DNA from: a virus | IMG/VR virus record: IMGVR_UViG_3300047494_000112 | Span: 1 to 64,000 of that record | Direction: 5' to 3' (one strand) | Length of the DNA: 64,000 nt | Shown: in pieces, positions 1 through 64,000 of the stretch | Layout of the letters: every line of letters begins with the position of its first letter | How positions within the stretch are numbered: position 1 is the first letter of the stretch | Translations under genes and position numbers: made by a program | The notes under the pieces: generated by a model | The model's input: the letters and a program-made list of their open reading frames with translations, nothing else | What the model was told of the DNA's origin: nothing | The model's database searches: none

Positions 1-3000
1 GTGCCAGAAGTAACTACAATTCCGCTATTATCTAGATAGCCAAAGGCTGCGTCTGAAGTGTTATTAAAGGTGCCACCAGGAAATACGACACCTAAACCTT
101 CAGGATGAGTAGCATCATTGTGCTCAATTACCATTGCAGGATTAGATGATTGTAAACCTATTGCTAAATGAGATTGATATTGTTCTGATCCTGTTGAATT
201 ACCTAATATCGCATTATTGTTTGCATTAGATAATCTAAAGTTTGTGGTCCCTCCTGTTTGAGCCACAATATCATTTGCATTTGATCCAATTCTAGGGGCA
301 GAATTTACCGTAGTTGTTGGATCCATAAATTGAGCGTAGCTAGCACCTGAACCACTGCTGGAAATAAAAGTTGAAATGAGCTGCATTGTATTAGGGGTGC
401 CAGGACTGGTTTCATACAGAGTTAAACCACCATAGCTTGTAACCAAAGAAGATCTTGTGCTAGTTACTGTTTGAAAAGCTGTACCAGATGAAGCATTAAC
501 CAAGCTACCAGTCAGCACTGTTTGAATATTGCAAACCTGGGTTGAACCAGCCCAATAATTTGAGGAACCTAGAAAAAAGTTTTTTAGTGAAGTGTTAGGC
601 TGCCCGACAATCAAGTTTATCCAATAAGGAAATTGTGACGGACTAGAATTGTATAAGCTATCTGTGTTATCAATGATAATACCTAGGTTATTTGATTTTA
701 TAGCATATATTGAAATAGGGCCTGTATCTAAATAGGTATCATCTAAGACTACGCCACCGCCTTGAATAACCATGTTGACGTTATTGGTTAGTGGAGCAGT
801 ACCAGCATATTCCCAAGTAACTGTGCCATCAGGAATGTCAAAAGACGTAATTGTTATTCCTGATAAAGTACCAGGTGCTGTTGAAATTGTATAGGTGCCA
901 TTGCCTCCAGTGCCTGTGCCATAGCCAGTAATATAAGTACCGTTAGCTATTCCTGTTCCAGAGATAATCATGTTTTTTGTTAAAGGCTGGGTGTAGGGAG
1001 TAGTAACAACACCTCCTACAGTTAAGGTATTACCTGAGATTGAACAATTTGTTGCCTTAAAGGTGTTGTAAACGCCTATACCTGTAGGACCACCAGAGCT
1101 TGCAGAAGTTCCAGAAGCCGTACAAATGTAAGTCTGATTGTTGTTTATAAATTTGTTCCCAACAGCATAAATGGTGTTAGGAGCCCATTGACCATTACCT
1201 AATGGAGCATAGTAGTTCCAAGTTACTGATCCATCTATTTGACCATTACTTGTACCTGTTGGACCTGACCCATTATTTTGAGAAGTGCCCGATGCTGCAC
1301 AAACATAAACGTAAAAACCATTAACAACTTTTGTGTTAACTGAATAAGCAGTGTTGCTAGACCAATTGCTAAAATTAGATTTTGTTTGAGCTACGCCGTT
1401 GCCGTTACTACTAAAAGGATGAGCTCTAGCCAAAATAACATGAGTTAAGCCTGCAGCAATAAAAATATTTCCGAAAGACCCTGCGCCAGAAGCAACACAA
1501 TCTCTGGAATAGCTGTCTGTTCCACCTCCTTGAGTTCCTGAACCGTTAACTGTCTGTACATCATAAAAGAAGCCAGCACCACCACCATAGACTGTAGGAT
1601 AGTTTGACTCCCAATCAGTACCAAGGTACTGATTAGCGTTGCAGCTATAGGTTTCAGTTTTTCCTTGAAGATAAAACCCGTGATAATTGCTAAGCCAATG
1701 CCGAATAGACATTTTGGAATGTTTAACTCCAGCTGAGCCTCCAGTAGTAAAGCCAAATGCGGGTTGTCTGTTAATATCAATTTGAACATTTTCAGAGAAG
1801 CAGTTGAAAGTATTTCTATAGGTTAAGACTGCGGTAGTATTACTTGCTGATCCTGCATAAGACCATACACAGGTATTGTCTATAATTCCAGTTCCTGTTC
1901 CTGATAATCCTGTTCCGGCATTTCCAGAGGTAAAATTGGAAGTGCCTGATGCTGTACAAGTGTATAGATTTCCGTTACTAAAGACTTGTTGACCCAAATT
2001 ATACGTTGTATAATTTTGCCAATTAGCTATAGAATTAAAATTACCACCAGTACCTGGAGCCAATAAAAGGCTCAGATTTTTGATAAAAGTATCGCTTTGA
2101 CCTTGAACAGGAGAAGAAACATTGTATTGATAACCACCGAAATCAACAGCAGTTACACCTTGACCTCGATTTGAAGCACTATTCAAACAAGCATTAATTG
2201 CAGCTGTATCATCGTGTTGAACTAGATACGTTACAGTTACCTGTAGAGTACCAGGATAATTTGTGATAATTGTGTCCGTAGTATAAACGGCTCCAATAGT
2301 GTTAGCCGTACCACTATATAAATTTAGTATTGTTGCGGTTGTAGGAGAAGTACCTGCATGAGTTAAAAGACAACCGGGATAAATTGGATTAGCAGGAGTA
2401 GATAAAAGAGTTACAGTATTGCCATTAAACTGTACGGTAAATGAAGCTGGATTATAAAGCGGAGAAATTGTGGGATTAGCAATTGTAATGCTGCCACTAC
2501 TAACCGCAGTAATCGTTGTAATCAAAGGAGTGCCATTGGCACCGGCACCAGCAATATATACACCATTACCTACAGCAAAATCAATTACAGAAAGTAAAGG
2601 AATAATTGTAGCGCTTGCAGCTACTGTAGTTGAGTTGTAGGTAAATTGAGAAGATCCTGTTGCACCCCATCCAAGAGGGTTTAAAGTAGCTCCAAACAAT
2701 TCAACCGAAGGTGTAGCTATAGTTCCACTCAACGGGTACAGTGCAGTCATATCAGAAAGGTCACCTGTAGGTGAGCCTGAAAATGCTGGAGATACAATAG
2801 GGGCAGGAGTGTAGGTTAAAGCTGCAGTAACGTCGTTATTTTGTAATAGTACCGCTCCAGTTCTGCCATTAAAGGAAGACACACCTGCTACACTTGAAGA
2901 CACTAAATTTTTGACAAAAGCTGTAGTAGCTAATTGAGTGTTATTGGTACCTGAGGCTGCTGTCGGTGCTGTCGGAGTTCCAGCCAAAATTGGGGAATTG

Positions 3001-3605
3001 AATAAACCTCCGTTTATAGTGGCACTAGCTGCAACGTTTAGAGTAGAGGTACTTACGTTTGTAAAATTACCTACAGTCGGAGTATTCAGACCTATGCCCA
3101 TATTATCTATGGTGCCACCTGATAGCGTTGAATTAGGAGAAATTAACAATCCCTCTACAGTCAACGTGTCTACTACAGTAAGGTAATTTACTGTAGAAGA
3201 ATTTGGAGTAGGAGGTGCCGTAGCAAAAGGTACATTTTGTGAGACGCCAGGATTCAACACGTAATCCCCGTAAAGAATTACATATTGATTACCTAAAGGA
3301 TCAATTAACAAAAGATCGTAGTAAAAGGTACCTGTTCCTGCACTAACATAATTTGCAGGAATAACTGTAATCTGCATTGATCCTGTAGCAGGTGAATTTA
3401 ATACAATCCCACTTGAAGGAAAACTTCCTACAGAAAACAAGGCAACAGGTGATCCTGCATAGGGCCGAACCTGCATTATAGCGGTATAACCAGTCAAATT
3501 AACCGGGGTTGCAGAGCCACTTGAAGAACCAGAATAAGTTGACCATTGCACGGTCAATGAGAACGTTACATTATTATAGGCTGTAATATTATAAGATAAA
3601 GACAA
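1..3605 (-). CDS. Large tail fibre / receptor-binding protein (>=1200 aa, runs off the window start; missing from the ORF track)
   Basis: TTG start at 3605 after AAGGA; the frame was open at every stretch I translated, down to base 3. Contains an N-terminal BppU-like segment (NLTGYTAIMQVR...YYDLLLIDP), the fibre motifs SPILAGTPTAPTAASGTNNTQLATTAFV and GVSSFNGRTGAV, a pectin-lyase-type start DDTAAINACL, and three W-x4-Y-x9-Y-x-C-x2-SGTS modules. Confidence 0.8.
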   Translation of the reverse strand, partial: MSLSYNITAYNNVTFSLTVQWSTYSGSSSGSATPVNLTGYTAIMQVRPYAGSPVALFSVGSFPSSGIVLNSPATGSMQITVIPANYVSAGTGTFYYDLLLIDPLGNQYVILYGDYVLNPGVSQNVPFATAPPTPNSSTVNYLTVVDTLTVEGLLISPNSTLSGGTIDNMGIGLNTPTVGNFTNVSTSTLNVAASATINGGLFNSPILAGTPTAPTAASGTNNTQLATTAFVKNLVSSSVAGVSSFNGRTGAVLLQNNDVTAALTYTPAPIVSPAFSGSPTGDLSDMTALYPLSGTIATPSVELFGATLNPLGWGATGSSQFTYNSTTVAASATIIPLLSVIDFAVGNGVYIAGAGANGTPLITTITAVSSGSITIANPTISPLYNPASFTVQFNGNTVTLLSTPANPIYPGCLLTHAGTSPTTATILNLYSGTANTIGAVYTTDTIITNYPGTLQVTVTYLVQHDDTAAINACLNSASNRGQGVTAVDFGGYQYNVSSPVQGQSDTFIKNLSLLLAPGTGGNFNSIANWQNYTTYNLGQQVFSNGNLYTCTASGTSNFTSGNAGTGLSGTGTGIIDNTCVWSYAGSASNTTAVLTYRNTFNCFSENVQIDINRQPAFGFTTGGSAGVKHSKMSIRHWLSNYHGFYLQGKTETYSCNANQYLGTDWESNYPTVYGGGAGFFYDVQTVNGSGTQGGGTDSYSRDCVASGAGSFGNIFIAAGLTHVILARAHPFSSNGNGVAQTKSNFSNWSSNTAYSVNTKVVNGFYVYVCAASGTSQNNGSGPTGTSNGQIDGSVTWNYYAPLGNGQWAPNTIYAVGNKFINNNQTYICTASGTSASSGGPTGIGVYNTFKATNCSISGNTLTVGGVVTTPYTQPLTKNMIISGTGIANGTYITGYGTGTGGNGTYTISTAPGTLSGITITSFDIPDGTVTWEYAGTAPLTNNVNMVIQGGGVVLDDTYLDTGPISIYAIKSNNLGIIIDNTDSLYNSSPSQFPYWINLIVGQPNTSLKNFFLGSSNYWAGSTQVCNIQTVLTGSLVNASSGTAFQTVTSTRSSLVTSYGGLTLYETSPGTPNTMQLISTFISSSGSGASYAQFMDPTTTVNSAPRIGSNANDIVAQTGGTTNFRLSNANNNAILGNSTGSEQYQSHLAIGLQSSNPAMVIEHNDATHPEGLGVVFPGGTFNNTSDAAFGYLDNSGIVVTSG

Positions 3606-3617
3606 AGACTTGATCCT

Positions 3618-3830
3618 TTAACTAACTAAAATAACCGTATTATGCGTCTGAAAAATTGCTGAAGCGCTTTGATTTATGCTAGTTACATTTACTGTTTGTT
3701 GAATTAGATTCATGCTAGTTACAGTTGGCGTGGGCTGTGGCTGTACAGTAATTTCATTGGTCTTTGTAGAAATAACTGTTACATTTTGTGGCAAAGGTAA
3801 GGTCATGTAATCCACTCCAATAAAATACAA
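3618..3830 (-). CDS. Small hypothetical fibre-associated protein
   Basis: 70-aa ORF filling the gap between two fibre genes; V/T/Q-rich; start uncertain. Confidence 0.4.
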   Translation of the reverse strand: MYFIGVDYMTLPLPQNVTVISTKTNEITVQPQPTPTVTSMNLIQQTVNVTSINQSASAIFQTHNTVILVS

Positions 3831-5398
3831 CCTGATCCGCCGTTGCCACCATTACCGCCGCCAGCGCCATTTACCCCACCAGCACCACCTGAGCCTATCA
3901 AGCCTACGCCGCCGCCGCCCATGGGTGCTCCTGAAGACATGAAAGCAGAACCACCAAATCCGCCTAATAAACCGGATGTTGAACCTGAACCAATTTGCAT
4001 TCCTGGCCCACCAGTTTGTCCTTGTGTTCCAAAATTTTGACTTCCTCCGTTATTATTACCTGGAGCTACAAATCCTGCAGATCCTGGAGTAGCTTGAGCT
4101 CCTCCTCCAGAGTAAAAACCTTGGCCTCCCCCTCCTGCTGAAGCATAGCCAACAATTGTAGATGTACCTCCATTTCCTCCGTTTGTACCTATGCCTCCTG
4201 CACCAGACTTTCCAACTATAATTGTCAAATTTGATCCGGGAATAGTATTGACATAACCTTCACAATAGCCACCTGATCCTCCACCTGACCCAGCTGAACC
4301 CGGTACAGGCCCTGATCCTCCTCCGCCACCACCACCCCACATTTTAAATTTAAGGTTGTAGACATTGGAAGGTACGGTAAAAACATAGGTTCCAGAATTA
4401 GTAAAGGTCTTCAATTCTACGCTTTGATAAAAACTATTGAATAAAATTGAAGAGCAAATTGGATTTAACAATAACGAGTTATTAGATAAAGCGTACCCTA
4501 CTTGGACATAGCTATTGGTATAATAATTTGTAGTAGTAGATAGGATACCAGCACTTGATCCAGTATTAGAGTAATAGGCACTTCCAGAATTATAAGGAGC
4601 GCCTGAACTAATTGTAAAAATACCTCTAGAGTAGATTAGATCATTTGTACCTACCACACCAATATATTTTGTTGAGGTGGAGGGATCCCAAGGTACTAAT
4701 AAATTTGAATTGTTGTTAAAAGCAACAGCTGTACCTTCTGCAAAATTATAAGACGACAGGTTAGGATAAATGAAGGCTGAATCACTGGTATTCAAAACTC
4801 CTAAAATTTCTATCCATGAGCTACCATTATTTACAGCTAGCGAAGAAATTCCAGTTTTACTTAACGTATTGACTAGATAAGCATTATATGGAGCAGAATT
4901 AATTGTTGGCAATTGAGCTTCGGTAGCTACCGAAGGTAGTGAAGCATAATTTGCCAACAGGACGCTAACGTTGATAATATTTTGTACATTTGTTAGAACA
5001 ATAGGAATTACATAAACTCGGATATTGCCCACAACATTGGGATTAACATTTGTATTTGTCTGAGTTTTTACTTCGACACTAGATAATGCTGTAATTGTAA
5101 ACATTGTTCCGTCAGATAAAAACAGGCCAATGTTCCCAACATTGAAATTGCCTACACTTTCATCTAAAGTAACATAGAAAATCATAGAGTTTGTACTAGC
5201 ATTTGCAACATAGGTTATCTGACTAGTTGTACCAGTATAAACAAGATTTGTTACTCCGGTCATTGTTGCAGAGGGAGTAATTAGGCTTGAACCAATCTGA
5301 AAACTTGTTATTGAGATTGTAGCTCCGTTATTACCTGCCGTAACTGCAGCTGAATCTCCAGAATTTGTTATAACTGTTTGAGGACTTGTTACAGTCAT
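3803..5398 (-). CDS. Tail fibre protein (P2 gpH/DUF3751-like N-terminus, glycine-rich C-terminus)
   Basis: N-terminal ITSFQIG...ESVGNFNVGNIGLFLSDGTMF baseplate-attachment motif; C-terminal FTNSGTYVFTVP...WGGGGGGG Gly-rich domain; follows the wedge gene. Confidence 0.8.
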   Translation of the reverse strand: MTVTSPQTVITNSGDSAAVTAGNNGATISITSFQIGSSLITPSATMTGVTNLVYTGTTSQITYVANASTNSMIFYVTLDESVGNFNVGNIGLFLSDGTMFTITALSSVEVKTQTNTNVNPNVVGNIRVYVIPIVLTNVQNIINVSVLLANYASLPSVATEAQLPTINSAPYNAYLVNTLSKTGISSLAVNNGSSWIEILGVLNTSDSAFIYPNLSSYNFAEGTAVAFNNNSNLLVPWDPSTSTKYIGVVGTNDLIYSRGIFTISSGAPYNSGSAYYSNTGSSAGILSTTTNYYTNSYVQVGYALSNNSLLLNPICSSILFNSFYQSVELKTFTNSGTYVFTVPSNVYNLKFKMWGGGGGGGSGPVPGSAGSGGGSGGYCEGYVNTIPGSNLTIIVGKSGAGGIGTNGGNGGTSTIVGYASAGGGGQGFYSGGGAQATPGSAGFVAPGNNNGGSQNFGTQGQTGGPGMQIGSGSTSGLLGGFGGSAFMSSGAPMGGGGVGLIGSGGAGGVNGAGGGNGGNGGSGCILLEWIT

Positions 5399-5408
5399 GA
5401 TTTTTATC

Positions 5409-8174
5409 CTAAATTATAATGTTAGAAATAGCAACTTCATTTAGAGTAATGGTGCCATTTTTAGTGGTTTGTAGAGTATCAGTTACAACAGCATAGATTG
5501 AATTAGTAGTCGATGGAGTAATTGAAAGACTCCATGAATTATTAATAGAACTTCCACTTGCTGCTCCATAACTTGTAGCTCTATTAGAGAGTATCAAAGA
5601 TAAATTATTAGTTTGATATAGGTTAACCGTAATACTATCTGAGGGACCAAGAGTTGTTCCAGTAACAGTAAACGGAACTCCATTTGTCGCCGAAGAAGGA
5701 GCATTGATTGTTAGTAAATACTGTCCTGGTGATGGTAACGTTGGAGTTTTTAACTTTGTAGCTGTTATACTTTTTTCAAAAAATGAGGCTGAAAGATATT
5801 GAGCTACAGGAGTAATTGTAACCTTACCTGCAAAGGTCCTTAAAACTAAATAAATTGGAGCAGACTCAACCAAAAGTTGACGATATAAAGGTTCATCTAA
5901 TTCAGGAAAAGCTGAAGCATCGTAATAGACATCATAATAAGGTGTTGGAATCCACGTACCGCTACTAGATTGAGTAATCAATGTTCCAGGATTAGATGAA
6001 AGAGAAGCATACACTAATCCATTAGCATAGAGAGGTACATATTGAAAAGGTACTTGAGAAAAGAAAGATACAAAATTTGCAAACTGTTTACTGTTTCCTC
6101 TCGTTAGATAAAATGTACCCAAATATCTCATCAAACTATCATATTGATAGTATTGTAAGCCATAATCAGGAACCACAAAGCCCATTTGCCTAACTGTAGC
6201 GGCTTTCAATTCATCTTCAATGGCATTCACATTTCTAACATTTTGCAATTCATTAATTGAACTGTTGAACAAATTATTCCATTGTAGATCCATAGCTGAG
6301 ACCAAAGTCGTCCAAAAAGGATTGCTAGCATATTGTTCTGTCATCAACAAATTATAGTTTACATATTGCGTATATGTAGCTGTAGGATCTACATTGATAA
6401 ATTTGTTGTTAATAGCTTGGTTTAAAGAATAATCAGAACAATCTGACCATTGAAAAGTTAGTTTTGGATACCAGGGATAAGGTCTATCGTCCCAATAACC
6501 AGCACTCCAATTTGTAATGTTGCCATTTGGACTAGCATATTGAATGTAGGTAGAATAAATTGAGTAAAAATTACTACCTACATTATTATCTGATTGCCCA
6601 TTACTAGCAAATGGAAAGGAATATTCTCCACTAGACTGATGTAAAATTGCATCGGGTTGATTTGTCGCCAAGTTGATAGAAGGACATACAATATTGTATA
6701 GATATACAGATTTAGAGTTTGGCACCCAAGAAGTAGGAACAGACGAAAAATTGTATCCGTCAAAATTATAATGAATGTTTTCTATCCAAGCATCATAGTT
6801 TTTTAACTGCTGAATCCATGTAGTGGTGCTGGTAGGTCCTGCTATCGTTGTTCTTTGTTGATTTATTTGAGGGTCGTTAATTAGTCCATCAGCAGAATTG
6901 TAATATTCTTGATAATACCAATCCCAGTATTGTTGGCCTAAAATTCCTTCAACCAAGTAAGGCTGATTTGTCGATGCAGGATAATAAGATCCGTCTATGT
7001 TAGAGCCATAATTTCTCCAATCAGTTGTAGGAAAATTTGCCTGAATTGCAATATAAGAAATTGCACTATTCGACCACAAAGCATCCATGCTAAATATTCT
7101 AGAAGCTGTTGCAGTAAATGTAGGATATTTCTCGTTTTGAGATCCTTGCCACTCATTCCAATCAGCTACGTATGAAATATTGACACTTGTACCTAAAAAT
7201 AAGGAAGCAGATTGTTCAGCCAAAGTTATCAAATAGTCTACAGCAGGAAAATCTAAATTGACGCCTTGGGTAGAAGTCAATGTTGACAAACCTCTACCTA
7301 TATAAAAATCAGTCAGAGTTACACCACCAAACTCTTTGATAAAAGAAGAGAGCATTGTAGCATAATAAATTACAAAGTTAGAATAGGAAGTATCTAAGAT
7401 AGATTCATTATATGTTGAAGTCAATATACCTGCGCTAGAAAAAATGCAGGAATACGCTGATGTAGACTGGTTTCCAAAAAAAGTTGCAATTTGATCAGTC
7501 GCTTGAGTAGTACCAAAAGTTGAACCTGCATAGTTTTTTGCGGGAGAAATTGTTAATTGAGACGCTGGCGGGTAAGCAGGTTGACCAATTACAGAGTTGT
7601 TATCTGAGTAAGGATTTAATAAATTGTTATTTGAAGAAATGTCTGGGATAACAGTTAAACAAACAGAAACATTTATTTCTAAGGAACTTAAAGATAGTAG
7701 AAGATTTAAGATACTTTGGTCAGAAGGTGTTCCTCTAAAAGCAGGTAATCCATTTATCTGTGAAACCACATAGGCATCGGCTCGATTAATTCCTGCTACC
7801 TGCCATTCATAAGGCATTGTATCTAAAATTGCAGTTGTTACTCCTGGCTGTACATTTGTAGCAGCGCAATTTAAACTAGTTACATACCACCCAATATCTA
7901 AATGTACTTTCTTGATGTTAGGATAAGACTGTAGCATTTCATTTAAGCTAACAGTAATGTCTGTTTTTTCTGTTGTGTATTGTTGAGTATTAATGTTAAT
8001 GTAAACCTCAACAGCTTCATTTTGAGTATTAGTAATCAAAATTGGCGTCGGATCATAAGAAAATTCACCTTGACCGTTGCCTAAATGAATTTCAGTAATT
8101 GCTTGAGATATCGGAGCAACAGGTTGCGTAAGGTCCAAGGTTGCCAAGACGGGATTACTGGAAGGTAAACCCAT
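5409..8174 (-). CDS. Baseplate wedge (gp7/gpI-like) fused to an N-terminal GTA-type TIM-barrel-like domain
   Basis: Motifs GTPSDQS, FPAVDYL, ISYVADWNEW, MDALW, DWYY, WVPNSK, NQPD and WDDRPYP parallel the GTA baseplate TIM-barrel family. The C-terminal third (WTTLVSAMD...MGF...RGNSKQFANFVSF) is wedge-like. It follows the gp6-like gene. Confidence 0.7.
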   Translation of the reverse strand: MGLPSSNPVLATLDLTQPVAPISQAITEIHLGNGQGEFSYDPTPILITNTQNEAVEVYININTQQYTTEKTDITVSLNEMLQSYPNIKKVHLDIGWYVTSLNCAATNVQPGVTTAILDTMPYEWQVAGINRADAYVVSQINGLPAFRGTPSDQSILNLLLSLSSLEINVSVCLTVIPDISSNNNLLNPYSDNNSVIGQPAYPPASQLTISPAKNYAGSTFGTTQATDQIATFFGNQSTSAYSCIFSSAGILTSTYNESILDTSYSNFVIYYATMLSSFIKEFGGVTLTDFYIGRGLSTLTSTQGVNLDFPAVDYLITLAEQSASLFLGTSVNISYVADWNEWQGSQNEKYPTFTATASRIFSMDALWSNSAISYIAIQANFPTTDWRNYGSNIDGSYYPASTNQPYLVEGILGQQYWDWYYQEYYNSADGLINDPQINQQRTTIAGPTSTTTWIQQLKNYDAWIENIHYNFDGYNFSSVPTSWVPNSKSVYLYNIVCPSINLATNQPDAILHQSSGEYSFPFASNGQSDNNVGSNFYSIYSTYIQYASPNGNITNWSAGYWDDRPYPWYPKLTFQWSDCSDYSLNQAINNKFINVDPTATYTQYVNYNLLMTEQYASNPFWTTLVSAMDLQWNNLFNSSINELQNVRNVNAIEDELKAATVRQMGFVVPDYGLQYYQYDSLMRYLGTFYLTRGNSKQFANFVSFFSQVPFQYVPLYANGLVYASLSSNPGTLITQSSSGTWIPTPYYDVYYDASAFPELDEPLYRQLLVESAPIYLVLRTFAGKVTITPVAQYLSASFFEKSITATKLKTPTLPSPGQYLLTINAPSSATNGVPFTVTGTTLGPSDSITVNLYQTNNLSLILSNRATSYGAASGSSINNSWSLSITPSTTNSIYAVVTDTLQTTKNGTITLNEVAISNIII

Positions 8175-8737
8175 TAATTTTCTCCTAAATCTTTTAGTCT
8201 TTGTTTTGCAATAGGCCTAACATATTCCTCTTGATCTTTTAGCAAAGCTTTAGCATGGTTAGCATTTCCATTCCAAGCTACTGCTGCTCTTACATATCTA
8301 TTTGGATCTGAGATTAGCTTGTCTCTATGAGAATCGTTTCCATTCCAAGCTACTGCTTGTCTTACATTTGGATGTGGATCTTTTACTAGCTTGTCTCTAT
8401 GAGAATCATTTCCACTCTCAGCTACTGCATGTCTTACATACCAATCTGGATCTGAGATTAGCTTATCTCTGTGAGAGTCGTTTCCATGCTCAGCTACTGC
8501 ACGTCTTACATGCTCACTTGGATCTGAGATTAGCTTGTCTCTATGAGAATCGTTTCCATTCCAAGCTACTGCTCCTCTTATATATCTATTTGGATCTGAT
8601 ATTAGCTTATCTCTGTGAGAGTCGTTTCCATGCTCAGCTACTGCATGTCTTACATGCTCACTTGGATCTGAAACTAAAGAGTCTAAGTGTTTAGGATGAC
8701 CAATTTTAGCTAAAGCTTGGCGTTGTTTAGGTGTCAT
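8174..8737 (-). CDS. LRV/HEAT-like 24-aa repeat protein, family copy (6 repeats)
   Basis: N-cap MTPKQRQALAKIGHPKHLDS, six LxxDPxxxVRxAVAxxGNDSHRDK units and a C-cap; ATGA overlap upstream, TAATG overlap downstream. Confidence 0.92.
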   Translation of the reverse strand: MTPKQRQALAKIGHPKHLDSLVSDPSEHVRHAVAEHGNDSHRDKLISDPNRYIRGAVAWNGNDSHRDKLISDPSEHVRRAVAEHGNDSHRDKLISDPDWYVRHAVAESGNDSHRDKLVKDPHPNVRQAVAWNGNDSHRDKLISDPNRYVRAAVAWNGNANHAKALLKDQEEYVRPIAKQRLKDLGEN

Positions 8738-10368
8738 GTCAGTGAAGCCCTGTTTGATACCTGCATATTTAATGAAATGGTACCCAACGAAAGAAATTGA
8801 TTAGGCGATACAATTTGATCGGTACTAGGTTGTTGTAGCTGAACATATTGGATATTGCCATTTGGATCACTGTTGATAATTGTTTCCACAATATCAGACA
8901 TATAGATACTGTAGCCTAGAAATCCTGCTCTAGGAGTAAACAAACTAGTTAGATTGGCAATAATTAAATTTTCTAAAGTGGATAACGGAATCTGGTCAGT
9001 GCAAAATATATTTGCAGTAATGTTAACAGGAATTTGTACAGTATTTAGCTGAATAAATTGAAGATTAGCTCCGGCATAAGTTGAAAGCCAAGAAGTAAAA
9101 GCTTGAAACTGTGCTTGAGACCAATTGCTGCCTGAGGAAGGTAAGATTGCAACCTGTACTACCATCATGTAGTTTAGATTATCTGGAGCAAAAGAAGCTT
9201 GGCCTTGAAAGTACGCATCTATTACACCTGAATAGTTTAAGGCAAAAGCGTTATAATCTGATAAGGTTGAAGGTCGAACTTTTGCCGAATAAGAACCAGG
9301 AGAAATTATTTTATACTCACTAGCCAAACGTTGGTTTGAACCGTTGTTTGATGAGGTACTAGCGGTGCCCATGATTGTTATATTTTGAGATCCACTACCT
9401 GAAAAAACTGTTGTGCTGTAATTGAACATGCTTCCTTGTAGATTCAGATTACCATTTGCACCTAAGGTTGTAGCATAGGTGACCACAATTTGAGCATTAA
9501 TAGGAGGGATTACTCCATAATTGCCATCACCAAATGTAATTGTAGCGTTCCCTGAAACGTCAGTAGATTGATAATAAACTGTATCTGCAGGCCCATATTC
9601 CCAAAGCCCTGTAGCATAAAATGTTGTATACTCTGTAGGAGAATAGTTTGGTTTATCTAAAACGCTGCTGTTAACATATACTGCAATATCTTGGTCAGAG
9701 ATTGTAAAGTCAGGTGAGGTTAAGCTAAATGTTTGTAGTGCCTGCCCATTGCTATAAAAAGTTGCCGTGTTAACAGTACCTTGATATAGAGTAGCTGAAG
9801 CTGTAGTAGAGCCTACTGGAAAGAGTATTTGATTTCTATTAAAGAAATTAATTCCGCCAACGTTAAATTGAGTGTAGGAATTAATTAAAACAGAATTTGA
9901 GTAAGTTGTGGATAAAGTAAAAGTTACTCCCATTGAAGCAGGTGAACACCTTGCAATTCTAACGCCTAATAATCTAGTAATTTCATAGATAGAACTTGGT
10001 AATTGGGCAAAATCTAACATGCTTTCTTGCAAGGCTCGTTCAACTGAGAATTGATTGTAAGCTTGAGCTGTTGCAATCATTTCAATTAAAGTTTGGCCTG
10101 TTGCAGCTTCAGCAGTATTTGTCCAAGCAGGATTAGGAGAATTGTTTAAAATGCTTTGAAGTTCTGCAACATTAGATTCATAGTCCGGTTGAATTGCTGT
10201 CAAAGGCAAAGCTGCTGTCGAATATAAAGCAACATAGGTAGATAATAGCCCTTGAATAATGTTGCTATCGATACTCCCTACAGGTAAACCTAATGCTCCT
10301 GGCAAATTTTGTACAAGGTACGCTGATAAGGCTGATACGGTACTTCTAATTGGCTGATCAGCCATCAT
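8734..10368 (-). CDS. Baseplate wedge subunit (T4 gp6 / baseplate J-like)
   Basis: ERALQESMLDFAQLPSSIYEITRLLG, ITFGDGNYGVIPP and DYNAFALNYSGV motifs; follows the gp25-like gene. Confidence 0.85.
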   Translation of the reverse strand: MMADQPIRSTVSALSAYLVQNLPGALGLPVGSIDSNIIQGLLSTYVALYSTAALPLTAIQPDYESNVAELQSILNNSPNPAWTNTAEAATGQTLIEMIATAQAYNQFSVERALQESMLDFAQLPSSIYEITRLLGVRIARCSPASMGVTFTLSTTYSNSVLINSYTQFNVGGINFFNRNQILFPVGSTTASATLYQGTVNTATFYSNGQALQTFSLTSPDFTISDQDIAVYVNSSVLDKPNYSPTEYTTFYATGLWEYGPADTVYYQSTDVSGNATITFGDGNYGVIPPINAQIVVTYATTLGANGNLNLQGSMFNYSTTVFSGSGSQNITIMGTASTSSNNGSNQRLASEYKIISPGSYSAKVRPSTLSDYNAFALNYSGVIDAYFQGQASFAPDNLNYMMVVQVAILPSSGSNWSQAQFQAFTSWLSTYAGANLQFIQLNTVQIPVNITANIFCTDQIPLSTLENLIIANLTSLFTPRAGFLGYSIYMSDIVETIINSDPNGNIQYVQLQQPSTDQIVSPNQFLSLGTISLNMQVSNRASLT

Positions 10369-10856
10369 TTTTCTCCTAACTCTTTTAGTCTCTTTTTAGC
10401 TGCATCTCTGATACTACTATCTTCATCTTTTAGTAAAGCTTTTGCATAGTTAGCATTTCCATTCCTAGCTACTGCATGTCTTACATTCCAAATTGGATCT
10501 TTTACTAGCCTATCTCTATGAGAATCGTTTCCATGTGTAGCTACTGCATGTCTTACAATCCAATCTTTATCTTTTACTAGCTTGTCTCTATGAGAATCGT
10601 TTCCATTCCATGCTACTGCTGCTCTTACATGTCTATTTGGATCTGATACTAGCTTATCTCTGTGAGAGTCATTTCCACGCTCAGCTACTGCTTCTCTTAC
10701 ATACACATTTGGATCTGAAACTAGCTTGTCCCTATGAGAATCGTTTCCATGCTCAGCTACTGCTTCTCTTACATTCCAATCTGGATCTGAAACTAGCTTG
10801 TCTAAATGTTTAGGATGACCAATTTCAGCTAAAGCTTGGCGTTGGTTAGGTGTCAT
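10365..10856 (-). CDS. LRV/HEAT-like repeat protein, family copy (5 repeats)
   Basis: Same N-cap, repeat and C-cap; ATGA overlaps at both ends. Confidence 0.92.
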   Translation of the reverse strand: MTPNQRQALAEIGHPKHLDKLVSDPDWNVREAVAEHGNDSHRDKLVSDPNVYVREAVAERGNDSHRDKLVSDPNRHVRAAVAWNGNDSHRDKLVKDKDWIVRHAVATHGNDSHRDRLVKDPIWNVRHAVARNGNANYAKALLKDEDSSIRDAAKKRLKELGEK

Positions 10857-11272
10857 TGTGAAGGACTCAAAGTAATATTACTAGTTTGAACTCCAGGTAG
10901 GCCCTCAACAGAGTACGAGAGGACAAAATAATAAGTACCGTTTGACATGTCAGCGTAAACGTTACTGTCAGCAACGGAAATAGTTACACCAGGAACAAAT
11001 TTTTGAACTGAAAAGAAAATGTCATGCAAAATTGTATAAGCGTTTTGCGTTGTAATATTATTGAAGAGAAGTTGAGGTACACCACTACCAAATTGCGGTT
11101 GAAAGGGTCGTTCTCCTGGACTTGTTAGAAGAACGTTTATAATCATGTCGTTGATAGCATTTACATTAGTTAGTTGTAGAGGTCCTGTATCTAAAGTATA
11201 ATTAGAGTTTAGATCAATTAGATAACTCTTATTAAAAACTTGATTAGTGATGACATTTAAGGTTTGACTCAT
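10853..11272 (-). CDS. Baseplate gp25/gpW-like protein
   Basis: NVLLTSPGERPFQPQFGSGV motif; 139 aa. Confidence 0.88.
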   Translation of the reverse strand: MSQTLNVITNQVFNKSYLIDLNSNYTLDTGPLQLTNVNAINDMIINVLLTSPGERPFQPQFGSGVPQLLFNNITTQNAYTILHDIFFSVQKFVPGVTISVADSNVYADMSNGTYYFVLSYSVEGLPGVQTSNITLSPSQ

Positions 11273-11274
11273 TT

Positions 11275-11919
11275 CTAATAATCCGTTTGACCAGAAAAGC
11301 TAGTGTTAGCGGGAGTTTCTCTAACTATAGGGGTTAAATTTGAAGCTGGATTAGAGCCTGTGTTTAAATTTATTTTTGTTCCTGTTAGATTAATTTTGCC
11401 ACTTGAATAAATGCTACAATCTCCAGTGGCATTTACATTTAACGATGAACTAGATACAATGTTGATTACGCCATTACTAAACTGAATATATGACCCATCA
11501 ACCATGTTATATGTCCATGTCTTGGACACTGTATCAACCTTAAAAAGATTACCAGCAGCATCAACCCATCCATATTGAGTAGGTGCAGTAAAATCTATTA
11601 GTTTACTAGACTGATCCATTGAACTACCAAGCCAATAAGTGTTCACAGCATCATTTTCAGGAAAATAGACAGCAACCTTACTACCATTTACAGGTACTCC
11701 AAAACCTCCTATGCCTGGGGCATTCCCTTGAAATAGATTTTGAATAGGTAAGGTCCAAGGCAAGACAGCATCTTGATAACCTTGATGAAGTAATCCAATA
11801 CGTACCTGCAAGCGTTGAATTCCCATTGGATCATTATTGTTAACAACATAGCCAAATAAAATTTGACCTGTTAAATTGTAAGACTGAGATTGATTATCTA
11901 ATCCATTCAAAATGGTCAT
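11275..11919 (-). CDS. Baseplate central spike (gp5/gpV-like OB-fold plus beta-repeat)
   Basis: GYVVNNNDPMGIQRLQVRI...PW...VPVNGSKVAVYF OB-fold motif; C-terminal short beta repeats ending GTKINLN. Confidence 0.85.
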   Translation of the reverse strand: MTILNGLDNQSQSYNLTGQILFGYVVNNNDPMGIQRLQVRIGLLHQGYQDAVLPWTLPIQNLFQGNAPGIGGFGVPVNGSKVAVYFPENDAVNTYWLGSSMDQSSKLIDFTAPTQYGWVDAAGNLFKVDTVSKTWTYNMVDGSYIQFSNGVINIVSSSSLNVNATGDCSIYSSGKINLTGTKINLNTGSNPASNLTPIVRETPANTSFSGQTDY

Positions 11920-12554
11920 ACATTATGTCCTAACTCTTTTATTCTAACTCTTGCAGCAGTACTAACATATTTCTCTTTATCATTTAGCAAAGCTTTAGCA
12001 TGGTTAGTGTTTCCATACTTAGCTACTGCATATCTTACAGATGAATTTTTATCTTTTACTAGCTTATCTCTATGAGAGTCGTTTCCATGCTGAGCTACTA
12101 AATATTTTACATCTGGATCTTTATCTTTTACTAGCTTGTCTCTATGAGAATCGTTTCCATGCTCAGCTACTGCATATCTTACACCTACATGTGGATCTGA
12201 AATTAGCTTGTCTCTATGGGAATCATTTCCATGCTGAGCTACTGTATATCTTACAGAATAATCTGGATCTGAAATTAATTTGTCCCTTTGAGAGTCATTT
12301 CCAATTCTAGCTACTGCTTGTCTTACAGACGAATCTTTATCTTTTACTAGCTTGTCTCTATGAGAATCGTTTCCATGCTCAGCTACTGCATATCTTACAA
12401 TCCAATCTGGATCTGATATTAGCTTATCTCTATGGGAGTCGTTTCCATTCCTAGCTACTGCTTGTCTTACATTAAAATTTGAATCTGAAACTAGCTTATC
12501 TAAATGCTTAGGATGACCAATTTGAGCTAGAGCTTGGCGTTGGTTAGGTGTCAT
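11916..12554 (-). CDS. LRV/HEAT-like repeat protein, family copy (7 repeats)
   Basis: Same architecture; sits between the hub and spike genes with ATGA overlaps on both sides. Confidence 0.92.
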   Translation of the reverse strand: MTPNQRQALAQIGHPKHLDKLVSDSNFNVRQAVARNGNDSHRDKLISDPDWIVRYAVAEHGNDSHRDKLVKDKDSSVRQAVARIGNDSQRDKLISDPDYSVRYTVAQHGNDSHRDKLISDPHVGVRYAVAEHGNDSHRDKLVKDKDPDVKYLVAQHGNDSHRDKLVKDKNSSVRYAVAKYGNTNHAKALLNDKEKYVSTAARVRIKELGHNV

Positions 12555-13732
12555 GAGAGCAATCCTGAAACAGTATTAGCCGTAATTGGTCCATTATTAG
12601 TTAGTTCTAATTTCTCGTAATAGCGATTAGACCAATACACTCTACTTGTAGCTGTCACAATATAGGTCCCATTCACCAAAGAGTTTGTGTTATTTCCTTC
12701 AGTTGTAGAAGTAAAAGAAACAGTGTCAAATAACTTTAAACCTGACTTTTGGTATAACATTACGTAGACATTTTGAACGTAGGTACATTTTAATCTATGG
12801 TTTTGATGCCTAGCTTGAATATAATTATCATGCGAGTTACCGCAATCAGCTGCTGGAAGAGACATTTTTGAAACAGGCTTAATAGCACCGGAAACATTTG
12901 AATTAATGTCTAATTGATTAGTTGTCACTGTCGCATCTGTTGCTAAATATTTATTCTGATTAGGCCCTGATAGTGTTTGCTGTACAGTTCTTTGTCCATA
13001 GCCACCTAATGAATTAAATAGACCAGATCTATTAATTGCTCGATACTGCAACGCTACAAAGGTATTAGATTGAGTCTGTTGGTTAGAATTTGTTGAAGCA
13101 TTAGGTGCCCCAAAGTAAATGTATGCTACAGGAGGCTTGCTAAACAAAGGCACAATGTTGGCAAAATATAGGTTTTTTTGCTCATCTATACCCCAACTTT
13201 GTACTGAATTATTGTCTATATAGCTATGTTTTGAAACATATTCTGCAAACCCTGCCCAAGTTTTCTTGGCTGGAAGCCAAGTCATACTATCGTTTCCTGA
13301 AACATTTGTCACAAAATTAAAGCCATTTTGAGTGGCTATGTTCTTCATTACAGTGTTAGAGGTTCCAGTCAAGGTGGTATTAGGATTGCTACGGATAAAA
13401 GGAATACTATCTAATAGTCCTGTAATAGTATAAACCGTTTGATCTGAATGATTAGGCATATGAGATCTTTTAGGAGTTCCAAAAGCCCTAAACTGCACCT
13501 GAGTAGGATCATTTGTACTGGTATCATCCATAATAACGCCCAAAAGAGTACCATCTACAATAGGTAACGCTGTATTAATTACTGAGATAGGATCATTTAT
13601 CACTATCCTTAGTGAAGGTAAAGGCTGTTTAACATTTGTGGTGATAATGCACTGACAACCAGGCAAGGAAATAATTGGAAAATTAACTCCACTAATATAA
13701 AAATTTAATCTGCTTTGACCATCAATTTGCAT
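12551..13732 (-). CDS. Baseplate hub protein (gp27/Mu gp44-like)
   Basis: 393 aa, beta-rich, C-terminal GTYIVTATSRV motif; canonical position before the spike. Confidence 0.65.
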   Translation of the reverse strand: MQIDGQSRLNFYISGVNFPIISLPGCQCIITTNVKQPLPSLRIVINDPISVINTALPIVDGTLLGVIMDDTSTNDPTQVQFRAFGTPKRSHMPNHSDQTVYTITGLLDSIPFIRSNPNTTLTGTSNTVMKNIATQNGFNFVTNVSGNDSMTWLPAKKTWAGFAEYVSKHSYIDNNSVQSWGIDEQKNLYFANIVPLFSKPPVAYIYFGAPNASTNSNQQTQSNTFVALQYRAINRSGLFNSLGGYGQRTVQQTLSGPNQNKYLATDATVTTNQLDINSNVSGAIKPVSKMSLPAADCGNSHDNYIQARHQNHRLKCTYVQNVYVMLYQKSGLKLFDTVSFTSTTEGNNTNSLVNGTYIVTATSRVYWSNRYYEKLELTNNGPITANTVSGLLS

Positions 13733-13733
13733 A

Positions 13734-14129
13734 TTAAAAACTTACTGTTGAAGGTGTAGGAGCATTGGTTTGAATGTTAGATTGATTTATAGCTGTTGCA
13801 GCATTAGGAATTAATACAATGTCACCATTGTTCATTTGTAAAGGATGAATGTACCCATTCATCATTGCAATCATCCACCAAGTAGATGTATTACCCGTAG
13901 CTTTAAAAGCTTGGGTTGTTAATTGCTGACCAGTAGAAAAAGTGTAATAAGCAGTAGGAGATAGAGAGTTTATAACTGATAGATAAGTTTTGCTTAAGAC
14001 ATCAGGTACTAATACCTGTTTGTTATTGGTCTCAATTTGAACGTAAGGAATAAAATTGCTACGCAGATATTGCGAATTTTCATTTGTACTTGAAGTAGAT
14101 AAAGTAACATTAGGATATCCGCCCGCCAT
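13734..14129 (-). CDS. LysM-like / gp53-like baseplate wedge protein
   Basis: AFKATGNTSTWWMIAMMNGYIHP...GDIVLIP tail-X/LysM-like motif. Confidence 0.7.
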   Translation of the reverse strand: MAGGYPNVTLSTSSTNENSQYLRSNFIPYVQIETNNKQVLVPDVLSKTYLSVINSLSPTAYYTFSTGQQLTTQAFKATGNTSTWWMIAMMNGYIHPLQMNNGDIVLIPNAATAINQSNIQTNAPTPSTVSF

Positions 14130-14141
14130 CTAAAACATTCC

Positions 14142-15071
14142 TTAAAAAGAGCCAGCTAATTTTGCAATATCAGAGCTAAACGAGGATAAAGCGTCATCCA
14201 CCTTAGATCCTGTTAGCCCAGTTAGTTTTGTTATAAAATCTCCATCAACTTGAGCTTGAGATTGTTTTTTGCCACCAAAAGCTGCAGCTAAATCTTGTTT
14301 AGCATACACTCGATTTGTTGATACTCTAACGTGTACTAAGGCTGAAATATAATCTCCTTTAGCAGTAGGTAAAGTATCAATTGTAGCAGAAACGTCTTGA
14401 ATTAACACATTTGTAAACAACCAATTTGAACCTATGGATAGATTAATGTTATAACCGCCACCTGGTCCATCACCTTGAATTAAGGTAGGACCAGGCGCTT
14501 TTAAAATACCTAAACCTCCCGCGCCCCCTAAAACATAGCTGGGTAAAGTTAGAGAAAGCAGGCTTTGAATATTACCTGAAACTTCAACAGCAGCGTCTTT
14601 TACAGCATTAAACTGCAGATTCAAATTGAAAGAGATAGGAGACGTATTGACCCAAAATAATTGTGAAAAGGCTGGAATCTGTCCTGATATTCCAGTCAAG
14701 GATCGAAGTGCAGTTAGAGAGTTTTGAGCAAAAGAAGATAAATTACCTGTGCCTAACAATGTTCCTAAATCAGAAGGCATCAGAGTATGCCAATCAGAAG
14801 TTGTTGAAATTTCAAATTGTTCAGGGAGAAACGCTGTAATAAATCCTGAATTTTTGTAACCTATCTTTGTTCCAGTTTCATCTTGTCCGGATAAAACAAC
14901 CAAGTATCCTGTAGGAGTAGTTCCTGCCGCACTAGCGTCTGAACCTGAAGCGTAAACAGGCAAAGGACCTTGAGGAGTAAAGAAATTATTTGCTGCTGAA
15001 GATAACGAATTACCTATTGATGTTGAAGCGTTACCTAAAGAATTTTCAACGGATGATAAAATATCTGGCAT
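14142..15071 (-). CDS. Tail tube initiator / baseplate gp48-like protein
   Basis: WVNTSPISFNLNLQF...APGP...ISIGSNWLFTNVLIQDVSAT pattern; lies after the tape measure gene. Confidence 0.6.
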   Translation of the reverse strand: MPDILSSVENSLGNASTSIGNSLSSAANNFFTPQGPLPVYASGSDASAAGTTPTGYLVVLSGQDETGTKIGYKNSGFITAFLPEQFEISTTSDWHTLMPSDLGTLLGTGNLSSFAQNSLTALRSLTGISGQIPAFSQLFWVNTSPISFNLNLQFNAVKDAAVEVSGNIQSLLSLTLPSYVLGGAGGLGILKAPGPTLIQGDGPGGGYNINLSIGSNWLFTNVLIQDVSATIDTLPTAKGDYISALVHVRVSTNRVYAKQDLAAAFGGKKQSQAQVDGDFITKLTGLTGSKVDDALSSFSSDIAKLAGSF

Positions 15072-15076
15072 TTTGA

Positions 15077-17332
15077 TTATCCAAAAGCTACAGCAGAATT
15101 AGATGCTGTCATAGACGGATCATAGCCCATCCCCATGTGAATCTCATCAATAGAAGGCATCATTCCTGGTAAACCAGAGCCAACATTATTCATTGCTGTT
15201 TGATTTTTTGTAGTATTTGTACTGGGTGTAGATACAGGAGGAGTAGATACTACTGCCGAAGGTGTGGCTTTACTTCTATTATAAGCTATACTAGAATTTG
15301 CTAAACCTGTTGCAAAATCAGGCTGAGAATTTAAGCTTGAAGTCATATTAGCTTGAATTTGAGCCAAAGTTAGAGGTTGGCTAGTTCCTTCACTCTTGAA
15401 ATTATTATAAAATAAGCTTTGATTGCTTGCAGCAGCTTTAGGAAAAAGCTGAGCTCCAATAGAGTTTGGATTGGCGTTTAAATCTTGTATGAATTTTTCG
15501 CCTCCAGATTGCCCCATAAACCAGGTATCATACAAGTTTGTAGCTGTTGCATTTTTACCTAGTCTTTTCTTTTCATCAGAAAAATAAGCTGCAGCTAAAG
15601 CTGCTTGTTGTTTGGGGTCTTGCCAATTATAATTGGATAAAGTTATACCTAACTGTTTTCCATATTGAGAAATTAAGCCTATTGCTGTAGAATCAGTTAT
15701 TTGAAATAAGCCTTTTGCAGAAGTAGGTACACCATTGGCTCCAGCTTTGATATTTGGATTATAACCGCTTTCTTTTCCCGCAATCTTTGTCAATAAATCA
15801 GCAGTATTAGTGTCACCATTTGAAGCTGAACCAATCGCTTGAAAAGAAGAATAAGAGTTAGCACCTATATTTTGACCATTACCTATTGTTCCGCTAATAG
15901 CTGTAGCATCATTATCAGAAGGACCCATTGTTAAAAAAGACAAAGGCCCACCTACTGACGAACTTCCACCTGTCATGTATGCTGCTTGAATTATTTGAGG
16001 TGTATTTGAATTACTGGATTGGTCTGAAAAATTAGAGATAGAAGTAGCTTTATTTGAAAGAGGCTGAGTTCCATCACCTAAGATCAAATTGTTTACATAC
16101 AGTTTGTCTAAGATAATCTTTTTATTAGGTGTATAATCAGTATCTTTAATCATTGAATTAAGAATAGGCATATCTGGAGAAGGCATAGATCCAGCTGAAC
16201 CTACTGCAGGCAAATCTTTTCTTAAACCGTGATGTTTAATTAAGGCCATTGTAGAGGTGTCATTAATAGAACTAAAATTTGGAATTAAAGGTTTTCTAGT
16301 ACCACCAGTTCTCCAACCTGCCATGCCTGTAGGTAAATCTGACGCGGGTTGCATACCGCCTTCAGTATCAGCATAACCGATCAAACTTCCAACTATAGCT
16401 CCACCAACTGTTCCGTAAGGTCCTAATAAAGATCCTGCAGCAGCATCTTGAGCGGCTTGTCCTCCAACAGAAATGATTGAATTACCTAGCCTTTTTGGAT
16501 TATCAGCAGGTACACTTTCTAGCCGTAGTTTATTTGATACGCGACCCGCATTTTCACCTATTAACCCCATTCCTACAGCAGGCAACAAAAAAGGATCAGT
16601 TAAAAGACTCTTGGTGACATTTAAATCTCTAATGTGAGATAATACTGAAGAAGCTTTTTTTATAGCTCTACCTGCTGATCCTAATTCATCTCCCGGTCCA
16701 GAACCTATTGATTTAATGTCTGGTTTTGAAGCATGATCTACACCTGTAGGTTTATCTGATCCTGTAGGTTTATCTGAGCCCGGATTGTAGCCTTTGTCAG
16801 TATTTTGGCCACCTCTTCCTGAATGATTCTTAGAGGCATCACGATAATTTTTTGCATCATCATTTGCCGCTTTTTCTCTGGCAGCTTTATCTTTAGCCGC
16901 CTTATCGCGCGCCGCTTTATCTTTAGCTGCCTTATCAGCTGCAGCTTTTGCGGCAGCTGCTTTTGCGGCCGCTCCCATTAGGTCGCCAAGTAACCCACCT
17001 GATGAAAATAAACCTTTGCCGTTTTTATTTCCACCATTAGCTAAAAGATCGTAAATATCTTGAAGAATAGTATAGGTAGCCTTTTGCCATTTTTCAGTAA
17101 TAACAATGTGCTTTTTTTCTAAGGCAATATAATCAGTAAAGCCTGCTTGAAAAGCTACCACATTACCCATGCTATTGCTAGATGAATTGTTATTTATGGC
17201 TTTCAGTAAGGTAATTGTCTCTTTGCCAATTTGAGAATTTTGACGGTCACGGGTTTCTTGTTTTGCAAACTCGGTTCGCAAACTGGTCATTAAAGCTTGT
17301 CTAACTTGAAGAGCATCGGTAGTAGAAACCAT
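15077..17332 (-). CDS. Tape measure protein with SLT-type lytic transglycosylase domain
   Basis: KESGYNP...SAKGLFQIT lysozyme-fold motif; A/K/D-rich helical repeat (AAADKAAKDKAARDKAAKDK); position after the chaperone. Confidence 0.8.
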   Translation of the reverse strand: MVSTTDALQVRQALMTSLRTEFAKQETRDRQNSQIGKETITLLKAINNNSSSNSMGNVVAFQAGFTDYIALEKKHIVITEKWQKATYTILQDIYDLLANGGNKNGKGLFSSGGLLGDLMGAAAKAAAAKAAADKAAKDKAARDKAAKDKAAREKAANDDAKNYRDASKNHSGRGGQNTDKGYNPGSDKPTGSDKPTGVDHASKPDIKSIGSGPGDELGSAGRAIKKASSVLSHIRDLNVTKSLLTDPFLLPAVGMGLIGENAGRVSNKLRLESVPADNPKRLGNSIISVGGQAAQDAAAGSLLGPYGTVGGAIVGSLIGYADTEGGMQPASDLPTGMAGWRTGGTRKPLIPNFSSINDTSTMALIKHHGLRKDLPAVGSAGSMPSPDMPILNSMIKDTDYTPNKKIILDKLYVNNLILGDGTQPLSNKATSISNFSDQSSNSNTPQIIQAAYMTGGSSSVGGPLSFLTMGPSDNDATAISGTIGNGQNIGANSYSSFQAIGSASNGDTNTADLLTKIAGKESGYNPNIKAGANGVPTSAKGLFQITDSTAIGLISQYGKQLGITLSNYNWQDPKQQAALAAAYFSDEKKRLGKNATATNLYDTWFMGQSGGEKFIQDLNANPNSIGAQLFPKAAASNQSLFYNNFKSEGTSQPLTLAQIQANMTSSLNSQPDFATGLANSSIAYNRSKATPSAVVSTPPVSTPSTNTTKNQTAMNNVGSGLPGMMPSIDEIHMGMGYDPSMTASNSAVAFG

Positions 17333-17335
17333 CTA

Positions 17336-17575
17336 TTACTTCATTCCATTAAGAGCGGCAGCTAAAGCTGCTCCACGTAAAGGCTGTTTTTTGCCAGAAT
17401 TAGCCTGTACATTTTGCCTGTTATTTGCTTTAATTCTATCCAGGTTGAAAAGATCAGAAAAATAAAGAAACATTGCAGAGTTATTGTAAATAAAATCAGG
17501 AATATTTTGCATACCTACACTTAACGAGTAAACTCTATTGAGTATATCTTGCTCAGAAAAGATCGGGAAAGAAAT
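17336..17575 (-). CDS. Putative frameshift extension of the tail chaperone (G/GT type), or a separate small ORF
   Basis: 79-codon open +1 frame overlapping the chaperone end (ISFPIFSEQDILNRVYSL...LNGMK*). It ends TAA TAG immediately before the tape measure ATG. Confidence 0.55.
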   Translation of the reverse strand: MSFPIFSEQDILNRVYSLSVGMQNIPDFIYNNSAMFLYFSDLFNLDRIKANNRQNVQANSGKKQPLRGAALAAALNGMK

Positions 17576-18728
17576 CTAAAATTCCTAGTTTTAGATTAAT
17601 GGTTTCGAGCATCGGCTCCGCCTCACCCGGGTTAGATATCAATCTAGTCAATTCTTTTTGAACAGCATCTCTGCGTTTGTAAAAAAGCTCTTCAGTAATA
17701 GGATCGAGATTAATTTCAGTAGCTAGTGCATTATTAAGCATTTCAAGATCAGCTGCAAGAGTTTTTAATGCTTCATCATACACAAAATGTTGATCTTTTA
17801 CCTGTGTTGTTTCGTAGATTCCGCTATCAGATAATTCAGCAATAAACTCTTTAATCTCATAAAGTAACTCAACTCCTTCTTCACTATCTAACTTTGCTTT
17901 TTGTTCGTGCAGTCCCGATCCTTGCAAGTACATTGCACGTTCATACAGCCAAGCTTGATCTTCTTCCAATTTGCCTGAAAAAGTAGAGTAATGTTCAGAA
18001 TCTTGTACATCAGGTACTTTGTATCCTTTTGCATACCACTCCTGATAACGTTCCTTTGTCATTTTTAAAGGGGTCACTGAGACGTCAGTTAAGGCAATTT
18101 TAGTTTTATTGCTATTGCCGTAAATTGACTGCCAGGTAGCAAGGTAAGGAGTTTTGATAAAGCTATTCATGCGATGCCAGTACATTACCCAACGAGCATC
18201 AACTGTCCAAAGCTTACGAATTGAAACGTTTAAGGTCTTGTCCAAAGTGTCGTAAAGCAAGACTGTATCCCTACGTTTCTTTGCTTTGTACAACATTGCT
18301 AGTTCTGGAGCCTTGAACGGCCGGATAAAGACATTTTGTGCATCATATAGAATATTGTTTGAAGGTAAAGCTAATCTTTCACCGAACATGCTGTCTTGAG
18401 ACATTTTTTCAGTTGGACGCATTTCAACGTTATCATCAGGCATTTGTTCTAACTGAAATGCTTCTTCATTAAAGAAAGCCAAGTCAGGAGAATTTGTTAA
18501 AACCTTTGTAGGCTCAGGTAAATGCTCATTTGGCTGGTTGTACTTGATAGGTTGAATGGGTGGATTAGCTTGTACAGCGCGTTTTGGCTGAAGCTGTTCA
18601 GGTGTAGGAAGCCGTAGGTTTGAATCCAAAGCTGCATTCACGCTAACAGCGCGACGTGCTTTGTTTTGTTGGTTAGGAAAAGGTACCTGCTGAACAGGTT
18701 GAGTGGCTTGTCTCACGGATTGCTCCAA
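17553..18728 (-). CDS. Tail/baseplate hub assembly chaperone (gp26-like)
   Basis: LALPSNNILY...VFIRPFKAPE motif; lies between the tube genes and the tape measure; Pro/Gln-rich N-terminus. Confidence 0.65.
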   Translation of the reverse strand: MEQSVRQATQPVQQVPFPNQQNKARRAVSVNAALDSNLRLPTPEQLQPKRAVQANPPIQPIKYNQPNEHLPEPTKVLTNSPDLAFFNEEAFQLEQMPDDNVEMRPTEKMSQDSMFGERLALPSNNILYDAQNVFIRPFKAPELAMLYKAKKRRDTVLLYDTLDKTLNVSIRKLWTVDARWVMYWHRMNSFIKTPYLATWQSIYGNSNKTKIALTDVSVTPLKMTKERYQEWYAKGYKVPDVQDSEHYSTFSGKLEEDQAWLYERAMYLQGSGLHEQKAKLDSEEGVELLYEIKEFIAELSDSGIYETTQVKDQHFVYDEALKTLAADLEMLNNALATEINLDPITEELFYKRRDAVQKELTRLISNPGEAEPMLETINLKLGILDFFPDLF

Positions 18729-18831
18729 TTTACTAAAGGTTCAAATTTTATCATTTGGTTATAATGAACCAAAGCAGGGCAGGAGATGTCGCCCTATATT
18801 AAAATAGCTGTTAATTTGTACTTGTTTCAAC

Positions 18832-19539
18832 CTAAATTAATTGAACCAAATTTTTTGTAACACTGCTTAAAGCTGTACCGCCAGCAGCTAACAGACCTGT
18901 TGTTAAACCACCAGATAATAAAGTTGAAAACCCTTCACCTATGTAAGTAATGGTTGTTCCATTAACGGCAAACTCTGCAGCGGTCATTACCATATCAGAG
19001 TGAGAGTAATTTAAATCCACTTGCTGTTGGTGAGTAGGCCAAACGCCATCTAATTGCACCTGCATTTGTTGCAGACCAGTAGTATCATATAGTCTAATTA
19101 TAATACATCCCATGTAGTTACTAGGTGTGTACCAATTTCCTACTTTATCACGAATTTGCTGACGCCATTGTTCCAAATAATAAGAGATGGAATAAGTTTG
19201 AGGCTCATAAAAAATCAGATTAGTGTTAAGAGATTGCATCCCCTTTGGAAAATTTTGATAGATACCATTACGATAACGCTGTTCAGCAGTAATAGAATTA
19301 TAGCCAAAATTAATGTCTTTAATGTAAATATTTTCCAACTGCACTAGACCAGGAACACTAGTTATATCAGCTGTCCACATCCAGTTGGGCGCAGGATCTT
19401 GCAAGCCTTCGTATTGTGAGGTTGTAGGAAAACCTCCAATACCTACTAAAGACCCGACCAAACCTACTAAACCTGTTGCAGTTTCTGTACTAATAGCCCC
19501 GGTCAGTGAGTTTGTTACATCTGTAATCAGACCTGACAT
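18832..19539 (-). CDS. Second tail-tube-fold protein (gp54/gp19-like)
   Basis: FYEPQTYSISYYLEQWRQQI...IRLYDTTG...LDGVWPT tube-family pattern. Confidence 0.7.
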   Translation of the reverse strand: MSGLITDVTNSLTGAISTETATGLVGLVGSLVGIGGFPTTSQYEGLQDPAPNWMWTADITSVPGLVQLENIYIKDINFGYNSITAEQRYRNGIYQNFPKGMQSLNTNLIFYEPQTYSISYYLEQWRQQIRDKVGNWYTPSNYMGCIIIRLYDTTGLQQMQVQLDGVWPTHQQQVDLNYSHSDMVMTAAEFAVNGTTITYIGEGFSTLLSGGLTTGLLAAGGTALSSVTKNLVQLI

Positions 19540-19604
19540 TTAATACCACCAAGGAAACAACATTTCCAGTATTGATCTATAAATACTCATACAAAGGCTA
19601 ATCA

Positions 19605-20135
19605 TTAAAGAACCTGAACGTTACCGAAGACCGCGTAGTCGAATGAGAATGAGCATTGAATTGCCATTGCTTGAGAAGCTTGGGTAGAAAGCTGTACAGC
19701 TTGAACGGCGTCTGGAAAACAACGATACAAAGTGACCGTATCTGCAACCGAACCTGTGGTATCATAAGTAGAAATAACAGGAGTAGTTGCATAGCTATTA
19801 ATGTAGCCTTGAGAAGAACCTGAATTGGTTCCAACAATGAACTCTTGCCATTGTCTTAACGCTGCCAAAGTAGACATATCAACAGTTTCAACAAAGGTAC
19901 ATTGTAATGTACCTTGGTCAAACTCTTTCTTGCCTCTAAAGCTACGCATAACTGTGCCTAGAGGAACCGGAAACCTTTGGTTTTGAACGCCAGTAATGGC
20001 AACATCCATACACTTCAACAATAAAGTTGTAGAAGTATCTCCAAAGGTAGGAATAACACCAAAATTAATTGTGAAACGATCTGTTGAAAGAACGTCCGGT
20101 AAACTTTGCATTTGGCTTTGAGTAAGTGCGGGCAT
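19605..20135 (-). CDS. Tail tube protein
   Basis: 176 aa; FVETVDMSTLAALRQWQE...LYRCFPDAV...CSFSFDY gp19-like motifs. Confidence 0.85.
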   Translation of the reverse strand: MPALTQSQMQSLPDVLSTDRFTINFGVIPTFGDTSTTLLLKCMDVAITGVQNQRFPVPLGTVMRSFRGKKEFDQGTLQCTFVETVDMSTLAALRQWQEFIVGTNSGSSQGYINSYATTPVISTYDTTGSVADTVTLYRCFPDAVQAVQLSTQASQAMAIQCSFSFDYAVFGNVQVL

Positions 20136-20147
20136 ATTTATCTAACC

Positions 20148-21266
20148 TTACAATTTAGCCGGATTAATCGGCTTTACCTTATTCACAGGTTTTTTAGGAG
20201 GCGTGGGCATTTTTGGTTTAGTAGGGGCTTTGGCTAGCTTTTTTGTAGGAGCCGGCTTAGGTGTAGGCTTGACTGTAGAGGGCGGCTTTGCTTTAGGCTT
20301 GGCACCTGGGCTAGTTTTTACAGGTTTAGGAGCTGAAGCAGCTTTTGGCGCAGTCTTTGGCTTAGGTACATTGGGCGGAGTCACCTGAGTAGCTTGAGGT
20401 GGTGCTGATTTTTCAGATACAGCTTTCTTGATCCAACCTTGAGCCATTTTTGCATGATGATTTGCATCTGCAATATGACTTGATTTTGTTTCAGGTGTTA
20501 CTGCCTGAGTAGCTTGACCTGCATGATAATCAGCTTGTTGTTGGTGCATCTTTGCTAAATCATTTGCAGGTAAAGGCAATCTAGGGTTACCTCTCATCCA
20601 TGATTGAGAAATTGGCTTATTAGGTTTGGCCTTAACAAACCTGTTTCTAACATGAGGTGACAAGCCTTTCCAAAGTTTTGCCATGCTTTTTCCTACAGCT
20701 CTAGCAGGAGTGCCTAAATTAGAGTTGTAGTTGTCAGCAATTTTTGCAACTTTTTGACCAGCCTTGAAAGCTTTAGACGGGCCTGTTGGTCCCGGACCAG
20801 CTAAATTTGTTGAGGGAAGTGTTGAAGGAGAATGTTGAGGACTAGAGCTAGGTCCACTAGCTGGAGCATTTTGTGGAAAAGGTTTTGAGCTCCAAGAAGG
20901 GGTAGACGAACTAGGAGGGGTGTAAGGTTGCTTGGTAGGCATAGCTGGTTTCACTATACTAGGTTTATTAGAGGGAGCAGATCTTTCAAAATGCTGTGCT
21001 AATTGTTTGTGCTTTTCAGCCAGCTTACCATGCTTGTTAGCTTCTTTTTTAGCAGCAATTCTTTCTTGTTTTGTGTCAGCAAGTCTAGCCATTTGAGAAT
21101 GATACTTTGCAAGCTCATGATGGTGCTGACCTGCGTAGGAATGCAGGTCAGCCATATCATCATGAGTCATACCTCTATCAAGCTTCTTTGAAAATTTTGG
21201 GTCTCCGCCCAATCCAAAGAGAGCTGTTACTTGCTGGTTGTAACCTGCGTTAACTTCTGACATCAA
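20148..21266 (-). CDS. Basic Pro/Lys-rich protein with two His-heptad helical segments
   Basis: HGKLAEKHKQLAQH and HQQQADYH motifs; histone-H1-like PKAKPKP tail; lies between sheath and tube. Confidence 0.75.
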   Translation of the reverse strand: MMSEVNAGYNQQVTALFGLGGDPKFSKKLDRGMTHDDMADLHSYAGQHHHELAKYHSQMARLADTKQERIAAKKEANKHGKLAEKHKQLAQHFERSAPSNKPSIVKPAMPTKQPYTPPSSSTPSWSSKPFPQNAPASGPSSSPQHSPSTLPSTNLAGPGPTGPSKAFKAGQKVAKIADNYNSNLGTPARAVGKSMAKLWKGLSPHVRNRFVKAKPNKPISQSWMRGNPRLPLPANDLAKMHQQQADYHAGQATQAVTPETKSSHIADANHHAKMAQGWIKKAVSEKSAPPQATQVTPPNVPKPKTAPKAASAPKPVKTSPGAKPKAKPPSTVKPTPKPAPTKKLAKAPTKPKMPTPPKKPVNKVKPINPAKL

Positions 21267-21275
21267 TCAGCTTCC

Positions 21276-23612
21276 TTAAAAAATTCCGTTACTGATAAGT
21301 TCCTGGAAACTTATCGAGTTTGGCGTTACGACAGTCTTTAGAGCTATTACTCTAGCTGGTACGACAGGTACGATATAAACTGTGATATTTAACGTACCTG
21401 AGTCTATTGAAGCTGCCGTGTTATTAATCGAATTGCAAAGAACGTAGAAATTACTAATGCCTTGCTGATTTAAAATGGGCTGCAAGAAATTATTAATTGA
21501 CTGCGTAATCAAAAATTCAGTTTGAGACGTAATGTTATCAAACAAATAAGTTTGGCAAGCTTGAATAATGCTCTGTTCAAGGTACAAGAAAGTCCTACGA
21601 ATAGAAACATATGACAGTAACGACATGGGTGTGCTAAGAGTCAACACATCCCAAATGACATTACCTGATCCATTACGTGCCGCCTTGATTGTATTAATGT
21701 TGTACGGCGCCATGGCTTGTCTGTCACCAGGACTATATGTAATATACAAGCCAACAACGTTGTTAAGGACGCCACGCACCGGACCAGCAGCAGAAAACCA
21801 AACTGCATAGTTTTGATCGGTGTAAGCATATTGCGAGGCAATGTAGCCTGAAGGAGGAACATATATTAGCTGATTGTTTGCAGTATCTAATACTTGCAAA
21901 TCAGGAGTGTAAATTGCCGCATAAGAAGAATTGACACCCAAAGTGGTCCCAACATAGGTTGTAGCTGCTGTCGTAGCTTGTAGGTTTGGAGGCATATCCA
22001 AAATGGCAAAGCAGTCCTGGCGAGTAGAAGCCAAATATACCATTTCTTGCTGAACTACAACATCGGTATAGCCACCATTGATTAAGATATCAATCTTGTA
22101 CGCATCAGTTGATAAAAATTGTTGCCAACCAGCCACAATTTCAGCATCAGTTGGCTGAACACCATCTTGACCGCCACCTAAGAACGTAATAGGTGAAGAG
22201 TTACTGGTAACATTGCCAGTCAAGTAGCTAGTTGAAACATTACCAGCAGAATTAGTCGTACCACCAGAATTGGCATATACTACTCTAATATAATTGCTGG
22301 GTGAACCTCTAGTTCCTACATTTACAACCTGTTCAATAAATTGTTGATAGCCAAACCCATCAGTTTGTTGAGCCAAAGAAACTTGAAAGGTCTCTACAGG
22401 AGTAGTGGACCCAGCCAAATACACGTTCAAAGTAAAGTAATTGTAGGTAGAATTTGCGTTGTTGCCTGTGGTAATAGCTAAGACAGTAGAGGTAGTTGTA
22501 TCAGTAGCTGTAAAAGCAGTATTACCTACAGTCCATTTATTACCGTAAGCAGGAGCATACAATAAAATTGACAGCAAGTTCCCGCTTGGCGAAACTGAAT
22601 AAACGCCGGTTGAAATTCCGCCAAAAACAGTAGATACTTTGTTAATTAAAGCTTGAGCTGCTGCACTTGCTGAAGACCCGGAAGCTGAAATTACTTCAAT
22701 ATTGCCGTTATAGTTGATACTACCTGAGATACTCATTCCATCTGAAAGAGTAGAATAAGTAATTAACAAGGAAATTTGAGGCGGAGAAGCTGTGTTAGCG
22801 TTAGTAATGTTAAAACCAATGCTATTACCAAAAGACCCTGGATCTTTTGCGTAAACTTGAAATAAATCAGTCTTTTGTTGAGCTAGATACGAAGAAGAAT
22901 TTGTGATGCTAGCAACAAACGAAACATATTGAGCATTAGCAACAGAGTAATTTACTAAAATTTGAATCGTAGTACAAGTATTTGAATTTGTTGCATTGAT
23001 GGCCGAAACAGTTGCTGGCACACCTGCGTTATTTAACGCAGTAGCTAAAGCATTAGCTGTTGCTACCATAGTAGCATCACTACTACCTGAATATGTCACT
23101 GGAGCTACAGTTAGAGGTAAGGCAGCTGAGCCTGAAGCATTAGGGACATTAGCTGACCAATTTACAATTGCTCCTGAAGCCAAAGGAGCATTTAAATAAA
23201 AGGTATAGGTCAATAATTCGTTATTTGACGCAACATTTGCATTTGAATAAGACAAATTCAAATTTGGAGCAGGTAAGGAATAGGTATAATTATTGTTACC
23301 TAAAGGATTAGAGCCGTTAAAGACATCGGCACTAGCATAGCAACAAGTTGACCCGTCTATTACTCTATTTGCCCATAATTGATTAGCGTTTGATAGAAAC
23401 GCTTGACCTGATACACCAAAATATCCCCAAGTAGTATCCATAGGCCCATACTGTGTGGACCACTGATTACCAGAAGTTACTAAATTAGGACCAACAGGAC
23501 CACGCTTGTAGCCACCTACCAATGCGCCAATTGTTGTGGCTACACCTCCAGTAAGCTGTGAGACATTAATTTCTTGAAGCGTAATTCCTGCCGCTGTAGC
23601 TGCACCGCTCAT
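21276..23612 (-). CDS. Tail sheath protein
   Basis: GALVGGYKRGPV N-terminus; RQDCFAILDMP, YVPPSG, WFSAAG and SIRRTFLYLE C-terminal sheath motifs. Confidence 0.95.
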   Translation of the reverse strand: MSGAATAAGITLQEINVSQLTGGVATTIGALVGGYKRGPVGPNLVTSGNQWSTQYGPMDTTWGYFGVSGQAFLSNANQLWANRVIDGSTCCYASADVFNGSNPLGNNNYTYSLPAPNLNLSYSNANVASNNELLTYTFYLNAPLASGAIVNWSANVPNASGSAALPLTVAPVTYSGSSDATMVATANALATALNNAGVPATVSAINATNSNTCTTIQILVNYSVANAQYVSFVASITNSSSYLAQQKTDLFQVYAKDPGSFGNSIGFNITNANTASPPQISLLITYSTLSDGMSISGSINYNGNIEVISASGSSASAAAQALINKVSTVFGGISTGVYSVSPSGNLLSILLYAPAYGNKWTVGNTAFTATDTTTSTVLAITTGNNANSTYNYFTLNVYLAGSTTPVETFQVSLAQQTDGFGYQQFIEQVVNVGTRGSPSNYIRVVYANSGGTTNSAGNVSTSYLTGNVTSNSSPITFLGGGQDGVQPTDAEIVAGWQQFLSTDAYKIDILINGGYTDVVVQQEMVYLASTRQDCFAILDMPPNLQATTAATTYVGTTLGVNSSYAAIYTPDLQVLDTANNQLIYVPPSGYIASQYAYTDQNYAVWFSAAGPVRGVLNNVVGLYITYSPGDRQAMAPYNINTIKAARNGSGNVIWDVLTLSTPMSLLSYVSIRRTFLYLEQSIIQACQTYLFDNITSQTEFLITQSINNFLQPILNQQGISNFYVLCNSINNTAASIDSGTLNITVYIVPVVPARVIALKTVVTPNSISFQELISNGIF

Positions 23613-23623
23613 GTATGTTCTCC

Positions 23624-23782
23624 TTAAACGGACAGAATGCGAACGGCTCTAGGCAAGCTAGTAGCAAAGTCAGCATCAATTTGTGTGGTAGCTTTAGGAT
23701 AGATTGTAATCGTCTTTCCCTCCGGTGTGGTGATGGGCTGAGGTCTATCAGAGGTATTTTTTACAGTAATAACATTATCCAT
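23624..23782 (-). CDS. Small 52-aa protein preceding the sheath (not in the ORF track)
   Basis: MDNVITVKNTSDRPQPITTPEGKTITIYPKATTQIDADFATSLPRAVRILSV*; AAGGA RBS; its stop overlaps the sheath RBS. Confidence 0.65.
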   Translation of the reverse strand: MDNVITVKNTSDRPQPITTPEGKTITIYPKATTQIDADFATSLPRAVRILSV

Positions 23783-23795
23783 AAATTTTTCCTTT

Positions 23796-24191
23796 TTAGG
23801 ATACAGTAGCTACTTGAACAGTGGCTACAGAGCTTGTAGGGTTATATAGCTGAATACCTGAAGCTGAATAAGACCCTGAAAAAACAAAAATATAGCCAGA
23901 AGCTGTCGAAGTGCCAGGATTTGAAACCAAGTTGGTTATATCAGGAGTACAGGTAATATTTAGTATTGTATCAGATATAATACCGATCAATTGATAAGCA
24001 AAAACTATTTGAGATCCGCTAGGTTCAATTGATAAAGTGGTTACATCTTGATTGTTGATTACAGGAATACCTACAGTTTGATTTGCTCTAACATTTCTAA
24101 AGTTTAGTCCTGTAGTTATAAACTGTAACGCTACAGTGAAGGTTGTATTGATGTTAGGATTAATTGTTGGTAGAGATACTGTATCGCTCAT
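23796..24191 (-). CDS. Hypothetical virion protein (beta-rich)
   Basis: 131 aa, ATGA-coupled to the upstream gene, in the neck/tail region. Confidence 0.6.
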   Translation of the reverse strand: MSDTVSLPTINPNINTTFTVALQFITTGLNFRNVRANQTVGIPVINNQDVTTLSIEPSGSQIVFAYQLIGIISDTILNITCTPDITNLVSNPGTSTASGYIFVFSGSYSASGIQLYNPTSSVATVQVATVS

Positions 24192-24880
24192 GCTGAACCT
24201 TTTGGTCGGTTTATAGTAGTGGTTGCAATTGGAATAGAGTCATTTGTTGCTTGGTCATACGCATCAATATTAACATTGACCTTTGTTATAGCTTGCTGCA
24301 ACTCTAATACTCCTACATACGCATAAAATGTTAGCTGAGCTTGCATCACAAACAAATTACCCATTTCCGTAAATTCTTCTTCTGGAATAGACAAGTCAGT
24401 ATTAAATTTGACTTTGATTGGCAAATTATACTGTGTAGTCTTTAAGGCAAACTGTACATCTCTTTCACGAAAAATCCAACGCTGAGCAAAATATGCAATA
24501 TCAGAAAACGTTTGAGCAGTTACTCTAACAGTCATATCCACTGCTGTAGGTCTACAATGCAGAACAACGTTGCTAGGTGTGGCTGTATTAGAGTTCAATT
24601 GACCCATGTAGAAGCCATTATACATGGCTTGATCGTTATAACCTTCCTCGGAAGGTCGGATTGTGTTAACAATAATTGCAATAAAGGGCATATCCACTAG
24701 TTTGTAGTTTTTTGCCACTTCGCGAAAATCTTGATTGCCGGCAACATGAACAACTTTCCAAGGAGGTTTGCCATATTCAGCCGCTGCATTACCCAATAAT
24801 GATTTTAGAGAAGATATACAGTTTTCTAAAACCTTCAATTCGGTAACACGAGCTTGAGTAATATCAAAAACTTGGGTCAT
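24188..24880 (-). CDS. Putative tail terminator / neck protein
   Basis: 230 aa; position before the sheath; PFIAI...PTAVDMTVRV...AQRW pattern typical of tail-completion proteins. Confidence 0.5.
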   Translation of the reverse strand: MTQVFDITQARVTELKVLENCISSLKSLLGNAAAEYGKPPWKVVHVAGNQDFREVAKNYKLVDMPFIAIIVNTIRPSEEGYNDQAMYNGFYMGQLNSNTATPSNVVLHCRPTAVDMTVRVTAQTFSDIAYFAQRWIFRERDVQFALKTTQYNLPIKVKFNTDLSIPEEEFTEMGNLFVMQAQLTFYAYVGVLELQQAITKVNVNIDAYDQATNDSIPIATTTINRPKGSA

Positions 24881-24894
24881 GTCTTACCTTAAAT

Positions 24895-24942
24895 AAAAAA
24901 GGGTCGCGAACGAGTACACGTCGTACCGCTTGCGACCCTTTT
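24895..24942 (-). terminator. Long rho-independent terminator hairpin
   Basis: GGGTCGC...GCGACCC outer stem with an inner GTAC/GTAC stem, followed by TTTTTTATTT on the minus strand. Confidence 0.7.
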
Positions 24943-25015
24943 CGCCCTACAATATAAATTATGTGTTTGTTGCTGAAATATGGTGCAACGGTTTTAAAAT
25001 GTAAGCTAGGGCAAA

Positions 25016-25414
25016 TTAATATACTGTTTTTTGAAACTCATGATTTTTCTGTAAAGCTTTGGCCATATTTTCATGCGCTTTCGCCAAGTCTTCATGTGCT
25101 TTTTTATTACTTGTGTACATTCTAGCCATTGTTTTATTCATTGCTGCACTTGCCATGTGGTGGGAGTGCAACTGATCATGAATATCTTGGCTTGAAATAC
25201 CAGATTTGTTCTGTGAGGGTTTACCTTTTGAACCCGACATATCGTAATCACGCATATATTTTCTGTAGGTTTCACCGTCTAAAATGTCACCTGTGTGAAT
25301 ATGATAATTAGGATTTTGCTGATCAGAAGATCGAACCAAAACAGCTTTAATGTCTGAGTACAATTTAGAAGTAACAGGAATTGTAATTGTTTTGTCTTTG
25401 ATAGTAATTTTCAT
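25016..25414 (-). CDS. His-heptad small protein with shared MKITIKDK leader
   Basis: HEDLAKAHENMAKAL; the N-terminal 25 codons are near-identical to the gene at 26662-26922. Confidence 0.75.
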   Translation of the reverse strand: MKITIKDKTITIPVTSKLYSDIKAVLVRSSDQQNPNYHIHTGDILDGETYRKYMRDYDMSGSKGKPSQNKSGISSQDIHDQLHSHHMASAAMNKTMARMYTSNKKAHEDLAKAHENMAKALQKNHEFQKTVY

Positions 25415-25423
25415 TTTACTACC

Positions 25424-26653
25424 TCAAGCAGTTATATTGTGGCGTAGGCAGTAAATGTTAATGAAGGCATTCAGTTTAGCTTTAGTAGCTTCGTCGTTCT
25501 TGCTTGATAGAATATTGATAGCTGCTCTAATACGGGGATCCGTAATTTTTGCAATAATAGATTGTGAAGGATTCAATGTAGGAATTAAACCCATTTGAGA
25601 ATCCAAAGCTGCGGTATCAGATTCATTTTTAGGGTTACCTGAAACTGTATTATCAATGCCATTCAAATCAGTCATGCCAGGATTAACAGCGGCCATGTCA
25701 TCAAAATCCATATTCATTGGATCAGAACGAGTAGGCATATCGTTGTTCAAATCCCAGTTGGCAGGATTCCAATCAACACCTTCAGCAGGATCAGTTGTAA
25801 TATTGCTAAGCTGATTATCGTCCATGCTAGGCACCATGTCATCAACCGCATCAGACAAGACATAATTGTTAGGGAACGAAATATCATCTAAATCAGAAGA
25901 TCCATAATCTTCATCGCCTAAATCTTCGTCCAAATTGATCATGTTGCCATCAGCAATTACTAAATCATTTGGATCTTTAAAAGCATCTTCATCAAAGACA
26001 CCTGACAAAACATTCTTTAGAACTTGAATAGAATCTGGTGGCATACCTTGGTTCAAGAAATCATAGGTAGCGTAATCAGCATAAGGAGCCTCAGCTCCTT
26101 TGTCGGTCAAATCTTGATCTTGCATTGAGTCAATTTCGGCTGCAGGATTTCCAACCAAAGCATCATTACTTGCATCTGCAGGAGCAACGCTGACGGGATC
26201 AACAGGATCGCCATAGACTTGATTATCGACATTATTGTCATCATGATCGTCAGTAATTTCAGAGTCATCATCTTCACCCTTGTTTACTCTTGATAATACA
26301 ACATCAAGATCAGATGGATCAGTCTCTTCGTTTAGCTCTGACAAAGAAGTCATTAGAGCAATGCAGTCAGGCTGTTCAAAGGCAAACATTGCCATACGCA
26401 AAGCGTTTGTCTTATCACCAGCCAAATACATGGAATGAGCGCAAGCCAAACCATCAGCTGCGACACATAATTTAGGGGCAATTTCGGACGCTGTAATCGT
26501 AACAGCGGAAGAATTTTGTGCAGATACTGTCGTTGAAACCAGTTCATGCAATTTACGAGGTAAAGTACGGCAATCAGTTTCAGGCGACTGATCTTCAATT
26601 GCCGCAATGATTAGTTTAGAAGCTTGTGTAATTGCTTTGTTTAGATCAGTCAT
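25424..26653 (-). CDS. Acidic (Asp-rich) putative head protein
   Basis: 409 aa, strongly D-rich, directly downstream of the capsid gene cluster. Confidence 0.65.
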   Translation of the reverse strand: MTDLNKAITQASKLIIAAIEDQSPETDCRTLPRKLHELVSTTVSAQNSSAVTITASEIAPKLCVAADGLACAHSMYLAGDKTNALRMAMFAFEQPDCIALMTSLSELNEETDPSDLDVVLSRVNKGEDDDSEITDDHDDNNVDNQVYGDPVDPVSVAPADASNDALVGNPAAEIDSMQDQDLTDKGAEAPYADYATYDFLNQGMPPDSIQVLKNVLSGVFDEDAFKDPNDLVIADGNMINLDEDLGDEDYGSSDLDDISFPNNYVLSDAVDDMVPSMDDNQLSNITTDPAEGVDWNPANWDLNNDMPTRSDPMNMDFDDMAAVNPGMTDLNGIDNTVSGNPKNESDTAALDSQMGLIPTLNPSQSIIAKITDPRIRAAINILSSKNDEATKAKLNAFINIYCLRHNITA

Positions 26654-26661
26654 TGTACACC

Positions 26662-26922
26662 TTATTTTTTGACGCCCATTGCTTTTTTGTATTTAGCATC
26701 GTGTTCCATAGCACATTGTTTGTGCATAGGTTTCATTTCTGCATCACAAGTCTTGCATTCACCTTTGTGATACTCTCTCATCATGCGATGAAATTTTGCA
26801 GCAGGTGGTGAGTTCTTTGTTAGCTTAGGAGCAGCAGCTTCAATCAAGACAGCTTTAATACCAGCATGAAGCTTGCTAGTAACAGGAATTGTAATTGTCT
26901 TGTCTTTGATAGTAATTTTCAT
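26662..26922 (-). CDS. His-heptad small protein with shared MKITIKDK leader and CxxC
   Basis: True start is probably the ATG at 26922 (GGAG RBS); FHRMMREYHKGECKTC...HKQCAMEH. Confidence 0.75.
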   Translation of the reverse strand: MKITIKDKTITIPVTSKLHAGIKAVLIEAAAPKLTKNSPPAAKFHRMMREYHKGECKTCDAEMKPMHKQCAMEHDAKYKKAMGVKK

Positions 26923-26934
26923 GGTCAACTCCAA

Positions 26935-26966
26935 AAGGTTGGTGGAGCAGTTTCCCGCCCCACCAA
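26935..26966 (-). terminator. GNRA-capped hairpin after the major capsid gene
   Basis: TTGGTGGGGCGG-GAAA-CTGCTCCACCAA followed by CCTTTT. Confidence 0.65.
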
Positions 26967-26976
26967 GTTAACCTTA

Positions 26977-28095
26977 TTAGGTAGTAGCGTTGGCGTAAAC
27001 GATACCACGAGAGTTGGCAACTGTCATTGACATTGTCTCATGCAAGTGCCAGCCACGAGCCGGAACACCATGACCTGAAGAAGAAGCATTCACTTCATTT
27101 GCAACTACAGGACCACGATCGGTGTAAGCACCAAGGAACTCAGGCGAAGTGAGCAAGTAAATGTCACCAGCGTTAAGCACCTTTTGCTGAGGAACGCGAT
27201 AAGCATCCGTAACCAGAGAGATGCCCAAAATACGGCCAATGTAGCCGGTCTGAACAACCTCGTACTGCGTTACTGGATCATAGAACGTGCCGAACGTTGT
27301 ATTGGTTGTGATAGAATTCAGAATGTTAGATGCAAAGAACAGCAGCGTAGCTGGCAGGTTCCATTGCAGCAATTCAGAACGCATCAAACCAAGGTTCTGC
27401 GGAGTAAAGCCACCAACAATTGTCAGCGGAGAGTTTGAAGCCCCAACCTGAGCCTGGAAGAGGTTAATCATGATTGCGTCTTCACGAGTCATGATTGCTT
27501 CCTGGCCTTCCATCAGTTTCTCTTCAAGAATGTCACCAGGTGATTGATAGATTTCTCTTTCTTCAACCCACAGATGAGACTCAATGTAGAACTCAGGAGG
27601 CAACAGGTACTTGTTACGAACAAGCGTAGGCTGAATTGCAGCAGCAGAAGAAGCCTGCCAAGCAAACGAAGTCTTGTACGCAAAAGGAATACGAGGAATG
27701 CTACCCTGAACAACGTCAGCGCGCATGAGGGCACGGCGCATTAAGCCTTCACGGTTAGCAGTTTCGTACAGCTCAGTACCGATTGACTGACCAATTTCCA
27801 TCCAAGCGCGGCTGTCACCAGCTTTAGTTTGATTGTAAGCGGCTGTAAGAGCCTGATGAGACTCAGCAGCAGTCAGAGTATGCTGAGGAGAAGCAGCGTT
27901 AGCTTCCTCCAAAGACATGACCTGACCATTAGACATTGCAGTAAGAAGCTCACCGACAGCGCGGAGAGCGTCATTACGATCTGAAGCATTGATCTCGCCG
28001 CCGCGGCCGACCAGCTTTTCTTTAGAGCCAGCACGGTTGATTTCCGTGGCGTGTAGTTTAGATCTACGCAACTTGATAGGTGTAATCGCGTTCAT
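26977..28095 (-). CDS. Major capsid protein (HK97 fold)
   Basis: 372 aa with highly biased codon usage; follows scaffold and decoration genes; GEINASD...REGLMRRAL...EAIMTREDA...GRILGISLVTDAYR pattern. Confidence 0.85.
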   Translation of the reverse strand: MNAITPIKLRRSKLHATEINRAGSKEKLVGRGGEINASDRNDALRAVGELLTAMSNGQVMSLEEANAASPQHTLTAAESHQALTAAYNQTKAGDSRAWMEIGQSIGTELYETANREGLMRRALMRADVVQGSIPRIPFAYKTSFAWQASSAAAIQPTLVRNKYLLPPEFYIESHLWVEEREIYQSPGDILEEKLMEGQEAIMTREDAIMINLFQAQVGASNSPLTIVGGFTPQNLGLMRSELLQWNLPATLLFFASNILNSITTNTTFGTFYDPVTQYEVVQTGYIGRILGISLVTDAYRVPQQKVLNAGDIYLLTSPEFLGAYTDRGPVVANEVNASSSGHGVPARGWHLHETMSMTVANSRGIVYANATT

Positions 28096-28122
28096 TGAAA
28101 ATATTCTCCTTATACCAATAGA

Positions 28123-28851
28123 TTATTTGAAATAGATGCCAAGGAACGGAATGTCCTGAGTTGGGATCTGATATACAGTGCCAGTTACCGCAGCGCCTGA
28201 ACCGCCAGTTGTGTACAAACCACCGGCTGCGCCAGTAATATTTGTAACGTTACCCGCACCCCAATACACTGAGGTATTAAAGTCTGAGGTAAATACGATA
28301 CCACGTTCAATGGAACCAACCGTGCCAGTAACAGTTGAAGGTGAGTAACCACCGGCAACACCGTCACCAACAAAGATTTCAGCTTGCTGAACAGTCAAAG
28401 CATAGCGATAAGTAACAACTACAGTTTGGCCAGCGTTAGCAGCATTAAACGTCAACGTTTGATTGTTGGTGCCACCAATTGTGTACTGCGCCGAAGTAGG
28501 AGCAGAACCTACCTGAGTCAACTGAGCGCCAGAAAGGACAACAGATACCGTTGTGGTAGCAGTAGGAACCTGGGTCAAAGTTACTGTAGGAACAGTTGAG
28601 CCAACAACAAGAGTGTCAACCCAAACGCCAGTTGAAGGGCGAGTGAAGACGTTCAAAGCACAACCAGCATAAAATGCTGAGGTGCCTGAAGTAGGCTGAA
28701 CAACGTTACCAGCACCAACAGGTGAGCCAGTGTTAGCTTGAGTTGTACCCATTACAAACTCAAGTGCAGTGCCTTCATCAAAAGCAGCAGCGTTTACATA
28801 CAGCGGCAACTCCTGAGAAAGAAGGATTTTAGTAAGGGAAAGTTCCAACAT
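28123..28851 (-). CDS. Capsid decoration/cement protein
   Basis: 242 aa, G/T/A-rich, directly upstream of the MCP; FYAGCAL and C-terminal PFLGIYF. Confidence 0.6.
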   Translation of the reverse strand: MLELSLTKILLSQELPLYVNAAAFDEGTALEFVMGTTQANTGSPVGAGNVVQPTSGTSAFYAGCALNVFTRPSTGVWVDTLVVGSTVPTVTLTQVPTATTTVSVVLSGAQLTQVGSAPTSAQYTIGGTNNQTLTFNAANAGQTVVVTYRYALTVQQAEIFVGDGVAGGYSPSTVTGTVGSIERGIVFTSDFNTSVYWGAGNVTNITGAAGGLYTTGGSGAAVTGTVYQIPTQDIPFLGIYFK

Positions 28852-28886
28852 TTCTTAAATTTCTCCTGAATAATAATCTGAAATAA

Positions 28887-30650
28887 TTATCGAGCGTTTT
28901 GAGCTTGGCGATGTCTTAAAGACGCAGCCTTGCTTTTTATGAGATTTGAGTAGTCAATATTAGATGATGCAGTAATTGGAATTACATTAGCTGCACTGGA
29001 CGGCTCGACAACATTTCCAGCCGATGCATGGACTGATACAGGAAGACTGCCTTCAGCCAAGTTTTTCGCCACTACATCACCTTGAGTAGGCTTTGCAGTC
29101 TCGAGAACATTACGCCCAACCGCGGCCGTAACGTATTTCGCAATCTCATTTCTTGAATCATAAGGTTTATCCATCAATTCAAGAGCACGAGCAATGATAG
29201 TTTTCATTAGTTCTGGACCCTGAGCTGTAAACGCTTGGTCTACCAGCAAAGAAGCATCACGAACTCCTACTTTTTTCAAAGAATCAGAAAGAGTTGAGGC
29301 GACAACGTTAGTTGCGTCTTCTTTTAAATTTTTCATTACTTCGGTAGCAGCAATAGCTAAGCATTGACGCAGGTCATCAACTAAATGACCTTTTTCATCA
29401 TTCAAAGCTTCAGTAGCAGCAAACACGCCTTCTTTGATACGTTTTTCAATTAACGCTGAAGCACGAATTGAATAGTTTAGCTGACGAACACCGAAAGAAG
29501 CCAAGTCTTTAATTAGGTTTCCTTCAGAGTTAGCTAAAACAGCATTAACTGTCTCGACCAATTTGGAAGGATTAGCAAATAACGGTTTAATGTTATCAGA
29601 AGCTTTGCTAGCTTCAAGAGCAATGTATGGCATGTAGCCAACGTCATTGACCATTGCTAAGACCATTGCCGAAGAAGTATCAATGGGAAGAACTGCCAAC
29701 ATGGCAGAATCTGAAGAGACAATTGAATGAAGAGCATCTGCAGCCGTCAAACCAATATTAACTTTGTTCTGCGCAGCTTCGTCAGCCATTCTGTTACCTT
29801 GCATCGTCGTCATGTCATCCATGTTGACAGTATTTGCTTGGGTATCATCAAGACCATCAGCATCGTTCATTTCAGAGAAATCGTCGTCATCTCCCAAATC
29901 AGATGCAGTGGCGTCCATGTCATCATCAGAATCATCATCAGAGTCATTGACTTCAGCTTCTTCATCAGGCGTTGAACCACCACCTAATTCACCTTCGTCC
30001 TCGTCTCCATAATCTTCTTCTGAGTCTTCATCTTCATCGTCGTCATCATCCATATAGTCATTTTCGCCGAGGTCTTCATCATCCTCGTCGTCATTACCGT
30101 CTTCGTCCCAATCGCCCTCATCTTCATCTTCAGAATCGCCGTCGTCATCCTCGTCATCGTCCATAGACGCTAAGATTTCAGAAGCTAAAAGCTGATCATT
30201 GAGACCGACTTTGGCATATTTGGCATCACCGTCAGATGCATCAGGCATATCATTATGCACAGCTACATCATCACCAATGTCTTCAGGCTTGATTACCTGA
30301 GGTATAACTTGTTCAGCCATTTCAGGAGCCATAGCAACAACAGAGCCGCACATTATGCAATGTGGTTTGGTTTTAGCTAAAGAATTGATTGCTTTAGCAG
30401 AAGCAAATAGAGTATGGTCACAGTTTTTGCAGTGACCGACACGCTTCATGTCATCTTCTTTTAATTCAGAAGCAGAAACAGTAATACGTGAATTAGTAAC
30501 ACGCTGCATGGCTTGCCCAACATACGGTGACATTGGAATCATGCACTCGTTGGCAATAACCTGGGCGTGTGTTTTCGGGCAACGATACATGGTCGCTTTT
30601 ACAGCTTCCTTGCTTTTTGCCGGAGAGCTGAGAAAGATTAAATCGCTCAT
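28887..30650 (-). CDS. Putative head scaffold protein with Zn-ribbons and a long acidic tract
   Basis: HCKNC and HCIMC motifs; about 100-aa D/E tract; helical C-terminus; upstream of decoration and MCP. Confidence 0.6.
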   Translation of the reverse strand: MSDLIFLSSPAKSKEAVKATMYRCPKTHAQVIANECMIPMSPYVGQAMQRVTNSRITVSASELKEDDMKRVGHCKNCDHTLFASAKAINSLAKTKPHCIMCGSVVAMAPEMAEQVIPQVIKPEDIGDDVAVHNDMPDASDGDAKYAKVGLNDQLLASEILASMDDDEDDDGDSEDEDEGDWDEDGNDDEDDEDLGENDYMDDDDDEDEDSEEDYGDEDEGELGGGSTPDEEAEVNDSDDDSDDDMDATASDLGDDDDFSEMNDADGLDDTQANTVNMDDMTTMQGNRMADEAAQNKVNIGLTAADALHSIVSSDSAMLAVLPIDTSSAMVLAMVNDVGYMPYIALEASKASDNIKPLFANPSKLVETVNAVLANSEGNLIKDLASFGVRQLNYSIRASALIEKRIKEGVFAATEALNDEKGHLVDDLRQCLAIAATEVMKNLKEDATNVVASTLSDSLKKVGVRDASLLVDQAFTAQGPELMKTIIARALELMDKPYDSRNEIAKYVTAAVGRNVLETAKPTQGDVVAKNLAEGSLPVSVHASAGNVVEPSSAANVIPITASSNIDYSNLIKSKAASLRHRQAQNAR

Positions 30651-30718
30651 GTTAAAAAATTATCCTTTTTGAAAAAGCAGGGAATTAAATACGCAATCTT
30701 GAGATTAGCTGAGAAAAG

Positions 30719-30918
30719 GAACCACGCACAACTGAATGCGCGTGGTTCAAGGTTACCGGAGGAAACGAAACAAGCAGAACAGCTTAACTGCTTGTTCACT
30801 TACTAAATTAGTAAAGTTTCCGTAAGATTTTGAAAGTTTTGAAATTATGCAAATCTTACCGAAATCTGACCGTAGGAAAAGGCGCACCAGCTTTTGCCAA
30901 TGCGCCTTAATTTAGTAA
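30719..30918 (-). promoter_or_regulatory. Structured leader/intergenic region upstream of the capsid operon
   Basis: Four 8-9 bp hairpins (30719-48, 30769-96, 30822-59, 30879-908) and an 11-bp inverted repeat TTACTAAATTA/TAATTTAGTAA (30800-10 / 30908-18). Confidence 0.5.
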
Positions 30919-30936
30919 ATTAGATTGTATTGTCTA

Positions 30937-32862
30937 TTATTCTTCGTCTTTTGCAATTTTCTCTAAAGCTGGAGGTACAGGAACGCCTTTATCCCTAAAG
31001 AATTGAACCTGTAATTGAGGGTCTACATAGCTCTTAGCCGCGGTGCCGCCTACATTTTCCGTTGTTCCGTCTTTTTTAGTACGCTGATGACCCAATATTT
31101 GTCCAACCTTTTGAGTAATGTCTTTATAGTAATCCATTACTTGTTTAGGAGTAGGATTTTTTGCTTTCAAAGGTTTTTCAGTAATAGCTTTTTGCCATGC
31201 TGCGTTCCCAGCTGCGTGCCTAAAAGAGTGCGGATGAGCGTCTTCTAATCCAAGGTATTTCATGTAAGCTCGAATCCTACCTGAGCCTACAGTTAGACCA
31301 TTTTTGGTTACCCAAATTGGGTCATTTGGACCTTTGCCATCCTTTAATTTAAGTACATATTGAATGAAGGCGGTTTTCTCAGGTGTATCAGGTTTAATGA
31401 CATGCCTTTGGACCATTCCAGATTTAGCAGGATAAGTAATAATCAAGCTTCCAGCGGCATTTGATTTAATGTGCTTGTTTAGCCAAGTAGTAACACCGTA
31501 AGCTTTTTCCTTACCTGTCGCCGCATTGCCTGTTGAATTACCACCGATACGCGCTTGAGTCTGATATAGCGCTTCCATAATTGCACCAAAAAGCTGAGAG
31601 CCTTCATCTTTGGAACGCAAGTCTTTGCGCCATTTCTGTTGAAGCATTGGCAACTTTTCTTCTAACTCGTTTGCAGCTCTTTGCTTGTCATCATTACGTT
31701 TATTTTTAACGTGATCCATAGTTTGGAAATATTGCCAAGCAGGAGTAGTAGCAAAATTAGAACGACCACGAGCATAAAATTCTGACTGATTTTTATGCCA
31801 ATTTGGATTCATTTCCATTACTCCACCAGCCTGACCCTTGTCCAAAGGCATACCTGTATGAGTGTAAAGCTCACCTCTTTCCCCTACATTTCCAGTAAAA
31901 CCTTTAGGAATAGACCAAGAAGGAAAACCTTTTTCTTCCAATTGCTTTTTAACTTGTAGAGCAGGTAAATGAGGTTGTTGAGATGAACGAATGACATCCT
32001 GAAGTTTTGCTTTATAAGCTTTATTATGATCTAATCTTAGCTTGTTATGAATTTCAGCATCTTTTGGTGAAAGGGCTTCAACTTCTTCTTTAATCAAATA
32101 TTGTGGATTTTTTCGATCTGTTTTTTTAGCAATCCAACGCTGGTATTTAGCAATGGGAGTATTATCAATGTTTACATTAGCACTTGGATGCATTATACCT
32201 GAAAGCTTTGGATCTTTTAATACTCTAACATTTTGTGCTAGTCTATCAAAACTTTTTTCTGATTTAGATTCAGCTCTATTGTTAAAATAGGTAAAAATAT
32301 TGGCAAGAAATCTACGTAAATCAGAAGTAGCACCGGGATCAGCTAGTATTTTTGCTCTCTTTGCATACAAAGCATCACGAATAATTTTTGTCTGATCGTA
32401 AATTATTTCATAGCTAGGAAGAGGATCACCTTTTTTATCTGTTAGTTTAACATTGGGATGAGAAATTACTTTGGTTATCTTGGCAATAGGGACACGCAAA
32501 TTAACCTTAAATTGAGCAAATACATTTACTGCTGCTTGCTGCCATTCTAATATTGTTTTAATCGGTATATTTGGAGCTTCACCTTTTTCCAAATAATAAG
32601 ATAAAACAGCAAAGTATTTTAATGCAGTAATAAATTCATCTGTTGTCATACTCATTACAAAATATCCGGCTGTTAATTTAAACGTTTTAGCTTCAATCAA
32701 GGATTCCAAAACCCCCAACTTTTCAGCTAGCTTCATCAATTCACCTAGCTTGATTGTAAAAGTTGCGTCCCAAAGAGATTGCGAATTAGCTACAATAGGA
32801 TGCAATTTTTGATTGGTTTGAACCAACCTAGAGACAATCCTAGTAAATTGCTTCTCGTACAC
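30937..32862 (-). CDS. DNA topoisomerase IB with long N-terminal extension
   Basis: Catalytic pentad motifs ARIG, PAKSG, HSFRH, ILGH and AAKSYVDP; GVTT motif; about 380-aa extra N-terminus. Confidence 0.85.
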   Translation of the reverse strand: MYEKQFTRIVSRLVQTNQKLHPIVANSQSLWDATFTIKLGELMKLAEKLGVLESLIEAKTFKLTAGYFVMSMTTDEFITALKYFAVLSYYLEKGEAPNIPIKTILEWQQAAVNVFAQFKVNLRVPIAKITKVISHPNVKLTDKKGDPLPSYEIIYDQTKIIRDALYAKRAKILADPGATSDLRRFLANIFTYFNNRAESKSEKSFDRLAQNVRVLKDPKLSGIMHPSANVNIDNTPIAKYQRWIAKKTDRKNPQYLIKEEVEALSPKDAEIHNKLRLDHNKAYKAKLQDVIRSSQQPHLPALQVKKQLEEKGFPSWSIPKGFTGNVGERGELYTHTGMPLDKGQAGGVMEMNPNWHKNQSEFYARGRSNFATTPAWQYFQTMDHVKNKRNDDKQRAANELEEKLPMLQQKWRKDLRSKDEGSQLFGAIMEALYQTQARIGGNSTGNAATGKEKAYGVTTWLNKHIKSNAAGSLIITYPAKSGMVQRHVIKPDTPEKTAFIQYVLKLKDGKGPNDPIWVTKNGLTVGSGRIRAYMKYLGLEDAHPHSFRHAAGNAAWQKAITEKPLKAKNPTPKQVMDYYKDITQKVGQILGHQRTKKDGTTENVGGTAAKSYVDPQLQVQFFRDKGVPVPPALEKIAKDEE

Positions 32863-32863
32863 T

Positions 32864-33499
32864 TTATTTTTCTCCTAATGCTTTTAGTCTTTGTTTTGCA
32901 GCAGTACTAACATCACCATCTTGATCTTTTAGTAAAGCTTTAGCATGGTTAGCATTTCCTTTTTCAGCTATTGCATGTCTTACATTCTCATCTGGATCTG
33001 AGACTAGCTTGTCTCTATGAGAGTCATTTCCATGCTCAGCTACTGTATGTCTTACATACCAATCTGGATCTTTAATTAGCTTGTCCCTATGAGAATCGTT
33101 TCCATGCTCAGCTACTGCTTCTCTTACATTCCAATCTGGATCTGAAACTAGCTTGTCTCTATGAGAATCATTTCCGTGTCTAGCTACTGCATATCTTACA
33201 TCTGGATCTTTATCTTTTACTAGCTTATTTCTATGGTAATCATTTCCATACTTAACTACAGTCTGTCTTACATTCTCATCTGGATCTGATACTAGCTTGT
33301 CTCTATGAGAGTCGTTTCCATTCCTAGCTACTGCATGTCTTACATTCCAATCTGGATCTTTAATTAGCTTGTCTCTATGGGAATCGTCTCCATTCTCAGC
33401 TACTGCATGTCTTACAGCCGAATCGGGATCTGATACTAGCTTATCTAAATGCTTAGGATGACCAATTTCAGCTAAAGCTTTTCTTTGCCAAATGTTCAA
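32864..33499 (-). CDS. LRV/HEAT-like repeat protein, family copy (7 repeats)
   Basis: TTG start overlapping the upstream TGA; C-cap TTAGGAGAAAAATAA provides the RBS for the TopIB gene. Confidence 0.92.
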   Translation of the reverse strand: MNIWQRKALAEIGHPKHLDKLVSDPDSAVRHAVAENGDDSHRDKLIKDPDWNVRHAVARNGNDSHRDKLVSDPDENVRQTVVKYGNDYHRNKLVKDKDPDVRYAVARHGNDSHRDKLVSDPDWNVREAVAEHGNDSHRDKLIKDPDWYVRHTVAEHGNDSHRDKLVSDPDENVRHAIAEKGNANHAKALLKDQDGDVSTAAKQRLKALGEK

Positions 33500-34674
33500 G
33501 GCACTATTCTCTTCATTTTTAATCTACTTTGAATTTTGGGATTAGAATCATTTAGAATATGTTGCTTTGACTCTCTAGGTAGGTCTTGCCATCTATCAAT
33601 TACATCATGTCTAACAACAGGATTAGCATGATGCGCCAATTTAGGCAGGTCTTCTTTTACAGTATTATCGGTAATATGGCCTAGCGTTGAAACATGTCGT
33701 TGATGGTGTAGATTAGGTAATACATGCTCAACATCTTCGTATTTAATGGGATGATTTTTGAGCAAATTATCATCAGCTGCACCCTCAATGCGTTCCAAAG
33801 AGTTGTGCTTAAACAACTCTTTGTTGTCAGTATGGTTAAGAATGTGATCAGGTGTGCTTTGTTTATTTTCATCTGTATCATTATAGACACTAGGATTACG
33901 TTTGTAGATAACATTTGGTTTAGCTGGAAAAACGTGCTCAGCCCAATCTTTTACATTTTTATGAAATTCAGGATTGGATGTACCATAAACTTTGAGATCA
34001 GCTCTTAAGATAGTTTTATGACCTGGGTGTTCAAAAGGGCGTAAAGCAACGCGAGCTACGGGATGAGATATACTAGGATCTGTTTTATGATGCAAATAAG
34101 CAACGTGAGTACCGTTTTCAATTTCGTGATGCAAGTCTTTTTTGTAGACACCTTTGTCCATATCTAAACATGAATCCCAACCTCTATCAGTGCTCATACC
34201 TGCCACATCGTAAGGATGACGTGAAATTGTTGTATCCAAATGGCTTTTACTAGCACTACGATAAGGATCATTTATATATGCTTGTTTTATCTTAACAGGC
34301 GCTTTTTGAGCTTCTAAAATTTTTCCAATTTTTAGCGAACGTTTTTTATCTGAATCTGATAAATGATGAGCAATTCCTTGTTTGTATCTATCAGGACTTG
34401 TCTCATAGCTGGTATATCTTTCTAAATAGTCTAATACATCTTTATTAGGCTTTGAAGAAGAATGTACAATATTATTAGGCAATTTTAACCGTGTTTTATT
34501 TCCGAATACGTGATCCGAGATAGGCTTGGTAATTTCTGTGTAATGATTTTTTCTTGAAGCTGAGTCTTGAGCTGGATAAGTTTCAGGACGAATCCAAGTG
34601 CTGACTTTTTTCTTTTGCTTTGGTGTAAGGTCAGCAGTAACCTTAATCATGTTTGACATCTTGAGTGGTTGCAC
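33496..34674 (-). CDS. Hypothetical phage protein (SRHPYDVAGMST...WDSC motif) with degenerate HEAT-like C-terminus
   Basis: Long ORF; C-terminal LAHHANPVVRHDV / ILNDSNPKIQSRL; the true start is probably a downstream ATG. Confidence 0.7.
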   Translation of the reverse strand: MQPLKMSNMIKVTADLTPKQKKKVSTWIRPETYPAQDSASRKNHYTEITKPISDHVFGNKTRLKLPNNIVHSSSKPNKDVLDYLERYTSYETSPDRYKQGIAHHLSDSDKKRSLKIGKILEAQKAPVKIKQAYINDPYRSASKSHLDTTISRHPYDVAGMSTDRGWDSCLDMDKGVYKKDLHHEIENGTHVAYLHHKTDPSISHPVARVALRPFEHPGHKTILRADLKVYGTSNPEFHKNVKDWAEHVFPAKPNVIYKRNPSVYNDTDENKQSTPDHILNHTDNKELFKHNSLERIEGAADDNLLKNHPIKYEDVEHVLPNLHHQRHVSTLGHITDNTVKEDLPKLAHHANPVVRHDVIDRWQDLPRESKQHILNDSNPKIQSRLKMKRIVP

Positions 34675-34864
34675 CTCTAGAAATTAATGCTTCAGCAGTA
34701 TTTTGATGCTTTAAAGCCAATTTTTGGTGGTGATTAAAAATTGCCTGAAATTGACTACCGTGAGGCAACAAATGATCCTTGCAAAGCTGGCATTGCTCAT
34801 GGTGATGCCTAGCATTCGAGGCGTGGTATAAAGCTAAATTTGAAATTAGTTCTTTGTTATTCAT
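34643..34864 (-). CDS. His-heptad small protein with CxxC
   Basis: YHASNARHHHEQCQLCKDH...HQKLALKH; ATGA-coupled. Confidence 0.7.
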   Translation of the reverse strand: MNNKELISNLALYHASNARHHHEQCQLCKDHLLPHGSQFQAIFNHHQKLALKHQNTAEALISRGATTQDVKHD

Positions 34865-35790
34865 TTTTGTAGCCCTTTATTATGTAGCCAAGCCTTTGCC
34901 AGAGTAACAACGTCTGGATCGTGGCTTTGAAGCATTTTACGGACTTCAGCTTCAGTGACACTAGCTTGAACGTTAGCACGCTTTGCAACGTTTTCAAAAT
35001 TAAAAAATTCAGCTGTGTCATCATCTTGGGTAGGATTTGGCTCTTTTTCCTTGGCGTTAGGATTACCTGAATTATCACGCAATTTTCCTCTGCCTTGATG
35101 ACCAGGTTTACCTAAAGTAATGCCATCAGAAAAACCAGGACGAATAGATGAGACTGGAGTACCTGTTTGAACTGCCACGTTTGCAAACATTGGAATGTGA
35201 GCCAAATCCGATGATAAAATCTTTTTTGGTCTTCCAATTTTAGGTTTTACATGGTTTGGATCTAAAGATTTGACAGCTTTTTTCACATGATATTTAATCA
35301 CGTTATCAATAGCTTGTCTAGATACACCGTGCATATCACCAATCTGTTTAAGAGTATGACCTTTTTTGCGTAAAGCTAAATACCTTTGTCCTGCTGTAGC
35401 CTGTTCACCTAATTCTTCAGGGTCAGGTAAAGTTTGTAGCTTTTTTAGCTTTTCTTGTTTTCTATGTTCACTAACTTTAGCATTTCGAGCTTGTTGATAC
35501 TCCAAATATTTTTTACGCTCTTCTGGATTTGTTTGATATTTTTGTTTTTGTTTTTCAACTTGTGCTTTATGCTTTTCTGGATTTGCTTCCCTGTATCTTT
35601 TAAATTGATCTCTTTTTTGCTCCTTAATTTTTTCACGAAACTCAGGATCAGTATGAAATCGAGTAATTATTGAGATATAAGGAGGAGATTTGCCAAAATG
35701 CTTTGCAACCTCAGTTTGAGTGTGCCCTTTGCCGAGCATGTCCAAATATTCTTGAACGTGGGGTGGAATAATGTGAGGTTTATTAGTCAT
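34861..35790 (-). CDS. Double helix-turn-helix DNA-binding protein
   Basis: GHTQTEVAKHFGKSPPYIS and GHTLKQIGDMHGVSRQAIDNVI HTH motifs separated by a K/E coiled coil. Confidence 0.7.
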   Translation of the reverse strand: MTNKPHIIPPHVQEYLDMLGKGHTQTEVAKHFGKSPPYISIITRFHTDPEFREKIKEQKRDQFKRYREANPEKHKAQVEKQKQKYQTNPEERKKYLEYQQARNAKVSEHRKQEKLKKLQTLPDPEELGEQATAGQRYLALRKKGHTLKQIGDMHGVSRQAIDNVIKYHVKKAVKSLDPNHVKPKIGRPKKILSSDLAHIPMFANVAVQTGTPVSSIRPGFSDGITLGKPGHQGRGKLRDNSGNPNAKEKEPNPTQDDDTAEFFNFENVAKRANVQASVTEAEVRKMLQSHDPDVVTLAKAWLHNKGLQK

Positions 35791-36016
35791 CGGCAGTAAT
35801 CAGATATTTAATTAGAGCAACAGCCATATCGTTAAGCTGAGCTCTATCAATTTGAATGTGAGCCTGTTCTCCCTGTTTAACAACTACGCCTTCTAAATTG
35901 TGATGAGGCTTGCTACGAATTGTAACGTAAACCCCACCGTCTGGATATTTGTTAATGGAAATGTATTCAGGATAACAGCCCTGTGTAGCTGTCCAAGCAA
36001 AAATGTTCTCAATCAT
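35783..36016 (-). CDS. Small hypothetical phage protein
   Basis: 77 aa; RBS supplied by the upstream repeat gene; FAWT...YPEYISIN motif. Confidence 0.65.
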   Translation of the reverse strand: MIENIFAWTATQGCYPEYISINKYPDGGVYVTIRSKPHHNLEGVVVKQGEQAHIQIDRAQLNDMAVALIKYLITADD

Positions 36017-36437
36017 TACTCTTTACTCCTAATTCTTTTAGTCTATTTCTTGCAGCGTGTTTAATAGACTCATCTTTATCATTCAATAGAGCTTTTGCGT
36101 GGTCAAGGTTTCCTTTCATAGCTACAGCTCTTCGTACTTCAGGAGAATAATCATGCAATAGCTTGTCTCTGTGCGAATCGTTTCCAGTCCAAGCGACAGT
36201 TCGTCTTACGGTAAAATCTTCATCATGCAATAGCTTGTCTCTATGGAAATCATTTCCATGGATAGCGACGGCACCTTTTATATCAGGATTATCAGAATGC
36301 ACTAGCTTATCTCTATGAAAGTCGTTTCCATGCCAAGCAACTCTTAATCTTACTCCAAAATTTTTATCCTCGACTAGCTTATCTAAGTGCTTAGGATGAC
36401 CAATGGTAGCTAGAGCTATGCGTTGTTTAATGTTCAT
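36009..36437 (-). CDS. LRV/HEAT-like repeat protein, more diverged family copy (4 repeats)
   Basis: MNIKQRIALATIGHPKHLDK cap; GND(F/S)HRDKL framework; KELGVK C-cap. Confidence 0.9.
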   Translation of the reverse strand: MNIKQRIALATIGHPKHLDKLVEDKNFGVRLRVAWHGNDFHRDKLVHSDNPDIKGAVAIHGNDFHRDKLLHDEDFTVRRTVAWTGNDSHRDKLLHDYSPEVRRAVAMKGNLDHAKALLNDKDESIKHAARNRLKELGVKSND

Positions 36438-37390
36438 GACTCAATTGGCTTTGCTATAGCATTAATGGCTGCAAACGTTTTCTCGTTTACTGATGAAAAA
36501 TGAAAACCTGATATCTTACCAGAAGCTGCTCCACCACCGGTTTTGCAGTTTGCTATCAAGTTCAGCAATGCTGGATTGTTTAGTGTTCTAGTGTAATACT
36601 TTGCAGTCATGCCAAATTCAGATCTCAAAGCTGTACGAGCTGCAGCAATGTTTTCCAATTTATCACTCTTGGCAATTCGATAATAGGTTTTACCTTTACT
36701 AGGAATTACTGCAATAATGATAAACATGCCAGGCTTTTTATCGTCACCAGCCTCTGCCTCATCGACTTCAATGCTATCCAGATCATGCGTAACAGTTAGC
36801 TTGACACCCGCAATTTCCTTCAACGGACCGGCCCATTGTTGAAAGGTTTTGCCATGAGCACCGGCTTTTGGATTAAACTCACCAGTCTTGATTGCAACGG
36901 TAAATTGCCATAGATGGCAACACTCATGCAGAAACGTATCGAATATATCAAATACAGTATTGTTTGTCTTATTGCTAACACCCAAATAATTTTCTTTTGG
37001 CTTGTATATTCCTGAAGCACCTTTGCGAGTAGCTGTGCCTAAATTGCATAAAGTTAATTTATCTTGCCAGATATATTTGTTAGCCCAATAAAACATGCAA
37101 GTCATTAGAGGAATCGTGCATACCTGAGCTTTTTTCATCAAGAAAAAGGAGCGAATATCAAAGTCAATGGGTTTGATTAACTTTTCGTGAGCACGAAACC
37201 ATTCTTTATCTACTGATTTTGGTATAAATTTTTCAAAGTATAAGATAGGAATAACGCGGTCCAATGTTGACGTCTGAGTTGTACCTTTGTCCAAAAGAAT
37301 TGTTGCCTCATTTCCCTGAACAGCCGTAGCAATACCAAGATTGTATAAACCAAGACCTGCTTTAATTAGGACTCTAGTGCCTGCTTTCAT
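36434..37390 (-). CDS. SprT-like zinc metalloprotease
   Basis: FLHECCHLWQ (HExxH) followed by HGKTFQQW; N-terminal SH3-like segment. Confidence 0.8.
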   Translation of the reverse strand: MKAGTRVLIKAGLGLYNLGIATAVQGNEATILLDKGTTQTSTLDRVIPILYFEKFIPKSVDKEWFRAHEKLIKPIDFDIRSFFLMKKAQVCTIPLMTCMFYWANKYIWQDKLTLCNLGTATRKGASGIYKPKENYLGVSNKTNNTVFDIFDTFLHECCHLWQFTVAIKTGEFNPKAGAHGKTFQQWAGPLKEIAGVKLTVTHDLDSIEVDEAEAGDDKKPGMFIIIAVIPSKGKTYYRIAKSDKLENIAAARTALRSEFGMTAKYYTRTLNNPALLNLIANCKTGGGAASGKISGFHFSSVNEKTFAAINAIAKPIES

Positions 37391-37767
37391 TCAATTGGCT
37401 CCCATTTTGATTTTTCATTTAAAACTTCAATTTTACTGGGAGGAATTTTAAAGGATTTATCTGAAAAAGCTAATCTATCAGACATTGCTCCGGATTGAGG
37501 CATGATAGATTTAACAGGCACATGATCTAATTTGAAGCGATAATGTTTGATACTTGGTTTGAACTTGCGTTTCCTGGCATCTACACTATACCAAAGCAAA
37601 TGTTGATTTGTCTTTGAAAAATCCGAAACTCGACCAGCAGGATAATTGACACTTCTTAGTCCTATCTTTTTTATAGACTCATGATTTTTAGGAGAACTGA
37701 TATGATAGCCATACTCATTATCCTCTAGTGAGGATGCTACATATCTCATCCTTTCACCTATTTTCAT
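37387..37767 (-). CDS. Small ADP-ribosyltransferase-fold protein (Tpt1/DarT-like H-type)
   Basis: GYHISSPKNHESIKKIGL first-strand motif; LLWYS; YRFK. Confidence 0.6.
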   Translation of the reverse strand: MKIGERMRYVASSLEDNEYGYHISSPKNHESIKKIGLRSVNYPAGRVSDFSKTNQHLLWYSVDARKRKFKPSIKHYRFKLDHVPVKSIMPQSGAMSDRLAFSDKSFKIPPSKIEVLNEKSKWEPIE

Positions 37768-38129
37768 TTGATAAAGCTTTCAGGAAATTCTGGCCAACAA
37801 TAGTCATGGGTTATCTCTTCGTTTTTCTTAATATTCATTAAAGCATAAAATGTAATTGTAGGTAAATTGCCATCTAACTTGCAATCCCAATTTGTATTAG
37901 GATAGTATCCATGATTAATCAATGATCCGTAGCCTAATGCTAAAAACGTTTTCCCTTTGTCCATAAAGATATAATTTGCACAGTCTCCTTCTGGTACAAA
38001 AATAATTGGATCTACCAAGAACGCTGTACCTTTGAGTATGTTTGTTCTGGCAAATACTCCACGACCCCCACGTTTTGATTTCTTTATAGCCAAATAAGGA
38101 TGAGATGAAGTTAAGTCAACGGTAATCAT
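37764..38129 (-). CDS. SET-domain methyltransferase
   Basis: GRGVFA, LINHG...PNT and EEITHDY SET motifs; 121 aa. Confidence 0.88.
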   Translation of the reverse strand: MITVDLTSSHPYLAIKKSKRGGRGVFARTNILKGTAFLVDPIIFVPEGDCANYIFMDKGKTFLALGYGSLINHGYYPNTNWDCKLDGNLPTITFYALMNIKKNEEITHDYCWPEFPESFIK

Positions 38130-38673
38130 AATTGACCTTTAGCGTATCAAAGACTGCACGACCTTCATATGGTGGCAAATGAAAATAATCAGCTATTCGT
38201 TTGAATGGTGTCTTGGCATACTGTTTGGATTTAAGATGAAACATTTGAATGTTACTTATTGTGCAATGAAAAATATAATGTGGAAGCTCAATTTGTAGCT
38301 TAAACTTTTTATGCAGTAAGTCAGATAATGACCTAAATCTATTCATGCCAGGAAAAAGTATTGCAATGGGCGCACCATCAGTAGGAGTACCTAAAGATAA
38401 CGGACGGACATGATGTTTAAAGCCAGAAACGTCAATTGGGTGACCTATTGGCTGTTCTTTTGGAAAATCCATAGGTAAAATTAAATGAGAGTTATGAAGC
38501 AAAGTGACATGTAAATGATGAATGTTTGTGCTATTATGTGGCCACCCAGACAAACCAGTAGAACGAAGATATTTGAGAATATCTCCTTTTGTTTGAAAAT
38601 CAGGGTAGGCACCAATATGTAATTCACGGGGCTGGTTGTTCATTCCCAAAGAATAGACGGAATTTCCTAGCAT
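38116..38673 (-). CDS. 2H phosphoesterase (Acb1/T4 57B-like)
   Basis: Two HxT motifs, LHVTL and FHCTI, about 70 aa apart. Confidence 0.7.
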   Translation of the reverse strand: MLGNSVYSLGMNNQPRELHIGAYPDFQTKGDILKYLRSTGLSGWPHNSTNIHHLHVTLLHNSHLILPMDFPKEQPIGHPIDVSGFKHHVRPLSLGTPTDGAPIAILFPGMNRFRSLSDLLHKKFKLQIELPHYIFHCTISNIQMFHLKSKQYAKTPFKRIADYFHLPPYEGRAVFDTLKVNYDYR

Positions 38674-38714
38674 ATTGTATTACTCCAAGCCTTATTCTAT
38701 TTTTACCAGAGTTT

Positions 38715-39434
38715 TTAATCTTTGTGTTCCAAATCTGGATAACGCTCTTTTACAGCTTTGAACACTTTTTCTTTTATCTTGCCACCAATTGCTGAAGCAC
38801 GAGATAAAGCATTGGCTGCATGATTTCTATCTGCAATAGGAAATTTGCGCTTATCTGGAAAGACAAAATCACTGTCAGGCAAAGCATTGCGCTCTTCAGT
38901 AGTTAGCTTTTTAGCTTGAACTACTGAAGATTTGATCAACTTGCGATTGCTACGCCATTGCTTACCGTTATGCTGAGCCCAACGAGCTTCACCTAGCATA
39001 CGATCCAAATGTTTACTAGGATCCTCATGCGTGTGAAATTTACGGTTATAAATGTGTTTCACATTTCCTTTGGCAGTATATTGAATTTTGCCATTGATTA
39101 CATGAGGAATTTTTACATGAATCATATATTTAGGTTTTTCTCCTGGTAAACCTATATGCCTACGCTTAATGACAATTTTTGCTGCTTTTTTATTGCCGTG
39201 AACAAAATGATGAGCCACTCTTTTTGGCGTAAAGATTTTGGCCCATTTGAATTTTGGAGAACGTTTTTTACCTGAAGAGTCAATTGTATGATAATGCTTT
39301 GCCAAGATTGATTTAAAGCGTTCATGATCTCGAGCAATTTTATCATTGGTATATCTACTACCACCAAGAGCAGCAGTAATTTCAATTGGCTCTTCTATAT
39401 AATTACCTAAGCATTCAGAAGGTAAAATTACCAT
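38715..39434 (-). CDS. Basic two-domain hypothetical protein with C-terminal LPDSDFVFP motif (DUF6582-like)
   Basis: ERNALPDSDFVFPDKRKFPIADRNHAANALSRA; GGAGG RBS. Confidence 0.7.
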   Translation of the reverse strand: MVILPSECLGNYIEEPIEITAALGGSRYTNDKIARDHERFKSILAKHYHTIDSSGKKRSPKFKWAKIFTPKRVAHHFVHGNKKAAKIVIKRRHIGLPGEKPKYMIHVKIPHVINGKIQYTAKGNVKHIYNRKFHTHEDPSKHLDRMLGEARWAQHNGKQWRSNRKLIKSSVVQAKKLTTEERNALPDSDFVFPDKRKFPIADRNHAANALSRASAIGGKIKEKVFKAVKERYPDLEHKD

Positions 39435-39447
39435 TATAGCCTCCTAA

Positions 39448-40443
39448 TTAGCAATTCTTGCACTTTTTAGCGTGCATTGCTGCCATCTTTTCATGATAAT
39501 CTTTGAAGGCAACATGTTTTTTTATAGGACCTTCATAATCTTTATTCCATTCAGGACGCTCAGGGTGATCTGCAATGTAGTTCTTCATGTACTCAATTCT
39601 TTTGCCGTGATGATCTACTTCAGCTTGATGCAGCTTCATCATACGCTGATGATGTTTTTTGGCTGACTGATGCTTTGGAGCAGCTTCAATTTGAAACGTT
39701 GCTTGTACTTTTTCTTTTAACGACATTTTGGAATCCTTTGCTTTAATCTCATTATTGGGCCATTCAGCGCTAAATGGAATTTTTCTATCTTCTAACTTTT
39801 TTCGGTGCTTATAAATGTTGTTTACAAATTTTACATTATGCCCGTTATCTTGCATGTGTTTAACAGGGTCTGTAATTATTTTTTGAGCTGTAGGACGACC
39901 AGGTTTATTTGAAAAGTCTTCCCCAGAGTCTAAAACTTTAAACCGGCTTTGCTTACCATTGCTCCACTTTGATAGAGTAGGTCTAGCCTTACGAACTTCT
40001 TGCTCATGCTTCTTGTCAAAAACAACGGTAGATTTTCCAGTTTTAGGGTGCTTGTATTGCAACCAAGGTACATGCCTAGGCGCTGCATAAGGAGCGGTCT
40101 CATGAAGCGAACCTCCAAAAGTTCCCTTGTTTACTTTTTGATGAGGTTTCCAAGCACTATATTTTTGTCCTTGAGCATTACCTGAATGAGACCAGTCTTT
40201 ATTGTGAACATAACTCTGTTGATTTTTACTAAAGTCTTTTGGTGCAAGAGACTTATCAACGTGGTCGAGCCTAGTTACTGGTAGCTTTGCTTCTACTACT
40301 TTTAATGGCGGACCTAGATACTGATCACCAGAAAAATTTATCTTGGCTCGACGTTGCTGATTTTCAGCTAATGCTTTATTATCAAATTCATCTTCATTCC
40401 ACATTAGATCATCTTCTAATGCAGGTAAAACTGAATCTTTCAT
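39448..40443 (-). CDS. Hypothetical protein with C-terminal His-heptad domain
   Basis: HQRMMKLHQAEVDHH...HVAFKDYHEKMAAMH; ends KKCKNC. Confidence 0.72.
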   Translation of the reverse strand: MKDSVLPALEDDLMWNEDEFDNKALAENQQRRAKINFSGDQYLGPPLKVVEAKLPVTRLDHVDKSLAPKDFSKNQQSYVHNKDWSHSGNAQGQKYSAWKPHQKVNKGTFGGSLHETAPYAAPRHVPWLQYKHPKTGKSTVVFDKKHEQEVRKARPTLSKWSNGKQSRFKVLDSGEDFSNKPGRPTAQKIITDPVKHMQDNGHNVKFVNNIYKHRKKLEDRKIPFSAEWPNNEIKAKDSKMSLKEKVQATFQIEAAPKHQSAKKHHQRMMKLHQAEVDHHGKRIEYMKNYIADHPERPEWNKDYEGPIKKHVAFKDYHEKMAAMHAKKCKNC

Positions 40444-40589
40444 CTAACTCTACTACCAAATTTAGTACGGCGTTTTATTCTCATACTAGGCTTGCGGTAA
40501 TAGGACTTACCTTTAACGCTAACTAGCTTTGAAAATCCTGTTCTAGTTCTAACCCTTTTGGTGTAGGGCTTTACAACTACCAAAGGCAT
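40440..40589 (-). CDS. 49-aa highly basic peptide (not in the ORF track)
   Basis: MPLVVVKPYTKRVRTRTGFSKLVSVKGKSYYRKPSMRIKRRTKFGSRVR*; TTAGGAG RBS from the upstream repeat gene; ATGA-coupled downstream. Confidence 0.7.
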   Translation of the reverse strand: MPLVVVKPYTKRVRTRTGFSKLVSVKGKSYYRKPSMRIKRRTKFGSRVR

Positions 40590-40590
40590 T

Positions 40591-41082
40591 CTATTTAACT
40601 CCTAACTCTTTTAGTCTCTGTTTTGCAGTATTTCTAACATATTTATCTTTATCTTTTAGTAAAGCTCTTGCATGGTTAGCATTTCCATTCCTAGCTACTG
40701 CATGTCTTATATATCTATCTGGATCTGAAATTAGCTTGTCTCTATGAGAATCATTTCCATTCTCAGCTACTGCTGCTCTTACAAACTCACTTGGATCTGA
40801 GACTAGCTTGTCTCTATGAGAATCGTTTCCATGCTCAGCTACTAAATATCTTACATTCTCATTTGGATCTGAAACTAGCTTATCTCTATGAGAGTCGGTT
40901 CCATGTGTAGCTACTGCATGTCTTATATTCTCATCTTTATCTTTAACTAGCTTATCTCTATGAGAGTCGTTTCCATTCCTAGCTACTGCTGCTCTTACAG
41001 ACTCACTTGGATCTGACACTAGCTTATCTAAGTGCTTAGGATGACCTATAGTAGCTAAAGCTTTGCGTTGTTTAGGTGTCAT
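40591..41082 (-). CDS. LRV/HEAT-like repeat protein, family copy (5 repeats)
   Basis: Canonical caps and repeats; TCATGA junction upstream. Confidence 0.92.
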   Translation of the reverse strand: MTPKQRKALATIGHPKHLDKLVSDPSESVRAAVARNGNDSHRDKLVKDKDENIRHAVATHGTDSHRDKLVSDPNENVRYLVAEHGNDSHRDKLVSDPSEFVRAAVAENGNDSHRDKLISDPDRYIRHAVARNGNANHARALLKDKDKYVRNTAKQRLKELGVK

Positions 41083-42797
41083 GAAAGATGACCTTTGATC
41101 AAAGGTCCAAACGTCTCTTTTGTGTCTTGACCTAATCTATGGTAAAAATCATGAGCTTGCATATGTTTTCCAGCTTTAAATAAATTTGACATGTGCAAAT
41201 GCCTAGCAGCTCGTCTTAAATTAGGAGCAGCCAAGCTAGCCAAATGACCGTTAAACAAGTGGTGATGAATAAAATTATGATTTAATGCGTCTCCTGCTGT
41301 AAGTTTTGCAGAATTTGATAACTGATCATCTCTTTCATTTTGTGAATGAATTTCTCTATCTGGTTTTGGACCCATTGACAGGTGGTTACGCAGCATTTGA
41401 ACTCGATGATTATATTCGGGTGAAAAAACATCCTCAGTAGCCGTTTGTTTAGCCAATTTGGCTGCAAGGTGCCAAAATTTTGAATGTTCGGCTGTGTTTT
41501 TTAAATTAGCTGCGTGGTGTTTAATTAGGCTAGAAATTTCACGCTGGGTATTCTGATGAGGGCCAATTACTAATGCTTTGACCAGTTTTTTCTTTTTGAC
41601 GGGAGCAACCACATCTAACGGTGATTTGCCTTTGGGTATAAAAGTCGAAGCAGGTTTTTTGGTAGGGCTCTTGATCACAGATTTTAGCTTGGCTTTTTCT
41701 TTTGGATCTAGAGCTTTCTTTAGATTTTTGCTAGTCTGCGACTCTTTTACGGCAGGCTTTTTAGATTTAGTTACAGGTACAGGAGCAGGCTTGGATGTAG
41801 GTTTAACCGGTTTTTTAGGCTCTGGATCATGACGTTCCATGTCAACATATCTGATACTAGGATCTTTTGCGTCCCAAGAATGGCCTAAAACCTTGTAATG
41901 AGAGCCTCGAGGTAGTAGAAATTCTTTTTCACCAGGATGGCTACCTGCAATAGGGGGTAGGTAAGCTCCTGTATGACCTTTCTTGTGAAAAATGCGAGCT
42001 ACGGTAGTATTACCTTCATCTGAATGAGTGTCAGTTGAAAACTCGCTAGCAATATCTCTATCTAATGAAGTTCCTGTATAACCTTTGTCTTGAAACACTG
42101 TACCTTTTGGTAAAGTACGAAAACCTTCATCAACACCTCTATAGGTTACAGTATTATGCCTCAAAGAGTGGCTAGTAACTTTATCCAAAGAATTTACCTG
42201 ATCCTTGATCTCTTGATCTCGATTTTTAGCCCATTCAGCATGTGCTTTTGAGCCTCTTTTAATATTGTGCGGCGTCCACCCATTTTTTAAATCGGTTTCA
42301 ACTGTACCATTCTTTCTAAGCTGCCGATTTAACTCATTGCTGCTTTCTTGATAGTTTTCAACGTGTTCTCTATCCTTAGGAGAAAAAATTTTTGCTTTCT
42401 TTAACGCTCTATCGGTATGCTCTTGGACAATGTTTTTATGCTTTGGATCTTTTAGTGCTTCTCTATGCCAAGGAGACAAATGAGCAATGGGAGGTTGCTC
42501 AACTTTTGTTTGATACTTTTTACGATCTACTAGCCAATCAGCTTCCCAAGATTTTACCTCATGCTTACCAGGTTTTTTAATCTTGATATCTGAAATGCTC
42601 CAATGCAAATGAGACTTGCGGGGGTTTGTAGGTACTATCTCAATATCTTCTTTGGACCAGTGCATGTGCTTTTTGCGTGATTTCTTTTTCTTGCCAGCAA
42701 AAACAGGTGTAGAAGCCAACAGCTCTTGATAAACCAAATCTGTAAAGGTTTGGTCTTCAGGCAACACTTCAGCTAAAATTTTCTCAATATAGTCCAT
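41079..42797 (-). CDS. VIP2/Alt-like ADP-ribosyltransferase with basic linker and His-rich C-terminus
   Basis: YQESSNELNRQLR, TYRGV, GYTGTSL and GEKEFLLPRGSHYKV (R-S-ExE motifs). Confidence 0.82.
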   Translation of the reverse strand: MDYIEKILAEVLPEDQTFTDLVYQELLASTPVFAGKKKKSRKKHMHWSKEDIEIVPTNPRKSHLHWSISDIKIKKPGKHEVKSWEADWLVDRKKYQTKVEQPPIAHLSPWHREALKDPKHKNIVQEHTDRALKKAKIFSPKDREHVENYQESSNELNRQLRKNGTVETDLKNGWTPHNIKRGSKAHAEWAKNRDQEIKDQVNSLDKVTSHSLRHNTVTYRGVDEGFRTLPKGTVFQDKGYTGTSLDRDIASEFSTDTHSDEGNTTVARIFHKKGHTGAYLPPIAGSHPGEKEFLLPRGSHYKVLGHSWDAKDPSIRYVDMERHDPEPKKPVKPTSKPAPVPVTKSKKPAVKESQTSKNLKKALDPKEKAKLKSVIKSPTKKPASTFIPKGKSPLDVVAPVKKKKLVKALVIGPHQNTQREISSLIKHHAANLKNTAEHSKFWHLAAKLAKQTATEDVFSPEYNHRVQMLRNHLSMGPKPDREIHSQNERDDQLSNSAKLTAGDALNHNFIHHHLFNGHLASLAAPNLRRAARHLHMSNLFKAGKHMQAHDFYHRLGQDTKETFGPLIKGHLS

Positions 42798-43112
42798 TTA
42801 TTTGCCTTTTAGAAAATTTTGTACCTTAGGTGGCAAGAATTGATGCAATCTATCGACTTGTTCATTGTGATAATTTTGCATTTTATTGTGCATATCACTC
42901 ATGTCTTTGTGCAATTTTGATAACTCTCCGCCTTTTATCTTGCTCATACCTAAATGATAGTTAGACAAATGACCGTGATGATTAGCTAAATTTCCGTGTG
43001 CTATTGAACGTTCCACTGTAGAATTAGCCTTGTGTAGCTTCTTTTCAAGCTTATGCTGAGCATTTGTGCCTTCAATATTGCCACCTGTGAATATTCCTGA
43101 GGTTATTTTCAT
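42798..43112 (-). CDS. His-heptad small protein
   Basis: LHKDMSDMHNKMQNYHNEQ with His every 7 residues. Confidence 0.72.
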   Translation of the reverse strand: MKITSGIFTGGNIEGTNAQHKLEKKLHKANSTVERSIAHGNLANHHGHLSNYHLGMSKIKGGELSKLHKDMSDMHNKMQNYHNEQVDRLHQFLPPKVQNFLKGK

Positions 43113-43113
43113 G

Positions 43114-43869
43114 CTAATTTAACCAAGCCATGAATGGCATTTCGCTAGCTGACGCATACGCGGGAGTAGCTACGCTCGATAGTTCAAAGCCACAGATATC
43201 TAGCGTATTGTAGTATCCCAGACGACCGGTTTTTGCATCAATTTTGTAGGAAGGTTTACCGTGGGTGACATGTTCACACCCACCTTTGGACAACAATTTA
43301 GCACAAACTGAACAAGAAAAATCTGCAGCATGAGCGCCCATGCTATAACAATTTCTTTTCTTACTCAAAATATCATTCACCAGTAAAGGGTCTTTGGTTC
43401 TATCCCAAGCCACTAGCTTAATAACTTTCCAAATATTACCTGAGGTACAAGGTATAGGACGCATGATACAATCGACAATTACACCCTTTGATTGCCAAGG
43501 ATCGTCATTTTTGTGCTCAAGGTATGAAGATTTTCCTTTCCAGGTACGGTAAGCAGGCTGACCACCGTCGGTGCACCATCCAGTTAATTCGGTATAAGGA
43601 AAAGCTTGACCGTTTCTGTTAGGCAAATCTGAAGGCATGCTAATAACAGGAGTTAGTACATAGTCACGGATATTCTTGCTAATATTTAGCTTTTCAGCAG
43701 CAATGGGTAGCCAAAATTTGGCATCGTCTGTCAAATCTCGTACCGAGTCTATTAAGGATGTGTTGGCTAATACCTTTAATCCTTCTTTGTTCTTGAATAA
43801 ATTTAGATCAAAGCATTCAATGCCTCTTGGGCCAATTGCATCGCTTTGGACGAAATGCGGTCTAGTCAT
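43114..43869 (-). CDS. Prohead maturation protease with Zn-finger insert
   Basis: NRNGQAFP, EHKNDD, YSMG (Ser nucleophile), CSVC...CEH and FELSSVATPAY motifs; the likely start is the ATG at 43869 (AGGTG RBS). Confidence 0.8.
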   Translation of the reverse strand: MTRPHFVQSDAIGPRGIECFDLNLFKNKEGLKVLANTSLIDSVRDLTDDAKFWLPIAAEKLNISKNIRDYVLTPVISMPSDLPNRNGQAFPYTELTGWCTDGGQPAYRTWKGKSSYLEHKNDDPWQSKGVIVDCIMRPIPCTSGNIWKVIKLVAWDRTKDPLLVNDILSKKRNCYSMGAHAADFSCSVCAKLLSKGGCEHVTHGKPSYKIDAKTGRLGYYNTLDICGFELSSVATPAYASASEMPFMAWLN

Positions 43870-44437
43870 GATCATCACCTTCGTATGGAAGCACCTTACC
43901 ATGAACGTGCTTAACGTTACCTTTATTTTCAATTTTGGTAACCTGAAATCTTGTTTTGTGCGGTAGTATCATCTCTTTTTGATATTTGTACTGGTTGTTT
44001 TTATCAAAAGCGGAATCTATGTGAGGATGATTCTTAGGTACCTTTAGATGCATGTTAATGTCTAATTTATCTTGATTTAAATCTCGCTTCAATTTATCTG
44101 AGTGAAGCAATTCAGGATCTTTTGTAGTAGACATGTAACCATAATGGATATACTTGTTACCCACTTTATAGTTTGTCTTGGTGTTTGATCGAATTGCCCT
44201 ATGTGTCATGAAACCTTGATGATTAGCCGTTTTATCTAAAGCTGAATTTATTCTGTCTACATGTCTTTTTGCATATGCCTCAACATAACTACTATTCTTT
44301 TTCCCTCTAAGATAATCATTAAAGGTTGAAGCGTCACCGTGTAAATAGTTTCGGATGGATTCTCTTTCTTCAGGAGTATAAGGCAAATTTGCCTTTGCAG
44401 ATTCTACAAGCCATTGTATCTTTGCTTTAAGGCTCAT
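43862..44437 (-). CDS. VIP2/C3-like ADP-ribosyltransferase (QxE type)
   Basis: NYL...FNDYLRG, THRAI, GYMSTT and YQKEMILPHKTRFQV. Confidence 0.8.
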   Translation of the reverse strand: MSLKAKIQWLVESAKANLPYTPEERESIRNYLHGDASTFNDYLRGKKNSSYVEAYAKRHVDRINSALDKTANHQGFMTHRAIRSNTKTNYKVGNKYIHYGYMSTTKDPELLHSDKLKRDLNQDKLDINMHLKVPKNHPHIDSAFDKNNQYKYQKEMILPHKTRFQVTKIENKGNVKHVHGKVLPYEGDDHD

Positions 44438-44450
44438 TTACCTTATTTCC

Positions 44451-44762
44451 TTAATAGGGAAGAGTATAATCTGTAAACTCATTAGCTATTCTATCATGAG
44501 CATGACTTCTAACATTAAGATCTGAATCGTGACTCAGTTTTTTCAAATGGTCGTAATTGCCAAATTCAGCAACTGTTTCTCTAACCAAAGGATTCTTGCT
44601 CTTGATCAGTCTATCTCTGTGTTCATCTGTACCATACTGAGCCAAGTCTACATGATATCTAGGATTCTTGAAAAACTTTTTAATGTGCTTTGGATGACCA
44701 ATTTGTATTAACGCTGGTATACTATCCCATTTGATTGCACTCTTTAGCTTTTCCTTAGCCAT
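44451..44762 (-). CDS. Diverged LRV/HEAT-like repeat protein
   Basis: QIGHPKH cap; YGTDEHRDRLIKSKNPLVRETVAEFGN. Confidence 0.8.
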   Translation of the reverse strand: MAKEKLKSAIKWDSIPALIQIGHPKHIKKFFKNPRYHVDLAQYGTDEHRDRLIKSKNPLVRETVAEFGNYDHLKKLSHDSDLNVRSHAHDRIANEFTDYTLPY

Positions 44763-45768
44763 AACCTTCAGCCTTCAATTGGTCATATGAATCTTTGTAA
44801 TGAGGATCATCTCTATGAGGTTCAACTTTTGACAAAGGTATTTTGTTTTCTTTAATGTATCGGTACTGTTCATGCCAAGGATGATGAATTGCTACAATGT
44901 TTTCAGAGGGTACATCGATTTTAGAATAGGTAGGCGAATATTTGTAATGATCAGGGTCGTCGTGAAACTCTACAATTGAGCCGAATCCGTTACTATACCT
45001 TTTAGCATGAGACGCTTTGTCATGCGAATAAATACCTAATGGTCCTTCATAGCCTTTGGCATCTGATAAGCGTAATCCGTGTTTTTCAATACTAGGTATG
45101 TTTGAAGGTCTGGTAACATGAAATCTACGCATACGGCCTTCAGGTATTGGAGACTGGCCCATTTCAGGTGGTACAGGTTTAACCGAAGCTGTTACCTGAT
45201 TGTTAGGCTTTACACCGGCTAGTCTTTTCAAGCGCAATTTTGCTGCATTTGAAACTTGCTTGACAGAGTCTTGGGTTAGTTTTTCAGCATGTTCTTTGTT
45301 GGCGTTTTGCGCTACGTTTAATCTAACGCGTCTATCAGGATCTTGAAGTAATTTTTCTCTGTGAGCATCAGAACCATGACGGGCTATAAATTTTCGAACT
45401 TGATAGCTTTTATCATTGATTAGTTTATCTCTGTTAGAATCGTTACCATGCCAAGCTATATAAGATCTACCGACAGCATTAAGACATTTTTTATCTAACA
45501 GAAAATGTCTAATTTTGTCACTACCTACTTCAGCCAAATGTAAGCCTAGATTGTGTTTAGTTGCTTGACCTTGTATAGTTTTAGGTTTAAACGCTGGCAG
45601 TTGATCACTTAATTTTTCTTTAAACTCTTCATTACCATGATCTAGTAAAGCATGACCTAGTCGTTCATTATCCCAATTTGCGTCTTCAACTTGATACGAG
45701 TCTAGATGTTTATTTACATGTTTAGGGTGACCTATTTTAACTTTGGCTATTTCTTGATCCCAGTTCAT
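44755..45768 (-). CDS. Fusion: diverged LRV/HEAT repeats plus C-terminal ART-fold (Tpt1/DarT-like) domain
   Basis: KIGHPKH cap and HGNDSNRDKLINDKSYQVR repeats; QVTAS linker; RFHVTRPSNIPSIEKHGL...GIYS...IVEF. Confidence 0.75.
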   Translation of the reverse strand: MNWDQEIAKVKIGHPKHVNKHLDSYQVEDANWDNERLGHALLDHGNEEFKEKLSDQLPAFKPKTIQGQATKHNLGLHLAEVGSDKIRHFLLDKKCLNAVGRSYIAWHGNDSNRDKLINDKSYQVRKFIARHGSDAHREKLLQDPDRRVRLNVAQNANKEHAEKLTQDSVKQVSNAAKLRLKRLAGVKPNNQVTASVKPVPPEMGQSPIPEGRMRRFHVTRPSNIPSIEKHGLRLSDAKGYEGPLGIYSHDKASHAKRYSNGFGSIVEFHDDPDHYKYSPTYSKIDVPSENIVAIHHPWHEQYRYIKENKIPLSKVEPHRDDPHYKDSYDQLKAEGYG

Positions 45769-47708
45769 CTTTTACCTACTTCAACCAAAGTTTTTACAAC
45801 CTTGTTTGCCTTTCTTAAAGCTAGTGCTCTAGCTCTTCTATCCGCCAAGGCTTTAGCTATGGTTTTCATGGTCTTCTCTTTGATAACCTTTTGTCCTTTG
45901 GCAGAAATGTTTATCCTTTTTCCACCTTCTCCAAAAGCGCCGGTGTCAACACTTGGATCATAATCTCTATGCAGAGACATGTTTGCTCCAACACCAAATC
46001 TTGACATGCTCTTTAAAGCAGAGCCAACAAATTGTTGAGACTGATCATCGCCACCAGCCTCTTGCTGAGATTGTTGCTGCAATTGCTGCGTCATTTCATC
46101 AATTTGAGCATTGTACATTGCAATTTTTTTTCGCATTGCCAAGTCTTCTTGAAAATTTGCAACAATTTGATTGATATCTAACGAACCAGCAGCAGCAAGC
46201 ATGGCAATGGGAACAGGAATACCCATACCGTTCATATCGTTTAGCATTTGCAAGTAAGCTTGATCTCCTTCGGGCGACAAGTGTTTGTGATAAACGACCT
46301 TTGGAATTAACAGGTCATGCGTATCCATATCAACGCCAGCAATTGTTTTGTGGCGATGACGTGGGATTACATCATTGTATAAACGTCTATTAGCAATACG
46401 ATAAATGCGTTCATCATCAGTTTCAATGCGAGGTCCACTAGAGCCTGTTACCTGATATCGACGTTCTTCTCTAAAATCGTTAGCTGCTGAAATTGCGGGA
46501 AATAGCTTTTCATAAAACAAGCCAGTAGTAATTTTAGCACGAAAAGTACGAATATTATCAAGCATAACTGATAGAGAAGCATCCAAAGTTGAAAGAGAAA
46601 CTTCTCCAGTTAGTATACCCTCTGATAAGCCAAAGGCTCTATACTTGTTTGCTGAAGCATACTCGAAAACTTGATCTACGTTCCAAAACTCACCAGCAGC
46701 ACGAATTTCGTTTGTATTGACGCCTGTACGAGTGACAATTATAGCACCAGTTGGATCCAAATCTCCTTGTAGAAATAAATCACGAAAAGACTCTAAATCA
46801 GATTGAGTTGGAATCCATTCGTCATCGCCACCTACCATTACATGTAGCAAAGCTCTTTGACGTCTATTAGCCACGTCAATTGTACCGCGCATTAGAGCTT
46901 TTTCAATTAAATGAACAGGCAAAACTCTTTCATACATGCTAACGCCAAATGGTTCAGCAGTCATTGTTCTACGTGGAATATAGATAGTGTTGGCTGGCTC
47001 TAACGGAATACGTCCCTGCTTGATCTTTTCAATGAATTCTTGAGGAATATGTGACATTACTTGAGCAACACGAGGATCATTTGATTGCATGATCTTACTC
47101 AAGTCTTTAGGCATAATCAAGTCAATTATAGGATCAACGCCAAAGAGAGGAATGTTGACAATTTCAGTATTATCAATTGATTGCGGAAGAACTGCTGTAA
47201 ATACTTTTTCGTCTTGTTCAAATATTGCATTACCAATAAACGCACCTAATACCTGATAGTCTAAAGATATACCTGGTAGTAACGCACGTAAATGTAGACC
47301 TTCTAAAGATTGATGAAATTTTTCAAGGATATCTTTATCTTTAATACCTGATAAATGAAAATCAGAAAAAGGCAAATTTGCATAAACGTCAGCCGCTCCG
47401 CCACACACAGGATCATGGTAGTACATGTCACGAAATATCTTACGCTTAATACGGGGATCTTCAACAAAAATATTTTCGAGAGTAGCTCTTGAAACGTTTG
47501 AGCTGGTTTGAGTTTGCCCTATTGAGGTTCTACCTCCTTGCTGAGTTTGATCCCAAGCTTCCACGTTATGTTTTCTCAACTTGTCAGCTTGAGCTTGTAC
47601 ACCAGCCGTAATTTCTAATCGTTTTTGAGTAGCAGGCTTTAGATTAGATACTAAAGTAGGGCCTGTGTCCGTACTTGCTACAGTAAAATTACGATTTAGC
47701 TTAATCAT
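45765..47708 (-). CDS. Portal protein
   Basis: 647 aa; YYHDPVCGGAADVY, GNAIF and IYIPRR...GVSMYERVL motifs; located between terminase and protease. Confidence 0.8.
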   Translation of the reverse strand: MIKLNRNFTVASTDTGPTLVSNLKPATQKRLEITAGVQAQADKLRKHNVEAWDQTQQGGRTSIGQTQTSSNVSRATLENIFVEDPRIKRKIFRDMYYHDPVCGGAADVYANLPFSDFHLSGIKDKDILEKFHQSLEGLHLRALLPGISLDYQVLGAFIGNAIFEQDEKVFTAVLPQSIDNTEIVNIPLFGVDPIIDLIMPKDLSKIMQSNDPRVAQVMSHIPQEFIEKIKQGRIPLEPANTIYIPRRTMTAEPFGVSMYERVLPVHLIEKALMRGTIDVANRRQRALLHVMVGGDDEWIPTQSDLESFRDLFLQGDLDPTGAIIVTRTGVNTNEIRAAGEFWNVDQVFEYASANKYRAFGLSEGILTGEVSLSTLDASLSVMLDNIRTFRAKITTGLFYEKLFPAISAANDFREERRYQVTGSSGPRIETDDERIYRIANRRLYNDVIPRHRHKTIAGVDMDTHDLLIPKVVYHKHLSPEGDQAYLQMLNDMNGMGIPVPIAMLAAAGSLDINQIVANFQEDLAMRKKIAMYNAQIDEMTQQLQQQSQQEAGGDDQSQQFVGSALKSMSRFGVGANMSLHRDYDPSVDTGAFGEGGKRINISAKGQKVIKEKTMKTIAKALADRRARALALRKANKVVKTLVEVGKR

Positions 47709-47717
47709 TTTGTATTC

Positions 47718-48143
47718 CTATTTGGCAAAGTTTAAAAACGCTTTTAGTCTATTTTTTGCACTAGACCTAACTTTGCTATCTTTATCTTTTAGTAAAGCTT
47801 TAGCATGGTTAGCATTTCCATTCCTAGCTACTGCATATCTTACATGCCAATCTGGATCTGAAACTAGCTTGTCTCTATGGTAATCGTTTCCATGCCTAGC
47901 TACTGCTTCTCTTACATACTCATCTGGATCAGAAACTAGCTTATCTCTATGAGAATCATTTCCATCAGTAGCTACTGCTTCTCTTACATGCCAATCTGGA
48001 TCTGATACTAGCCTATCTCTATGAGAGTCGTTTCCATGCTTAGCTACTGCACGTCTTACATATGCCTCTGGATCTGATATTAAAGAGTCTAAATGTTTAG
48101 GATGGCTAATTGAAGCTAAAGCTTGACGTTGGTTAGGTGTCAT
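47718..48143 (-). CDS. LRV/HEAT-like repeat protein, family copy (4 repeats, altered C-terminus)
   Basis: Canonical repeats; ends RLKAFLNFAK instead of RLKELG. Confidence 0.92.
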   Translation of the reverse strand: MTPNQRQALASISHPKHLDSLISDPEAYVRRAVAKHGNDSHRDRLVSDPDWHVREAVATDGNDSHRDKLVSDPDEYVREAVARHGNDYHRDKLVSDPDWHVRYAVARNGNANHAKALLKDKDSKVRSSAKNRLKAFLNFAK

Positions 48144-48145
48144 TT

Positions 48146-48709
48146 TTATTTAACTCCTAATGCTTTTAGTCTTTGTTTTGCAGCAAGTCTAACTTCTTTA
48201 TCTTGATCTTTTAGTAAAGCTTTAGCATGGTTAGCATTTCCATGTGCAGCTACTGCATATCTTACATATTCCTCTGGATCCGAAACTAGCTTGTCTCTAT
48301 GGGAATCATTTCCATGCTGAGCTACTGCATATCTTACATCTGTATCTTTATCTTTTACTAGCTTATCTCTATGGGAATCATTTCCACGCTCAGCTACTGC
48401 ATATCTTACATCTGTATCTTTATCTTTTACTAGCTTATCTCTATGAGAGTCGTTTCCATGCTCAGCTACAGTCTGTCTTACATATCTATTTGGATCTTTT
48501 ACTAGCTTATCTCTGTGAGAAGGGTTTCCATGCTTAGCTACTGCTTCTCTTATAGACGAATCTTTATCTGAAATTAGCTTATCTCTGTGAGAATCGTTTC
48601 CATTCTCAGCTACTGCATATCTTACAGACGAATCTTTATCTTTAATTAGTTTATCTAAATGTTTAGGATGACCAATTTCAGCTAAAGCTTGGCGTTGGTT
48701 AGGTGTCAT
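48146..48709 (-). CDS. LRV/HEAT-like repeat protein, family copy (6 repeats)
   Basis: Canonical; contains two adjacent near-identical DKDTDVRYAVA units. Confidence 0.92.
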   Translation of the reverse strand: MTPNQRQALAEIGHPKHLDKLIKDKDSSVRYAVAENGNDSHRDKLISDKDSSIREAVAKHGNPSHRDKLVKDPNRYVRQTVAEHGNDSHRDKLVKDKDTDVRYAVAERGNDSHRDKLVKDKDTDVRYAVAQHGNDSHRDKLVSDPEEYVRYAVAAHGNANHAKALLKDQDKEVRLAAKQRLKALGVK

Positions 48710-49038
48710 TTAGTGTATCCTATCGAGTGCATGTGAATCTCATGACCACCATCTGTCTTTTTAATCTGAATTGATACATCACGTTTAGGTGAAACCCAAT
48801 GCGTTCTATTGCCAGGTACTAGTGGAGACATTTCTTGACGTAAAAATTTGTGCATAGGTAAAGGCATATCATCAGCCGCATGGCGCATTACAACCTTTGT
48901 GGTTTGGATTCTTTCTTTAGACTCAGGATCAGTGATCTTGCCCATTTTTGTCATAGACATTGTGTAGCCACAGCCTTTTTTGCCAAGGCAAACTTTGCTA
49001 GCTTTTAAAATTAAAGGGTGGGCAAGTGGCTCTGACAT
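48706..49038 (-). CDS. Hypothetical protein
   Basis: 110 aa, coupled on both sides to repeat genes. Confidence 0.65.
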   Translation of the reverse strand: MSEPLAHPLILKASKVCLGKKGCGYTMSMTKMGKITDPESKERIQTTKVVMRHAADDMPLPMHKFLRQEMSPLVPGNRTHWVSPKRDVSIQIKKTDGGHEIHMHSIGYTK

Positions 49039-49529
49039 TACTGTAATCCTAAATCTTTTAGTCTTTGTTTTGCACTAGACCTAACTTCGCTATCTTTATC
49101 GTTCAGTAAAGCTCTTGCATGGTTAGCATTTCCATTCTCAGCTACTGCCCATCTTACATATGCCTCTGGATCTGATACTAGCCTATCTCTATGAGAATCG
49201 TTTCCATTCTCAGCTATCTCACGTCTCACCTTCCAATTTGGATCTGATACTAGCCTATCTCTATGAGAATCGTTTCCATTCTCAGCTACTGCACGTCTTA
49301 CATCTCGATCTTTATCTGAAACTAGCTTGTCTCTATGGGAGTCATTTCCATTCCAAGCTACTGCACGTCTCACATGCCAATCTGGATCTGATACTAGCCT
49401 ATCTCTATGAGAGTCGTTTCCATTCCATGCTACTGCTGCTCTTACATCTACCTCTGGATCTGAAACTAGCTTATCTAAATGCTTAGGATGACCAATTTCA
49501 GCTAAAGCTTGGCGTTGGTTAGGTTTCAT
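49038..49529 (-). CDS. LRV/HEAT-like repeat protein, family copy (5 repeats)
   Basis: Canonical caps and repeats. Confidence 0.92.
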   Translation of the reverse strand: MKPNQRQALAEIGHPKHLDKLVSDPEVDVRAAVAWNGNDSHRDRLVSDPDWHVRRAVAWNGNDSHRDKLVSDKDRDVRRAVAENGNDSHRDRLVSDPNWKVRREIAENGNDSHRDRLVSDPEAYVRWAVAENGNANHARALLNDKDSEVRSSAKQRLKDLGLQ

Positions 49530-49760
49530 TTAATCTTCTTTAACAGGGATACAGGTTCTAGCTCCTAGATCAACCCACATGCTAAATTCCTTGCCCTGGA
49601 AAGAACCTTTAACGAGCTGCATAGGTTGTTTTGATGCTGACGAAAGAGGAGGTTTTTCTGTAGCAGCCACCAATGAACTAATAACCTCAACCTTTGCTTT
49701 AATTACTTTTTTGTCGGCTTCAGGATTACAAAACAATGGGTCAATTAATTCTCTAGTCAT
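49530..49760 (-). CDS. Hypothetical protein
   Basis: 76 aa between repeat genes; TAATG coupling. Confidence 0.6.
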   Translation of the reverse strand: MTRELIDPLFCNPEADKKVIKAKVEVISSLVAATEKPPLSSASKQPMQLVKGSFQGKEFSMWVDLGARTCIPVKED

Positions 49761-50179
49761 TACTGTGCTCCTAAATCTTTTAGTCTATTTTTTGCAATAG
49801 ACCTAACATATTTATCTTCATCTTTTAGTAAAGCTCTTGCATGGTTAGCGTTTCCATTCCAAGCTACTGCTTGTCTTACATCTGAATCTGAATCTGAAAT
49901 TAGCTTGTCTCTATGAGAGTCATTTCCATGCTGAGCTACTGTATATCTTACACCTACATGTGGATCTGAAATTAGTTTGTCTCTATGAGAATCGTTTCCA
50001 TGCTCAGCTACTGCATATCTTACACCTACATGTGGATCTGAAATTAGCTTGTCTCTATGGGAATCATTTCCATGCTGAGCTACTGTATATCTCACATGCC
50101 AATCTGGATCTGAAACTAGCTTATCTAAATGCTTAGGATGGCCAATTTTAGCTAAAGCTATGCGTTGGTTAGGTGTCAT
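49760..50179 (-). CDS. LRV/HEAT-like repeat protein, family copy (4 repeats)
   Basis: Canonical; two DPHVG units. Confidence 0.92.
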   Translation of the reverse strand: MTPNQRIALAKIGHPKHLDKLVSDPDWHVRYTVAQHGNDSHRDKLISDPHVGVRYAVAEHGNDSHRDKLISDPHVGVRYTVAQHGNDSHRDKLISDSDSDVRQAVAWNGNANHARALLKDEDKYVRSIAKNRLKDLGAQ

Positions 50180-50181
50180 TT

Positions 50182-50601
50182 TTATTTTTCTCTTAACTCT
50201 TTTAGTCTTTGTTTTGCAATAGACCTAACATCATCATCTTCATCTTTTAGTAAAGCTTTAGCATGGTTAGCGTTTCCATTCCATGCTACTGCTTCTCTTA
50301 CATTCTCATCTGGATCTTTAATTAGCTTGTCTCTATGAGAGTCGTTTCCATTCCTAGCTACTGCATGTCTTACATTCCAATCTGGATCTGAAATTAATTT
50401 ATCTCTATGGGAATCGTTTCCATTCCTAGCTACTGAACGTCTTACATATCTATTTGGATCTGATATTAGCTTATCTCTGTGAGAATCGTTTCCATTCTCA
50501 GCTACTGCTGCTCTTACATATTCCTCTGGATCTTTTACTAGCTTGTCTAAATGCTTAGGATGACCAATTAAAGCTAAAACTATGCGTTGGTTAGGTGTCA
50601 T
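50182..50601 (-). CDS. LRV/HEAT-like repeat protein, family copy (4 repeats)
   Basis: Canonical; TCATGA junction upstream. Confidence 0.92.
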   Translation of the reverse strand: MTPNQRIVLALIGHPKHLDKLVKDPEEYVRAAVAENGNDSHRDKLISDPNRYVRRSVARNGNDSHRDKLISDPDWNVRHAVARNGNDSHRDKLIKDPDENVREAVAWNGNANHAKALLKDEDDDVRSIAKQRLKELREK

Positions 50602-50942
50602 GACGTACCTTGCAATTTCTGTGCTGCATACTTTTTGACGGTGTCATTAGGATCTTTTGTTAGCATTGAAGCTAAATTACGATCAGCATTTTTAGCTACA
50701 GCAATACGAACAATAGCTTCAGGGTCATGCACAAGCATTGATACAAATTTAATTACTCCAGTCATGGCCACAGCTTTTCTAACCAAAGGATCTGGATCTT
50801 TAACATACTTTAAAAGAGCAGTAGGGTTACCTGACCGTATTTCGGTATACTTTTGATGGTGTACTTTACGCAAAGATGCACCAGATTTGTTGTCTGGTGC
50901 TTGTTGCTGTAGTGCAGGAATGTTTGCAAAATCAGAGCTCAT
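50598..50942 (-). CDS. Distantly related HEAT-like repeat protein
   Basis: YVKDPDPLVRKAVA, LVHDPEAIVRIAVA, LTKDPNDTVKKYA; lacks the family caps. Confidence 0.75.
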   Translation of the reverse strand: MSSDFANIPALQQQAPDNKSGASLRKVHHQKYTEIRSGNPTALLKYVKDPDPLVRKAVAMTGVIKFVSMLVHDPEAIVRIAVAKNADRNLASMLTKDPNDTVKKYAAQKLQGTS

Positions 50943-51574
50943 GACTCACCTAACTCTTTTAATCTATGTCTTGCAATAGGCCTAACATTATCATCTTTAT
51001 CGTTCAGTAAAGCTCTTGCATGGTTAGCGTTTCCATCCCAAGCTACTGCTGCTCTTACAAACTCACTTGGATCTGAGATTAGCTTGTCTCTATGAGAGTC
51101 GTTTCCATTCTCAGCTATCACACGTCTTACATTCGGATTTGGATCTGAAATTAATTTATCTCTATGGGAGTCGTTTCCATGCTCAGCTACTGCATATCTT
51201 ACATTCCATTTTGGATCTTTAATTAGCTTATTTCTATGGTAATCGTTTCCATGCTTAGCTACTACATATCTTACTCCTGCATTTGAATCTGATACTAGCT
51301 TATCCTTGTGAGAGTCATTTCCATGCTGAGCTACTGCTTCCCTTACATTCCAGTGTGTATCTGAAACTAGCTTATCTCTATGAGAATCGTTTCCATTTAT
51401 AGCTACTGCACGTCTTACATACCAATCTGGATCTGAAACTAGCTTATCCTTATGGGAATCGTTTCCACTTATAGCTACTGCATGTCTTATATACACATTT
51501 GGATCTGAAACTAGCTTGTCTAAATGTTTAGGATGACCAATTTTAGCTAGAGTTAAGCGTTGTTTAGTATTCAT
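50939..51574 (-). CDS. LRV/HEAT-like repeat protein, family copy (7 repeats)
   Basis: Canonical; C-cap AGGTGAG RBS and TCATGA overlap with the next gene. Confidence 0.92.
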   Translation of the reverse strand: MNTKQRLTLAKIGHPKHLDKLVSDPNVYIRHAVAISGNDSHKDKLVSDPDWYVRRAVAINGNDSHRDKLVSDTHWNVREAVAQHGNDSHKDKLVSDSNAGVRYVVAKHGNDYHRNKLIKDPKWNVRYAVAEHGNDSHRDKLISDPNPNVRRVIAENGNDSHRDKLISDPSEFVRAAVAWDGNANHARALLNDKDDNVRPIARHRLKELGES

Positions 51575-51576
51575 GA

Positions 51577-52059
51577 TTACATTAAATCAAGTGCATTCGG
51601 CACATTAGAGTTGTAGAACCTCATCACATATAGACCTAATACTGACGCTTGAGTATAGCGTTTTACAAAAATATAAAGACCAGTCAAATTAGGATTATAA
51701 TAAAGATAAGCATTCGTAGGAGTAGGTTTGAACCCAAGGTAATCAAGCTCTGTTTTAATTGACTGCAAAGCAGCTTGAAATTCATGAGGACTACGGTTGT
51801 TCTTTTGGAATTGATAATTGAAATACCTAGGTATTGTAATATTACCGTTACCAACCGTAACAGGTTTAAAATGTTTCTCAATTAAACGTTTTTGAATCTG
51901 GACAACGTACCAAAAGATTTCATCAAAAATTTCTTCTTTTGGCGGACGAACCCAATCTACAGGTGAGGTAGCCTTTTCTTCTTGAACAGGCTTGCGAGAT
52001 ACTCTTTGTCTGGTGGTTCTACGAATATTTTTTGAAGGGGTAGGGGTGTTTTCGTCCAT
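51577..52059 (-). CDS. Hypothetical protein downstream of the terminase
   Basis: The likely start is the ATG at 52059 (MDENTPT, TAGGA RBS), which removes the overlap with the terminase. Confidence 0.6.
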   Translation of the reverse strand: MDENTPTPSKNIRRTTRQRVSRKPVQEEKATSPVDWVRPPKEEIFDEIFWYVVQIQKRLIEKHFKPVTVGNGNITIPRYFNYQFQKNNRSPHEFQAALQSIKTELDYLGFKPTPTNAYLYYNPNLTGLYIFVKRYTQASVLGLYVMRFYNSNVPNALDLM

Positions 52060-52132
52060 TTGAATTAATCCTAGTGTAGTTGTGAATACACTATGAATTA
52101 TAAGATAATCTAAAGGTATTTGAAATTTCAAA

Positions 52133-54310
52133 TTAGCGACGAGGATAACCCATGCCTCCTCTACTACCCACAATCCCCAAATTTACAGCAGCGCTACTAC
52201 CTCTGCCACCAGCATAAGTGCCAACAGCTCCTAGTGCGGTTTTAATCTCACCTCCGCCAATTGTTTTTCCTGACAATAGATCTCGAAAATCTGGGTCAAT
52301 TAGATAAGAATACCCTAAGACCAAAGCTCTCAAAATATCATCAGTGGTGCCTTCCCCTTTGCTAACCACCTTGGCATTATCTTGAACGGTAATTAATTGA
52401 AATGCTAAATGGGAAATTGGTTTACCTGAAAACCCTTGAGGATAAGCTGAGTCACCTGCAGTCTCAATTTGTTTAGGTTCCAATTCGGGCTTAGGTATTG
52501 AAATTCGACCGTTAATTATATCCTCTTTTAGCGACATGAACTCAGGATATTTTACCGAATATTGTTCCGCTTCAATGTCACAGTGCTCAACTAGGTCGGT
52601 TAACAGTTTAGAACTCTGCCAGCGATCAGCTACGACCAATTGAACATTCATGCGCTCAATAATAGGTAACAGAACATCTTCATAAATAAAGGTAAAATTT
52701 AGTGGCTGTTGTGGCTTTGGTTGAATTTCCGCAATGCCATCAAACACTGGCATTTCTAATTCAGTATCCCAATAGCCAGTAACCAAAGCGAAGGAGTTAA
52801 ATTTTTCACCAGCATCCAGAGCTAGTATTCGTTTGTTTCTATCTGGAGGTAAACGAAACACTACCTTACCTGTAATCAAAGGTTTACCTGATTTGCTGGT
52901 ATCAGGAGTAGCATAAATTGTAAAAGCATTTTTGTGCTTTTTGTTAACAATTGCTCCTACTTGATCCAGATCTTCAATGTAAGGTAAAGCAGAGTTAGGC
53001 GGTACAGCCCCAAAGTCACGAAGAGCTTTGATAGGATCGTCTATAAAGTCTTGTTCCAAGTCCTTTCGAGTAATGTTGGGATTCATTTCCCAGGTAGCAT
53101 AATGCCAGCCTGAAATATACTTTGAGGTTTCACTACGCTCATACAGCTTTACAATCATGTCTTTTTTTGACAAAGGCGAGGAGATGCAGGCCATAAATGG
53201 CGGCAATAAAGAATTGTAGCCCTTTTTCAATAGCTTGTAGTAGGCAGGTCGAAGAGTTTGAAAGGAGTTACGCAAAGATTTATAAACTTCTTCACCATTC
53301 ATTTTAATCTTTTGTGAATTTTCTTCTACAGAGAATAAACCAATTTCGTCAATGCCTCCTTGAAATGCAGTTGTACCACGAATCTTATTTTTATCAGGGC
53401 CAACAGGGTAAGAGAACAATGACCTATGCCTATACCTAGCATAGGTATCTTTAACTGTGTATATCTCTTCACCATATTTTTGACCATAATGATCTAGTAT
53501 TTCATGTAGCGAGTTATAGAATGGTGCGGTTTTTAAATATCCTACAATAGGATCCCACAAAAGATCTTTAGCTTTTTGCCAAGTTAACGCGGTAAATTGC
53601 CCGTGGAGATCCGTTGATGGGAGTAATCCATACATTTTTTGAGGTGATGGAGATTTTAGAAATGCGTGCATGTGGTAAGCTGTTAGCATTCCGACTGTTT
53701 GGCTTTTTCCAGATCGCTGCCCAGCTAAGCCAGCTAATTCACAAGGAACTTTGATTAAACCTTCAGCATGAAACTCTGACTTTGTCTTCTTGCATTTGGG
53801 GCATATGCCAAACTTTAGTAGCTGTACGTTTTCTAGAAATTTCTCTGGTTTGTGTCTAACAGGCACGTTATCCAGATATCCTTCTTTTGAGCATACTGGA
53901 CACGCTTCGGCAAACATTTTTGTACCTATCTCCAATTGCTTCGCAAACGGATAAGGAGTAATGTTTAGGTATTTAGGTGAGGTTAGAAACGTGTAGAAAT
54001 TTGGAGCTTGGGGAATGTCTCGATCATCAATTTTGAGATCGCGTGGCAGAGGGGAAGTTTTTTCATATTGTAATACATCCTCTGCCAAATTTTCAAAGTC
54101 AAAGTCACCACCTTTATCTTTTTTAATTTGAATTACTAGGTTGGGCTTTGCTACTGGCTTGTTGGCTTTTTTCTTTTTGGAAGCTTTGGCTTCAGCTCGT
54201 TCAAATGATAGATATTTGCTACAAACGTAGCTAAATGATTTTTTCTTGTCTGCACATGCTAAATAGAGTGAGCATGTTAGGCAATTTTTCTGTGTAGTTC
54301 CTTTGGTCAA
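52133..54310 (-). CDS. terL: Terminase large subunit
   Basis: Walker A GQRSGKS, Walker B GIDEIG, coupling ISSP, RNaseH-like LALDAG and terminal TDDI; extra Cys clusters (CLTC, CPVC, CPKC). Confidence 0.9.
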   Translation of the reverse strand: MTKGTTQKNCLTCSLYLACADKKKSFSYVCSKYLSFERAEAKASKKKKANKPVAKPNLVIQIKKDKGGDFDFENLAEDVLQYEKTSPLPRDLKIDDRDIPQAPNFYTFLTSPKYLNITPYPFAKQLEIGTKMFAEACPVCSKEGYLDNVPVRHKPEKFLENVQLLKFGICPKCKKTKSEFHAEGLIKVPCELAGLAGQRSGKSQTVGMLTAYHMHAFLKSPSPQKMYGLLPSTDLHGQFTALTWQKAKDLLWDPIVGYLKTAPFYNSLHEILDHYGQKYGEEIYTVKDTYARYRHRSLFSYPVGPDKNKIRGTTAFQGGIDEIGLFSVEENSQKIKMNGEEVYKSLRNSFQTLRPAYYKLLKKGYNSLLPPFMACISSPLSKKDMIVKLYERSETSKYISGWHYATWEMNPNITRKDLEQDFIDDPIKALRDFGAVPPNSALPYIEDLDQVGAIVNKKHKNAFTIYATPDTSKSGKPLITGKVVFRLPPDRNKRILALDAGEKFNSFALVTGYWDTELEMPVFDGIAEIQPKPQQPLNFTFIYEDVLLPIIERMNVQLVVADRWQSSKLLTDLVEHCDIEAEQYSVKYPEFMSLKEDIINGRISIPKPELEPKQIETAGDSAYPQGFSGKPISHLAFQLITVQDNAKVVSKGEGTTDDILRALVLGYSYLIDPDFRDLLSGKTIGGGEIKTALGAVGTYAGGRGSSAAVNLGIVGSRGGMGYPRR

Positions 54311-54363
54311 AATTCATACTCGATACATAGCTAGCCTGTTGCTAGCCTCAGCTTAAATGCTGG

Positions 54364-54669
54364 TTAGTCTGGCAAAAATTTATTCAACTGGGTTTTTAAA
54401 GCGTCAGTAACCTCACCTGTCCAAATGTCCCGTTCTGTCATCACCCAAAGTAGTGTATTATCTGGTTCAACCTGAACATTTAGAATGGAGTCACTAAATA
54501 CACCGCGTTTAATCCAAATTATAGACAATTCACCTTCGTCGTTGCCTGTAATCATTGGCTTAAGATAATCAGTTAAGGTATTCAAAACCTCAGTTGCAAA
54601 GGCTGTCAGATTAGGTGAAACCTGCTCCATGCACTGATAACGGTATGTTAGCTCTTCAAGAGTTTTCAT
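54364..54669 (-). CDS. Hypothetical protein
   Basis: 101-aa ORF in a co-directional run. Confidence 0.6.
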   Translation of the reverse strand: MKTLEELTYRYQCMEQVSPNLTAFATEVLNTLTDYLKPMITGNDEGELSIIWIKRGVFSDSILNVQVEPDNTLLWVMTERDIWTGEVTDALKTQLNKFLPD

Positions 54670-54671
54670 AG

Positions 54672-54755
54672 TTAATCTTTAACCCCTGCAAAAAACAATA
54701 GAAAGAGAAAGACAATTAGAGCATAGATTGCAAAAAGGATAAGGAATGAGGACAT
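54672..54755 (-). CDS. 27-aa hydrophobic micropeptide
   Basis: MSSFLILFAIYALIVFLFLLFFAGVKD*; its ATG directly follows the upstream TAA. Confidence 0.55.
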   Translation of the reverse strand: MSSFLILFAIYALIVFLFLLFFAGVKD

Positions 54756-54827
54756 TTACATGTCCATTCCCAGAATACAGATTACAATTACAAACAACAG
54801 CCAAAATATTAGTAGCAAAGCGTGCAT
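54756..54827 (-). CDS. 23-aa hydrophobic micropeptide
   Basis: MHALLLIFWLLFVIVICILGMDM*; AAGGTG RBS. Confidence 0.55.
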   Translation of the reverse strand: MHALLLIFWLLFVIVICILGMDM

Positions 54828-54835
54828 TTTACACC

Positions 54836-54892
54836 TTAATCCCAAGCAGACGCAATTATTAACACAATAACAATCAAGATTATCAAAGACAT
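54836..54892 (-). CDS. 18-aa hydrophobic micropeptide
   Basis: MSLIILIVIVLIIASAWD*; AAGGA/AAGGT RBS. Confidence 0.5.
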   Translation of the reverse strand: MSLIILIVIVLIIASAWD

Positions 54893-54897
54893 TTACC

Positions 54898-55413
54898 TTA
54901 ATCCTTTAAAATGACGCCGTTTCCAATGAATCTCATGTAGTACGGTACAGATAATGAAAATGCTGGTTCAATTACATTTTGTACCTTGTAGCTGGTAATC
55001 AATGTCCACTCCATGCTAGGGGGAGCGTATTCTGGGTGTAGAGTTAAGCTATATGCTGGCTTACTGGTATTAGGTGAGGAACACAGAAAAGTGAACGCTT
55101 TACCTATTGTTGCTGCATAATCTCCTGGATTTAGTCTAAAAAACGGAATCCAGCCCTTTTTTGTCAAAACTCGTTGATTTTTTCTAGCTTTTACTGTTGT
55201 TCCATTAGCCAATGATATCTCAACCAGATTCTCCGGTTTAATTATCAAAAACAGCCTAGGAGTTGTTAGATACCCATTTTCCAAGAATATCTTCGGACCA
55301 ATGTAATCCGAGAAATTGTTTGTATCTGTGGGCTGTAGAGTAGCAATCTGGCCTATTGTTAGTGGACCAAACTCTGTGGGAATTGAGGTAGTACCCGAAA
55401 CTCCATGAATCAT
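54898..55413 (-). CDS. Free-standing HINT (intein-like) domain protein, catalytic residues substituted
   Basis: Block A-like GVSGTTSIPTEFGPLTIGQI; block B-like VKARKNQRVLTKKGW...LNPGD; blocks F/G-like ITSYK...AFSLSV...FIGNGVILKD*. Confidence 0.7.
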   Translation of the reverse strand: MIHGVSGTTSIPTEFGPLTIGQIATLQPTDTNNFSDYIGPKIFLENGYLTTPRLFLIIKPENLVEISLANGTTVKARKNQRVLTKKGWIPFFRLNPGDYAATIGKAFTFLCSSPNTSKPAYSLTLHPEYAPPSMEWTLITSYKVQNVIEPAFSLSVPYYMRFIGNGVILKD

Positions 55414-55571
55414 GTCATTTGTACCTAAAAATCTTAATCTAACGCAATTGCTGTACTTTTGTACGTTTGCGCTAAAATGGGTGTTTTATCGCAAGAATAA
55501 TCTATTCTTTTGCCTATTTTATACCGTTTTTCGCCGTATCTTGACCGCATTTTAAAACCTAACTAAATGCT

Positions 55572-55835
55572 CTACAAAGCATTTTTTGCTAATCTCAAGT
55601 CTTCAATATTAGGAGGTGCATTGCAGCCAATAGCTAATACCTCATTGGCCTCCTCCAATCTACCTGTACTTTTTAGATAAGTTGCAACAACTAGCCTAGG
55701 TAAATTGTAATCATCCGCTGAATTTGAAATTATACCAGCTCTTTGTAAGGCTAATAGCTGGAGTAGAGCTGCTGAAGCTTTATGCAAGCCTTTTTCATAT
55801 GCTACTGTTTGATTATACTGTGGGTTGTTGAACAT
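55572..55835 (-). CDS. Hypothetical protein
   Basis: 87-aa ORF in a co-directional run. Confidence 0.55.
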   Translation of the reverse strand: MFNNPQYNQTVAYEKGLHKASAALLQLLALQRAGIISNSADDYNLPRLVVATYLKSTGRLEEANEVLAIGCNAPPNIEDLRLAKNAL

Positions 55836-56052
55836 TTTGTTCCTTGTAGTTAATCTGGTTCAAGAGCTGTCCGAAGAGAGTTGCAGAGCAATCAGAGCAT
55901 ATAGGCTTGTAATTGCTAGGAGACGAACTGGCTGCATCTATTGTAATGTTAATCTCAGCTGTACACACTCTTCTACGTTGACAACGCCAACAGTCTTTTA
56001 TACCAAAATCTGATAATTTTGTGCTCATGTTTGACCTACTGTCTTGGCCCAC
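55813..56052 (-). CDS. Small Zn-finger protein
   Basis: CWRC...CSDC; start probably MSTKLS. Confidence 0.55.
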   Translation of the reverse strand: MGQDSRSNMSTKLSDFGIKDCWRCQRRRVCTAEINITIDAASSSPSNYKPICSDCSATLFGQLLNQINYKEQNVQQPTV

Positions 56053-56288
56053 TCAAGTGCTGCTTCAAAGGTGGCTGCACAGACTCTATAGAATCCAACA
56101 GGAGTATCAGGATACCACTGAATTTCCCAAACTTCTCCGGTAGCAATTGATTTAGCCAACTCTTCTTCACTAGGCCAACTATTTTGGTCATACACATCTA
56201 AATACTCTTGAACAGTCACGTACCTATTCAGGTGAGCATTATGCGTTACGCTCAATTCGCATTTGTGATCCGGCCACTCGATACTCAT
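56025..56288 (-). CDS. Hypothetical phage protein (WYPDTPVG motif)
   Basis: 87 aa; ATGA-coupled. Confidence 0.65.
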   Translation of the reverse strand: MSIEWPDHKCELSVTHNAHLNRYVTVQEYLDVYDQNSWPSEEELAKSIATGEVWEIQWYPDTPVGFYRVCAATFEAALEWAKTVGQT

Positions 56289-56956
56289 TCTGGTTTTCCT
56301 AACTCTTTGCCGTAGGCTTCCAATGTTGCTTTGATATCTTTAGCGGTAAACGTTGGTATTGCAGGGGTGTTGGGTGGTGCTGAGGGCTGTATGGCTACAC
56401 CAGGCATACCAAATTGTTTTGCAATCGTCTGCTCTATTATCTTATTGCTATTAGACTTGCTGACATTGAAATGCTTTAGCATAATTTCAGTTGCTCGAAT
56501 AGTCTGTATTTTTTCTGCCAGTTTAAGAGAAGCGCTATTATCCCATTCAACTCCTTCACCATCAATGTCCAACCTAATCATTTCCTCAGCATACCCAAAA
56601 GCAGTTTGCAAGGACATTACTTTTAATGCTAAAGAGGAAAGGGCTTTAGCTGTTTCCTCAGCATGTTCACCAAATTCTTGAAGCGACCTTGCTTTGTTTA
56701 GCTTTGGTCTGTTCTGTTTTTGTGCTAATTTAAACTCTTTGTTCTGTAGCTTAATTGAGCGTTTTAGCTTTAGTGCTGTACGTTCAGACTCAGACAAATC
56801 TTGATGCCTAGGTATTACCTTATTCGTCGCTGTTAAAGTCAAATTTGTCGTCTTTGTTTTTACTGGGTTTGACTTGTCCAAATTTGAGCTTTTTGTTACC
56901 TTTTTTATCTTTGCGCTTTTCAGCTTTTTCGTCAATTTCAGATCTTTCTTCATCAC
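56285..56956 (-). CDS. Hypothetical basic/helical protein
   Basis: The ORF overlaps the helicase 3' end by 137 nt, so the start is uncertain. Confidence 0.55.
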   Translation of the reverse strand: MMKKDLKLTKKLKSAKIKKVTKSSNLDKSNPVKTKTTNLTLTATNKVIPRHQDLSESERTALKLKRSIKLQNKEFKLAQKQNRPKLNKARSLQEFGEHAEETAKALSSLALKVMSLQTAFGYAEEMIRLDIDGEGVEWDNSASLKLAEKIQTIRATEIMLKHFNVSKSNSNKIIEQTIAKQFGMPGVAIQPSAPPNTPAIPTFTAKDIKATLEAYGKELGKPE

Positions 56957-58220
56957 TCAAATCCTTGACAGTCATTGTCTTGTAATCTATTTTGACAGGA
57001 AATCGAAAGCTTAAATTTTCTCTAGCTTTTGGCTGGTCGATCCACATTATTCCAGTTTCTCTAGTAGTTGCATTGGCCGTAAAAAAGAAAGCATTTGAGG
57101 CGTCTTCAACCATGCCTTTGGCGTAACGAATTAAACCTTCTTCGTTCAGCTGTGCTGCAACCGCGATAATCATGTCGTTAATGGCTGCATATCGTTTACA
57201 GAATCTAGTAACGTTCCGCATTGCTTTCCATTGATCGTCACCATCAATTCCCTTTAACAAGCCAATGTAATCAATGAAAATAACATCAAAGCCAAAAGGC
57301 TTTAGCATCATTAATATTTCTTCAGCAGTCAAATCTTCATCAGGAGAAAACAGTGAGAGCGTAGCGCCTACTCGAACCAATTTTTCTCTAAATTTTTCAT
57401 ATCTAGATAAAATGTTACCTTTTTCAAACTTTGTCAAAGTACGAGGGTCATTTAGACGTGACATGTCTGTTTCTGTCAAACGTGATATCTCACGTCTAAG
57501 CATCTGCTCGTTTTTCATCTCTAATGGAACAATTGCAACACGAGCCCCAGCTCTAGCCATGTTGTGTGCCAATTGCCCAATCACAATTGATTTGCCTGCA
57601 CCTGTAGAACCACCAATTAACAATAGCGAGGTCCTTGGAATACCTAAGGCTTTGTCATCATAGGCTTTTATCCCTGTTGGGATAACTCTATCTGGATCAT
57701 ATTCCAGCATTTTTTTGACCGCTTTAACGTCACTACGGTCTTTTGCTCCAACATGAATAAACCAATTATCTGAATTTGTTCCTGTTTTACTTTTGCTCTC
57801 TACTAATTTTGCAGATACTTTGTTTTCTAATTGTTCAATATCCAAAGTCTTTTTTGTTGTAAACTCTCTGGCAATATATTGAGACATTTCTAACATTGAA
57901 CGCATACGTCGATATTTGTGCAATACTCTAATTGCCTTATCAACACTCTCGGGAGGAATTGCTTTCTCTTTAAAGTTAACTAAGCGTTCTCTAACAACCT
58001 CAGGAATAATTGGATCTGTTGTAAGCTCACCCCATGAAATTAGTTCACCTCTTTCTTTTAGCATTGTATTTATTCTGGCAAAGCAAACTTTTCCAGACTT
58101 TGTTGCAAAACAATCGACACCTAGACTAGCAAACAGCTTTGAAGCTTCTTTCTGTGATCTTGTACTTGCAATAGTTCTAATTACTCTTAATTCTAATGGT
58201 AGAGATACACACTTGATCAT
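56820..58220 (-). CDS. dnaB: Replicative DnaB-like helicase
   Basis: GGSTGAGKS Walker A, PLEM, IFIDYIGLL, AAQLN and KARE motifs. Confidence 0.9.
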   Translation of the reverse strand: MIKCVSLPLELRVIRTIASTRSQKEASKLFASLGVDCFATKSGKVCFARINTMLKERGELISWGELTTDPIIPEVVRERLVNFKEKAIPPESVDKAIRVLHKYRRMRSMLEMSQYIAREFTTKKTLDIEQLENKVSAKLVESKSKTGTNSDNWFIHVGAKDRSDVKAVKKMLEYDPDRVIPTGIKAYDDKALGIPRTSLLLIGGSTGAGKSIVIGQLAHNMARAGARVAIVPLEMKNEQMLRREISRLTETDMSRLNDPRTLTKFEKGNILSRYEKFREKLVRVGATLSLFSPDEDLTAEEILMMLKPFGFDVIFIDYIGLLKGIDGDDQWKAMRNVTRFCKRYAAINDMIIAVAAQLNEEGLIRYAKGMVEDASNAFFFTANATTRETGIMWIDQPKARENLSFRFPVKIDYKTMTVKDLSDEERSEIDEKAEKRKDKKGNKKLKFGQVKPSKNKDDKFDFNSDE

Positions 58221-58276
58221 TTCTTTGCCTTAGGATACAATATTTCTACCTTTCCATCCATAGTCTTTAGCTGTTT

Positions 58277-58900
58277 TCATAACACAGACCTATTTCTAGC
58301 AGTTGAAAATATCGCAAGTTCTTTTGGAGTAAAGCTTAAACGAGTTTGACAAAAATTGAAAGGGTTGGACCCACCCAACAACAAAACAACTGTATGGTCT
58401 AAAGATAAGTTTAATATATCTCGAGTCTTTTCAATTTTATTGGAAGAAGAGTCTGTTGAGATACCATCTAAAACCAAAAGCGGCTTATATTCACTGAAGG
58501 ACAATTCAGTATCTTTACCACGCAAAGCATCTAATAGCTTATCGTTAAAGGAAAAATCTACATATTGCCAGACTGGAAGAGTACCTAAAGCAATGTTAGA
58601 ATTTTCTTTTGCAAAAGCCACAGCATTATAAAACCAAGGAACCATGAATTTACGCAACAAAGTGATATCGTCGTTTGAGCTCAAAACAATTCGTCTAGGT
58701 TGACCTGGTAGCTTATCTAAACTCGTATAGACCTTCATTTGATCAGCAATTGATAAGGTAAATGGCGGTTTACCTTCAATTTCCTCATTGTAAGAACGAA
58801 CATGGTCTTTAATTTTAATGGTACAATCGTACAAAAGACCGGAGGGAACTCCGGTTAACTTTAACAATCTCTTTTTCTCTTCGGTGTAGGAGAATTTCAC
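58277..58900 (-). CDS. Degenerate AAA+/DnaC-like putative helicase loader
   Basis: Adjacent to DnaB; LLVLDGI Walker-B-like strand; no intact Walker A. Confidence 0.45.
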   Translation of the reverse strand: MKFSYTEEKKRLLKLTGVPSGLLYDCTIKIKDHVRSYNEEIEGKPPFTLSIADQMKVYTSLDKLPGQPRRIVLSSNDDITLLRKFMVPWFYNAVAFAKENSNIALGTLPVWQYVDFSFNDKLLDALRGKDTELSFSEYKPLLVLDGISTDSSSNKIEKTRDILNLSLDHTVVLLLGGSNPFNFCQTRLSFTPKELAIFSTARNRSVL

Positions 58901-58961
58901 GTCTTTAGCCTATTTATAATATCCATTATCAAACCTTCAAAATCTTTTGTCGTGCTCAATT

Positions 58962-59171
58962 TTACCAGTCTAACAAAGGTTCACGTTGTACGTCAATACA
59001 GGTTACTAGTATTGGCCTTGCATCCCAAACATTGTATAAACTTTCCTTAACAGTGTCTTCCATGCTCTTAGCTTCATGGTCAGCATCCTCACCAGACATT
59101 ACAACTGAATGAGCTACGCATTGATCCAAATTACAAATAACCTCAATTGTAAAAGTGGTTTTAACTTTCAT
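58962..59171 (-). CDS. Hypothetical protein
   Basis: 69 aa; ATGA-coupled. Confidence 0.55.
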   Translation of the reverse strand: MKVKTTFTIEVICNLDQCVAHSVVMSGEDADHEAKSMEDTVKESLYNVWDARPILVTCIDVQREPLLDW

Positions 59172-59389
59172 TCTATTCCCTCACAATGATCTGCAACTCG
59201 GTTCATGGCTTGTGCTAATAACAATACAGCATCGGTTAAGGCTTTGCTTGCACCTGCAGCTTCGACAACGGATATAGCATAGTAAATTGCTGACTCAGCC
59301 AAGGTGTGATGGCTAATGTCACACCTTGTAGGAATTCCATCCCCACGTAAATGGGGTCTATAGTTTTGAGATTTGTAACCTTCGGTCAT
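59168..59389 (-). CDS. Small helical hypothetical phage protein
   Basis: 73 aa; AESAIYYAISVVEAAGA...LTDAV; AGGA RBS. Confidence 0.65.
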   Translation of the reverse strand: MTEGYKSQNYRPHLRGDGIPTRCDISHHTLAESAIYYAISVVEAAGASKALTDAVLLLAQAMNRVADHCEGIE

Positions 59390-59403
59390 CTTGTTTCCTA
59401 ACT

Positions 59404-59432
59404 AAAAAGTGGGAGCGTAATAGCTCCCACTT
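59404..59432 (-). terminator. Rho-independent terminator
   Basis: Perfect 10-bp stem AAGTGGGAGC/GCTCCCACTT, 6-nt loop, followed by a T run on the minus strand. Confidence 0.78.
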
Positions 59433-59441
59433 GCGCCAATG

Positions 59442-59645
59442 TTATAGCAAGGGTCTAGAATATCCAATGCCACCTGTACCTAAACCTAACAAGAGTTGAA
59501 TTAGGTAAATGGCAAAGATAACAGCCACAATAATTTGAATGACTTGTTTAATGTTACCTGGCAAAGGTAACAGGCCAAGAATTAGGGTTACACAGTAATA
59601 GACTAAAGCCATGATTAGTAAAGTAACGAGTAAGCTGATAAGCAT
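59442..59645 (-). CDS. Two-TM small membrane protein (Thivi_2564-like)
   Basis: Two hydrophobic helices linked by LPLPGNIKQ. Confidence 0.65.
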   Translation of the reverse strand: MLISLLVTLLIMALVYYCVTLILGLLPLPGNIKQVIQIIVAVIFAIYLIQLLLGLGTGGIGYSRPLL

Positions 59646-59657
59646 TTTGTATTTCCT

Positions 59658-61367
59658 TTAAAATTTACGTTTAGTTAAAGTGAACTCTCCGCGCACAGGT
59701 TTATTTTGTTTCAATTTCTCTAATATTGTTTTACTACTCCAGTATTTTCCAGCAGGGTTAATTGGTTTGTAGTCTTTTTGTCCAATAATTTGCCAAGCTC
59801 TTTTTAGCTCAGTATCTGACATGCTGTACCTTGGTGTTTCTCCTTTAGGTGCAATTAAATGTGGTCTTATTTCTTTTGTAAAAAGACCTCGAAAGCACCC
59901 TGTTGACTGACCAATTCCATCAATAAAAAGCTTTATTTCTGGATGTTTTTTACCTTTCAGCCACGTTGCAATACGATTAGACATTTGGTACATTAGAGGT
60001 GCGCCAATACCAGCTATAGCTGACATAGGGACCACTAAATAAATCATACTGGGAGCGGAAAGATCTATTCCCTGTTTGATCATAGACCTTATTCCAATTA
60101 AGACTGGAATCTTTCCTTGGTCTGCTCGAAGTAATATGTCTTCTCGATTACAACCGGCATGAAATACCTCTGCAAATTTTTCTTTCAAGCCTTCTTGAAC
60201 CGCCCGTTTGTTGATCAATCTTTGTAATTCAAAAGCATGAGCTTTAAAATCAACAGGGATAATTATGCAGCGATGCCCTTTTGCATAGTCTTTAAAGACT
60301 TGATTGATAATCAAGTCTGTTCTCTTTTCGTTCTTTGCCAAAAATTTCATGGCAAATACCCAAAGCCTATGATTGTATTTTGAGTACACCCCTGTTTCAA
60401 TCAAGGTAATCTTTGGAACAAAGGCTTGAGCATTTGCTCTAGCAACTACTGGACCAATTAACGAGCCAAGTAATATGCTTCGTCCATCTTTTCGGACTGG
60501 CGTAGCTGATAGCCCTAGCCTATATTTACAATCTAATCTTGAAATAAATTTGCTGAAAGCTGGTGCTGCTCCTTGATGAATCTCGTCTGCAACTAATAGA
60601 GAAAATTTTCCTTTTAAATGCTTTTTGATACGTTCAACAGCTGTTTCTTTACGAATAAATTTTTGATAGTTTAGCAACACAATATCGTATTTATCAATGT
60701 TTTTAATGTCTTTTGGGTTTTCAATTAGTCCAATGATTGGCCGTTTTTTCGTTTGAAGATCCGCAATGTTTGTCATTGCTCTACGTTTTTTCTTTTCATC
60801 TCCCATGAAGGTTGCATAAAATTGTCTAAGCAAATCTATCTTGTCAGTTACGATTAAAGTTTTGACATTTAATTCACAAACTATTGCAACGCTACAGACG
60901 GTCTTACCCGACCGTGGCGCTGCTTGAATAATACCTTCTTTGGTTTGAAGCCATTTTGCAACAATGCTCTTTTGATCTACAGTTTGCCTACCGTCTTCAA
61001 TTTGACCTTGATGCAATTTGCCCGTAAATTTTAGTTTGTAAGGCAGCTTGTAAATTGGTCTACGGTCATCAATGTCCTCAAGCTCGATACCTAATACGTC
61101 TTGCAATCGTTCAAGATTGCAAGGGGGCATTGAGATATACTTTTTCTCTCCTATATATTTTTCACGCCACAGCTGAATTTCCGATTTAAATCCTGGGCAC
61201 GTAGAACATTCTACTGCGTGTCTTAGACTTAGCAAAGGACATTTGGCACACATGCTCTCTTGATATAAGCGTACAAGAAAGTGTTTGTGGAGTTTGCTTT
61301 CATCTATTTTTTTGGCTGGAATATGGATTTTTGTATTGATTACAGAGCCTTTTATTACGGCTGTCAA
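59658..61367 (-). CDS. SF2 DNA helicase (UvsW-like)
   Basis: AAPRSGKT, VADEIH, LSATP and QGIDL motifs; N-terminal Cys cluster; TTG start overlapping the tnpB stop. Confidence 0.88.
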   Translation of the reverse strand: MTAVIKGSVINTKIHIPAKKIDESKLHKHFLVRLYQESMCAKCPLLSLRHAVECSTCPGFKSEIQLWREKYIGEKKYISMPPCNLERLQDVLGIELEDIDDRRPIYKLPYKLKFTGKLHQGQIEDGRQTVDQKSIVAKWLQTKEGIIQAAPRSGKTVCSVAIVCELNVKTLIVTDKIDLLRQFYATFMGDEKKKRRAMTNIADLQTKKRPIIGLIENPKDIKNIDKYDIVLLNYQKFIRKETAVERIKKHLKGKFSLLVADEIHQGAAPAFSKFISRLDCKYRLGLSATPVRKDGRSILLGSLIGPVVARANAQAFVPKITLIETGVYSKYNHRLWVFAMKFLAKNEKRTDLIINQVFKDYAKGHRCIIIPVDFKAHAFELQRLINKRAVQEGLKEKFAEVFHAGCNREDILLRADQGKIPVLIGIRSMIKQGIDLSAPSMIYLVVPMSAIAGIGAPLMYQMSNRIATWLKGKKHPEIKLFIDGIGQSTGCFRGLFTKEIRPHLIAPKGETPRYSMSDTELKRAWQIIGQKDYKPINPAGKYWSSKTILEKLKQNKPVRGEFTLTKRKF

Positions 61368-62587
61368 AGTGAGATTCCTCTCTTGCTGTTTAGACGCTCC
61401 GAAGAACGTAGTTTCACAGCCTTAAATTCCCGACCTCTTGTCGGTACTGAGGGTTTAGCCCAAGTTAGAATGTTACGCGCAGCGTTTTTGTCTGCGTGGG
61501 CAGTATTTCCACACCTGCTACAGTGAAAGGTAGTACCTTTCCTATAGTCTTTGCTGGTGCTACCGCACTCACTACAACGCTGACTCGTAAACCTTGGGTC
61601 TACTAAAATGACATTACTACCATATAGCTTGGCTTTCGCTATGGTTTTTGTGATTAGGCTTGAGTGGCCCATTCTTAGCATGTCATGGTTAAGTTTCTTT
61701 TTGTATTCTCCTTTATTTTCAGTCATTCTTTGAATGTTTAAATCTTCAAACTTTATTATCTTAAAGGTCGTAACTAAATGATAGCTCGTTTTTTCTATCC
61801 AATCCTTTCTAACGTTACGTTCTTTTCTATAAAGCTTTGCCACCTTTAATTTCTGTTTGGTTTTATTTTTGCTAGCCTTTTGCTTTCTAGCTAATGCTTT
61901 TTGTTGTTTACGTCTTCTCTTTTCAATTTTAGCTAGTCTTGTTGAAAATTGCTTACCTATGATATCTACATTTCCATTAGATTTGGCAATTGTAATAGGG
62001 CTGTTTACACCTAAATCAATACCACAAGCTTTAGCTGTATGCTCAGTTTCATATCTAAAATCTTCACATTCAACTAGGCATGAAGCATACCATTCTCCGC
62101 AGTCTTTAGAAACGGTTATAGATTTAATTTTCCCCCACTTTAGTCTCTCTAAACCTTTTTCGTTTCTACATTTAACCCAGCCTATGGTCTCCATCCATAG
62201 GTAACCCTCATCGGTATAATCACAAGCCTGTGAAATTTTGAACGACAACTTGCCTATATTTTTAGATTTAAATTTAGGAAATCCAGGGGCTCTACCCGTC
62301 TTTAAATTGGCAAAAAAGTTAGAATAAGCTTGAGTCAAATCTCTCAACGAACAATAGAGTGTATTACCAGGAGTAAGCTTCAACCACTCAAACTTTTTAC
62401 GCTTTTTCATTTTGACTATAGCTTTTGTCATGTCAAAGAACGATAAAGTTTTACCTGTTTTCTTGTAGTGCTTTATACTCTTATCTAAAAAGTAGTTGTA
62501 TACAAACCGCACGTTTCCACAGTTTTGTTCAAACTGTTGTTTTTGTATCTCATTAGGATACAGTTTAAATTTAACACCTATAAACAT
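61364..62587 (-). CDS. tnpB: IS200/IS605-family TnpB RNA-guided endonuclease
   Basis: HTH KLYPN...GNVRFVYN; RuvC GIDLG / FEDL / ADKNAA; Zn-ribbon CSEC...CSRC. Confidence 0.93.
   Translation of the reverse strand: MFIGVKFKLYPNEIQKQQFEQNCGNVRFVYNYFLDKSIKHYKKTGKTLSFFDMTKAIVKMKKRKKFEWLKLTPGNTLYCSLRDLTQAYSNFFANLKTGRAPGFPKFKSKNIGKLSFKISQACDYTDEGYLWMETIGWVKCRNEKGLERLKWGKIKSITVSKDCGEWYASCLVECEDFRYETEHTAKACGIDLGVNSPITIAKSNGNVDIIGKQFSTRLAKIEKRRRKQQKALARKQKASKNKTKQKLKVAKLYRKERNVRKDWIEKTSYHLVTTFKIIKFEDLNIQRMTENKGEYKKKLNHDMLRMGHSSLITKTIAKAKLYGSNVILVDPRFTSQRCSECGSTSKDYRKGTTFHCSRCGNTAHADKNAARNILTWAKPSVPTRGREFKAVKLRSSERLNSKRGISL
61368..61450 (-). ncRNA. Putative TnpB omega-RNA scaffold overlapping the tnpB 3' tail
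   Basis: CCGAC/GTCGG hairpin; GCTGT/ACAGC stem enclosing an ACGTTC-UUCG-GAGCGT hairpin; GAGA-GGAA-TCTC hairpin. Confidence 0.55.
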
Positions 62588-62640
62588 TTTTGTTAGTTTT
62601 ATCCTTCGTCAGTGTCATGTAGCATCTTTACTGTTAAGAG

Positions 62641-62892
62641 TTAACTCAAGTCTAAAGGTGTTTCACAAAAAGCTTTCAATTTTTTAGCAGTATCTTTTCC
62701 TAAAGTTTGTTTTATGTATTCTATCCAACACTCATGTATCGTATCATGAAATTCTTGAGTGCTCTTTAAAACTTTATCTAAATTTTTATCTAACAACTCA
62801 TCAGTAATTCCGACGTTAGTAAACAAAGCTGTACCTATTAGTCTATCTCTTAACACCAGATAGTCCTTTAGACTAAGGTTTTGTTGGGTCAT
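62641..62892 (-). CDS. Hypothetical protein
   Basis: The likely start is the ATG at 62892 with a GAGGA RBS. Confidence 0.6.
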   Translation of the reverse strand: MTQQNLSLKDYLVLRDRLIGTALFTNVGITDELLDKNLDKVLKSTQEFHDTIHECWIEYIKQTLGKDTAKKLKAFCETPLDLS

Positions 62893-62899
62893 ATTTTCC

Positions 62900-62989
62900 T
62901 CAATCAGATTTCCGGCAATACAGTCCACAGTGTTCAGGCCCACAATAGATAAAGCAATTTTTATTTTTAAGCTGTTTTGGTGTAATCAT
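62900..62989 (-). CDS. 29-aa four-cysteine micro-protein
   Basis: MITPKQLKNKNCFIYCGPEHCGLYCRKSD*; fills the intergenic gap. Confidence 0.4.
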   Translation of the reverse strand: MITPKQLKNKNCFIYCGPEHCGLYCRKSD

Positions 62990-63001
62990 TTTACCAGATC
63001 C

Positions 63002-63307
63002 CTAGTGCAAGGTGTCAGAAATTTCATCAGTGTGCCTAACACTGAGGCCAATGATTTGTGAGAGGATTGCCTCTGTCTCTTCTTCACGAATTTTAAGATG
63101 ATCAATTAAAAACCCACTAATTACCTCATAGTCAGTCACTTTTGTAGAATTAAACTCCATTCCCACTATCTTATTTTTGTAGACAGCAAGCGAAATGTCT
63201 TTTACCTTGCTTTTGGTCAATGAAAATTTGGACTTTAATGCAGCAGTGTCATTGAAAAAGATGCCTAATTTGGTAGCTTTGGCGTCGAAGCGGAGAATGT
63301 AGTTCAT
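63002..63307 (-). CDS. Hypothetical protein
   Basis: 101 aa; ATGA-coupled to the SbcC-like gene. Confidence 0.6.
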   Translation of the reverse strand: MNYILRFDAKATKLGIFFNDTAALKSKFSLTKSKVKDISLAVYKNKIVGMEFNSTKVTDYEVISGFLIDHLKIREEETEAILSQIIGLSVRHTDEISDTLH

Positions 63308-64000
63308 TGAGCATTGACCTTTATTTTAGCAGTAGTCTTATTATCTTTTCTAGTTAGTAGGACTGTCGAGGCTGTAGGTAACGATACCACTTTTTCATCA
63401 TGAGGCGTTAGGATAATTACGATCGGAACAAATTGTTGAAGTAAGGGGATAAAGTGCTGAAAAAAATAATTTCTATCTATTTCACTCATTCCGGCTTCAA
63501 CTTCATCCAGAGCTATTATATTTGGCTGTAGTTCCTTTGGCATTAGAATACGAAGAACCAAAGCTGACAAAGCAGAAAATTGTCTACTTTCAGAGCCAGA
63601 AAACGAGTTAACGTCTGCAATACCTCCTGATCTCTCAGCCACTATTGAAAAATTACTTTTTTTCAGATTGGAAGAGAATTTAATAGGCTCTGCAAAAATA
63701 CTACTAGCATATTGATTGCAAAGATTAATGTAATTGCTAACTAGTGTCTGAATGTGTTGAATACGAACACCTTTGGGTGAATAAATTTCAACCAGGTCTT
63801 GCATCAATTTATAGTCTTCTGTCTCTTGTTCAATCTGTTGGATTTCAGCTTTTAATCTAGTATAATTGTTAAGATCAATTTTTCCAGTTGAAACAGCTAC
63901 AGATAGTCTTTGTACCGTTTCATTCAACGGCATTATAGATTTAGACAATTCAGAATGAGTCTCTTTTAGTGCTTTATATCTTTCTCGTATTTGCTCACGC
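63304..64000 (-). CDS. SbcC/Rad50 (gp46-like) ABC ATPase, C-terminal part (runs off the window end)
   Basis: Signature FSGSESRQ, Walker B IALDEVEAG and H-loop LTPH; the frame is open to the window edge. Confidence 0.85.
   Translation of the reverse strand, partial: REQIRERYKALKETHSELSKSIMPLNETVQRLSVAVSTGKIDLNNYTRLKAEIQQIEQETEDYKLMQDLVEIYSPKGVRIQHIQTLVSNYINLCNQYASSIFAEPIKFSSNLKKSNFSIVAERSGGIADVNSFSGSESRQFSALSALVLRILMPKELQPNIIALDEVEAGMSEIDRNYFFQHFIPLLQQFVPIVIILTPHDEKVVSLPTASTVLLTRKDNKTTAKIKVNAQ

What the first reader, a model, noticed from the sequence alone, without database searches (positions are those of the whole stretch)
8174..51574. Genome-dispersed library of modular 24-aa LRV/HEAT repeat proteins (N-cap + 4-7 repeats + C-cap)
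Seen: 11 near-identical genes (8174, 10365, 11916, 32864, 40591, 47718, 48146, 49038, 49760, 50182, 50939) plus a diverged one (36009). They share the cap MTPxQRxALAxIGHPKHLDK, the unit LxxD(P/K)xxxVRxxVAxxGNDSHRDK and the cap GNANHAxALLxDxxxxVRxxAKxRLKxLG. Lengths step by 24 aa (139/163/187/211), giving 60 units in total in the 11 copies. Framework codons differ mainly at synonymous sites (AAC/AAT, GAT/GAC, TCT/TCC), so selection acts on the protein. Established: LRV/HEAT solenoids bind partners through one variable helix face. Inference: this is a natural, expanding binder repertoire (alphaRep/VLR-like) in a phage, plausibly virion-associated or anti-defence. I do not know of a described phage system like this.
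Basis: partly seen in the sequence, partly recalled or inferred. Interest (0 to 1): 0.92.

Follow-up and report, generated by a model that had tools for sequence, protein, structure and literature searches.

The report
Phage family of variable LRV-repeat proteins
An uncultured giant phage from a moss metagenome carries about 19 small helical-repeat (LRV/HEAT-like) genes with an almost fixed scaffold and a highly varied surface, slotted between its virion genes, so it looks like a natural library of binding proteins whose targets are unknown.

Summary
The window holds 12 capped 24-aa repeat genes, 60 units in the 11 near-identical ones. The 187-kb record adds 3 intact copies and 1 frameshifted copy: 19 genes, about 5.4% of the DNA.

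The fold is LRV. 1LRV is the best match by sequence (E 1.5e-14) and by structure (TMq 0.79), and the model has pLDDT 96.8.

Scaffold DNA is nearly invariant even at synonymous sites, apart from C/T toggles in codons 18-23. Positions 5-8, 11, 15 and 16 are hypervariable, rich in H, W, Y, N and E, and assort freely. Of 79 units, 77 are distinct.

Identical blocks of 82-116 nt sit in different array positions of genes 22-38 kb apart. No reverse transcriptase was found.

Copies join their neighbours by ATGA/TAATG overlaps inside late operons (baseplate; terminase to portal), beside ADP-ribosyltransferase and SprT-like genes.

Function is inferred only. My best reading is a diversified binder repertoire used against host proteins, possibly packaged in the head.

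No paper describing this was found. This scan noted similar families in at least six other phage genomes.

The parts
8174..8737 (-). LRV copy, 187 aa, 6 units; lies between the gp6-like wedge gene and the 921-aa tail protein gene
10365..10856 (-). LRV copy, 163 aa, 5 units; lies between the gp25-like and gp6-like genes; this copy was modelled
11916..12554 (-). LRV copy, 212 aa, 7 units; lies between a 393-aa protein gene and the gp5-like spike gene
32864..33499 (-). LRV copy, 211 aa, 7 units, TTG start
36009..36437 (-). Moderately diverged LRV copy, 142 aa, 4 units; joined by an ATGA overlap to the SprT-like gene upstream
40591..41082 (-). LRV copy, 163 aa; joined by an ATGA overlap to the Alt-like ADP-ribosyltransferase gene upstream
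44451..44762 (-). Strongly diverged LRV-like gene, 103 aa, between the fusion gene and the protease region
44755..45768 (-). Fusion, 337 aa: N-cap-like start, 3 LRV units and a C-cap-like stretch, then a ~140-aa C-terminal domain with weak ADP-ribosyltransferase-fold leads; lies directly downstream of the portal gene
47718..48143 (-). LRV copy, 141 aa, 4 units, altered C-cap end; last gene before the portal gene
48146..48709 (-). LRV copy, 187 aa, 6 units
49038..49529 (-). LRV copy, 163 aa, 5 units
49760..50179 (-). LRV copy, 139 aa, 4 units; shares a 116-nt exact block with copy 11916, out of register
50182..50601 (-). LRV copy, 139 aa, 4 units
50598..50942 (-). Strongly diverged LRV-like gene, 114 aa
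50939..51574 (-). LRV copy, 211 aa, 7 units; first of the cluster downstream of the terminase gene
52133..54310 (-). Context: terminase large subunit, head of the long operon
45765..47708 (-). Context: portal protein. Phage NCTB has one gene between terminase and portal; this phage has 4.4 kb there, holding 7 canonical LRV genes, 1 diverged one and other small genes
41079..42797 (-). Context: 572-aa ADP-ribosyltransferase (Pfam ADPrib_exo_Tox)
36434..37390 (-). Context: SprT-like zinc metallopeptidase, 318 aa

Best explanation
This is a lineage-specific, expanded family of small capped LRV-type alpha-solenoids. All members share one scaffold. They differ on one face of the long helix of each 24-aa unit and in the loop before it. 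I read them as a germline-encoded repertoire of binding modules, each with its own specificity.

Diversity appears to arise in three ordinary ways: unit duplication, block transfer (gene conversion) between dispersed copies, and point change retained by selection. No dedicated mutagenesis machine is needed.

The genes have no visible promoters of their own. They are translationally coupled to late virion genes, so they should be made together with virion proteins.

The most likely role is recognition of host (or rival-element) proteins in phage-host conflict. They could act as stand-alone inhibitors or as targeting arms for the ADP-ribosyltransferase and peptidase effectors encoded in the same operon. 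They may be packed into the head and injected.

Shown here: family, fold, pattern of variation, mosaicism, operon embedding.
Inferred: binding, targets, packaging.
For: Fold:
- Pfam HEAT scores above its cut-off in all 5 copies tested. Pfam LRV does so in 2 of 5.
- 1LRV matches at E 1.5e-14 by sequence.
- The AF2 model has pLDDT 96.8, and 1LRV is its top structural hit (TMq 0.79, rmsd 2.6 A), followed by designed alphaRep binders.

Library signature:
- In 79 units the framework is nearly invariant. Positions 5-8, 11, 15 and 16 have entropies of 1.3-2.9 bits.
- Helix A spans unit positions 7-16, so positions 7, 8, 11 and 15 share one helical face.
- NG86 dN/dS is 1.74 at the variable codons and 0.42 in the framework. 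Variable-codon pN (0.44) is 3.7 times the synonymous diversity of the helix-A framework (0.12).
- 77 of 79 units are distinct, with 76 distinct 7-residue signatures. The sub-blocks show no significant association except a marginal one between position 11 and 15-16 (p=0.03). H is enriched 5.3-fold, W 5.1-fold, Y 2.8-fold; aliphatic residues are depleted.

Shuffling:
- Exact blocks of 116 and 82 nt are shared out of register between genes 38 and 22 kb apart.
- The nearest neighbour of a copy's N-cap differs from that of its C-cap, and homology between copies stops at the ORF ends.
- Adjacent near-duplicate units occur within single genes.

Context:
- Most copies have ATGA or TAATG overlaps with their neighbours.
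- No gap or terminator-like site stands out between terminase and about 30.9 kb.
- The copies lie among terminase, portal, protease and baseplate genes.
- Phage NCTB, the nearest terminase relative, has only one gene between terminase and portal.

Link to effectors:
- One member is fused to a domain with ADP-ribosyltransferase-fold leads.
- An Alt-like ADP-ribosyltransferase gene and a SprT-like peptidase gene are each joined by an ATGA overlap to an LRV copy.
- The nearest LRV arrays elsewhere carry LPD28, YodL, NikA, MobC and a weak LPD1. Several of these are domains of polyvalent proteins, which are proposed to enter the cell with invading DNA (PMC5512222).
- That paper also links Alt-family genes placed beside baseplate genes to late translation and head packaging.
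- LRV copies and their head-module neighbours are basic (pI about 9) and His-rich.
Against: - There are no expression, proteomic or binding data. No RNA run holds the sequence.
- In the only cultured phage with relatives (vB_VmeM-32), the LRV genes sit in early, hyperplastic regions and not in virion operons. Late expression or packaging is therefore not a general trait of the family.
- No protease-cleavable targeting leader is evident. The conserved N-cap looks like a structural half-repeat.
- The ADP-ribosyltransferase assignment of the fused domain is weak: Pfam PARP E 0.03, Atlas TM about 0.5, and my own model has pLDDT 47.
- dN/dS across paralogous repeats that undergo gene conversion is only a rough measure.
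Confidence: 0.45

Rival explanations
1. The copies are assembly accessories or structural decoration. Each LRV copy would be a chaperone, scaffold or decoration protein that binds the virion protein encoded next to it, and would be made in step with it through translational coupling.
For: - ATGA/TAATG coupling to gp25-like, gp6-like, spike, portal and other virion genes.
- The copies lie wholly inside late operons.
Against: - Seven copies stand in a row between terminase and portal, so there is no one-to-one pairing.
- Relatives with the same terminase and portal lack them.
- One copy is frameshifted, so at least that one is dispensable.
- Units move between copies, which would scramble any cognate specificity.
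- Relatives in vB_VmeM-32 lie in early regions.
Confidence: 0.15
2. The copies are modular nucleic-acid readers, as in PUF, PPR or TALE proteins. Each unit would contact one base through its variable residues, giving sequence-specific RNA or DNA binders.
For: - The solenoid has one variable residue cluster per unit.
- Variable residues are dominated by N, E, H, D, Y, W, R and Q, as at base-contacting positions of PUF and TALE proteins (my own knowledge).
- The proteins are mildly basic, pI about 9.
Against: - The vocabulary is far too large for a four-letter code: 45 different 4-residue blocks and 76 signatures in 79 units.
- I know of no LRV protein that binds nucleic acid.
- Net charge is only +2 to +7.
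Confidence: 0.1
3. The family is a selfish or nearly neutral cassette. The ORF would spread through gene junctions by illegitimate or short-homology recombination and persist without benefit to the phage.
For: - Homology between copies ends exactly at the ORF borders.
- Copies sit at junctions while preserving translational coupling.
- One copy is a pseudogene.
Against: - No mobility enzyme is linked to the copies.
- 15 of 16 canonical copies are intact.
- Core framework positions have pN of 0-0.06.
- The family takes about 5.4% of a genome whose size is capped by the capsid.
- Variation is confined to one helix face instead of being spread at random.
Confidence: 0.07
4. Variation comes from targeted hypermutation by a diversity-generating retroelement or a similar mutagenic system.
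For: Variation is tightly localised in an otherwise invariant DNA scaffold.
Against: - No reverse transcriptase (PF00078) is found in the 187-kb record.
- Variable codons differ at all three positions and use all four bases.
- The same variable blocks recur in several genes, which fits recombination and not de novo mutagenesis.
- Caveat: the record is estimated to be only 81% complete.
Confidence: 0.03

Closest known systems
Leucine-rich repeat variant protein of Azotobacter vinelandii (PDB 1LRV; Pfam PF01816 LRV)
   Same: 24-residue unit; solenoid of alternating long and short helices; best match by sequence (E 1.5e-14) and by structure (TMq 0.79).
   Different: 1LRV is a single bacterial protein of unknown function with an N-terminal iron-sulfur domain (my own knowledge). 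Here there are about 19 short capped paralogues with no extra domain except in one fusion, an invariant scaffold and a hypervariable face.
alphaRep, the designed HEAT-like repeat binder library (PDB 3LTJ, 4JW2, 4XL5; PMC3754942)
   Same: N-cap, a variable number of identical-scaffold units, and a C-cap. Variation is restricted to a few positions of one helix. These are the second-best structural matches.
   Different: alphaRep is man-made, with 31-aa units and positions randomised by design. The phage family is natural, has 24-aa units and draws on a limited, reused vocabulary.
Hypervariable repeat-protein families found by computational mining (TALE-like, Flavobacterium and Dictyostelium LRR families; PMC10392669)
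   Same: Multigene families with a fixed repeat scaffold, a few hypervariable residues rich in Y, D, H and N, and rearrangement of units between paralogues.
   Different: Those are LRR or TALE folds in cellular genomes. The paper text I searched has no HEAT or LRV term and no phage-encoded family.
Ankyrin-repeat multigene families of poxviruses and giant viruses
   Same: Large DNA viruses that carry tens of paralogous repeat-protein genes, thought to bind host proteins (my own knowledge; ankyrin proteins appear as weak structural neighbours).
   Different: Different fold and eukaryotic hosts; often fused to F-box-like domains; no near-invariant DNA scaffold.
T4 internal head proteins and Alt (packaged, injected effectors)
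   Same: Genes for small basic proteins and ADP-ribosyltransferases placed among late virion genes. PMC5512222 links that placement to packaging.
   Different: No capsid-targeting leader or protease site was recognised in the LRV copies, and packaging is untested.
LRV/HEAT genes of Vibrio phage vB_VmeM-32 (PHROG phrog_20647, function unknown)
   Same: The only cultured phage in the collection with relatives: about 50% identity and about 5 genes. They are also the top viral structural matches.
   Different: Fewer and more diverged copies, with different caps. They lie in early, hyperplastic regions with their own terminators.

Membership tests
LRV repeat (Pfam PF01816 / 1LRV) | Tandem repeat with a period of 24 residues | tested here: met
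   All spacings between units are exactly 24 aa in all 15 intact copies.
LRV repeat (Pfam PF01816 / 1LRV) | Match to the family profile above the curated cut-off | tested here: inconclusive
   LRV scores 31.9 and 24.9 bits against a cut-off of 21.6 in 2 of 5 copies, 20.7 in a third, and gives no hit in 2. PF02985 HEAT is above its cut-off in all 5. The profile match to the 1LRV chain has E 1.5e-14.
LRV repeat (Pfam PF01816 / 1LRV) | Solenoid of alternating longer and shorter helices | tested here: met
   The AF2 model has pLDDT 96.8, with 10-residue and 7-residue helices alternating. 1LRV is the top hit in the PDB, TMq 0.79, rmsd 2.6 A.
Diversity-generating retroelement target | Reverse transcriptase plus template repeat; adenine-directed changes | tested here: not met
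   No PF00078 match in the record. Changes involve all bases and all codon positions. The record is estimated 81% complete.
Capsid-packaged internal proteins (T4 IPI-III / Alt type) | N-terminal targeting leader removed by the prohead protease; presence in the virion | not testable with these tools
   There is only context: late operon, basic His-rich composition, neighbouring ADP-ribosyltransferase genes. No conserved L/I-x-E site was seen in the N-cap by eye.
Polyvalent proteins of phages and conjugative elements (PMC5512222) | Several unrelated effector domains in one large polypeptide | tested here: not met
   Window copies are 139-212 aa with repeats only, plus one fusion with a single extra domain. 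Related LRV arrays elsewhere do carry LPD28, YodL and a weak LPD1.
ADP-ribosyltransferase fold (C-terminal domain of 44755-45768) | Significant profile or structural match, and a catalytic motif | tested here: inconclusive
   Pfam PARP gives E 0.032, below its cut-off. The Atlas feature search gives clusters with PARP (16% of members) and Tox-ART-HYD1 (71%). The Atlas structure search gives Tpt1/KptA (TM 0.45-0.51), PARP (0.53 by query) and DUF3990 (0.52 by query). There is no PDB sequence hit, and my own model is too poor to search with (pLDDT 47.5).

The most novel reading that the evidence does not exclude
The family could be a phage germline 'repertoire' of recognition arms. Under this reading, dispersed copies continually exchange units out of register to create new specificities. 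The products would be loaded into the head together with ADP-ribosyltransferase and peptidase effectors. After injection they would steer those enzymes to many different host proteins, or block those proteins directly. It would be a viral counterpart of cassette-built receptor repertoires, and the scan's notes suggest it recurs in several lineages of large phages.
Probability: 0.15. Interest if true: 0.92.

Novelty: new variant of a known kind. Interest (0 to 1): 0.76.

Why it matters
If these proteins are specific binders, large phages carry ready-made, evolvable libraries of a very small, stable scaffold (139-212 aa, model pLDDT 96.8).

Three things would follow:
- It would open a new chapter in phage-host conflict: many inhibitors or targeting arms built from one scaffold.
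- It would explain a widespread class of unannotated phage genes (phrog_20647, and 'LRV' proteins of uncultured phages).
- It would give protein engineers a natural 24-aa alternative to alphaRep and DARPin scaffolds, with a vocabulary of surface residues already tested by nature.

The way the genes are slotted into operon junctions without breaking translational coupling also bears on how phage genomes gain accessory genes.

Tried and rejected
- IMG/VR scans found no sister genome. I tried cap peptides, portal peptides and a 48-nt framework DNA pattern.
- The metagenome scan returned only two ~1-kb contigs at 60% identity.
- Other cap-sharing relatives (P0046, P0064) also lie on ~1.2-kb contigs, so cassette occupancy could not be compared between strains.
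- Sequencing runs: one DNA holder (moss metagenome, probably the source sample) and no RNA holder listed.
- Laying its Logan contigs on the cluster gave fragmented pieces that cross-map between paralogues. These cannot separate population variants from paralogue differences.
- Complex prediction of the Alt-like ADP-ribosyltransferase with the adjacent LRV copy was not folded, because the tool declines toxin-like chains.
- The AF2 model of the fusion's C-terminal domain was too poor to search with (pLDDT 47.5).
- The PDB profile search for that domain found nothing.
- Sigma-70 promoter-like and terminator-like scans found no more sites than shuffled sequence gives.
- A diversity-generating retroelement was considered and rejected.
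- A DNA-mimic anti-restriction role was considered and rejected, because the proteins are basic and not acidic.
- Literature searches found no description of such a phage family.

Full report
**Observation.**
- Each has a 20-aa N-cap (MTPxQRxALAxIGHPKHLDK), then 4-7 units of exactly 24 aa, then a 23-aa C-cap (LLKDxxxxVRxxAKxRLKxLGxx). The last unit carries GNANHAKA in place of GNDSHRDK.
- The count of 60 units in the 11 near-identical copies is exact.
- Three diverged members in the window were missed: 44451-44762 (103 aa), 50598-50942 (114 aa) and 44755-45768 (337 aa: repeats plus an extra C-terminal domain).
- The window is the first 64 kb of a 187,324-bp IMG/VR virus record, estimated 81% complete.
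- That record holds three more intact copies (177814-178449, 178452-179090, 180691-181182) and one copy broken by a 1-nt deletion inside TCT-CAT (183415-183907).
- An HMM of the unit finds 19 genes in all. By my sum of their lengths this is about 10.1 kb, or 5.4% of the record.

**What phage.** PHROG and Pfam scans give the following map on the minus strand:

| Gene | Window coordinates |
|---|---|
| Terminase large subunit | 52133-54310 |
| Portal | 45765-47708 |
| Prohead protease | 43114-43932 |
| Major head protein | 26977-28095 |
| Tail sheath | 21276-23612 |
| Tail tube | 19605-20135 |
| gp5-like spike | 11275-11919 |
| gp25-like | 10853-11272 |
| gp6-like wedge | 8734-10368 |

The nearest terminases belong to jumbo phages: Phage NCTB at 38% identity, and Erwinia, Xanthomonas and Vibrio jumbo phages at 33-37%. 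The only public run that holds the sequence is a moss metagenome. The host is unknown.

**Fold.**
- Pfam HEAT is above its cut-off in all five copies tested, and Pfam LRV in two of five.
- A profile of three copies hits the 1LRV chain at E 1.5e-14. Designed alphaRep proteins follow weakly.
- An AF2 model of copy 10365-10856 has mean pLDDT 96.8. Its 10-residue helices (unit positions 7-16) alternate with 7-residue helices (positions 19 to 1 of the next unit).
- Foldseek puts 1LRV first (TMq 0.79, rmsd 2.6 A), then alphaRep binders.
- Among viral models, the best matches are two unnamed entries at 50% and 42% identity (one of 320 aa, the length of the vB_VmeM-32 HEAT repeat protein). 'Leucine rich repeat variant' proteins of uncultured phages follow. 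None has a known function.

**Pattern of variation.** I analysed 79 units, leaving out the diverged copy 36009.
- The framework is almost invariant at the DNA level: CTA 72/79, GAT 79/79 at position 4, GGA 79/79, GTA 75/75, AGA 77/78, GCT 75/78.
- Only codons 18-21 and 23 show evenly split C/T synonymous toggles.
- Amino-acid variation is concentrated at positions 5-8, 11, 15 and 16, with binary V/I and S/K choices at positions 2 and 3.
- Positions 7, 8, 11 and 15 lie within about 100 degrees of arc on helix A. Positions 5-6 are in the loop before it. They therefore form one surface.
- Nei-Gojobori estimates give dN/dS of 1.74 at the variable codons and 0.42 in the framework. Nonsynonymous diversity at variable codons (0.44) is 3.7 times the synonymous diversity of the helix-A framework codons (0.12).
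Its stated basis is incomplete, though. The near-absence of synonymous change in most of the scaffold points to recent common ancestry or homogenisation, with diversity held only on the surface.

**Combinatorial character**.
- 77 of 79 units are distinct, with 76 distinct 7-residue signatures.
- They are built from a limited vocabulary: 45 blocks at positions 5-8, 9 residues at position 11, and 20 pairs at positions 15-16.
- The blocks at 5-8 show no association beyond chance with position 11 or with 15-16 (permutation p 0.11 and 0.38). Position 11 against 15-16 is marginal (p 0.03).
- Variable positions are enriched in His (5.3-fold), Trp (5.1-fold), Tyr (2.8-fold), Asn and Glu. They are depleted in aliphatic residues, as is usual for binding surfaces.

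**How diversity arises.**
- Exact tracts of 116 nt (11916 units 3-5 against 49760 units 0-2) and 82 nt (10365 unit 0 against 32864 unit 4) link genes 38 and 22 kb apart, at different array positions.
- The nearest neighbour of a copy's N-cap is usually not the nearest neighbour of its C-cap.
- Adjacent near-duplicate units occur inside 48146, 49760 and 180691.
- This fits unit duplication plus out-of-register gene conversion between dispersed copies.
- No reverse transcriptase is present, and the changes are not adenine-directed. A diversity-generating retroelement is therefore rejected.
- One frameshifted copy indicates birth-and-death turnover.

**Placement.**
- Most copies start in an ATGA overlap with the stop codon of the upstream gene. 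Several end in TAATG/TGATG overlaps with the next start, where the L-G-E codons of the C-cap supply a GGAG.
- Similarity between copies stops at the ORF borders.
- The apparent gaps at 49530-49759 and 40444-40590 read, by eye, as small ORFs.
- Promoter-like and terminator-like sites are no more frequent than in shuffled sequence. The first strong hairpin terminators after the terminase gene lie at 30651-30936.
- The copies therefore appear to be co-transcribed and co-translated with late virion genes.
- In Phage NCTB one gene separates terminase and portal. Here 4.4 kb lies between them, holding seven canonical copies and one diverged copy. The cluster is a lineage-specific insertion.

**Functional leads.**
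- The head module between the portal gene and about 33 kb also encodes a 572-aa ADP-ribosyltransferase (Pfam ADPrib_exo_Tox) and a SprT-like metallopeptidase. Each is joined by an ATGA overlap to the LRV copy that follows it.
- It also encodes the LRV fusion, whose C-terminal domain gives only weak ADP-ribosyltransferase-fold leads:
  - Atlas features: clusters carrying PARP and Tox-ART-HYD1.
  - Atlas structure: Tpt1/KptA, PARP and DUF3990 at TM of about 0.5.
  - Pfam PARP at E 0.03.
- This domain also exists without repeats in another contig (P0163).
- The closest LRV arrays elsewhere include 1300-aa proteins with an N-terminal region and 20-30 units (P0001, P0002; weak LPD1). Others carry DUF7666, LPD28, YodL, NikA or MobC.
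- LPD domains and YodL are components of 'polyvalent proteins', which are proposed to enter cells with invading DNA. The same paper notes that Alt-family ADP-ribosyltransferase genes sit beside baseplate genes in keeping with late translation and head packaging (PMC5512222).
- LRV copies and their head-module neighbours are basic and His-rich.
- Against a general virion role: the ~5 LRV genes of the cultured T4-like Vibrio phage vB_VmeM-32 lie in early, hyperplastic regions.

**Interpretation.** My best reading (0.45) is a germline repertoire of binding modules used in phage-host conflict. In this phage they are made late, and they may be packaged as inhibitors or as targeting arms for the neighbouring effectors.

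Rivals:
- Assembly or decoration accessories, 0.15.
- Modular nucleic-acid readers, 0.10.
- Selfish cassette, 0.07.
- Targeted hypermutation, 0.03.

**Novelty.**
- LRV repeats are known, and so are designed repeat-binder libraries and hypervariable repeat families in cells (PMC3754942, PMC10392669).
- I found no paper on such a family in phages.
- The scan's own unchecked notes list comparable dispersed LRV families in at least six other phage genomes. Two follow-ups propose head-packaged 'plug-in arms' and ADP-ribosyltransferase-like heads joined to repeat arrays. I treat these as leads only.
- I rate it a new variant of a known kind, with high but not top interest, because function remains untested.

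Noticed in passing
window 43862-44437 (-): This 191-aa ORF overlaps the start of the protease ORF. By eye it carries R / S-T-T / E-type ADP-ribosyltransferase motifs (YLRG, GYMSTT, QKEMILP). PHROGs labels it only as part of a 'head maturation protease' family. With 41079-42797 and the fusion 44755-45768, it would be the third ADP-ribosyltransferase-like gene in the head module.
   Followed up: no
window 36434-37390 (-): A SprT-like zinc metallopeptidase (Pfam E 1.4e-7, above its cut-off) lies inside the head module and is joined by an ATGA overlap to LRV copy 36009.
   Followed up: partly
window 8174-51574, unit codons 18-23: Evenly split C/T synonymous toggles occur only in the GNDSHRD stretch. 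Other two-fold codons (GAT at positions 4 and 6) never vary. The toggles cut what would be a 36-nt perfect repeat present about 80 times, and the median longest exact match between copies is only 33 nt. They may limit harmful recombination between copies that flank essential genes.
   Followed up: partly
window 40444-40590 and 49530-49759 (-): These apparent intergenic gaps read as small ORFs: a very basic peptide of about 48 aa after copy 40591, and a 76-aa ORF between copies 49760 and 49038. Both are joined to their neighbours by overlapping stop and start codons.
   Followed up: no
window 33496-34674, 38715-40443, 42798-43112 (-): Several head-module proteins of unknown function are basic (pI 9.3-10.2) and unusually His-rich (6-10%), like the LRV copies. 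The 392-aa protein ends in a degenerate stretch that resembles an LRV C-cap.
   Followed up: no
window 24881-25015 and 30651-30936: These two are true intergenic regions with strong GC-rich hairpins followed by T runs. They are likely the ends of the late operons.
   Followed up: no
P0001, P0002 (proteins from the representative library): These 1300-1342-aa proteins have an N-terminal region of about 600 aa (HEYGH motif, weak LPD1 match) followed by 20-30 LRV units of the same 24-aa type. They look like polyvalent proteins with very long LRV arrays.
   Followed up: partly
window 37387-37767 (-): This 126-aa protein has a short stretch (YHISSPKNHESIKKIGLRS) that resembles the start of the fusion's C-terminal domain. 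BLAST E is only 1.3, so it may be chance.
   Followed up: partly

What the first reader, a model, noticed from the sequence alone, without database searches (positions are those of the whole stretch)
8174..51574. Hypervariable surface positions are shuffled as reusable blocks between copies
Seen: unit positions 6-8, 11-12 and 15-16 vary (W/E/R/Y/H/N/Q/S) while the others are fixed. The same DNA blocks recur in different genes and orders: DPDW, DPSE, DPNRY, DPDEN, DKDSS, DKDPD, DPHVG and DPE(E/A)Y. They combine with different downstream halves (R-H/E/Y/R/A-AVA-EH/RN/WN/QH). Some genes carry local duplications (DKDTD twice in 48146, DPHVG twice in 49760). Inference: inter-copy recombination or gene conversion through the constant GTAAGA and GGAAAYGAYTCYCAYAG segments generates combinatorial diversity without a reverse transcriptase.
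Basis: partly seen in the sequence, partly recalled or inferred. Interest (0 to 1): 0.8.

Follow-up and report, generated by a model that had tools for sequence, protein, structure and literature searches.

The report
Recombining repeat-protein gene family in phage
A large uncultured T4-like phage carries about nineteen genes for small helical repeat proteins whose few variable residues sit on a constant scaffold, and the DNA shows these variable patches have been swapped between repeats and between genes by recombination, a route to protein diversity known from fungal immune receptors but, as far as I could find, not described in phages.

Summary
Eleven canonical genes in the window, plus five elsewhere on the 187-kb contig, are built from 83 in-register 72-nt LRV/HEAT-type units. 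Variation is concentrated at unit residues 5, 7-10, 13, 17 and 18 (pooled pN/pS 1.8, against 0.16 for the scaffold).

The recombination reading is largely supported:
- Variable codons form short haplotype blocks (7-10, 13-14, 17-18). Linkage is strong inside each block and absent between blocks.
- Silent codon choices travel with block alleles.
- Units with an identical block 7-10 are no closer elsewhere. No-recombination simulations predict about 0.2 of the background distance.
- Exact tracts of 116, 82 and 67 nt join distant genes at different repeat positions, with sharp edges.
- No reverse transcriptase was found in this contig or in three relatives. The phage encodes a RecA/UvsX-type recombinase.
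- An unrelated complete phage, IMGVR_UViG_3300050132_000084, shows the same combinatorial design in about 17 genes.

Still untested: ongoing variation in populations (no strain-level relatives were found) and what the proteins bind. The closest known parallel is the "high internal conservation" repeats of fungal NLRs. This scan had already noted the family in other windows of the same genome.

The parts
8174..8737 (-). Canonical family gene: N-cap, 6 units, C-cap (187 aa)
   Evidence: ORF and translation; Pfam HEAT, HEAT_2 and LRV; TRF period 72
10365..10856 (-). Canonical family gene, 5 units (163 aa). This is the AlphaFold2 target. Its unit 1 (10722-10803) is identical over 82 nt to unit 5 of 32864-33499.
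11916..12554 (-). Canonical family gene, 7 units (212 aa). One partner of the 116-nt mosaic tract.
12136..12251 (-). 116-nt exact tract shared with 49977-50092. It runs from R12 of unit 4 to D1/K2 after unit 5. The flanks are 63-75% identical.
   Evidence: (Bonferroni P 3.5e-10)
32864..33499 (-). Canonical family gene, 7 units (211 aa). It shares an 82-nt tract (33077-33158) with 10365-10856 and a 67-nt tract (33293-33359) with 50182-50601.
36009..36437 (-). Divergent paralogue, 4 units. Scaffold identity is 0.80-0.90. It shares no variable block with the canonical set.
40591..41082 (-). Canonical family gene, 5 units (163 aa), directly after an Alt-like ADP-ribosyltransferase gene
44451..44762 (-). 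Divergent short paralogue (103 aa)
47718..48143 (-). Canonical family gene, 4 units (141 aa)
48146..48709 (-). Canonical family gene, 6 units (187 aa). KDTD is duplicated locally in units 4-5. The N-cap is 100% identical to that of 10365-10856, but the C-cap is nearest to other genes.
49038..49529 (-). Canonical family gene, 5 units (163 aa)
49760..50179 (-). Canonical family gene, 4 units (139 aa). By its caps it is a tandem duplicate of 50182-50601, yet it carries the 116-nt tract (49977-50092) identical to 11916-12554.
   Evidence: (period 422)
50182..50601 (-). Canonical family gene, 4 units (139 aa). It shares a 67-nt tract (50323-50389) with 32864-33499.
50598..50942 (-). Divergent HEAT-type paralogue (114 aa)
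50939..51574 (-). Canonical family gene, 7 units (211 aa)

Best explanation
This is a dispersed multigene family of small capped alpha-solenoid proteins with 24-residue LRV/HEAT-type repeats. The 72-nt units stay alike enough to pair with one another. Homologous recombination between units of the same gene and of different genes moves short stretches of DNA from one unit to another. This is non-crossover gene conversion plus in-register unequal exchange, most likely run by the phage's own RecA/UvsX-type machinery during recombination-dependent replication. Tracts range from part of a unit to about two units. The effect is to reassort three small variable blocks (residues 7-10, 13-14 and 17-18 on the loop and one face of helix A) and to change unit number (4-7 per gene). 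Point mutation adds new block alleles, and diversifying selection keeps them. The outcome is a set of about 16 co-expressed proteins with 81 different units on one scaffold, probably a repertoire of binding surfaces.

Shown: the block structure, the lack of linkage between blocks, the mosaic tracts, the absence of a reverse transcriptase and the fold.

Inferred: the enzyme responsible, the tempo, and that the variable face binds something.
For: - Fold and family: Pfam HEAT, HEAT_2 and LRV. The AlphaFold2 model has pLDDT 96.5, with helix A at unit residues 9-18 and helix B at residues 21-3. The Foldseek top hit is 1LRV (TMq 0.79), followed by artificial alphaRep binders.
- Variation: entropy and pN/pS per codon. 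Pooled pN/pS is 1.80 at variable codons and 0.16 at scaffold codons.
- Block linkage: z = 3.7-6.8 inside 7-10, 6.8 for 17-18 and 3.3 for 13-14, but about 0 between blocks. This includes helix neighbours at i+4 (9-13, 10-14, 13-17, 14-18), so linkage follows DNA distance and not contacts in the fold.
- PHI permutation P = 0.0005 at both nucleotide and codon level.
- Block-graph excess is 11, 10 and 16 events, against 14, 12 and 20 under free shuffling.
- There are 16 strict four-gamete quartets in which the alleles differ by at least 3 nt on one side and at least 2 nt on the other.
- Silent codon choice is allele-specific. PEEY always uses GAA while PSE and PDE use GAG. KDSS uses TCG while KDSD uses TCA. 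PNVY uses GTG while PHVG uses GTA. QT uses CAG while QA uses CAA.
- 59 unit pairs have an identical block 7-10. Their distance in codons 13-18 is 4.69, against 4.51 for random pairs. No-recombination simulations matched to the data give a ratio of about 0.22, and 0 of 25 reach 1.
- The nearest neighbour of a unit lies in another gene at another ordinal position for 58 of 83 units.
- N-cap and C-cap distances are uncorrelated (Mantel r = -0.17).
- Exact tracts of 116, 82 and 67 nt link genes up to 38 kb apart at shifted unit positions.
- A RecA-family gene is present at about 120 kb on the contig.
- No RVT_1 in this contig or in G001-G003.
- Independent replicate: G001 has about 17 genes and 94 units, built from 23 x 12 x 15 block alleles on a scaffold that is almost invariant even at silent sites. 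It needs at least 18-21 events per block pair. Linkage decays within 1-1.5 units, and exact tracts of up to 150 nt lie at offsets of 2-6 units.
Against: - No strain-level relatives were found, so there is no direct view of new combinations arising.
- Many block alleles are single-base neighbours (PDWH, PDWN, PDWY), so recurrent mutation under selection contributes an unknown share of the homoplasy.
- Five silent C/T sites only 3 nt apart in the linker also assort freely (18 haplotypes in 67 linkers). This looks more like mutational saturation than crossing-over, and it shows that lack of linkage alone is not proof.
- PHI is not significant in G001 (P = 0.07 to 0.73).
- Both key genomes are metagenome assemblies whose reads I could not inspect.
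- Exact homology between canonical units in this phage is now short, so present-day exchange may be slow.
Confidence: 0.75

Rival explanations
1. There has been no exchange. Genes and units arose by duplication, and the variable codons then changed by ordinary point mutation under strong diversifying selection. The recurrent blocks are convergent, favoured motifs at the start of helix A.
For: There are 49 alleles of block 7-10 in 83 units, and many are one base apart. Silent C/T sites in the linker appear saturated and unlinked, so the family may be old. pN/pS exceeds 1 at the variable codons.
Against: Silent codon choice tracks the block alleles. Linkage follows DNA distance and not helix contacts. 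Tree-only simulations predict that pairs with an identical block 7-10 should be about five times closer in codons 13-18 than they are. Tracts of 67-116 nt with sharp edges lie at shifted positions. In G001 the scaffold is frozen even at silent sites, yet alleles differ by 2-3 nt per codon and recombine freely.
Confidence: 0.13
2. The mosaics are artefacts. Short-read metagenome assembly of a mixed strain population, or of repeats, stitched paralogues or strains together.
For: G000 and G001 are IMG/VR metagenome contigs. G001 has 39-nt perfect linkers every 72 nt and shared tracts of up to 150 nt. Reads were not available to me.
Against: Block combinations sit within 33 nt, which is inside any k-mer or read. 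In G000 only five shared tracts exceed 60 nt. 15 of the 16 canonical genes keep frame and caps. Gene order around them is a coherent virion module. A PacBio-assembled cultured phage, vB_VmeM-32, has the same type of repeat genes.
Confidence: 0.05
3. Diversity comes from a targeted mutator, either a diversity-generating retroelement or another site-directed system, and not from recombination.
For: At codons 8, 10 and 18 the first two bases vary while the third is almost always T. This superficially recalls AAY codons rewritten by a DGR.
Against: No RVT_1 was found in this contig (about 81% complete) or in G001 (complete), G002 or G003. Other variable codons (9, 13, 14, 17) change at all three bases and occur as discrete multi-base alleles in linkage. 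No template-repeat and variable-repeat pair is evident, because every copy is itself variable.
Confidence: 0.03

Closest known systems
Repeats with high internal conservation (HIC) in fungal NOD-like receptors (Podospora HNWD family: het-d, het-e, het-r WD40 domains)
   Same: Repeats are 80-100% alike in DNA within and between paralogues. A handful of codons under diversifying selection map to the predicted interaction surface. Repeats are gained, lost and shuffled, and paralogues recombine (as summarised in PMC11761791).
   Different: The fold is WD40 beta-propeller, not an alpha-solenoid. The repeats are a sensor domain fused to an NTPase in a cellular immune receptor, not free-standing 14-24 kDa proteins of a virus. 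Here the exchanged pieces are often smaller than one unit.
LRV protein of Azotobacter vinelandii (PDB 1LRV; Pfam PF01816) and PBS-lyase/HEAT-like repeats
   Same: The period is 24 residues, with the D-P-x-x-x-V-R-x-x-V-A signature and alternating long and short helices in a right-handed solenoid. It is the best Foldseek match (TMq 0.79).
   Different: There is no N-terminal 4Fe-4S domain (PF05484 is not hit). The cellular protein is single-copy, and its repeats are diverged rather than near-identical.
Artificial alphaRep (and DARPin-type) binder libraries
   Same: An N-cap, a variable number of identical-scaffold repeats and a C-cap, with a few randomised positions on one helix face. alphaRep structures are Foldseek ranks 2-5.
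   Different: These are man-made, with 31-residue repeats whose positions were randomised by synthesis. The phage family is natural, has a 24-residue period, and draws on a limited allele set reassorted by recombination.
TAL effector repeats of Xanthomonas/Ralstonia
   Same: Near-identical tandem repeats differ at a few hypervariable residues. From my own knowledge, not checked here: paralogues evolve by repeat recombination and indels.
   Different: The repeats are 33-35 residues with a two-residue DNA-base code. They are secreted effectors of bacteria. There is no evidence here for nucleic-acid binding.
Segmental gene-conversion systems for antigenic variation (Neisseria pilE/pilS, Borrelia vlsE)
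   Same: Short mosaic tracts are copied between paralogous copies through conserved flanks, without a reverse transcriptase (from my own knowledge).
   Different: Those systems have one expression site fed by silent cassettes. Here every copy has its own start, is translationally coupled within late operons and appears to be expressed.

Membership tests
LRV / HEAT-like repeat proteins (Pfam PF01816, PF02985, PF13646) | Profile match above the curated cut-off | tested here: met
   HEAT scores 37-77 bits (cut-off 23.5) in all 10 proteins tested. LRV is above 21.6 bits in 7 of 10, scores 20.7 in one, and is absent in two.
LRV / HEAT-like repeat proteins (Pfam PF01816, PF02985, PF13646) | 24-residue period with alternating helices forming a solenoid | tested here: met
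   TRF period 72 nt. The AF2 model has pLDDT 96.5 with alternating 10-residue and 7-residue helices. 1LRV is the top Foldseek hit (TMq 0.79, rmsd 2.5).
LRV protein sensu stricto (A. vinelandii type) | N-terminal 4Fe-4S cluster domain (PF05484) | tested here: not met
   No PF05484 hit in any of the 10 proteins. The N-terminus is an 18-residue half-repeat cap.
HIC (high internal conservation) repeat families that diversify by recombination | Repeats near-identical in DNA within and between paralogues | tested here: met
   The mean pairwise difference is 16.5 of 72 nt. 40 scaffold sites are 97% identical to the consensus. In G001 the scaffold codons are 93-94 of 94 identical.
HIC (high internal conservation) repeat families that diversify by recombination | Few codons under diversifying selection on one surface | tested here: met
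   pN/pS is 4-13 at codons 5, 7, 8 and 10. Pooled pN/pS is 1.8 at variable codons and 0.16 at scaffold codons.
HIC (high internal conservation) repeat families that diversify by recombination | Exchange of repeats or parts of repeats between paralogues | tested here: met
   Mosaic tracts, block reassortment and cap discordance.
HIC (high internal conservation) repeat families that diversify by recombination | Repeat-number and repeat-content polymorphism among individuals of a population | not testable with these tools
Diversity-generating retroelement targets | Reverse transcriptase in the element or genome | tested here: not met
   No RVT_1 in G000 or in G001-G003. The controls gave hits.
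Diversity-generating retroelement targets | Variation confined to positions that are adenine in an invariant template repeat | tested here: not met
   Codons 9, 13, 14 and 17 vary at all three bases as discrete linked alleles. No invariant template copy exists.
TAL effector-like repeats | 33-35-residue repeat with a hypervariable di-residue at positions 12-13 | tested here: not met
   The period is 24 residues, with three variable blocks per unit.

The most novel reading that the evidence does not exclude
The phage runs a true diversity-generating system without a reverse transcriptase. During each infection its own recombination machinery reassorts a genomic library of about 85 repeat units across about 16 co-expressed genes. 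Progeny therefore differ in their repertoire of binding surfaces, for example against host defence or receptor proteins. This would be a viral counterpart of cassette-based immune repertoires. The odd pattern of frozen and free silent sites inside each unit would reflect tuning of where exchange happens.
Probability: 0.15. Interest if true: 0.85.

Novelty: new variant of a known kind. Interest (0 to 1): 0.6.

Why it matters
Phages are known to diversify binding proteins with retroelements and by swapping tail-fibre modules. A genome-dispersed family of scaffold-constant repeat proteins that reshuffles its contact residues by homologous exchange would be a third route. It would also be the viral mirror of the recombining repeat sensors of fungal and other immune receptors.

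The family is also a natural version of engineered alphaRep and DARPin libraries. It comes with a ready-made allele set that evolution has already filtered for foldability.

Related genes occur in at least two unrelated uncultured phages and, in a smaller form, in a cultured T4-like Vibrio phage (vB_VmeM-32, DSM 29703). Targets and tempo can therefore be tested at the bench.

Tried and rejected
- DGR: no reverse transcriptase.
- Selection for alternating silent variants between neighbouring linkers, as an anti-deletion device: not supported, since adjacent linkers are no more different than random ones (P = 0.38).
- Higher-order 144 and 216-nt periodicity suggested by TRF: no linkage between unit i and unit i+2, so I did not treat it as real.
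- PHI on G001: not significant. The G001 case therefore rests on block-graph counts and linkage decay.
- The N-terminal 'L-A-E' as a T4-type prohead-protease or capsid-targeting site: rejected, because the E is replaced by K, Q, T, S or L in most copies.
- G002 relatives: their repeats are diverged and not of the near-identical type, so they give no test.
- Literature searches for this family in phages found nothing.
- Solvent exposure could not be computed, because model coordinates are not exposed to scripts.

Full report
**What is there**

The window is the first 64 kb of a 187,324-bp IMG/VR phage contig. It has a T4-like late gene set:
- a large terminase at 52133-54310, whose nearest hit is Phage NCTB at 38%;
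- a portal at 45765-47708, and tail and baseplate genes.

Between these genes, all on the minus strand, lie eleven canonical genes of one family and three divergent ones. Four more canonical copies and one frameshifted copy lie at 177.8-183.9 kb on the plus strand.

Each canonical protein has three parts: an 18-residue N-cap (MTPNQRQALAEIGHPKHL), 4-7 units of 24 residues, and a C-cap. I cut 87 units in strict 72-nt register. The register is D1-K-L-V-S-D6-P-D-W-N-V11-R12-x-A-V-A-x-x-G19-N-D-S-H-R24. All statistics use 83 of these units, leaving out the four of the divergent gene 36009-36437.

**Fold**

- Pfam gives HEAT, HEAT_2 and LRV.
- AlphaFold2 on 10365-10856 gives a confident solenoid (pLDDT 96.5). 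Helix A covers unit residues 9-18 and helix B covers residues 21-3.
- Foldseek ranks 1LRV first (TMq 0.79), followed by artificial alphaRep binders.

- Entropy is 2.0-2.9 bits at residues 8, 9, 10, 13, 17 and 18, about 1 bit at 4, 5, 7 and 14, and near zero elsewhere.
- pN/pS is 4-13 at codons 5, 7, 8 and 10. Pooled, it is 1.80 for the variable codons and 0.16 for the scaffold.
- On a helical wheel, residues 9, 13, 17 and 10 (and less so 14 and 18) fall on one arc of helix A. V11, V15, R12 and A16 fall on the other arc. This is an inference from periodicity. I could not read coordinates.
- The two local duplications are real.

**Is it shuffling?**

1. Linkage. I treated each codon as a multi-state character.
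   - Mutual information is strongly above shuffles inside block A (residues 7-10; z = 3.7-6.8), for 17-18 (6.8) and for 13-14 (3.3).
   - It is indistinguishable from zero between blocks.
   - This includes pairs that touch in a helix (9-13, 10-14, 13-17, 14-18).
   - Linkage that follows DNA distance and ignores helix contacts argues for physical linkage broken by recombination. It argues against structural co-selection.
2. A PHI-type test, which permutes site order, gives P = 0.0005 for nucleotides and for codons.
3. The bipartite allele graphs need at least 11 (A x 13-14), 10 (A x 17-18) and 16 (13-14 x 17-18) extra events. Free shuffling would give 14, 12 and 20.
4. Sixteen four-gamete quartets involve alleles at least 3 nt apart on one side and at least 2 nt apart on the other.
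5. Silent codon choice travels with the block:
   - E9 is GAA in PEEY but GAG in all sixteen S/D/N-E contexts.
   - S9 is TCG in KDSS but TCA in KDSD.
   - V9 is GTG in PNVY but GTA in PHVG.
   - Q13 is CAG before T14 but CAA before A14.
   Convergence at the protein level would not do this, so the blocks are identical by descent.
6. Yet 59 unit pairs with an identical block A are no closer than random pairs in codons 13-18 (4.69 against 4.51 differences) or in the linker. Coalescent simulations without recombination were tuned to the observed diversity and allele number. They predict a ratio near 0.22, and none of 25 reaches 1.
7. For 58 of 83 units the nearest unit sits in another gene at another ordinal position. 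N-cap and C-cap distances are uncorrelated (Mantel r = -0.17).

**Recent events can be seen directly**

The five longest exact tracts are 116, 82, 81, 67 and 67 nt. The maximum in 100 column-permuted nulls is 54 nt.

- The 116-nt tract joins 12136-12251 (units 4-5 of 11916-12554) to 49977-50092 (units 1-2 of 49760-50179). The two sites are 38 kb apart and shifted by three units. Flanks are 63-75% identical.
- By its caps and a 422-nt tandem repeat, 49760-50179 is the sister of 50182-50601. It is therefore a mosaic.
- The left edge of the tract lies between block A (PDYS against PDWH) and residue 13, that is, in the V11-R12 codons. In general, endpoints cannot be placed inside invariant DNA.
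- The 82-nt tract makes unit 1 of 10365-10856 equal to unit 5 of 32864-33499.
- One of the 67-nt tracts makes unit 2 of 32864-33499 equal to unit 3 of 50182-50601.

**An independent replicate**

Family searches found IMGVR_UViG_3300050132_000084 (G001). It is 150 kb, has terminal repeats and is rated complete. Its terminase is not detectably related to this phage's. It carries about 17 genes of the same design with 3-10 units each.

- The scaffold is almost invariant even at silent sites, with 93-94 of 94 identical codons at most positions.
- Codons 8, 9, 10, 13, 14, 17 and 18 occur as discrete alleles 2-3 nt apart.
- 94 units are built from 23 x 12 x 15 block alleles, and 81 of the units are distinct.
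- At least 18-21 events per block pair are needed.
- A silent site in codon 16 is linked to codon 17 (z = 12).
- Linkage persists for about one unit and is gone by unit i+2.
- Exact tracts of up to 150 nt lie at offsets of 2-6 units.
- PHI is not significant there.

I read G001 as a younger or more actively homogenised family, and this phage's family as one closer to linkage equilibrium.

The divergent paralogue 36009-36437 has scaffold identity of 0.80-0.90 and shares no block with the canonical set. This fits homology-dependent exchange.

**Mechanism**

- No reverse transcriptase was found in this contig (about 81% complete) or in G001-G003.
- The variable codons are not adenine-restricted, so a retroelement is unlikely.
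- The contig encodes a RecA/UvsX-family protein.
- Nearly every copy starts in an ATGA overlap with the upstream gene, or behind a Shine-Dalgarno sequence supplied by the preceding C-cap. These are therefore expressed genes and not silent cassettes.
- Many copies lie in direct orientation around essential virion genes. Reciprocal crossovers between them would be lethal deletions, so the surviving events should be non-crossover conversions and in-register unequal exchange within arrays (inference).

**Caveats**

- Recurrent mutation clearly contributes. Many alleles are one base apart.
- Five silent C/T sites only 3 nt apart in the linker also assort freely (18 haplotypes in 67 linkers). Crossing-over can hardly explain this.
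- Silent diversity differs ten-fold between the linker (pS 0.59) and the loop and helix A scaffold (pS 0.06). In the latter, wobble bases are fixed far from genome-wide codon usage. I have no tested explanation for this.
- Both key genomes are metagenome assemblies.
- I found no close relatives, so ongoing variation is untested.

**Comparison with known systems**

The evolutionary mode matches the 'high internal conservation' repeats of fungal NLRs. Those are near-identical WD40 repeats with four selected codons on the interaction surface. They show repeat gain, loss and shuffling, and recombination between paralogues (PMC11761791).

The fold is LRV/HEAT, and the architecture mirrors artificial alphaRep libraries.

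I found no paper on such a family in phages. The genome paper of the cultured relative vB_VmeM-32 does not discuss its five 'HEAT repeat protein' genes.

This scan had already noted the family itself in other windows of this genome. What this report adds is the test of the shuffling claim.

**Verdict**

- Observation: confirmed.
- Interpretation: supported on an evolutionary timescale. It is unproven as a real-time diversity generator.
- Novelty: a new variant of a known kind.

Noticed in passing
window 8174-51574, all canonical units (per-unit codons 20-24 and 1-4 against 6, 11, 12, 14-16, 19): Silent sites fall into two classes inside each 72-nt unit. Wobble C/T sites in the linker are about 50:50 and unlinked (pS 0.59). 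Wobble bases in the loop and helix A are almost fixed (pS 0.06). These include NNT at the hypervariable codons 8, 10 and 18, and codons such as CTA, GGA and AGA that are uncommon genome-wide. Neither uniform neutral mutation nor uniform homogenisation explains both classes.
   Followed up: partly
G000 contig 183403-183907 (outside the window): One family copy is split by a single-base loss in the GNDSHR linker (GATTCATAGAGAC in place of GATTCTCATAGAGAC). This could be a pseudogene, a sequencing error or a frameshift site.
   Followed up: no
window 8302-8694 (+) and 49160-49486 (+): Open frames of 130 and 108 codons lie antisense to repeat genes. They are periodic translations of the same repeats and are most likely not genes.
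   Followed up: no
window 41079-42797 (-): A 572-aa protein with an ADP-ribosyltransferase domain (phrog_3895, E 2e-9) lies directly upstream of repeat gene 40591-41082. It recalls the packaged Alt enzyme of T4.
   Followed up: no
window, starts and ends of all family genes: Most copies start in an ATGA overlap with the upstream stop. The C-cap codons for L-G-x-K supply a GGAG just before the next start. The genes are therefore translationally coupled into the late operons.
   Followed up: partly
L001-L004 (IMGVR_UViG_3300050132_000084, 95.7-137 kb): A complete 150-kb phage carries about 17 genes of the same design at 52-62% identity, yet has no detectable homologue of this phage's terminase. 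The family therefore crosses phage lineages.
   Followed up: partly
L043 (Vibrio phage vB_VmeM-32, KU160494.1; 34468-35430 and four other places): A cultured, PacBio-assembled T4-like Vibrio phage has five related 'HEAT repeat protein' genes. One has 10 near-identical units and an extra 65-residue N-terminal domain that is also seen in metagenomic hits P0007 and P0010.
   Followed up: partly
G000 contig about 120.2-121.0 kb (L037): A 492-codon frame has a RecA-family match of 60 bits, presumably the UvsX-type recombinase.
   Followed up: no

Follow-up and report, generated by a model that had tools for sequence, protein, structure and literature searches.

Repeat genes of an LRV/HEAT family as apparent lineage-specific insertions at gene junctions of a phage baseplate operon

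Results

Three LRV/HEAT repeat genes interrupt a baseplate operon

The window analyzed here is a 64,000-nucleotide stretch of a 187-kb phage genome (estimated completeness of the record, 81%), and it contains a minus-strand baseplate operon in which the genes are ordered hub-position gene, repeat gene LRV-A, spike, gp25, LRV-B, gp6, LRV-C and a megatron-like gene (Table 1). A preliminary description of this region had reported repeat genes interrupting the baseplate order at three junctions, and the coordinates and gene order that we find agree with this. Its names for the spike, gp25 and gp6 genes also stand; the name "hub", however, reflects position, as searches of Pfam, NCBIfam and PDB gave no matches to that protein, although in relatives, too, the gene immediately precedes the spike gene and overlaps it by 4 nt (ATGA). 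The gene it called "gp7" does lie after gp6 but encodes a protein similar to GTA_TIM (PF13547, E = 8e-48) and GTA_megatron (NF048004, E = 7e-103, under the curated cutoff).

Table 1. Baseplate genes and members of the LRV/HEAT family in the window
Feature	Coordinates	Strand	Remarks
Baseplate multidomain protein, GTA-megatron-like, 921 aa	5409..8174	-	PF13547, NF048004, phrog_4271
LRV/HEAT copy C, 187 aa	8174..8737	-	between gp6 and megatron-like gene; HEAT/LRV Pfam, phrog_20647
gp6-like baseplate wedge protein	8734..10368	-	phrog_219 (E = 2e-55), TIGR02243
LRV/HEAT copy B, 163 aa	10365..10856	-	between gp25 and gp6; HEAT/LRV Pfam, phrog_20647
gp25-like baseplate wedge protein	10853..11272	-	PF04965 (slightly under curated cutoff), phrog_261 (E = 1e-19)
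Spike, gpV-like OB-fold protein	11275..11919	-	PF04717 Phage_base_V, phrog_430
LRV/HEAT copy A, 212 aa	11916..12554	-	between hub and spike; Pfam HEAT/LRV, phrog_20647 (E = 7e-76)
Hub-position baseplate gene, 393 aa	12551..13732	-	phrog_25710; TGA stop inside ATGA start of copy A
Isolated LRV copy, 211 aa, TTG start	32864..33499	-	between 392-aa gene and topoisomerase-IB-like gene
Isolated, more diverged LRV copy, 142 aa	36009..36437	-	behind SprT-like gene (36434-37390)
Isolated LRV copy, 163 aa	40591..41082	-	ATGA overlap with upstream ADP-ribosyltransferase gene (41079-42797)
Two diverged members directly behind portal	44451..45768	-	PF01816, phrog_20647 matches
103-aa diverged family gene	44451-44762	-
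337-aa LRV protein	44755-45768	-	unrelated C-terminal part
Terminase-to-portal interval	47718..51574	-	6 canonical LRV copies, a diverged member and 3 conserved small genes, interleaved
Canonical LRV copies of this array	50939-51574, 50182-50601, 49760-50179, 49038-49529, 48146-48709, 47718-48143	-
Diverged 114-aa family member of this array	50598-50942	-

The three baseplate repeat genes are predicted to encode solenoids of 24-residue LRV/HEAT repeats. They score 63–67 bits against HEAT (PF02985; curated cutoff 23.5), copies B and C score 32–40 bits against LRV (PF01816; cutoff 21.6) with copy A slightly under at 20.7, and all three match phrog_20647 (E = 1e-45 to 1e-76). An AlphaFold model of copy B (pLDDT 96.7) consists of 10- and 7-residue helices in alternation, repeating every 24 residues, and its best PDB match in a Foldseek search is 1LRV (TM 0.80, rmsd 2.4 Å), with designed alpha-Rep binders next in rank. 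At least 19 family members are present in the genome, each built of an N-cap, 3–7 repeats and a C-cap, and gene lengths accordingly fall in 24-aa steps (139, 163, 187 and 211). Besides those in Table 1, copies at 178.5 kb and 180.7 kb were used in the comparisons below.

The repeat genes are tightly coupled to their neighbors

All three baseplate copies begin in an ATGA that overlaps the upstream TGA (the gp25 stop, for example, falls within the ATGA of copy B). At their 3' ends, two overlap the next gene by ATGA and one, copy C, meets it as TAATG; copy A is in ATGA overlap with both neighbors, and its C-terminus, LGHNV, is atypical. The conserved C-terminal Leu-Gly codons (TTAGGAG or TTAGGAC) contain an AGGA(G) ribosome-binding site 5–9 nt ahead of the next start. 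The preliminary description was thus correct that the copies depend on start/stop overlap and carry the ribosome-binding site of the downstream gene. Genome-wide, 4-nt overlaps occur at 13 of 28 LRV junctions as against 27 of the 215 junctions elsewhere (Fisher p = 6e-5, with paralogs that are not independent samples), and gaps of 3 nt or less at 27 of 28 and 93 of 215, respectively (p = 2e-8, with the same non-independence). LRV junction tightness exceeds chance, and all seven isolated copies are in ATGA overlap with the upstream gene. The ATGA itself is not special, since 125 of the genome's 264 other genes (47%) also start in this way. The copies also differ from morons, whose own promoter and terminator would lack room here because spacers are at most 3 nt, or genes overlap, at all but one of the LRV junctions.

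It had further been proposed that removal of a cassette restores a native ATGA overlap at hub/spike and at gp25/gp6, but not at 8734. At hub/spike this holds, as relatives have ATGAC there and the microhomology TCATGAC matches their empty site. It does not hold at gp25/gp6, where relatives have a 10–13-nt spacer bearing a ribosome-binding site, so that the ATGA overlap there is not ancestral. At the third site, 8734, the two ends of copy C have only ATG in common.

The baseplate junctions are empty in relatives

Relatives were found with gp6 as the query, and gp6 was also the basis of the tree. As the preliminary description had anticipated, empty sites exist: all three baseplate junctions are empty in six relatives (gp6 55–73% identical), and hub, spike, gp25, gp6 and megatron genes are uninterrupted in L002, L003/L004, L005/L006, L007, L009 and a 52,971-bp contig. 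The copy A site is empty in L003, L005/L006, L007, L008, L009 and the 52,971-bp contig, and the copy B site in L002, L003, L005, L007, L008 and L009 (for L007, provided that gp6 starts at the upstream ATG), while at the copy C site the spacer is 1–3 nt in L002, L005, L008 and L009 and 25 nt in L003. No relative was found to carry orthologous copies at these three sites, an outcome that would have counted against insertion. Since the source phage is nested among empty-site relatives in the gp6 tree (supports 96–100), the three baseplate copies are best read as gains, and these comparisons support the view that they are lineage-specific insertions at gene junctions. Synonymous sites are saturated between baseplate orthologs (dS > 1.5); between LRV paralogs dS is 0.25–0.42.

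About 14 junctions vary between filled and empty across the clade, and the LRV family occupies differing junctions in differing relatives. A fused LRV gene lies at spike/gp25 in L008, and L025 and L027 are filled at tail-gene junctions where the source phage has no copy. One junction is filled in L022 and empty in L020, and another is filled in L015 and empty in L024; L018 has three copies and L019 one, with flanks that are 92% identical. In the source phage, copies at 32.9 kb, 36.0 kb and 47.7–51.6 kb split gene pairs that adjoin in L010 or L024. In L010 the homologs of the genes flanking 32864..33499 adjoin with a 2-nt spacer, and no LRV gene separates the SprT-like gene from the 66-aa gene next to it; in both L010 and L024 the small genes of the terminase-portal interval keep their order, with few LRV copies, or none, among them. 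Behind the portal, a 76%-identical relative has a 105-aa HEAT-like gene. This patchy filling of intergenic sites in related phages is a feature that the LRV copies share with free-standing homing endonuclease genes.

The copied unit and selection on it

The copies are homologous along the ORF, ATG to stop, and the 60 nt upstream or downstream are not conserved. No flanks are shared between copies except in one pair, 50182-50601 and the 180.7-kb copy, which have 11 upstream nt in common. In the terminase-portal array these 11 nt are native, being the C-terminus of the family member just ahead, and so indicate donor and direction for this pair. The alignments support the idea that the copied unit is essentially the ORF, and the terminase-portal interval is likely the donor array. 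The copies are 80–85% identical (best pair 84%, none near-identical), and the best match of each baseplate copy is not a baseplate neighbor but a copy of equal length far away in the genome: at the nucleotide level copy A is nearest to the 178.5-kb copy (82%), copy B to the 180.7-kb copy (84%) and copy C to 48146-48709 (81% across the full length). Gene conversion is indicated by exact tracts of 116 nt (copy A and the 49.8-kb copy) and 82 nt in pairs whose overall identity is about 82%. Because copies within a genome are more alike than same-junction copies of different phages, conversion may have erased signals of age and orthology, and the order of events is uncertain.

At scaffold codons dN/dS is 0.24, as against 1.6 at the hypervariable unit positions 3, 7, 8 and 21–24, and by these values the scaffold codons are judged to be under purifying selection. 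One of 16 canonical copies is frameshifted. The LRV genes look like selected, functional proteins and not neutral passengers. Synonymous divergence is about the same in the caps (pS 0.20–0.24) as in the body (0.25–0.32), and the copy ends show no extra synonymous conservation.

Searches for mobility machinery

The preliminary description suggested a transposase-less mobile coding element and a genome-encoded enzyme that recognizes its ends. Our profile searches of the genome lend this no support. The 187-kb genome has no match to the nuclease profiles HNH, HNH_3, GIY-YIG and LAGLIDADG (PF01844, PF13392, PF01541 and PF14528), and no tyrosine integrase, serine resolvase or reverse transcriptase (RVT_1) was found in this record, estimated at 81% of the genome. 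A putative HUH Rep-like ORF has no Pfam or PHROG profile support, and within the cassettes only HEAT/LRV matched, with no nuclease domain. A mobilizing enzyme could sit in the missing part of the record. Two further known systems were considered and rejected: the genes are not targets of a diversity-generating retroelement, given the lack of an RVT_1 match in this record and variation that is between paralogs and not adenine-specific, and they are not PeSL-type cassettes, given the lack of conserved 60-nt flanks and of intergenic DNA at most junctions.

The cassette ends are similarly plain. The three baseplate copies have no terminal inverted repeats; internal inverted repeats of 10–21 nt between the N-cap and C-cap coding regions are present in all three (13 nt in copy C), but they are part of a near-palindromic Ala-Lys-Ala-Leu / Gln-Ala-Leu-Ala coding string, and by eye this pairing should be weak or absent in ARAL C-caps and in relatives. 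Of the boundary features that had been proposed, a common ATG-to-stop boundary is present, but a target duplication of constant length is not, since flanking repeats vary in sequence as well as in length (0 to about 11 nt): ATGAC (5 nt, copy A), AATGA (5 nt, copy B), ATG (3 nt, copy C), about 10 nt in L022 and none in L015, L025 and L027. In these alignments the junction microhomologies are short and variable. The L022 insert is flanked by a 10-nt AAAGGAAT(A/G)A repeat; here, and more weakly at the L008 insert, the direct repeats of about 10 nt are of the native junction and could be target-site duplications of a staggered cut. The single sequencing run containing the phage yielded no presence/absence variant of the cassettes.

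Discussion

From these sequence comparisons we think it rather probable that recombination has dispersed a promoter-less, translationally coupled and diversifying binder gene from tandem arrays. The family would have expanded in this lineage as copies were duplicated out of such arrays, most visibly the terminase-portal array, and pasted into other late-operon stop/start junctions, three of them in the baseplate operon. The copied unit would be about one array period, start to stop codon, and brings along neither a promoter nor a terminator or spacer; each array period must run from ATG to ribosome-binding site and stop, and dispersed copies would inherit that layout. A copy whose ATG(A) abuts or overlaps the preceding stop would be translated in vivo by coupling, and its C-cap codons Leu-Gly-Glu (TTAGGAG) would supply the ribosome-binding site of the following gene, so that downstream baseplate genes would still be expressed. 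The likeliest route is the general recombination of the phage: crossover would be unequal within arrays, short homologies near stops, starts and ribosome-binding sequences would allow ectopic recombination, and copies would convert one another. Copies gained in this way would be retained because their proteins are useful, as a diversifying set of putative binders with a fixed scaffold and hypervariable positions. The earlier idea that the element is pre-adapted to be neutral in operons is better explained by tandem-array inheritance and the genome-wide ATGA habit, and dN/dS speaks for function. The locus may exemplify a gene family that spreads through essential operons without disrupting them. 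A point against this reading is that at least ten separate dispersals would each have landed within a few bases of an upstream stop, a regularity above what random illegitimate recombination should produce unless expression is under strong selection, as is assumed here.

A dedicated mobile element is an alternative that we consider unlikely. Such an ORF-sized, non-autonomous cassette would be moved by a trans-acting enzyme, or an unrecognized activity, that targets stop/start junctions. In its favor are the sporadic filling of about 14 junctions, homology bounded by the ORF, the stop overlap of all isolated copies, the direct repeats at the L022 and possibly the L008 insert, and LRV 5' ends joined in the same metagenome to flanks absent from the source genome. 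Against it stand the failure to find HNH, GIY-YIG, LAGLIDADG, reverse transcriptase, integrase or resolvase genes, a Rep-like ORF with no profile support, flanking repeats of inconstant length and sequence, and an inverted repeat that is internal and coding. Cap synonymous divergence like that of the body, the lack of a near-identical pair and the lack of a cassette-less variant in the source run also count against it. That the repeats merely led the assembler to thread LRV sequence between baseplate segments is highly improbable: the sequence is of metagenomic origin at about 9–10x depth and Logan unitigs of the source run break inside every copy, leaving the interiors unbridged, but independent unitigs (7399-8207, 8696-10378, 10828-12003 and 12500-13800) cross all six LRV junctions, running from unique baseplate segments into LRV on both sides, gene order agrees with the synteny of relatives, and all reading frames and overlaps are intact.

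The position of the copies might alternatively reflect a need for co-expression, with the proteins acting as baseplate partners (assembly factors, or virion-carried or ejected proteins). Nearly all copies do lie in late or structural modules (baseplate, terminase-portal and portal-protease, and tail in relatives), scaffold codons are under apparent purifying selection, and L008 independently has a copy in the same operon. Six relatives nevertheless make the same baseplate with no LRV genes, each baseplate copy has its closest kin elsewhere in the genome, and the occupied junctions vary among phages, and we find this explanation improbable. More improbable still is that the copies were ancestral residents of the operon, precisely deleted in all sampled relatives. 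The ATGAC and AATGA repeats could mediate exact deletion, gene conversion could make old copies seem young, and arrays do lose copies (L018 and L019), but the gp6 tree would need at least two to three independent exact losses per site as against one gain, and the spacers of relatives look native, with ribosome-binding sites and conserved length.

Dispersal from arrays resembles several known systems in part. The free-standing homing endonuclease genes of phages (T4 seg/mob, HNH) have the same sporadic intergenic occupancy of conserved operons with no polar damage, but they encode nucleases and each is one gene moving between genomes, whereas the LRV cassettes encode a repeat solenoid, lie in a genome with no such nuclease and are paralogs spreading inside a single genome. 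PeSL cassettes of T4-type phages have conserved promoter and stem-loop motifs flanking ORFs in hyperplastic regions (Arbiol et al. 2010, PMC2839356; Comeau et al. 2014, PMC4122927). As in the dispersal proposed here, single ORFs are shuffled there by recombination within phage genomes with no transposase, but the LRV copies lack a flanking motif, their homology ends at ATG and stop, and they insert in core structural operons. Lineage-specific expansion of a small domain is known from Bacillus phage G, which has about 35 zinc-ribbon copies (PMC7824862). In such expansions, too, a large phage or giant virus has multiple paralogs of a single small module, with conflict or regulation as the presumed role; the LRV copies differ in being dispersed into conserved late-operon junctions, not just clustered, and in being built for translational coupling on both sides.

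HEAT-repeat genes of the same family, at about 50% identity, occur in Vibrio phage vB_VmeM-32 (KU160494), where there are roughly five loci, and in L013 as a pair. The vB_VmeM-32 gene that we examined stands alone with normal spacers and predicted terminators on both sides, unlike the LRV copies, and other T4-like or jumbo phage contigs have one or two HEAT-repeat copies whose caps differ from those of the source phage. Finally, the phage protein model shares the 24-residue helix-helix solenoid of the Azotobacter vinelandii LRV protein (1LRV) and superposes on designed alpha-Rep at TM of about 0.75. As in alpha-Rep libraries, the variable sites of the phage family are few and fall on the longer helix, spaced i, i+4, i+8; unlike 1LRV and alpha-Rep, the phage genes have family-specific N- and C-terminal caps and are present in at least 19 copies in a single genome.

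LRV genes in the baseplate operon

Few known gene blocks are as syntenic as the baseplate operons of myophages. The phage studied here (viral record of 187,324 bp, of which the window is the first 64 kb; classed by IMG/VR as linear and about 81% complete) carries three LRV/HEAT repeat genes, LRV-A, LRV-B and LRV-C (copies A, B and C), at junctions of this operon. The order hub-repeat-spike-gp25-repeat-gp6-repeat-gp7 given in the preliminary description holds apart from its last label, as "gp7" is a GTA_TIM/megatron-type protein. Behind the baseplate genes, a 531-aa protein (3803-5398, minus strand) has a long, extremely glycine-rich C-terminal region with GGGGG and GSGG runs.

Genes of the baseplate region and the LRV copies between them
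Feature	Position	Strand	Remark
Tape-measure-like gene	15077-17332	-	then two small genes
Hub-position gene, 393 aa	12551-13732	-	hub label reflects position only
LRV-A	11916-12554	-	
Phage_base_V spike	11275-11919	-	
gp25	10853-11272	-	
LRV-B	10365-10856	-	
gp6-like wedge protein	8734-10368	-	
LRV-C	8174-8737	-	
GTA-megatron-like baseplate protein, 921 aa	5409-8174	-	

All three LRV products match Pfam HEAT and LRV and phrog_20647. They have the same architecture, with an N-cap (MTPNQRQALAeIGHPKHLDKLVSDP), repeat units of 24 residues (xxVRxAVAxxGNDSHRDKLvsDp) and, to close, a C-cap (GNANHAKALLKD..VR..AKQRLKELGEK); the lengths of the genes change in 24-residue steps. An AlphaFold model of LRV-B (input, the paralog alignment; pLDDT 96.7) has 1LRV, the LRV protein of Azotobacter, as its closest structural match (TM 0.80), followed by designed alpha-Rep binders. 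We count 16 canonical copies in the genome and no fewer than three diverged ones. A single canonical copy (1/16) is disrupted, at 183403-183900 on the plus strand (183.4-183.9 kb; L012:13403-13900): its frame breaks after the fourth unit (GNDS*), and the remainder including the C-cap reads on in the next frame. Over 64 units the scaffold is nearly invariant, with hypervariable positions at 3, 7, 8 and 21-24 of the unit; dN/dS is 0.24 at scaffold codons versus 1.6 at variable codons, a contrast that is partly circular because variability itself defined the two codon classes. With its fixed scaffold, hypervariable positions and variable repeat number, the family looks like nature's version of the designed libraries of repeat-protein binders, and identifying its targets could uncover interactions involved in host takeover or anti-defence. 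A T4-type prohead-protease site at the N-cap "LAE" was rejected, since position 11 varies. Directly behind the portal, a 337-aa protein (44755-45768, minus strand) combines an N-terminal IGHPKH cap and LRV units with an unrelated half of about 130 aa at the C-terminus that matches no family.

Empty sites in related phages

A nucleotide search of GenBank phages with the region gave no match, and IMG/VR scans with gp6 and with the family alignment gave no relatives. A gp6 protein search did find relatives at 55-73% identity (nearest about 72%); all those compared are metagenomic fragments. The proposal that the repeat genes had been plugged into the operon is borne out by six of them (L002 and its 52,971-bp twin, L003/L004, L005/L006, L007 and L009), in which hub, spike, gp25, gp6 and megatron genes run uninterrupted. 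A gp6 tree that includes outgroups places our phage within a well-supported subclade with L003, L002 and L007, to which L005, L009 and L008 form the sister subclade. Synonymous sites of the baseplate orthologs are saturated (dS > 1.5); dS among LRV paralogs is 0.25-0.42.

Removal of a cassette (one LRV gene, ATG to stop) had been said to restore a plausible original ATGA overlap at hub/spike and at gp25/gp6. This is true of hub/spike, where the empty site of the relatives reads TCATGAC(C/A), seven bases the same as the left junction of copy A, but not of gp25/gp6, where the relatives have a 10-13-nt spacer with a ribosome-binding site; at gp6/megatron most have 1-3 nt, and at both junctions a "restored" overlap is thus not the ancestral state. 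The observation nonetheless stands, and an insertional origin of the baseplate copies is well supported.

In the sole sequencing run that contains the phage, probably its source and available as contigs only, no contig skips a cassette or joins hub to spike; the "joints" listed for this run are paralog cross-mapping and say nothing about population variants. Loose ends in run X1 at 8730 and 12554 are moss-metagenome contigs that join LRV 5' ends to upstream sequence foreign to the genome, and so another genome in the moss sample has close family members.

Filled and empty junctions across the clade

A metagenome scan with the family alignment gave 14 loci with the IGHPKHLD cap, and their neighbours were mapped onto our genome to place the junctions. 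L025 is filled at a junction that in our phage is an ATGA overlap between genes 24188-24880 and 23796-24191, and L027 between homologs of 18832-19539 and 17553-18728. Where homologs of a 385-aa and a 155-aa gene meet, L022 is filled, L020 is empty and our genome has its frameshifted copy. L015 has two copies at a junction that is 25 nt in L024, and L018 three copies versus one in L019, with flanks 92% identical. Our own copies at 32.9, 36.0, 49.0 and 47.7-48.7 kb separate genes that L010 or L024 has side by side or in the same order. At all variable clade junctions compared, the cassette ATG lies -8 to +14 nt from the upstream stop. A tight 3' side is confined to junctions that were tight to begin with; in L015 and L027 the original spacer is still there, with a hairpin in it.

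In L008 (gp6 58-60% identical) a 463-aa gene between spike and gp25 fuses an unrelated N-terminal domain to LRV repeats and the C-cap. By eye, the N-terminal half of this gene (L008:3890-5281) resembles a 299-aa protein of L011 (8366-9265; a WCTAA-type motif is shared) encoded just upstream of an LRV gene (9290-9997) that adjoins the portal, and from this resemblance the L008 insert may be a fused two-gene block. The 193.6-kb relative represented by L005 and L011 has no LRV copy in its baseplate region and at least five around its portal. These have a different N-cap and a 14-nt overlap with the next gene, whose ATG lies within the C-terminal codons (CAAAATG); CCCTAAC contains the stop of the gene upstream, TAA. 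Its LRV genes and two non-LRV genes (288 and 278 aa) have in common an N-terminal module, M(A/P)NPNRKY(H/D)TA(E/D)(E/D)VDK, and at L011:3411-5654 and 8366-9997 successive genes overlap by 14 nt through this module, a shared 5' module with different gene bodies. ADP-ribosyltransferase (ADPrib_exo_Tox) genes are a second expanding family of the late region: one (41079-42797, minus strand) adjoins an LRV copy in the window, and they are multi-copy in relatives (L003:1-1958; L010:2810-3601), with three in a row beside the L003 tail tube gene.

Signals for putative translational coupling at the junctions

As first described, the ATGA start of each baseplate copy contains the upstream TGA (3/3), and Leu-Gly codons place a Shine-Dalgarno sequence (TTAGGAG or TTAGGAC) 5-9 nt before the next start. 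The 3' ends of copies A and B likewise overlap the following gene by ATGA; that of copy C reads TAATG. Genome-wide, 13 of 28 LRV junctions are 4-nt overlaps versus 27 of 215 others (p = 6e-5), and 27 of 28 have gaps of at most 3 nt versus 93 of 215 (p = 2e-8), counts in which the LRV copies, as descendants of one ancestor, are not independent observations. All seven isolated copies overlap an unrelated upstream gene by ATGA. ATGA starts also occur in 125 of 264 other genes (47%), and in 42 of 264 (16%) both off-frames meet a stop no later than nucleotide 12 (as in ATGACACCTAA of the cassette); these 5' features are therefore the style of the genome, and we rejected them as cassette-specific adaptations.

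All three tandem LRV-LRV junctions in the genome read ...AAATAAAAATGACACC. An RNA hairpin between the C-cap GUUAGG (the ribosome-binding site) and CCUAAC of the next copy, present at two of these three and at none of the three baseplate junctions, was set aside as weak (z = -2.1, -1.1 and -0.5), and CCTAAC/GTTAGG complementarity does not qualify as terminal inverted repeats, as it lacks consistent covariation across copies.

The copied unit and traces of its movement

LRV conservation starts exactly at the ATG and stops at the stop codon, and beyond neighbouring family members the flanks have nothing in common, except in one pair. Upstream of the copies at 50182-50601 and 180.7 kb stand the same 11 bases, CAAGGTACGTC. 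At 50.6 kb they encode the native end (LQGTS) of the family member that precedes, and at 180.7 kb they supply the final codons (QGTS) of an unrelated gene of 535 aa. The shared bases are a copy-and-paste footprint that indicates both direction and donor, the array between terminase and portal (47718-51574).

The baseplate copies are closest not to one another but to distant copies of the same repeat number: at 81-84% nucleotide identity, A pairs with the 178.5-kb copy, B with the 180.7-kb copy and C with the 48.1-kb copy. Exact matches of 116 nt between copy A and 49760-50179, and of 82 nt between copy B and 32864-33499 (the latter in a different repeat register), stand out in genes otherwise roughly 82% identical and indicate ongoing gene conversion. 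Such conversion makes it harder to date copies and to judge whether those at shared junctions are orthologous.

No constant target duplication, as a mobile element might leave, emerged: flanking repeats range heterogeneously from 0 to about 11 nt. Direct repeats at the sites of copies A, B and C are 5, 5 and 3 nt. The L022 insert is flanked by a 10-nt repeat, AAAGGAAT(A/G)A, which means that this insert acquired the end of the target gene together with the ribosome-binding site there; the L008 insert has a possible imperfect repeat of about 11 nt, and the other junctions compared have none. Synonymous divergence is not lower at the caps than in the body, and no terminal inverted repeats were found at LRV ends. 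An N-cap/C-cap inverted repeat in the coding region was rejected as an element end: it is internal, is explained by a near-palindromic coding string, by eye should fail in copies with C-cap ARAL, and was judged coincidental.

How the genes may have spread

The suggestion of a genome-encoded nuclease or recombinase found no support, as the genome record, about 81% complete, has no HNH, HNH_3, GIY-YIG, LAGLIDADG, tyrosine integrase or serine resolvase match; no reverse transcriptase was found either. A HUH Rep-like reading of an ORF at about 75.3 kb was dropped for want of a Pfam or PHROG match. The RuvC-like resolvase and topoisomerase-IB-like gene that the genome does encode are generic candidates only. 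The 641-aa product of the latter (30937-32862, minus strand) has a eukaryotic-type topoisomerase IB catalytic core (PF01028); its gene keeps its position in L010 and L011 and here lies directly downstream of an LRV copy. Relatives have inteins in terminase, helicase and other genes as well as HNH genes (L010:3653-7345; L011:1-856; L005:21063-21581), unlike our genome, with zero HNH or LAGLIDADG matches.

Heterogeneous junctions, conversion tracts, array-length polymorphism and the lack of an enzyme or end motif lead us to favour general recombination, with selection for expressing useful, diversifying binders, as the probable explanation of LRV dispersal. Tandem arrays of translationally coupled paralogs would then be the source of the unit's "pre-adapted" properties, since one array period would necessarily run from ATG to ribosome-binding site and stop; pasted beside the stop of another gene, such a period would be expressed by coupling and would pass its ribosome-binding site on to the next gene. 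Of the mobile, pre-adapted element first envisaged, we thus retain the insertions and coupling signals and read the pre-adaptation as inherited from the arrays. A dedicated insertion mechanism, for which the regular 5' placement of copies and the roughly 10-nt repeats in two relatives speak, is unlikely, though still a live alternative. We are equally doubtful that the cassettes are a new kind of mobile gene, ORF-sized and promoter-less, copying itself into phage stop/start junctions ("junction-hopping") through an unrecognised phage recombination activity, its own coupling signals making insertion non-polar. A specific baseplate role of the LRV copies is improbable. Because our phage is nested in the gp6 tree, the more parsimonious account is a single gain at each site on our branch, not several exact losses, and ancestral presence followed by loss is accordingly very improbable. 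Misassembly is the least credible explanation of all, although independent unitigs leave the interior of each LRV copy unbridged.

Significance and relation to known systems

Three insertions of one family in one operon, with a clade-wide mosaic of filled and empty junctions, point to a route by which genes are added to essential operons, one that would need no regulatory DNA and cause no polarity. A dedicated insertion mechanism, if real, would be a new mobile-gene class and a possible tool for non-polar operon insertion, and "junction-hopping", if true, would equip the phage with a library of binder proteins that enlarges itself. A literature search found no paper describing the LRV family in phages or its junction-insertion behaviour.

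Fold and profile place the encoded proteins in the LRV/HEAT family. Contigs of unrelated T4-like and jumbo phages also carry this repeat family, at about 50% identity, with single or paired members where checked; the vB_VmeM-32 member examined lies between predicted terminators with normal spacers. In distribution the LRV genes are like free-standing homing endonuclease genes, but they have no nuclease; like PeSL-shuffled ORFs they lack a transposase, but unlike them they have no flanking motif.
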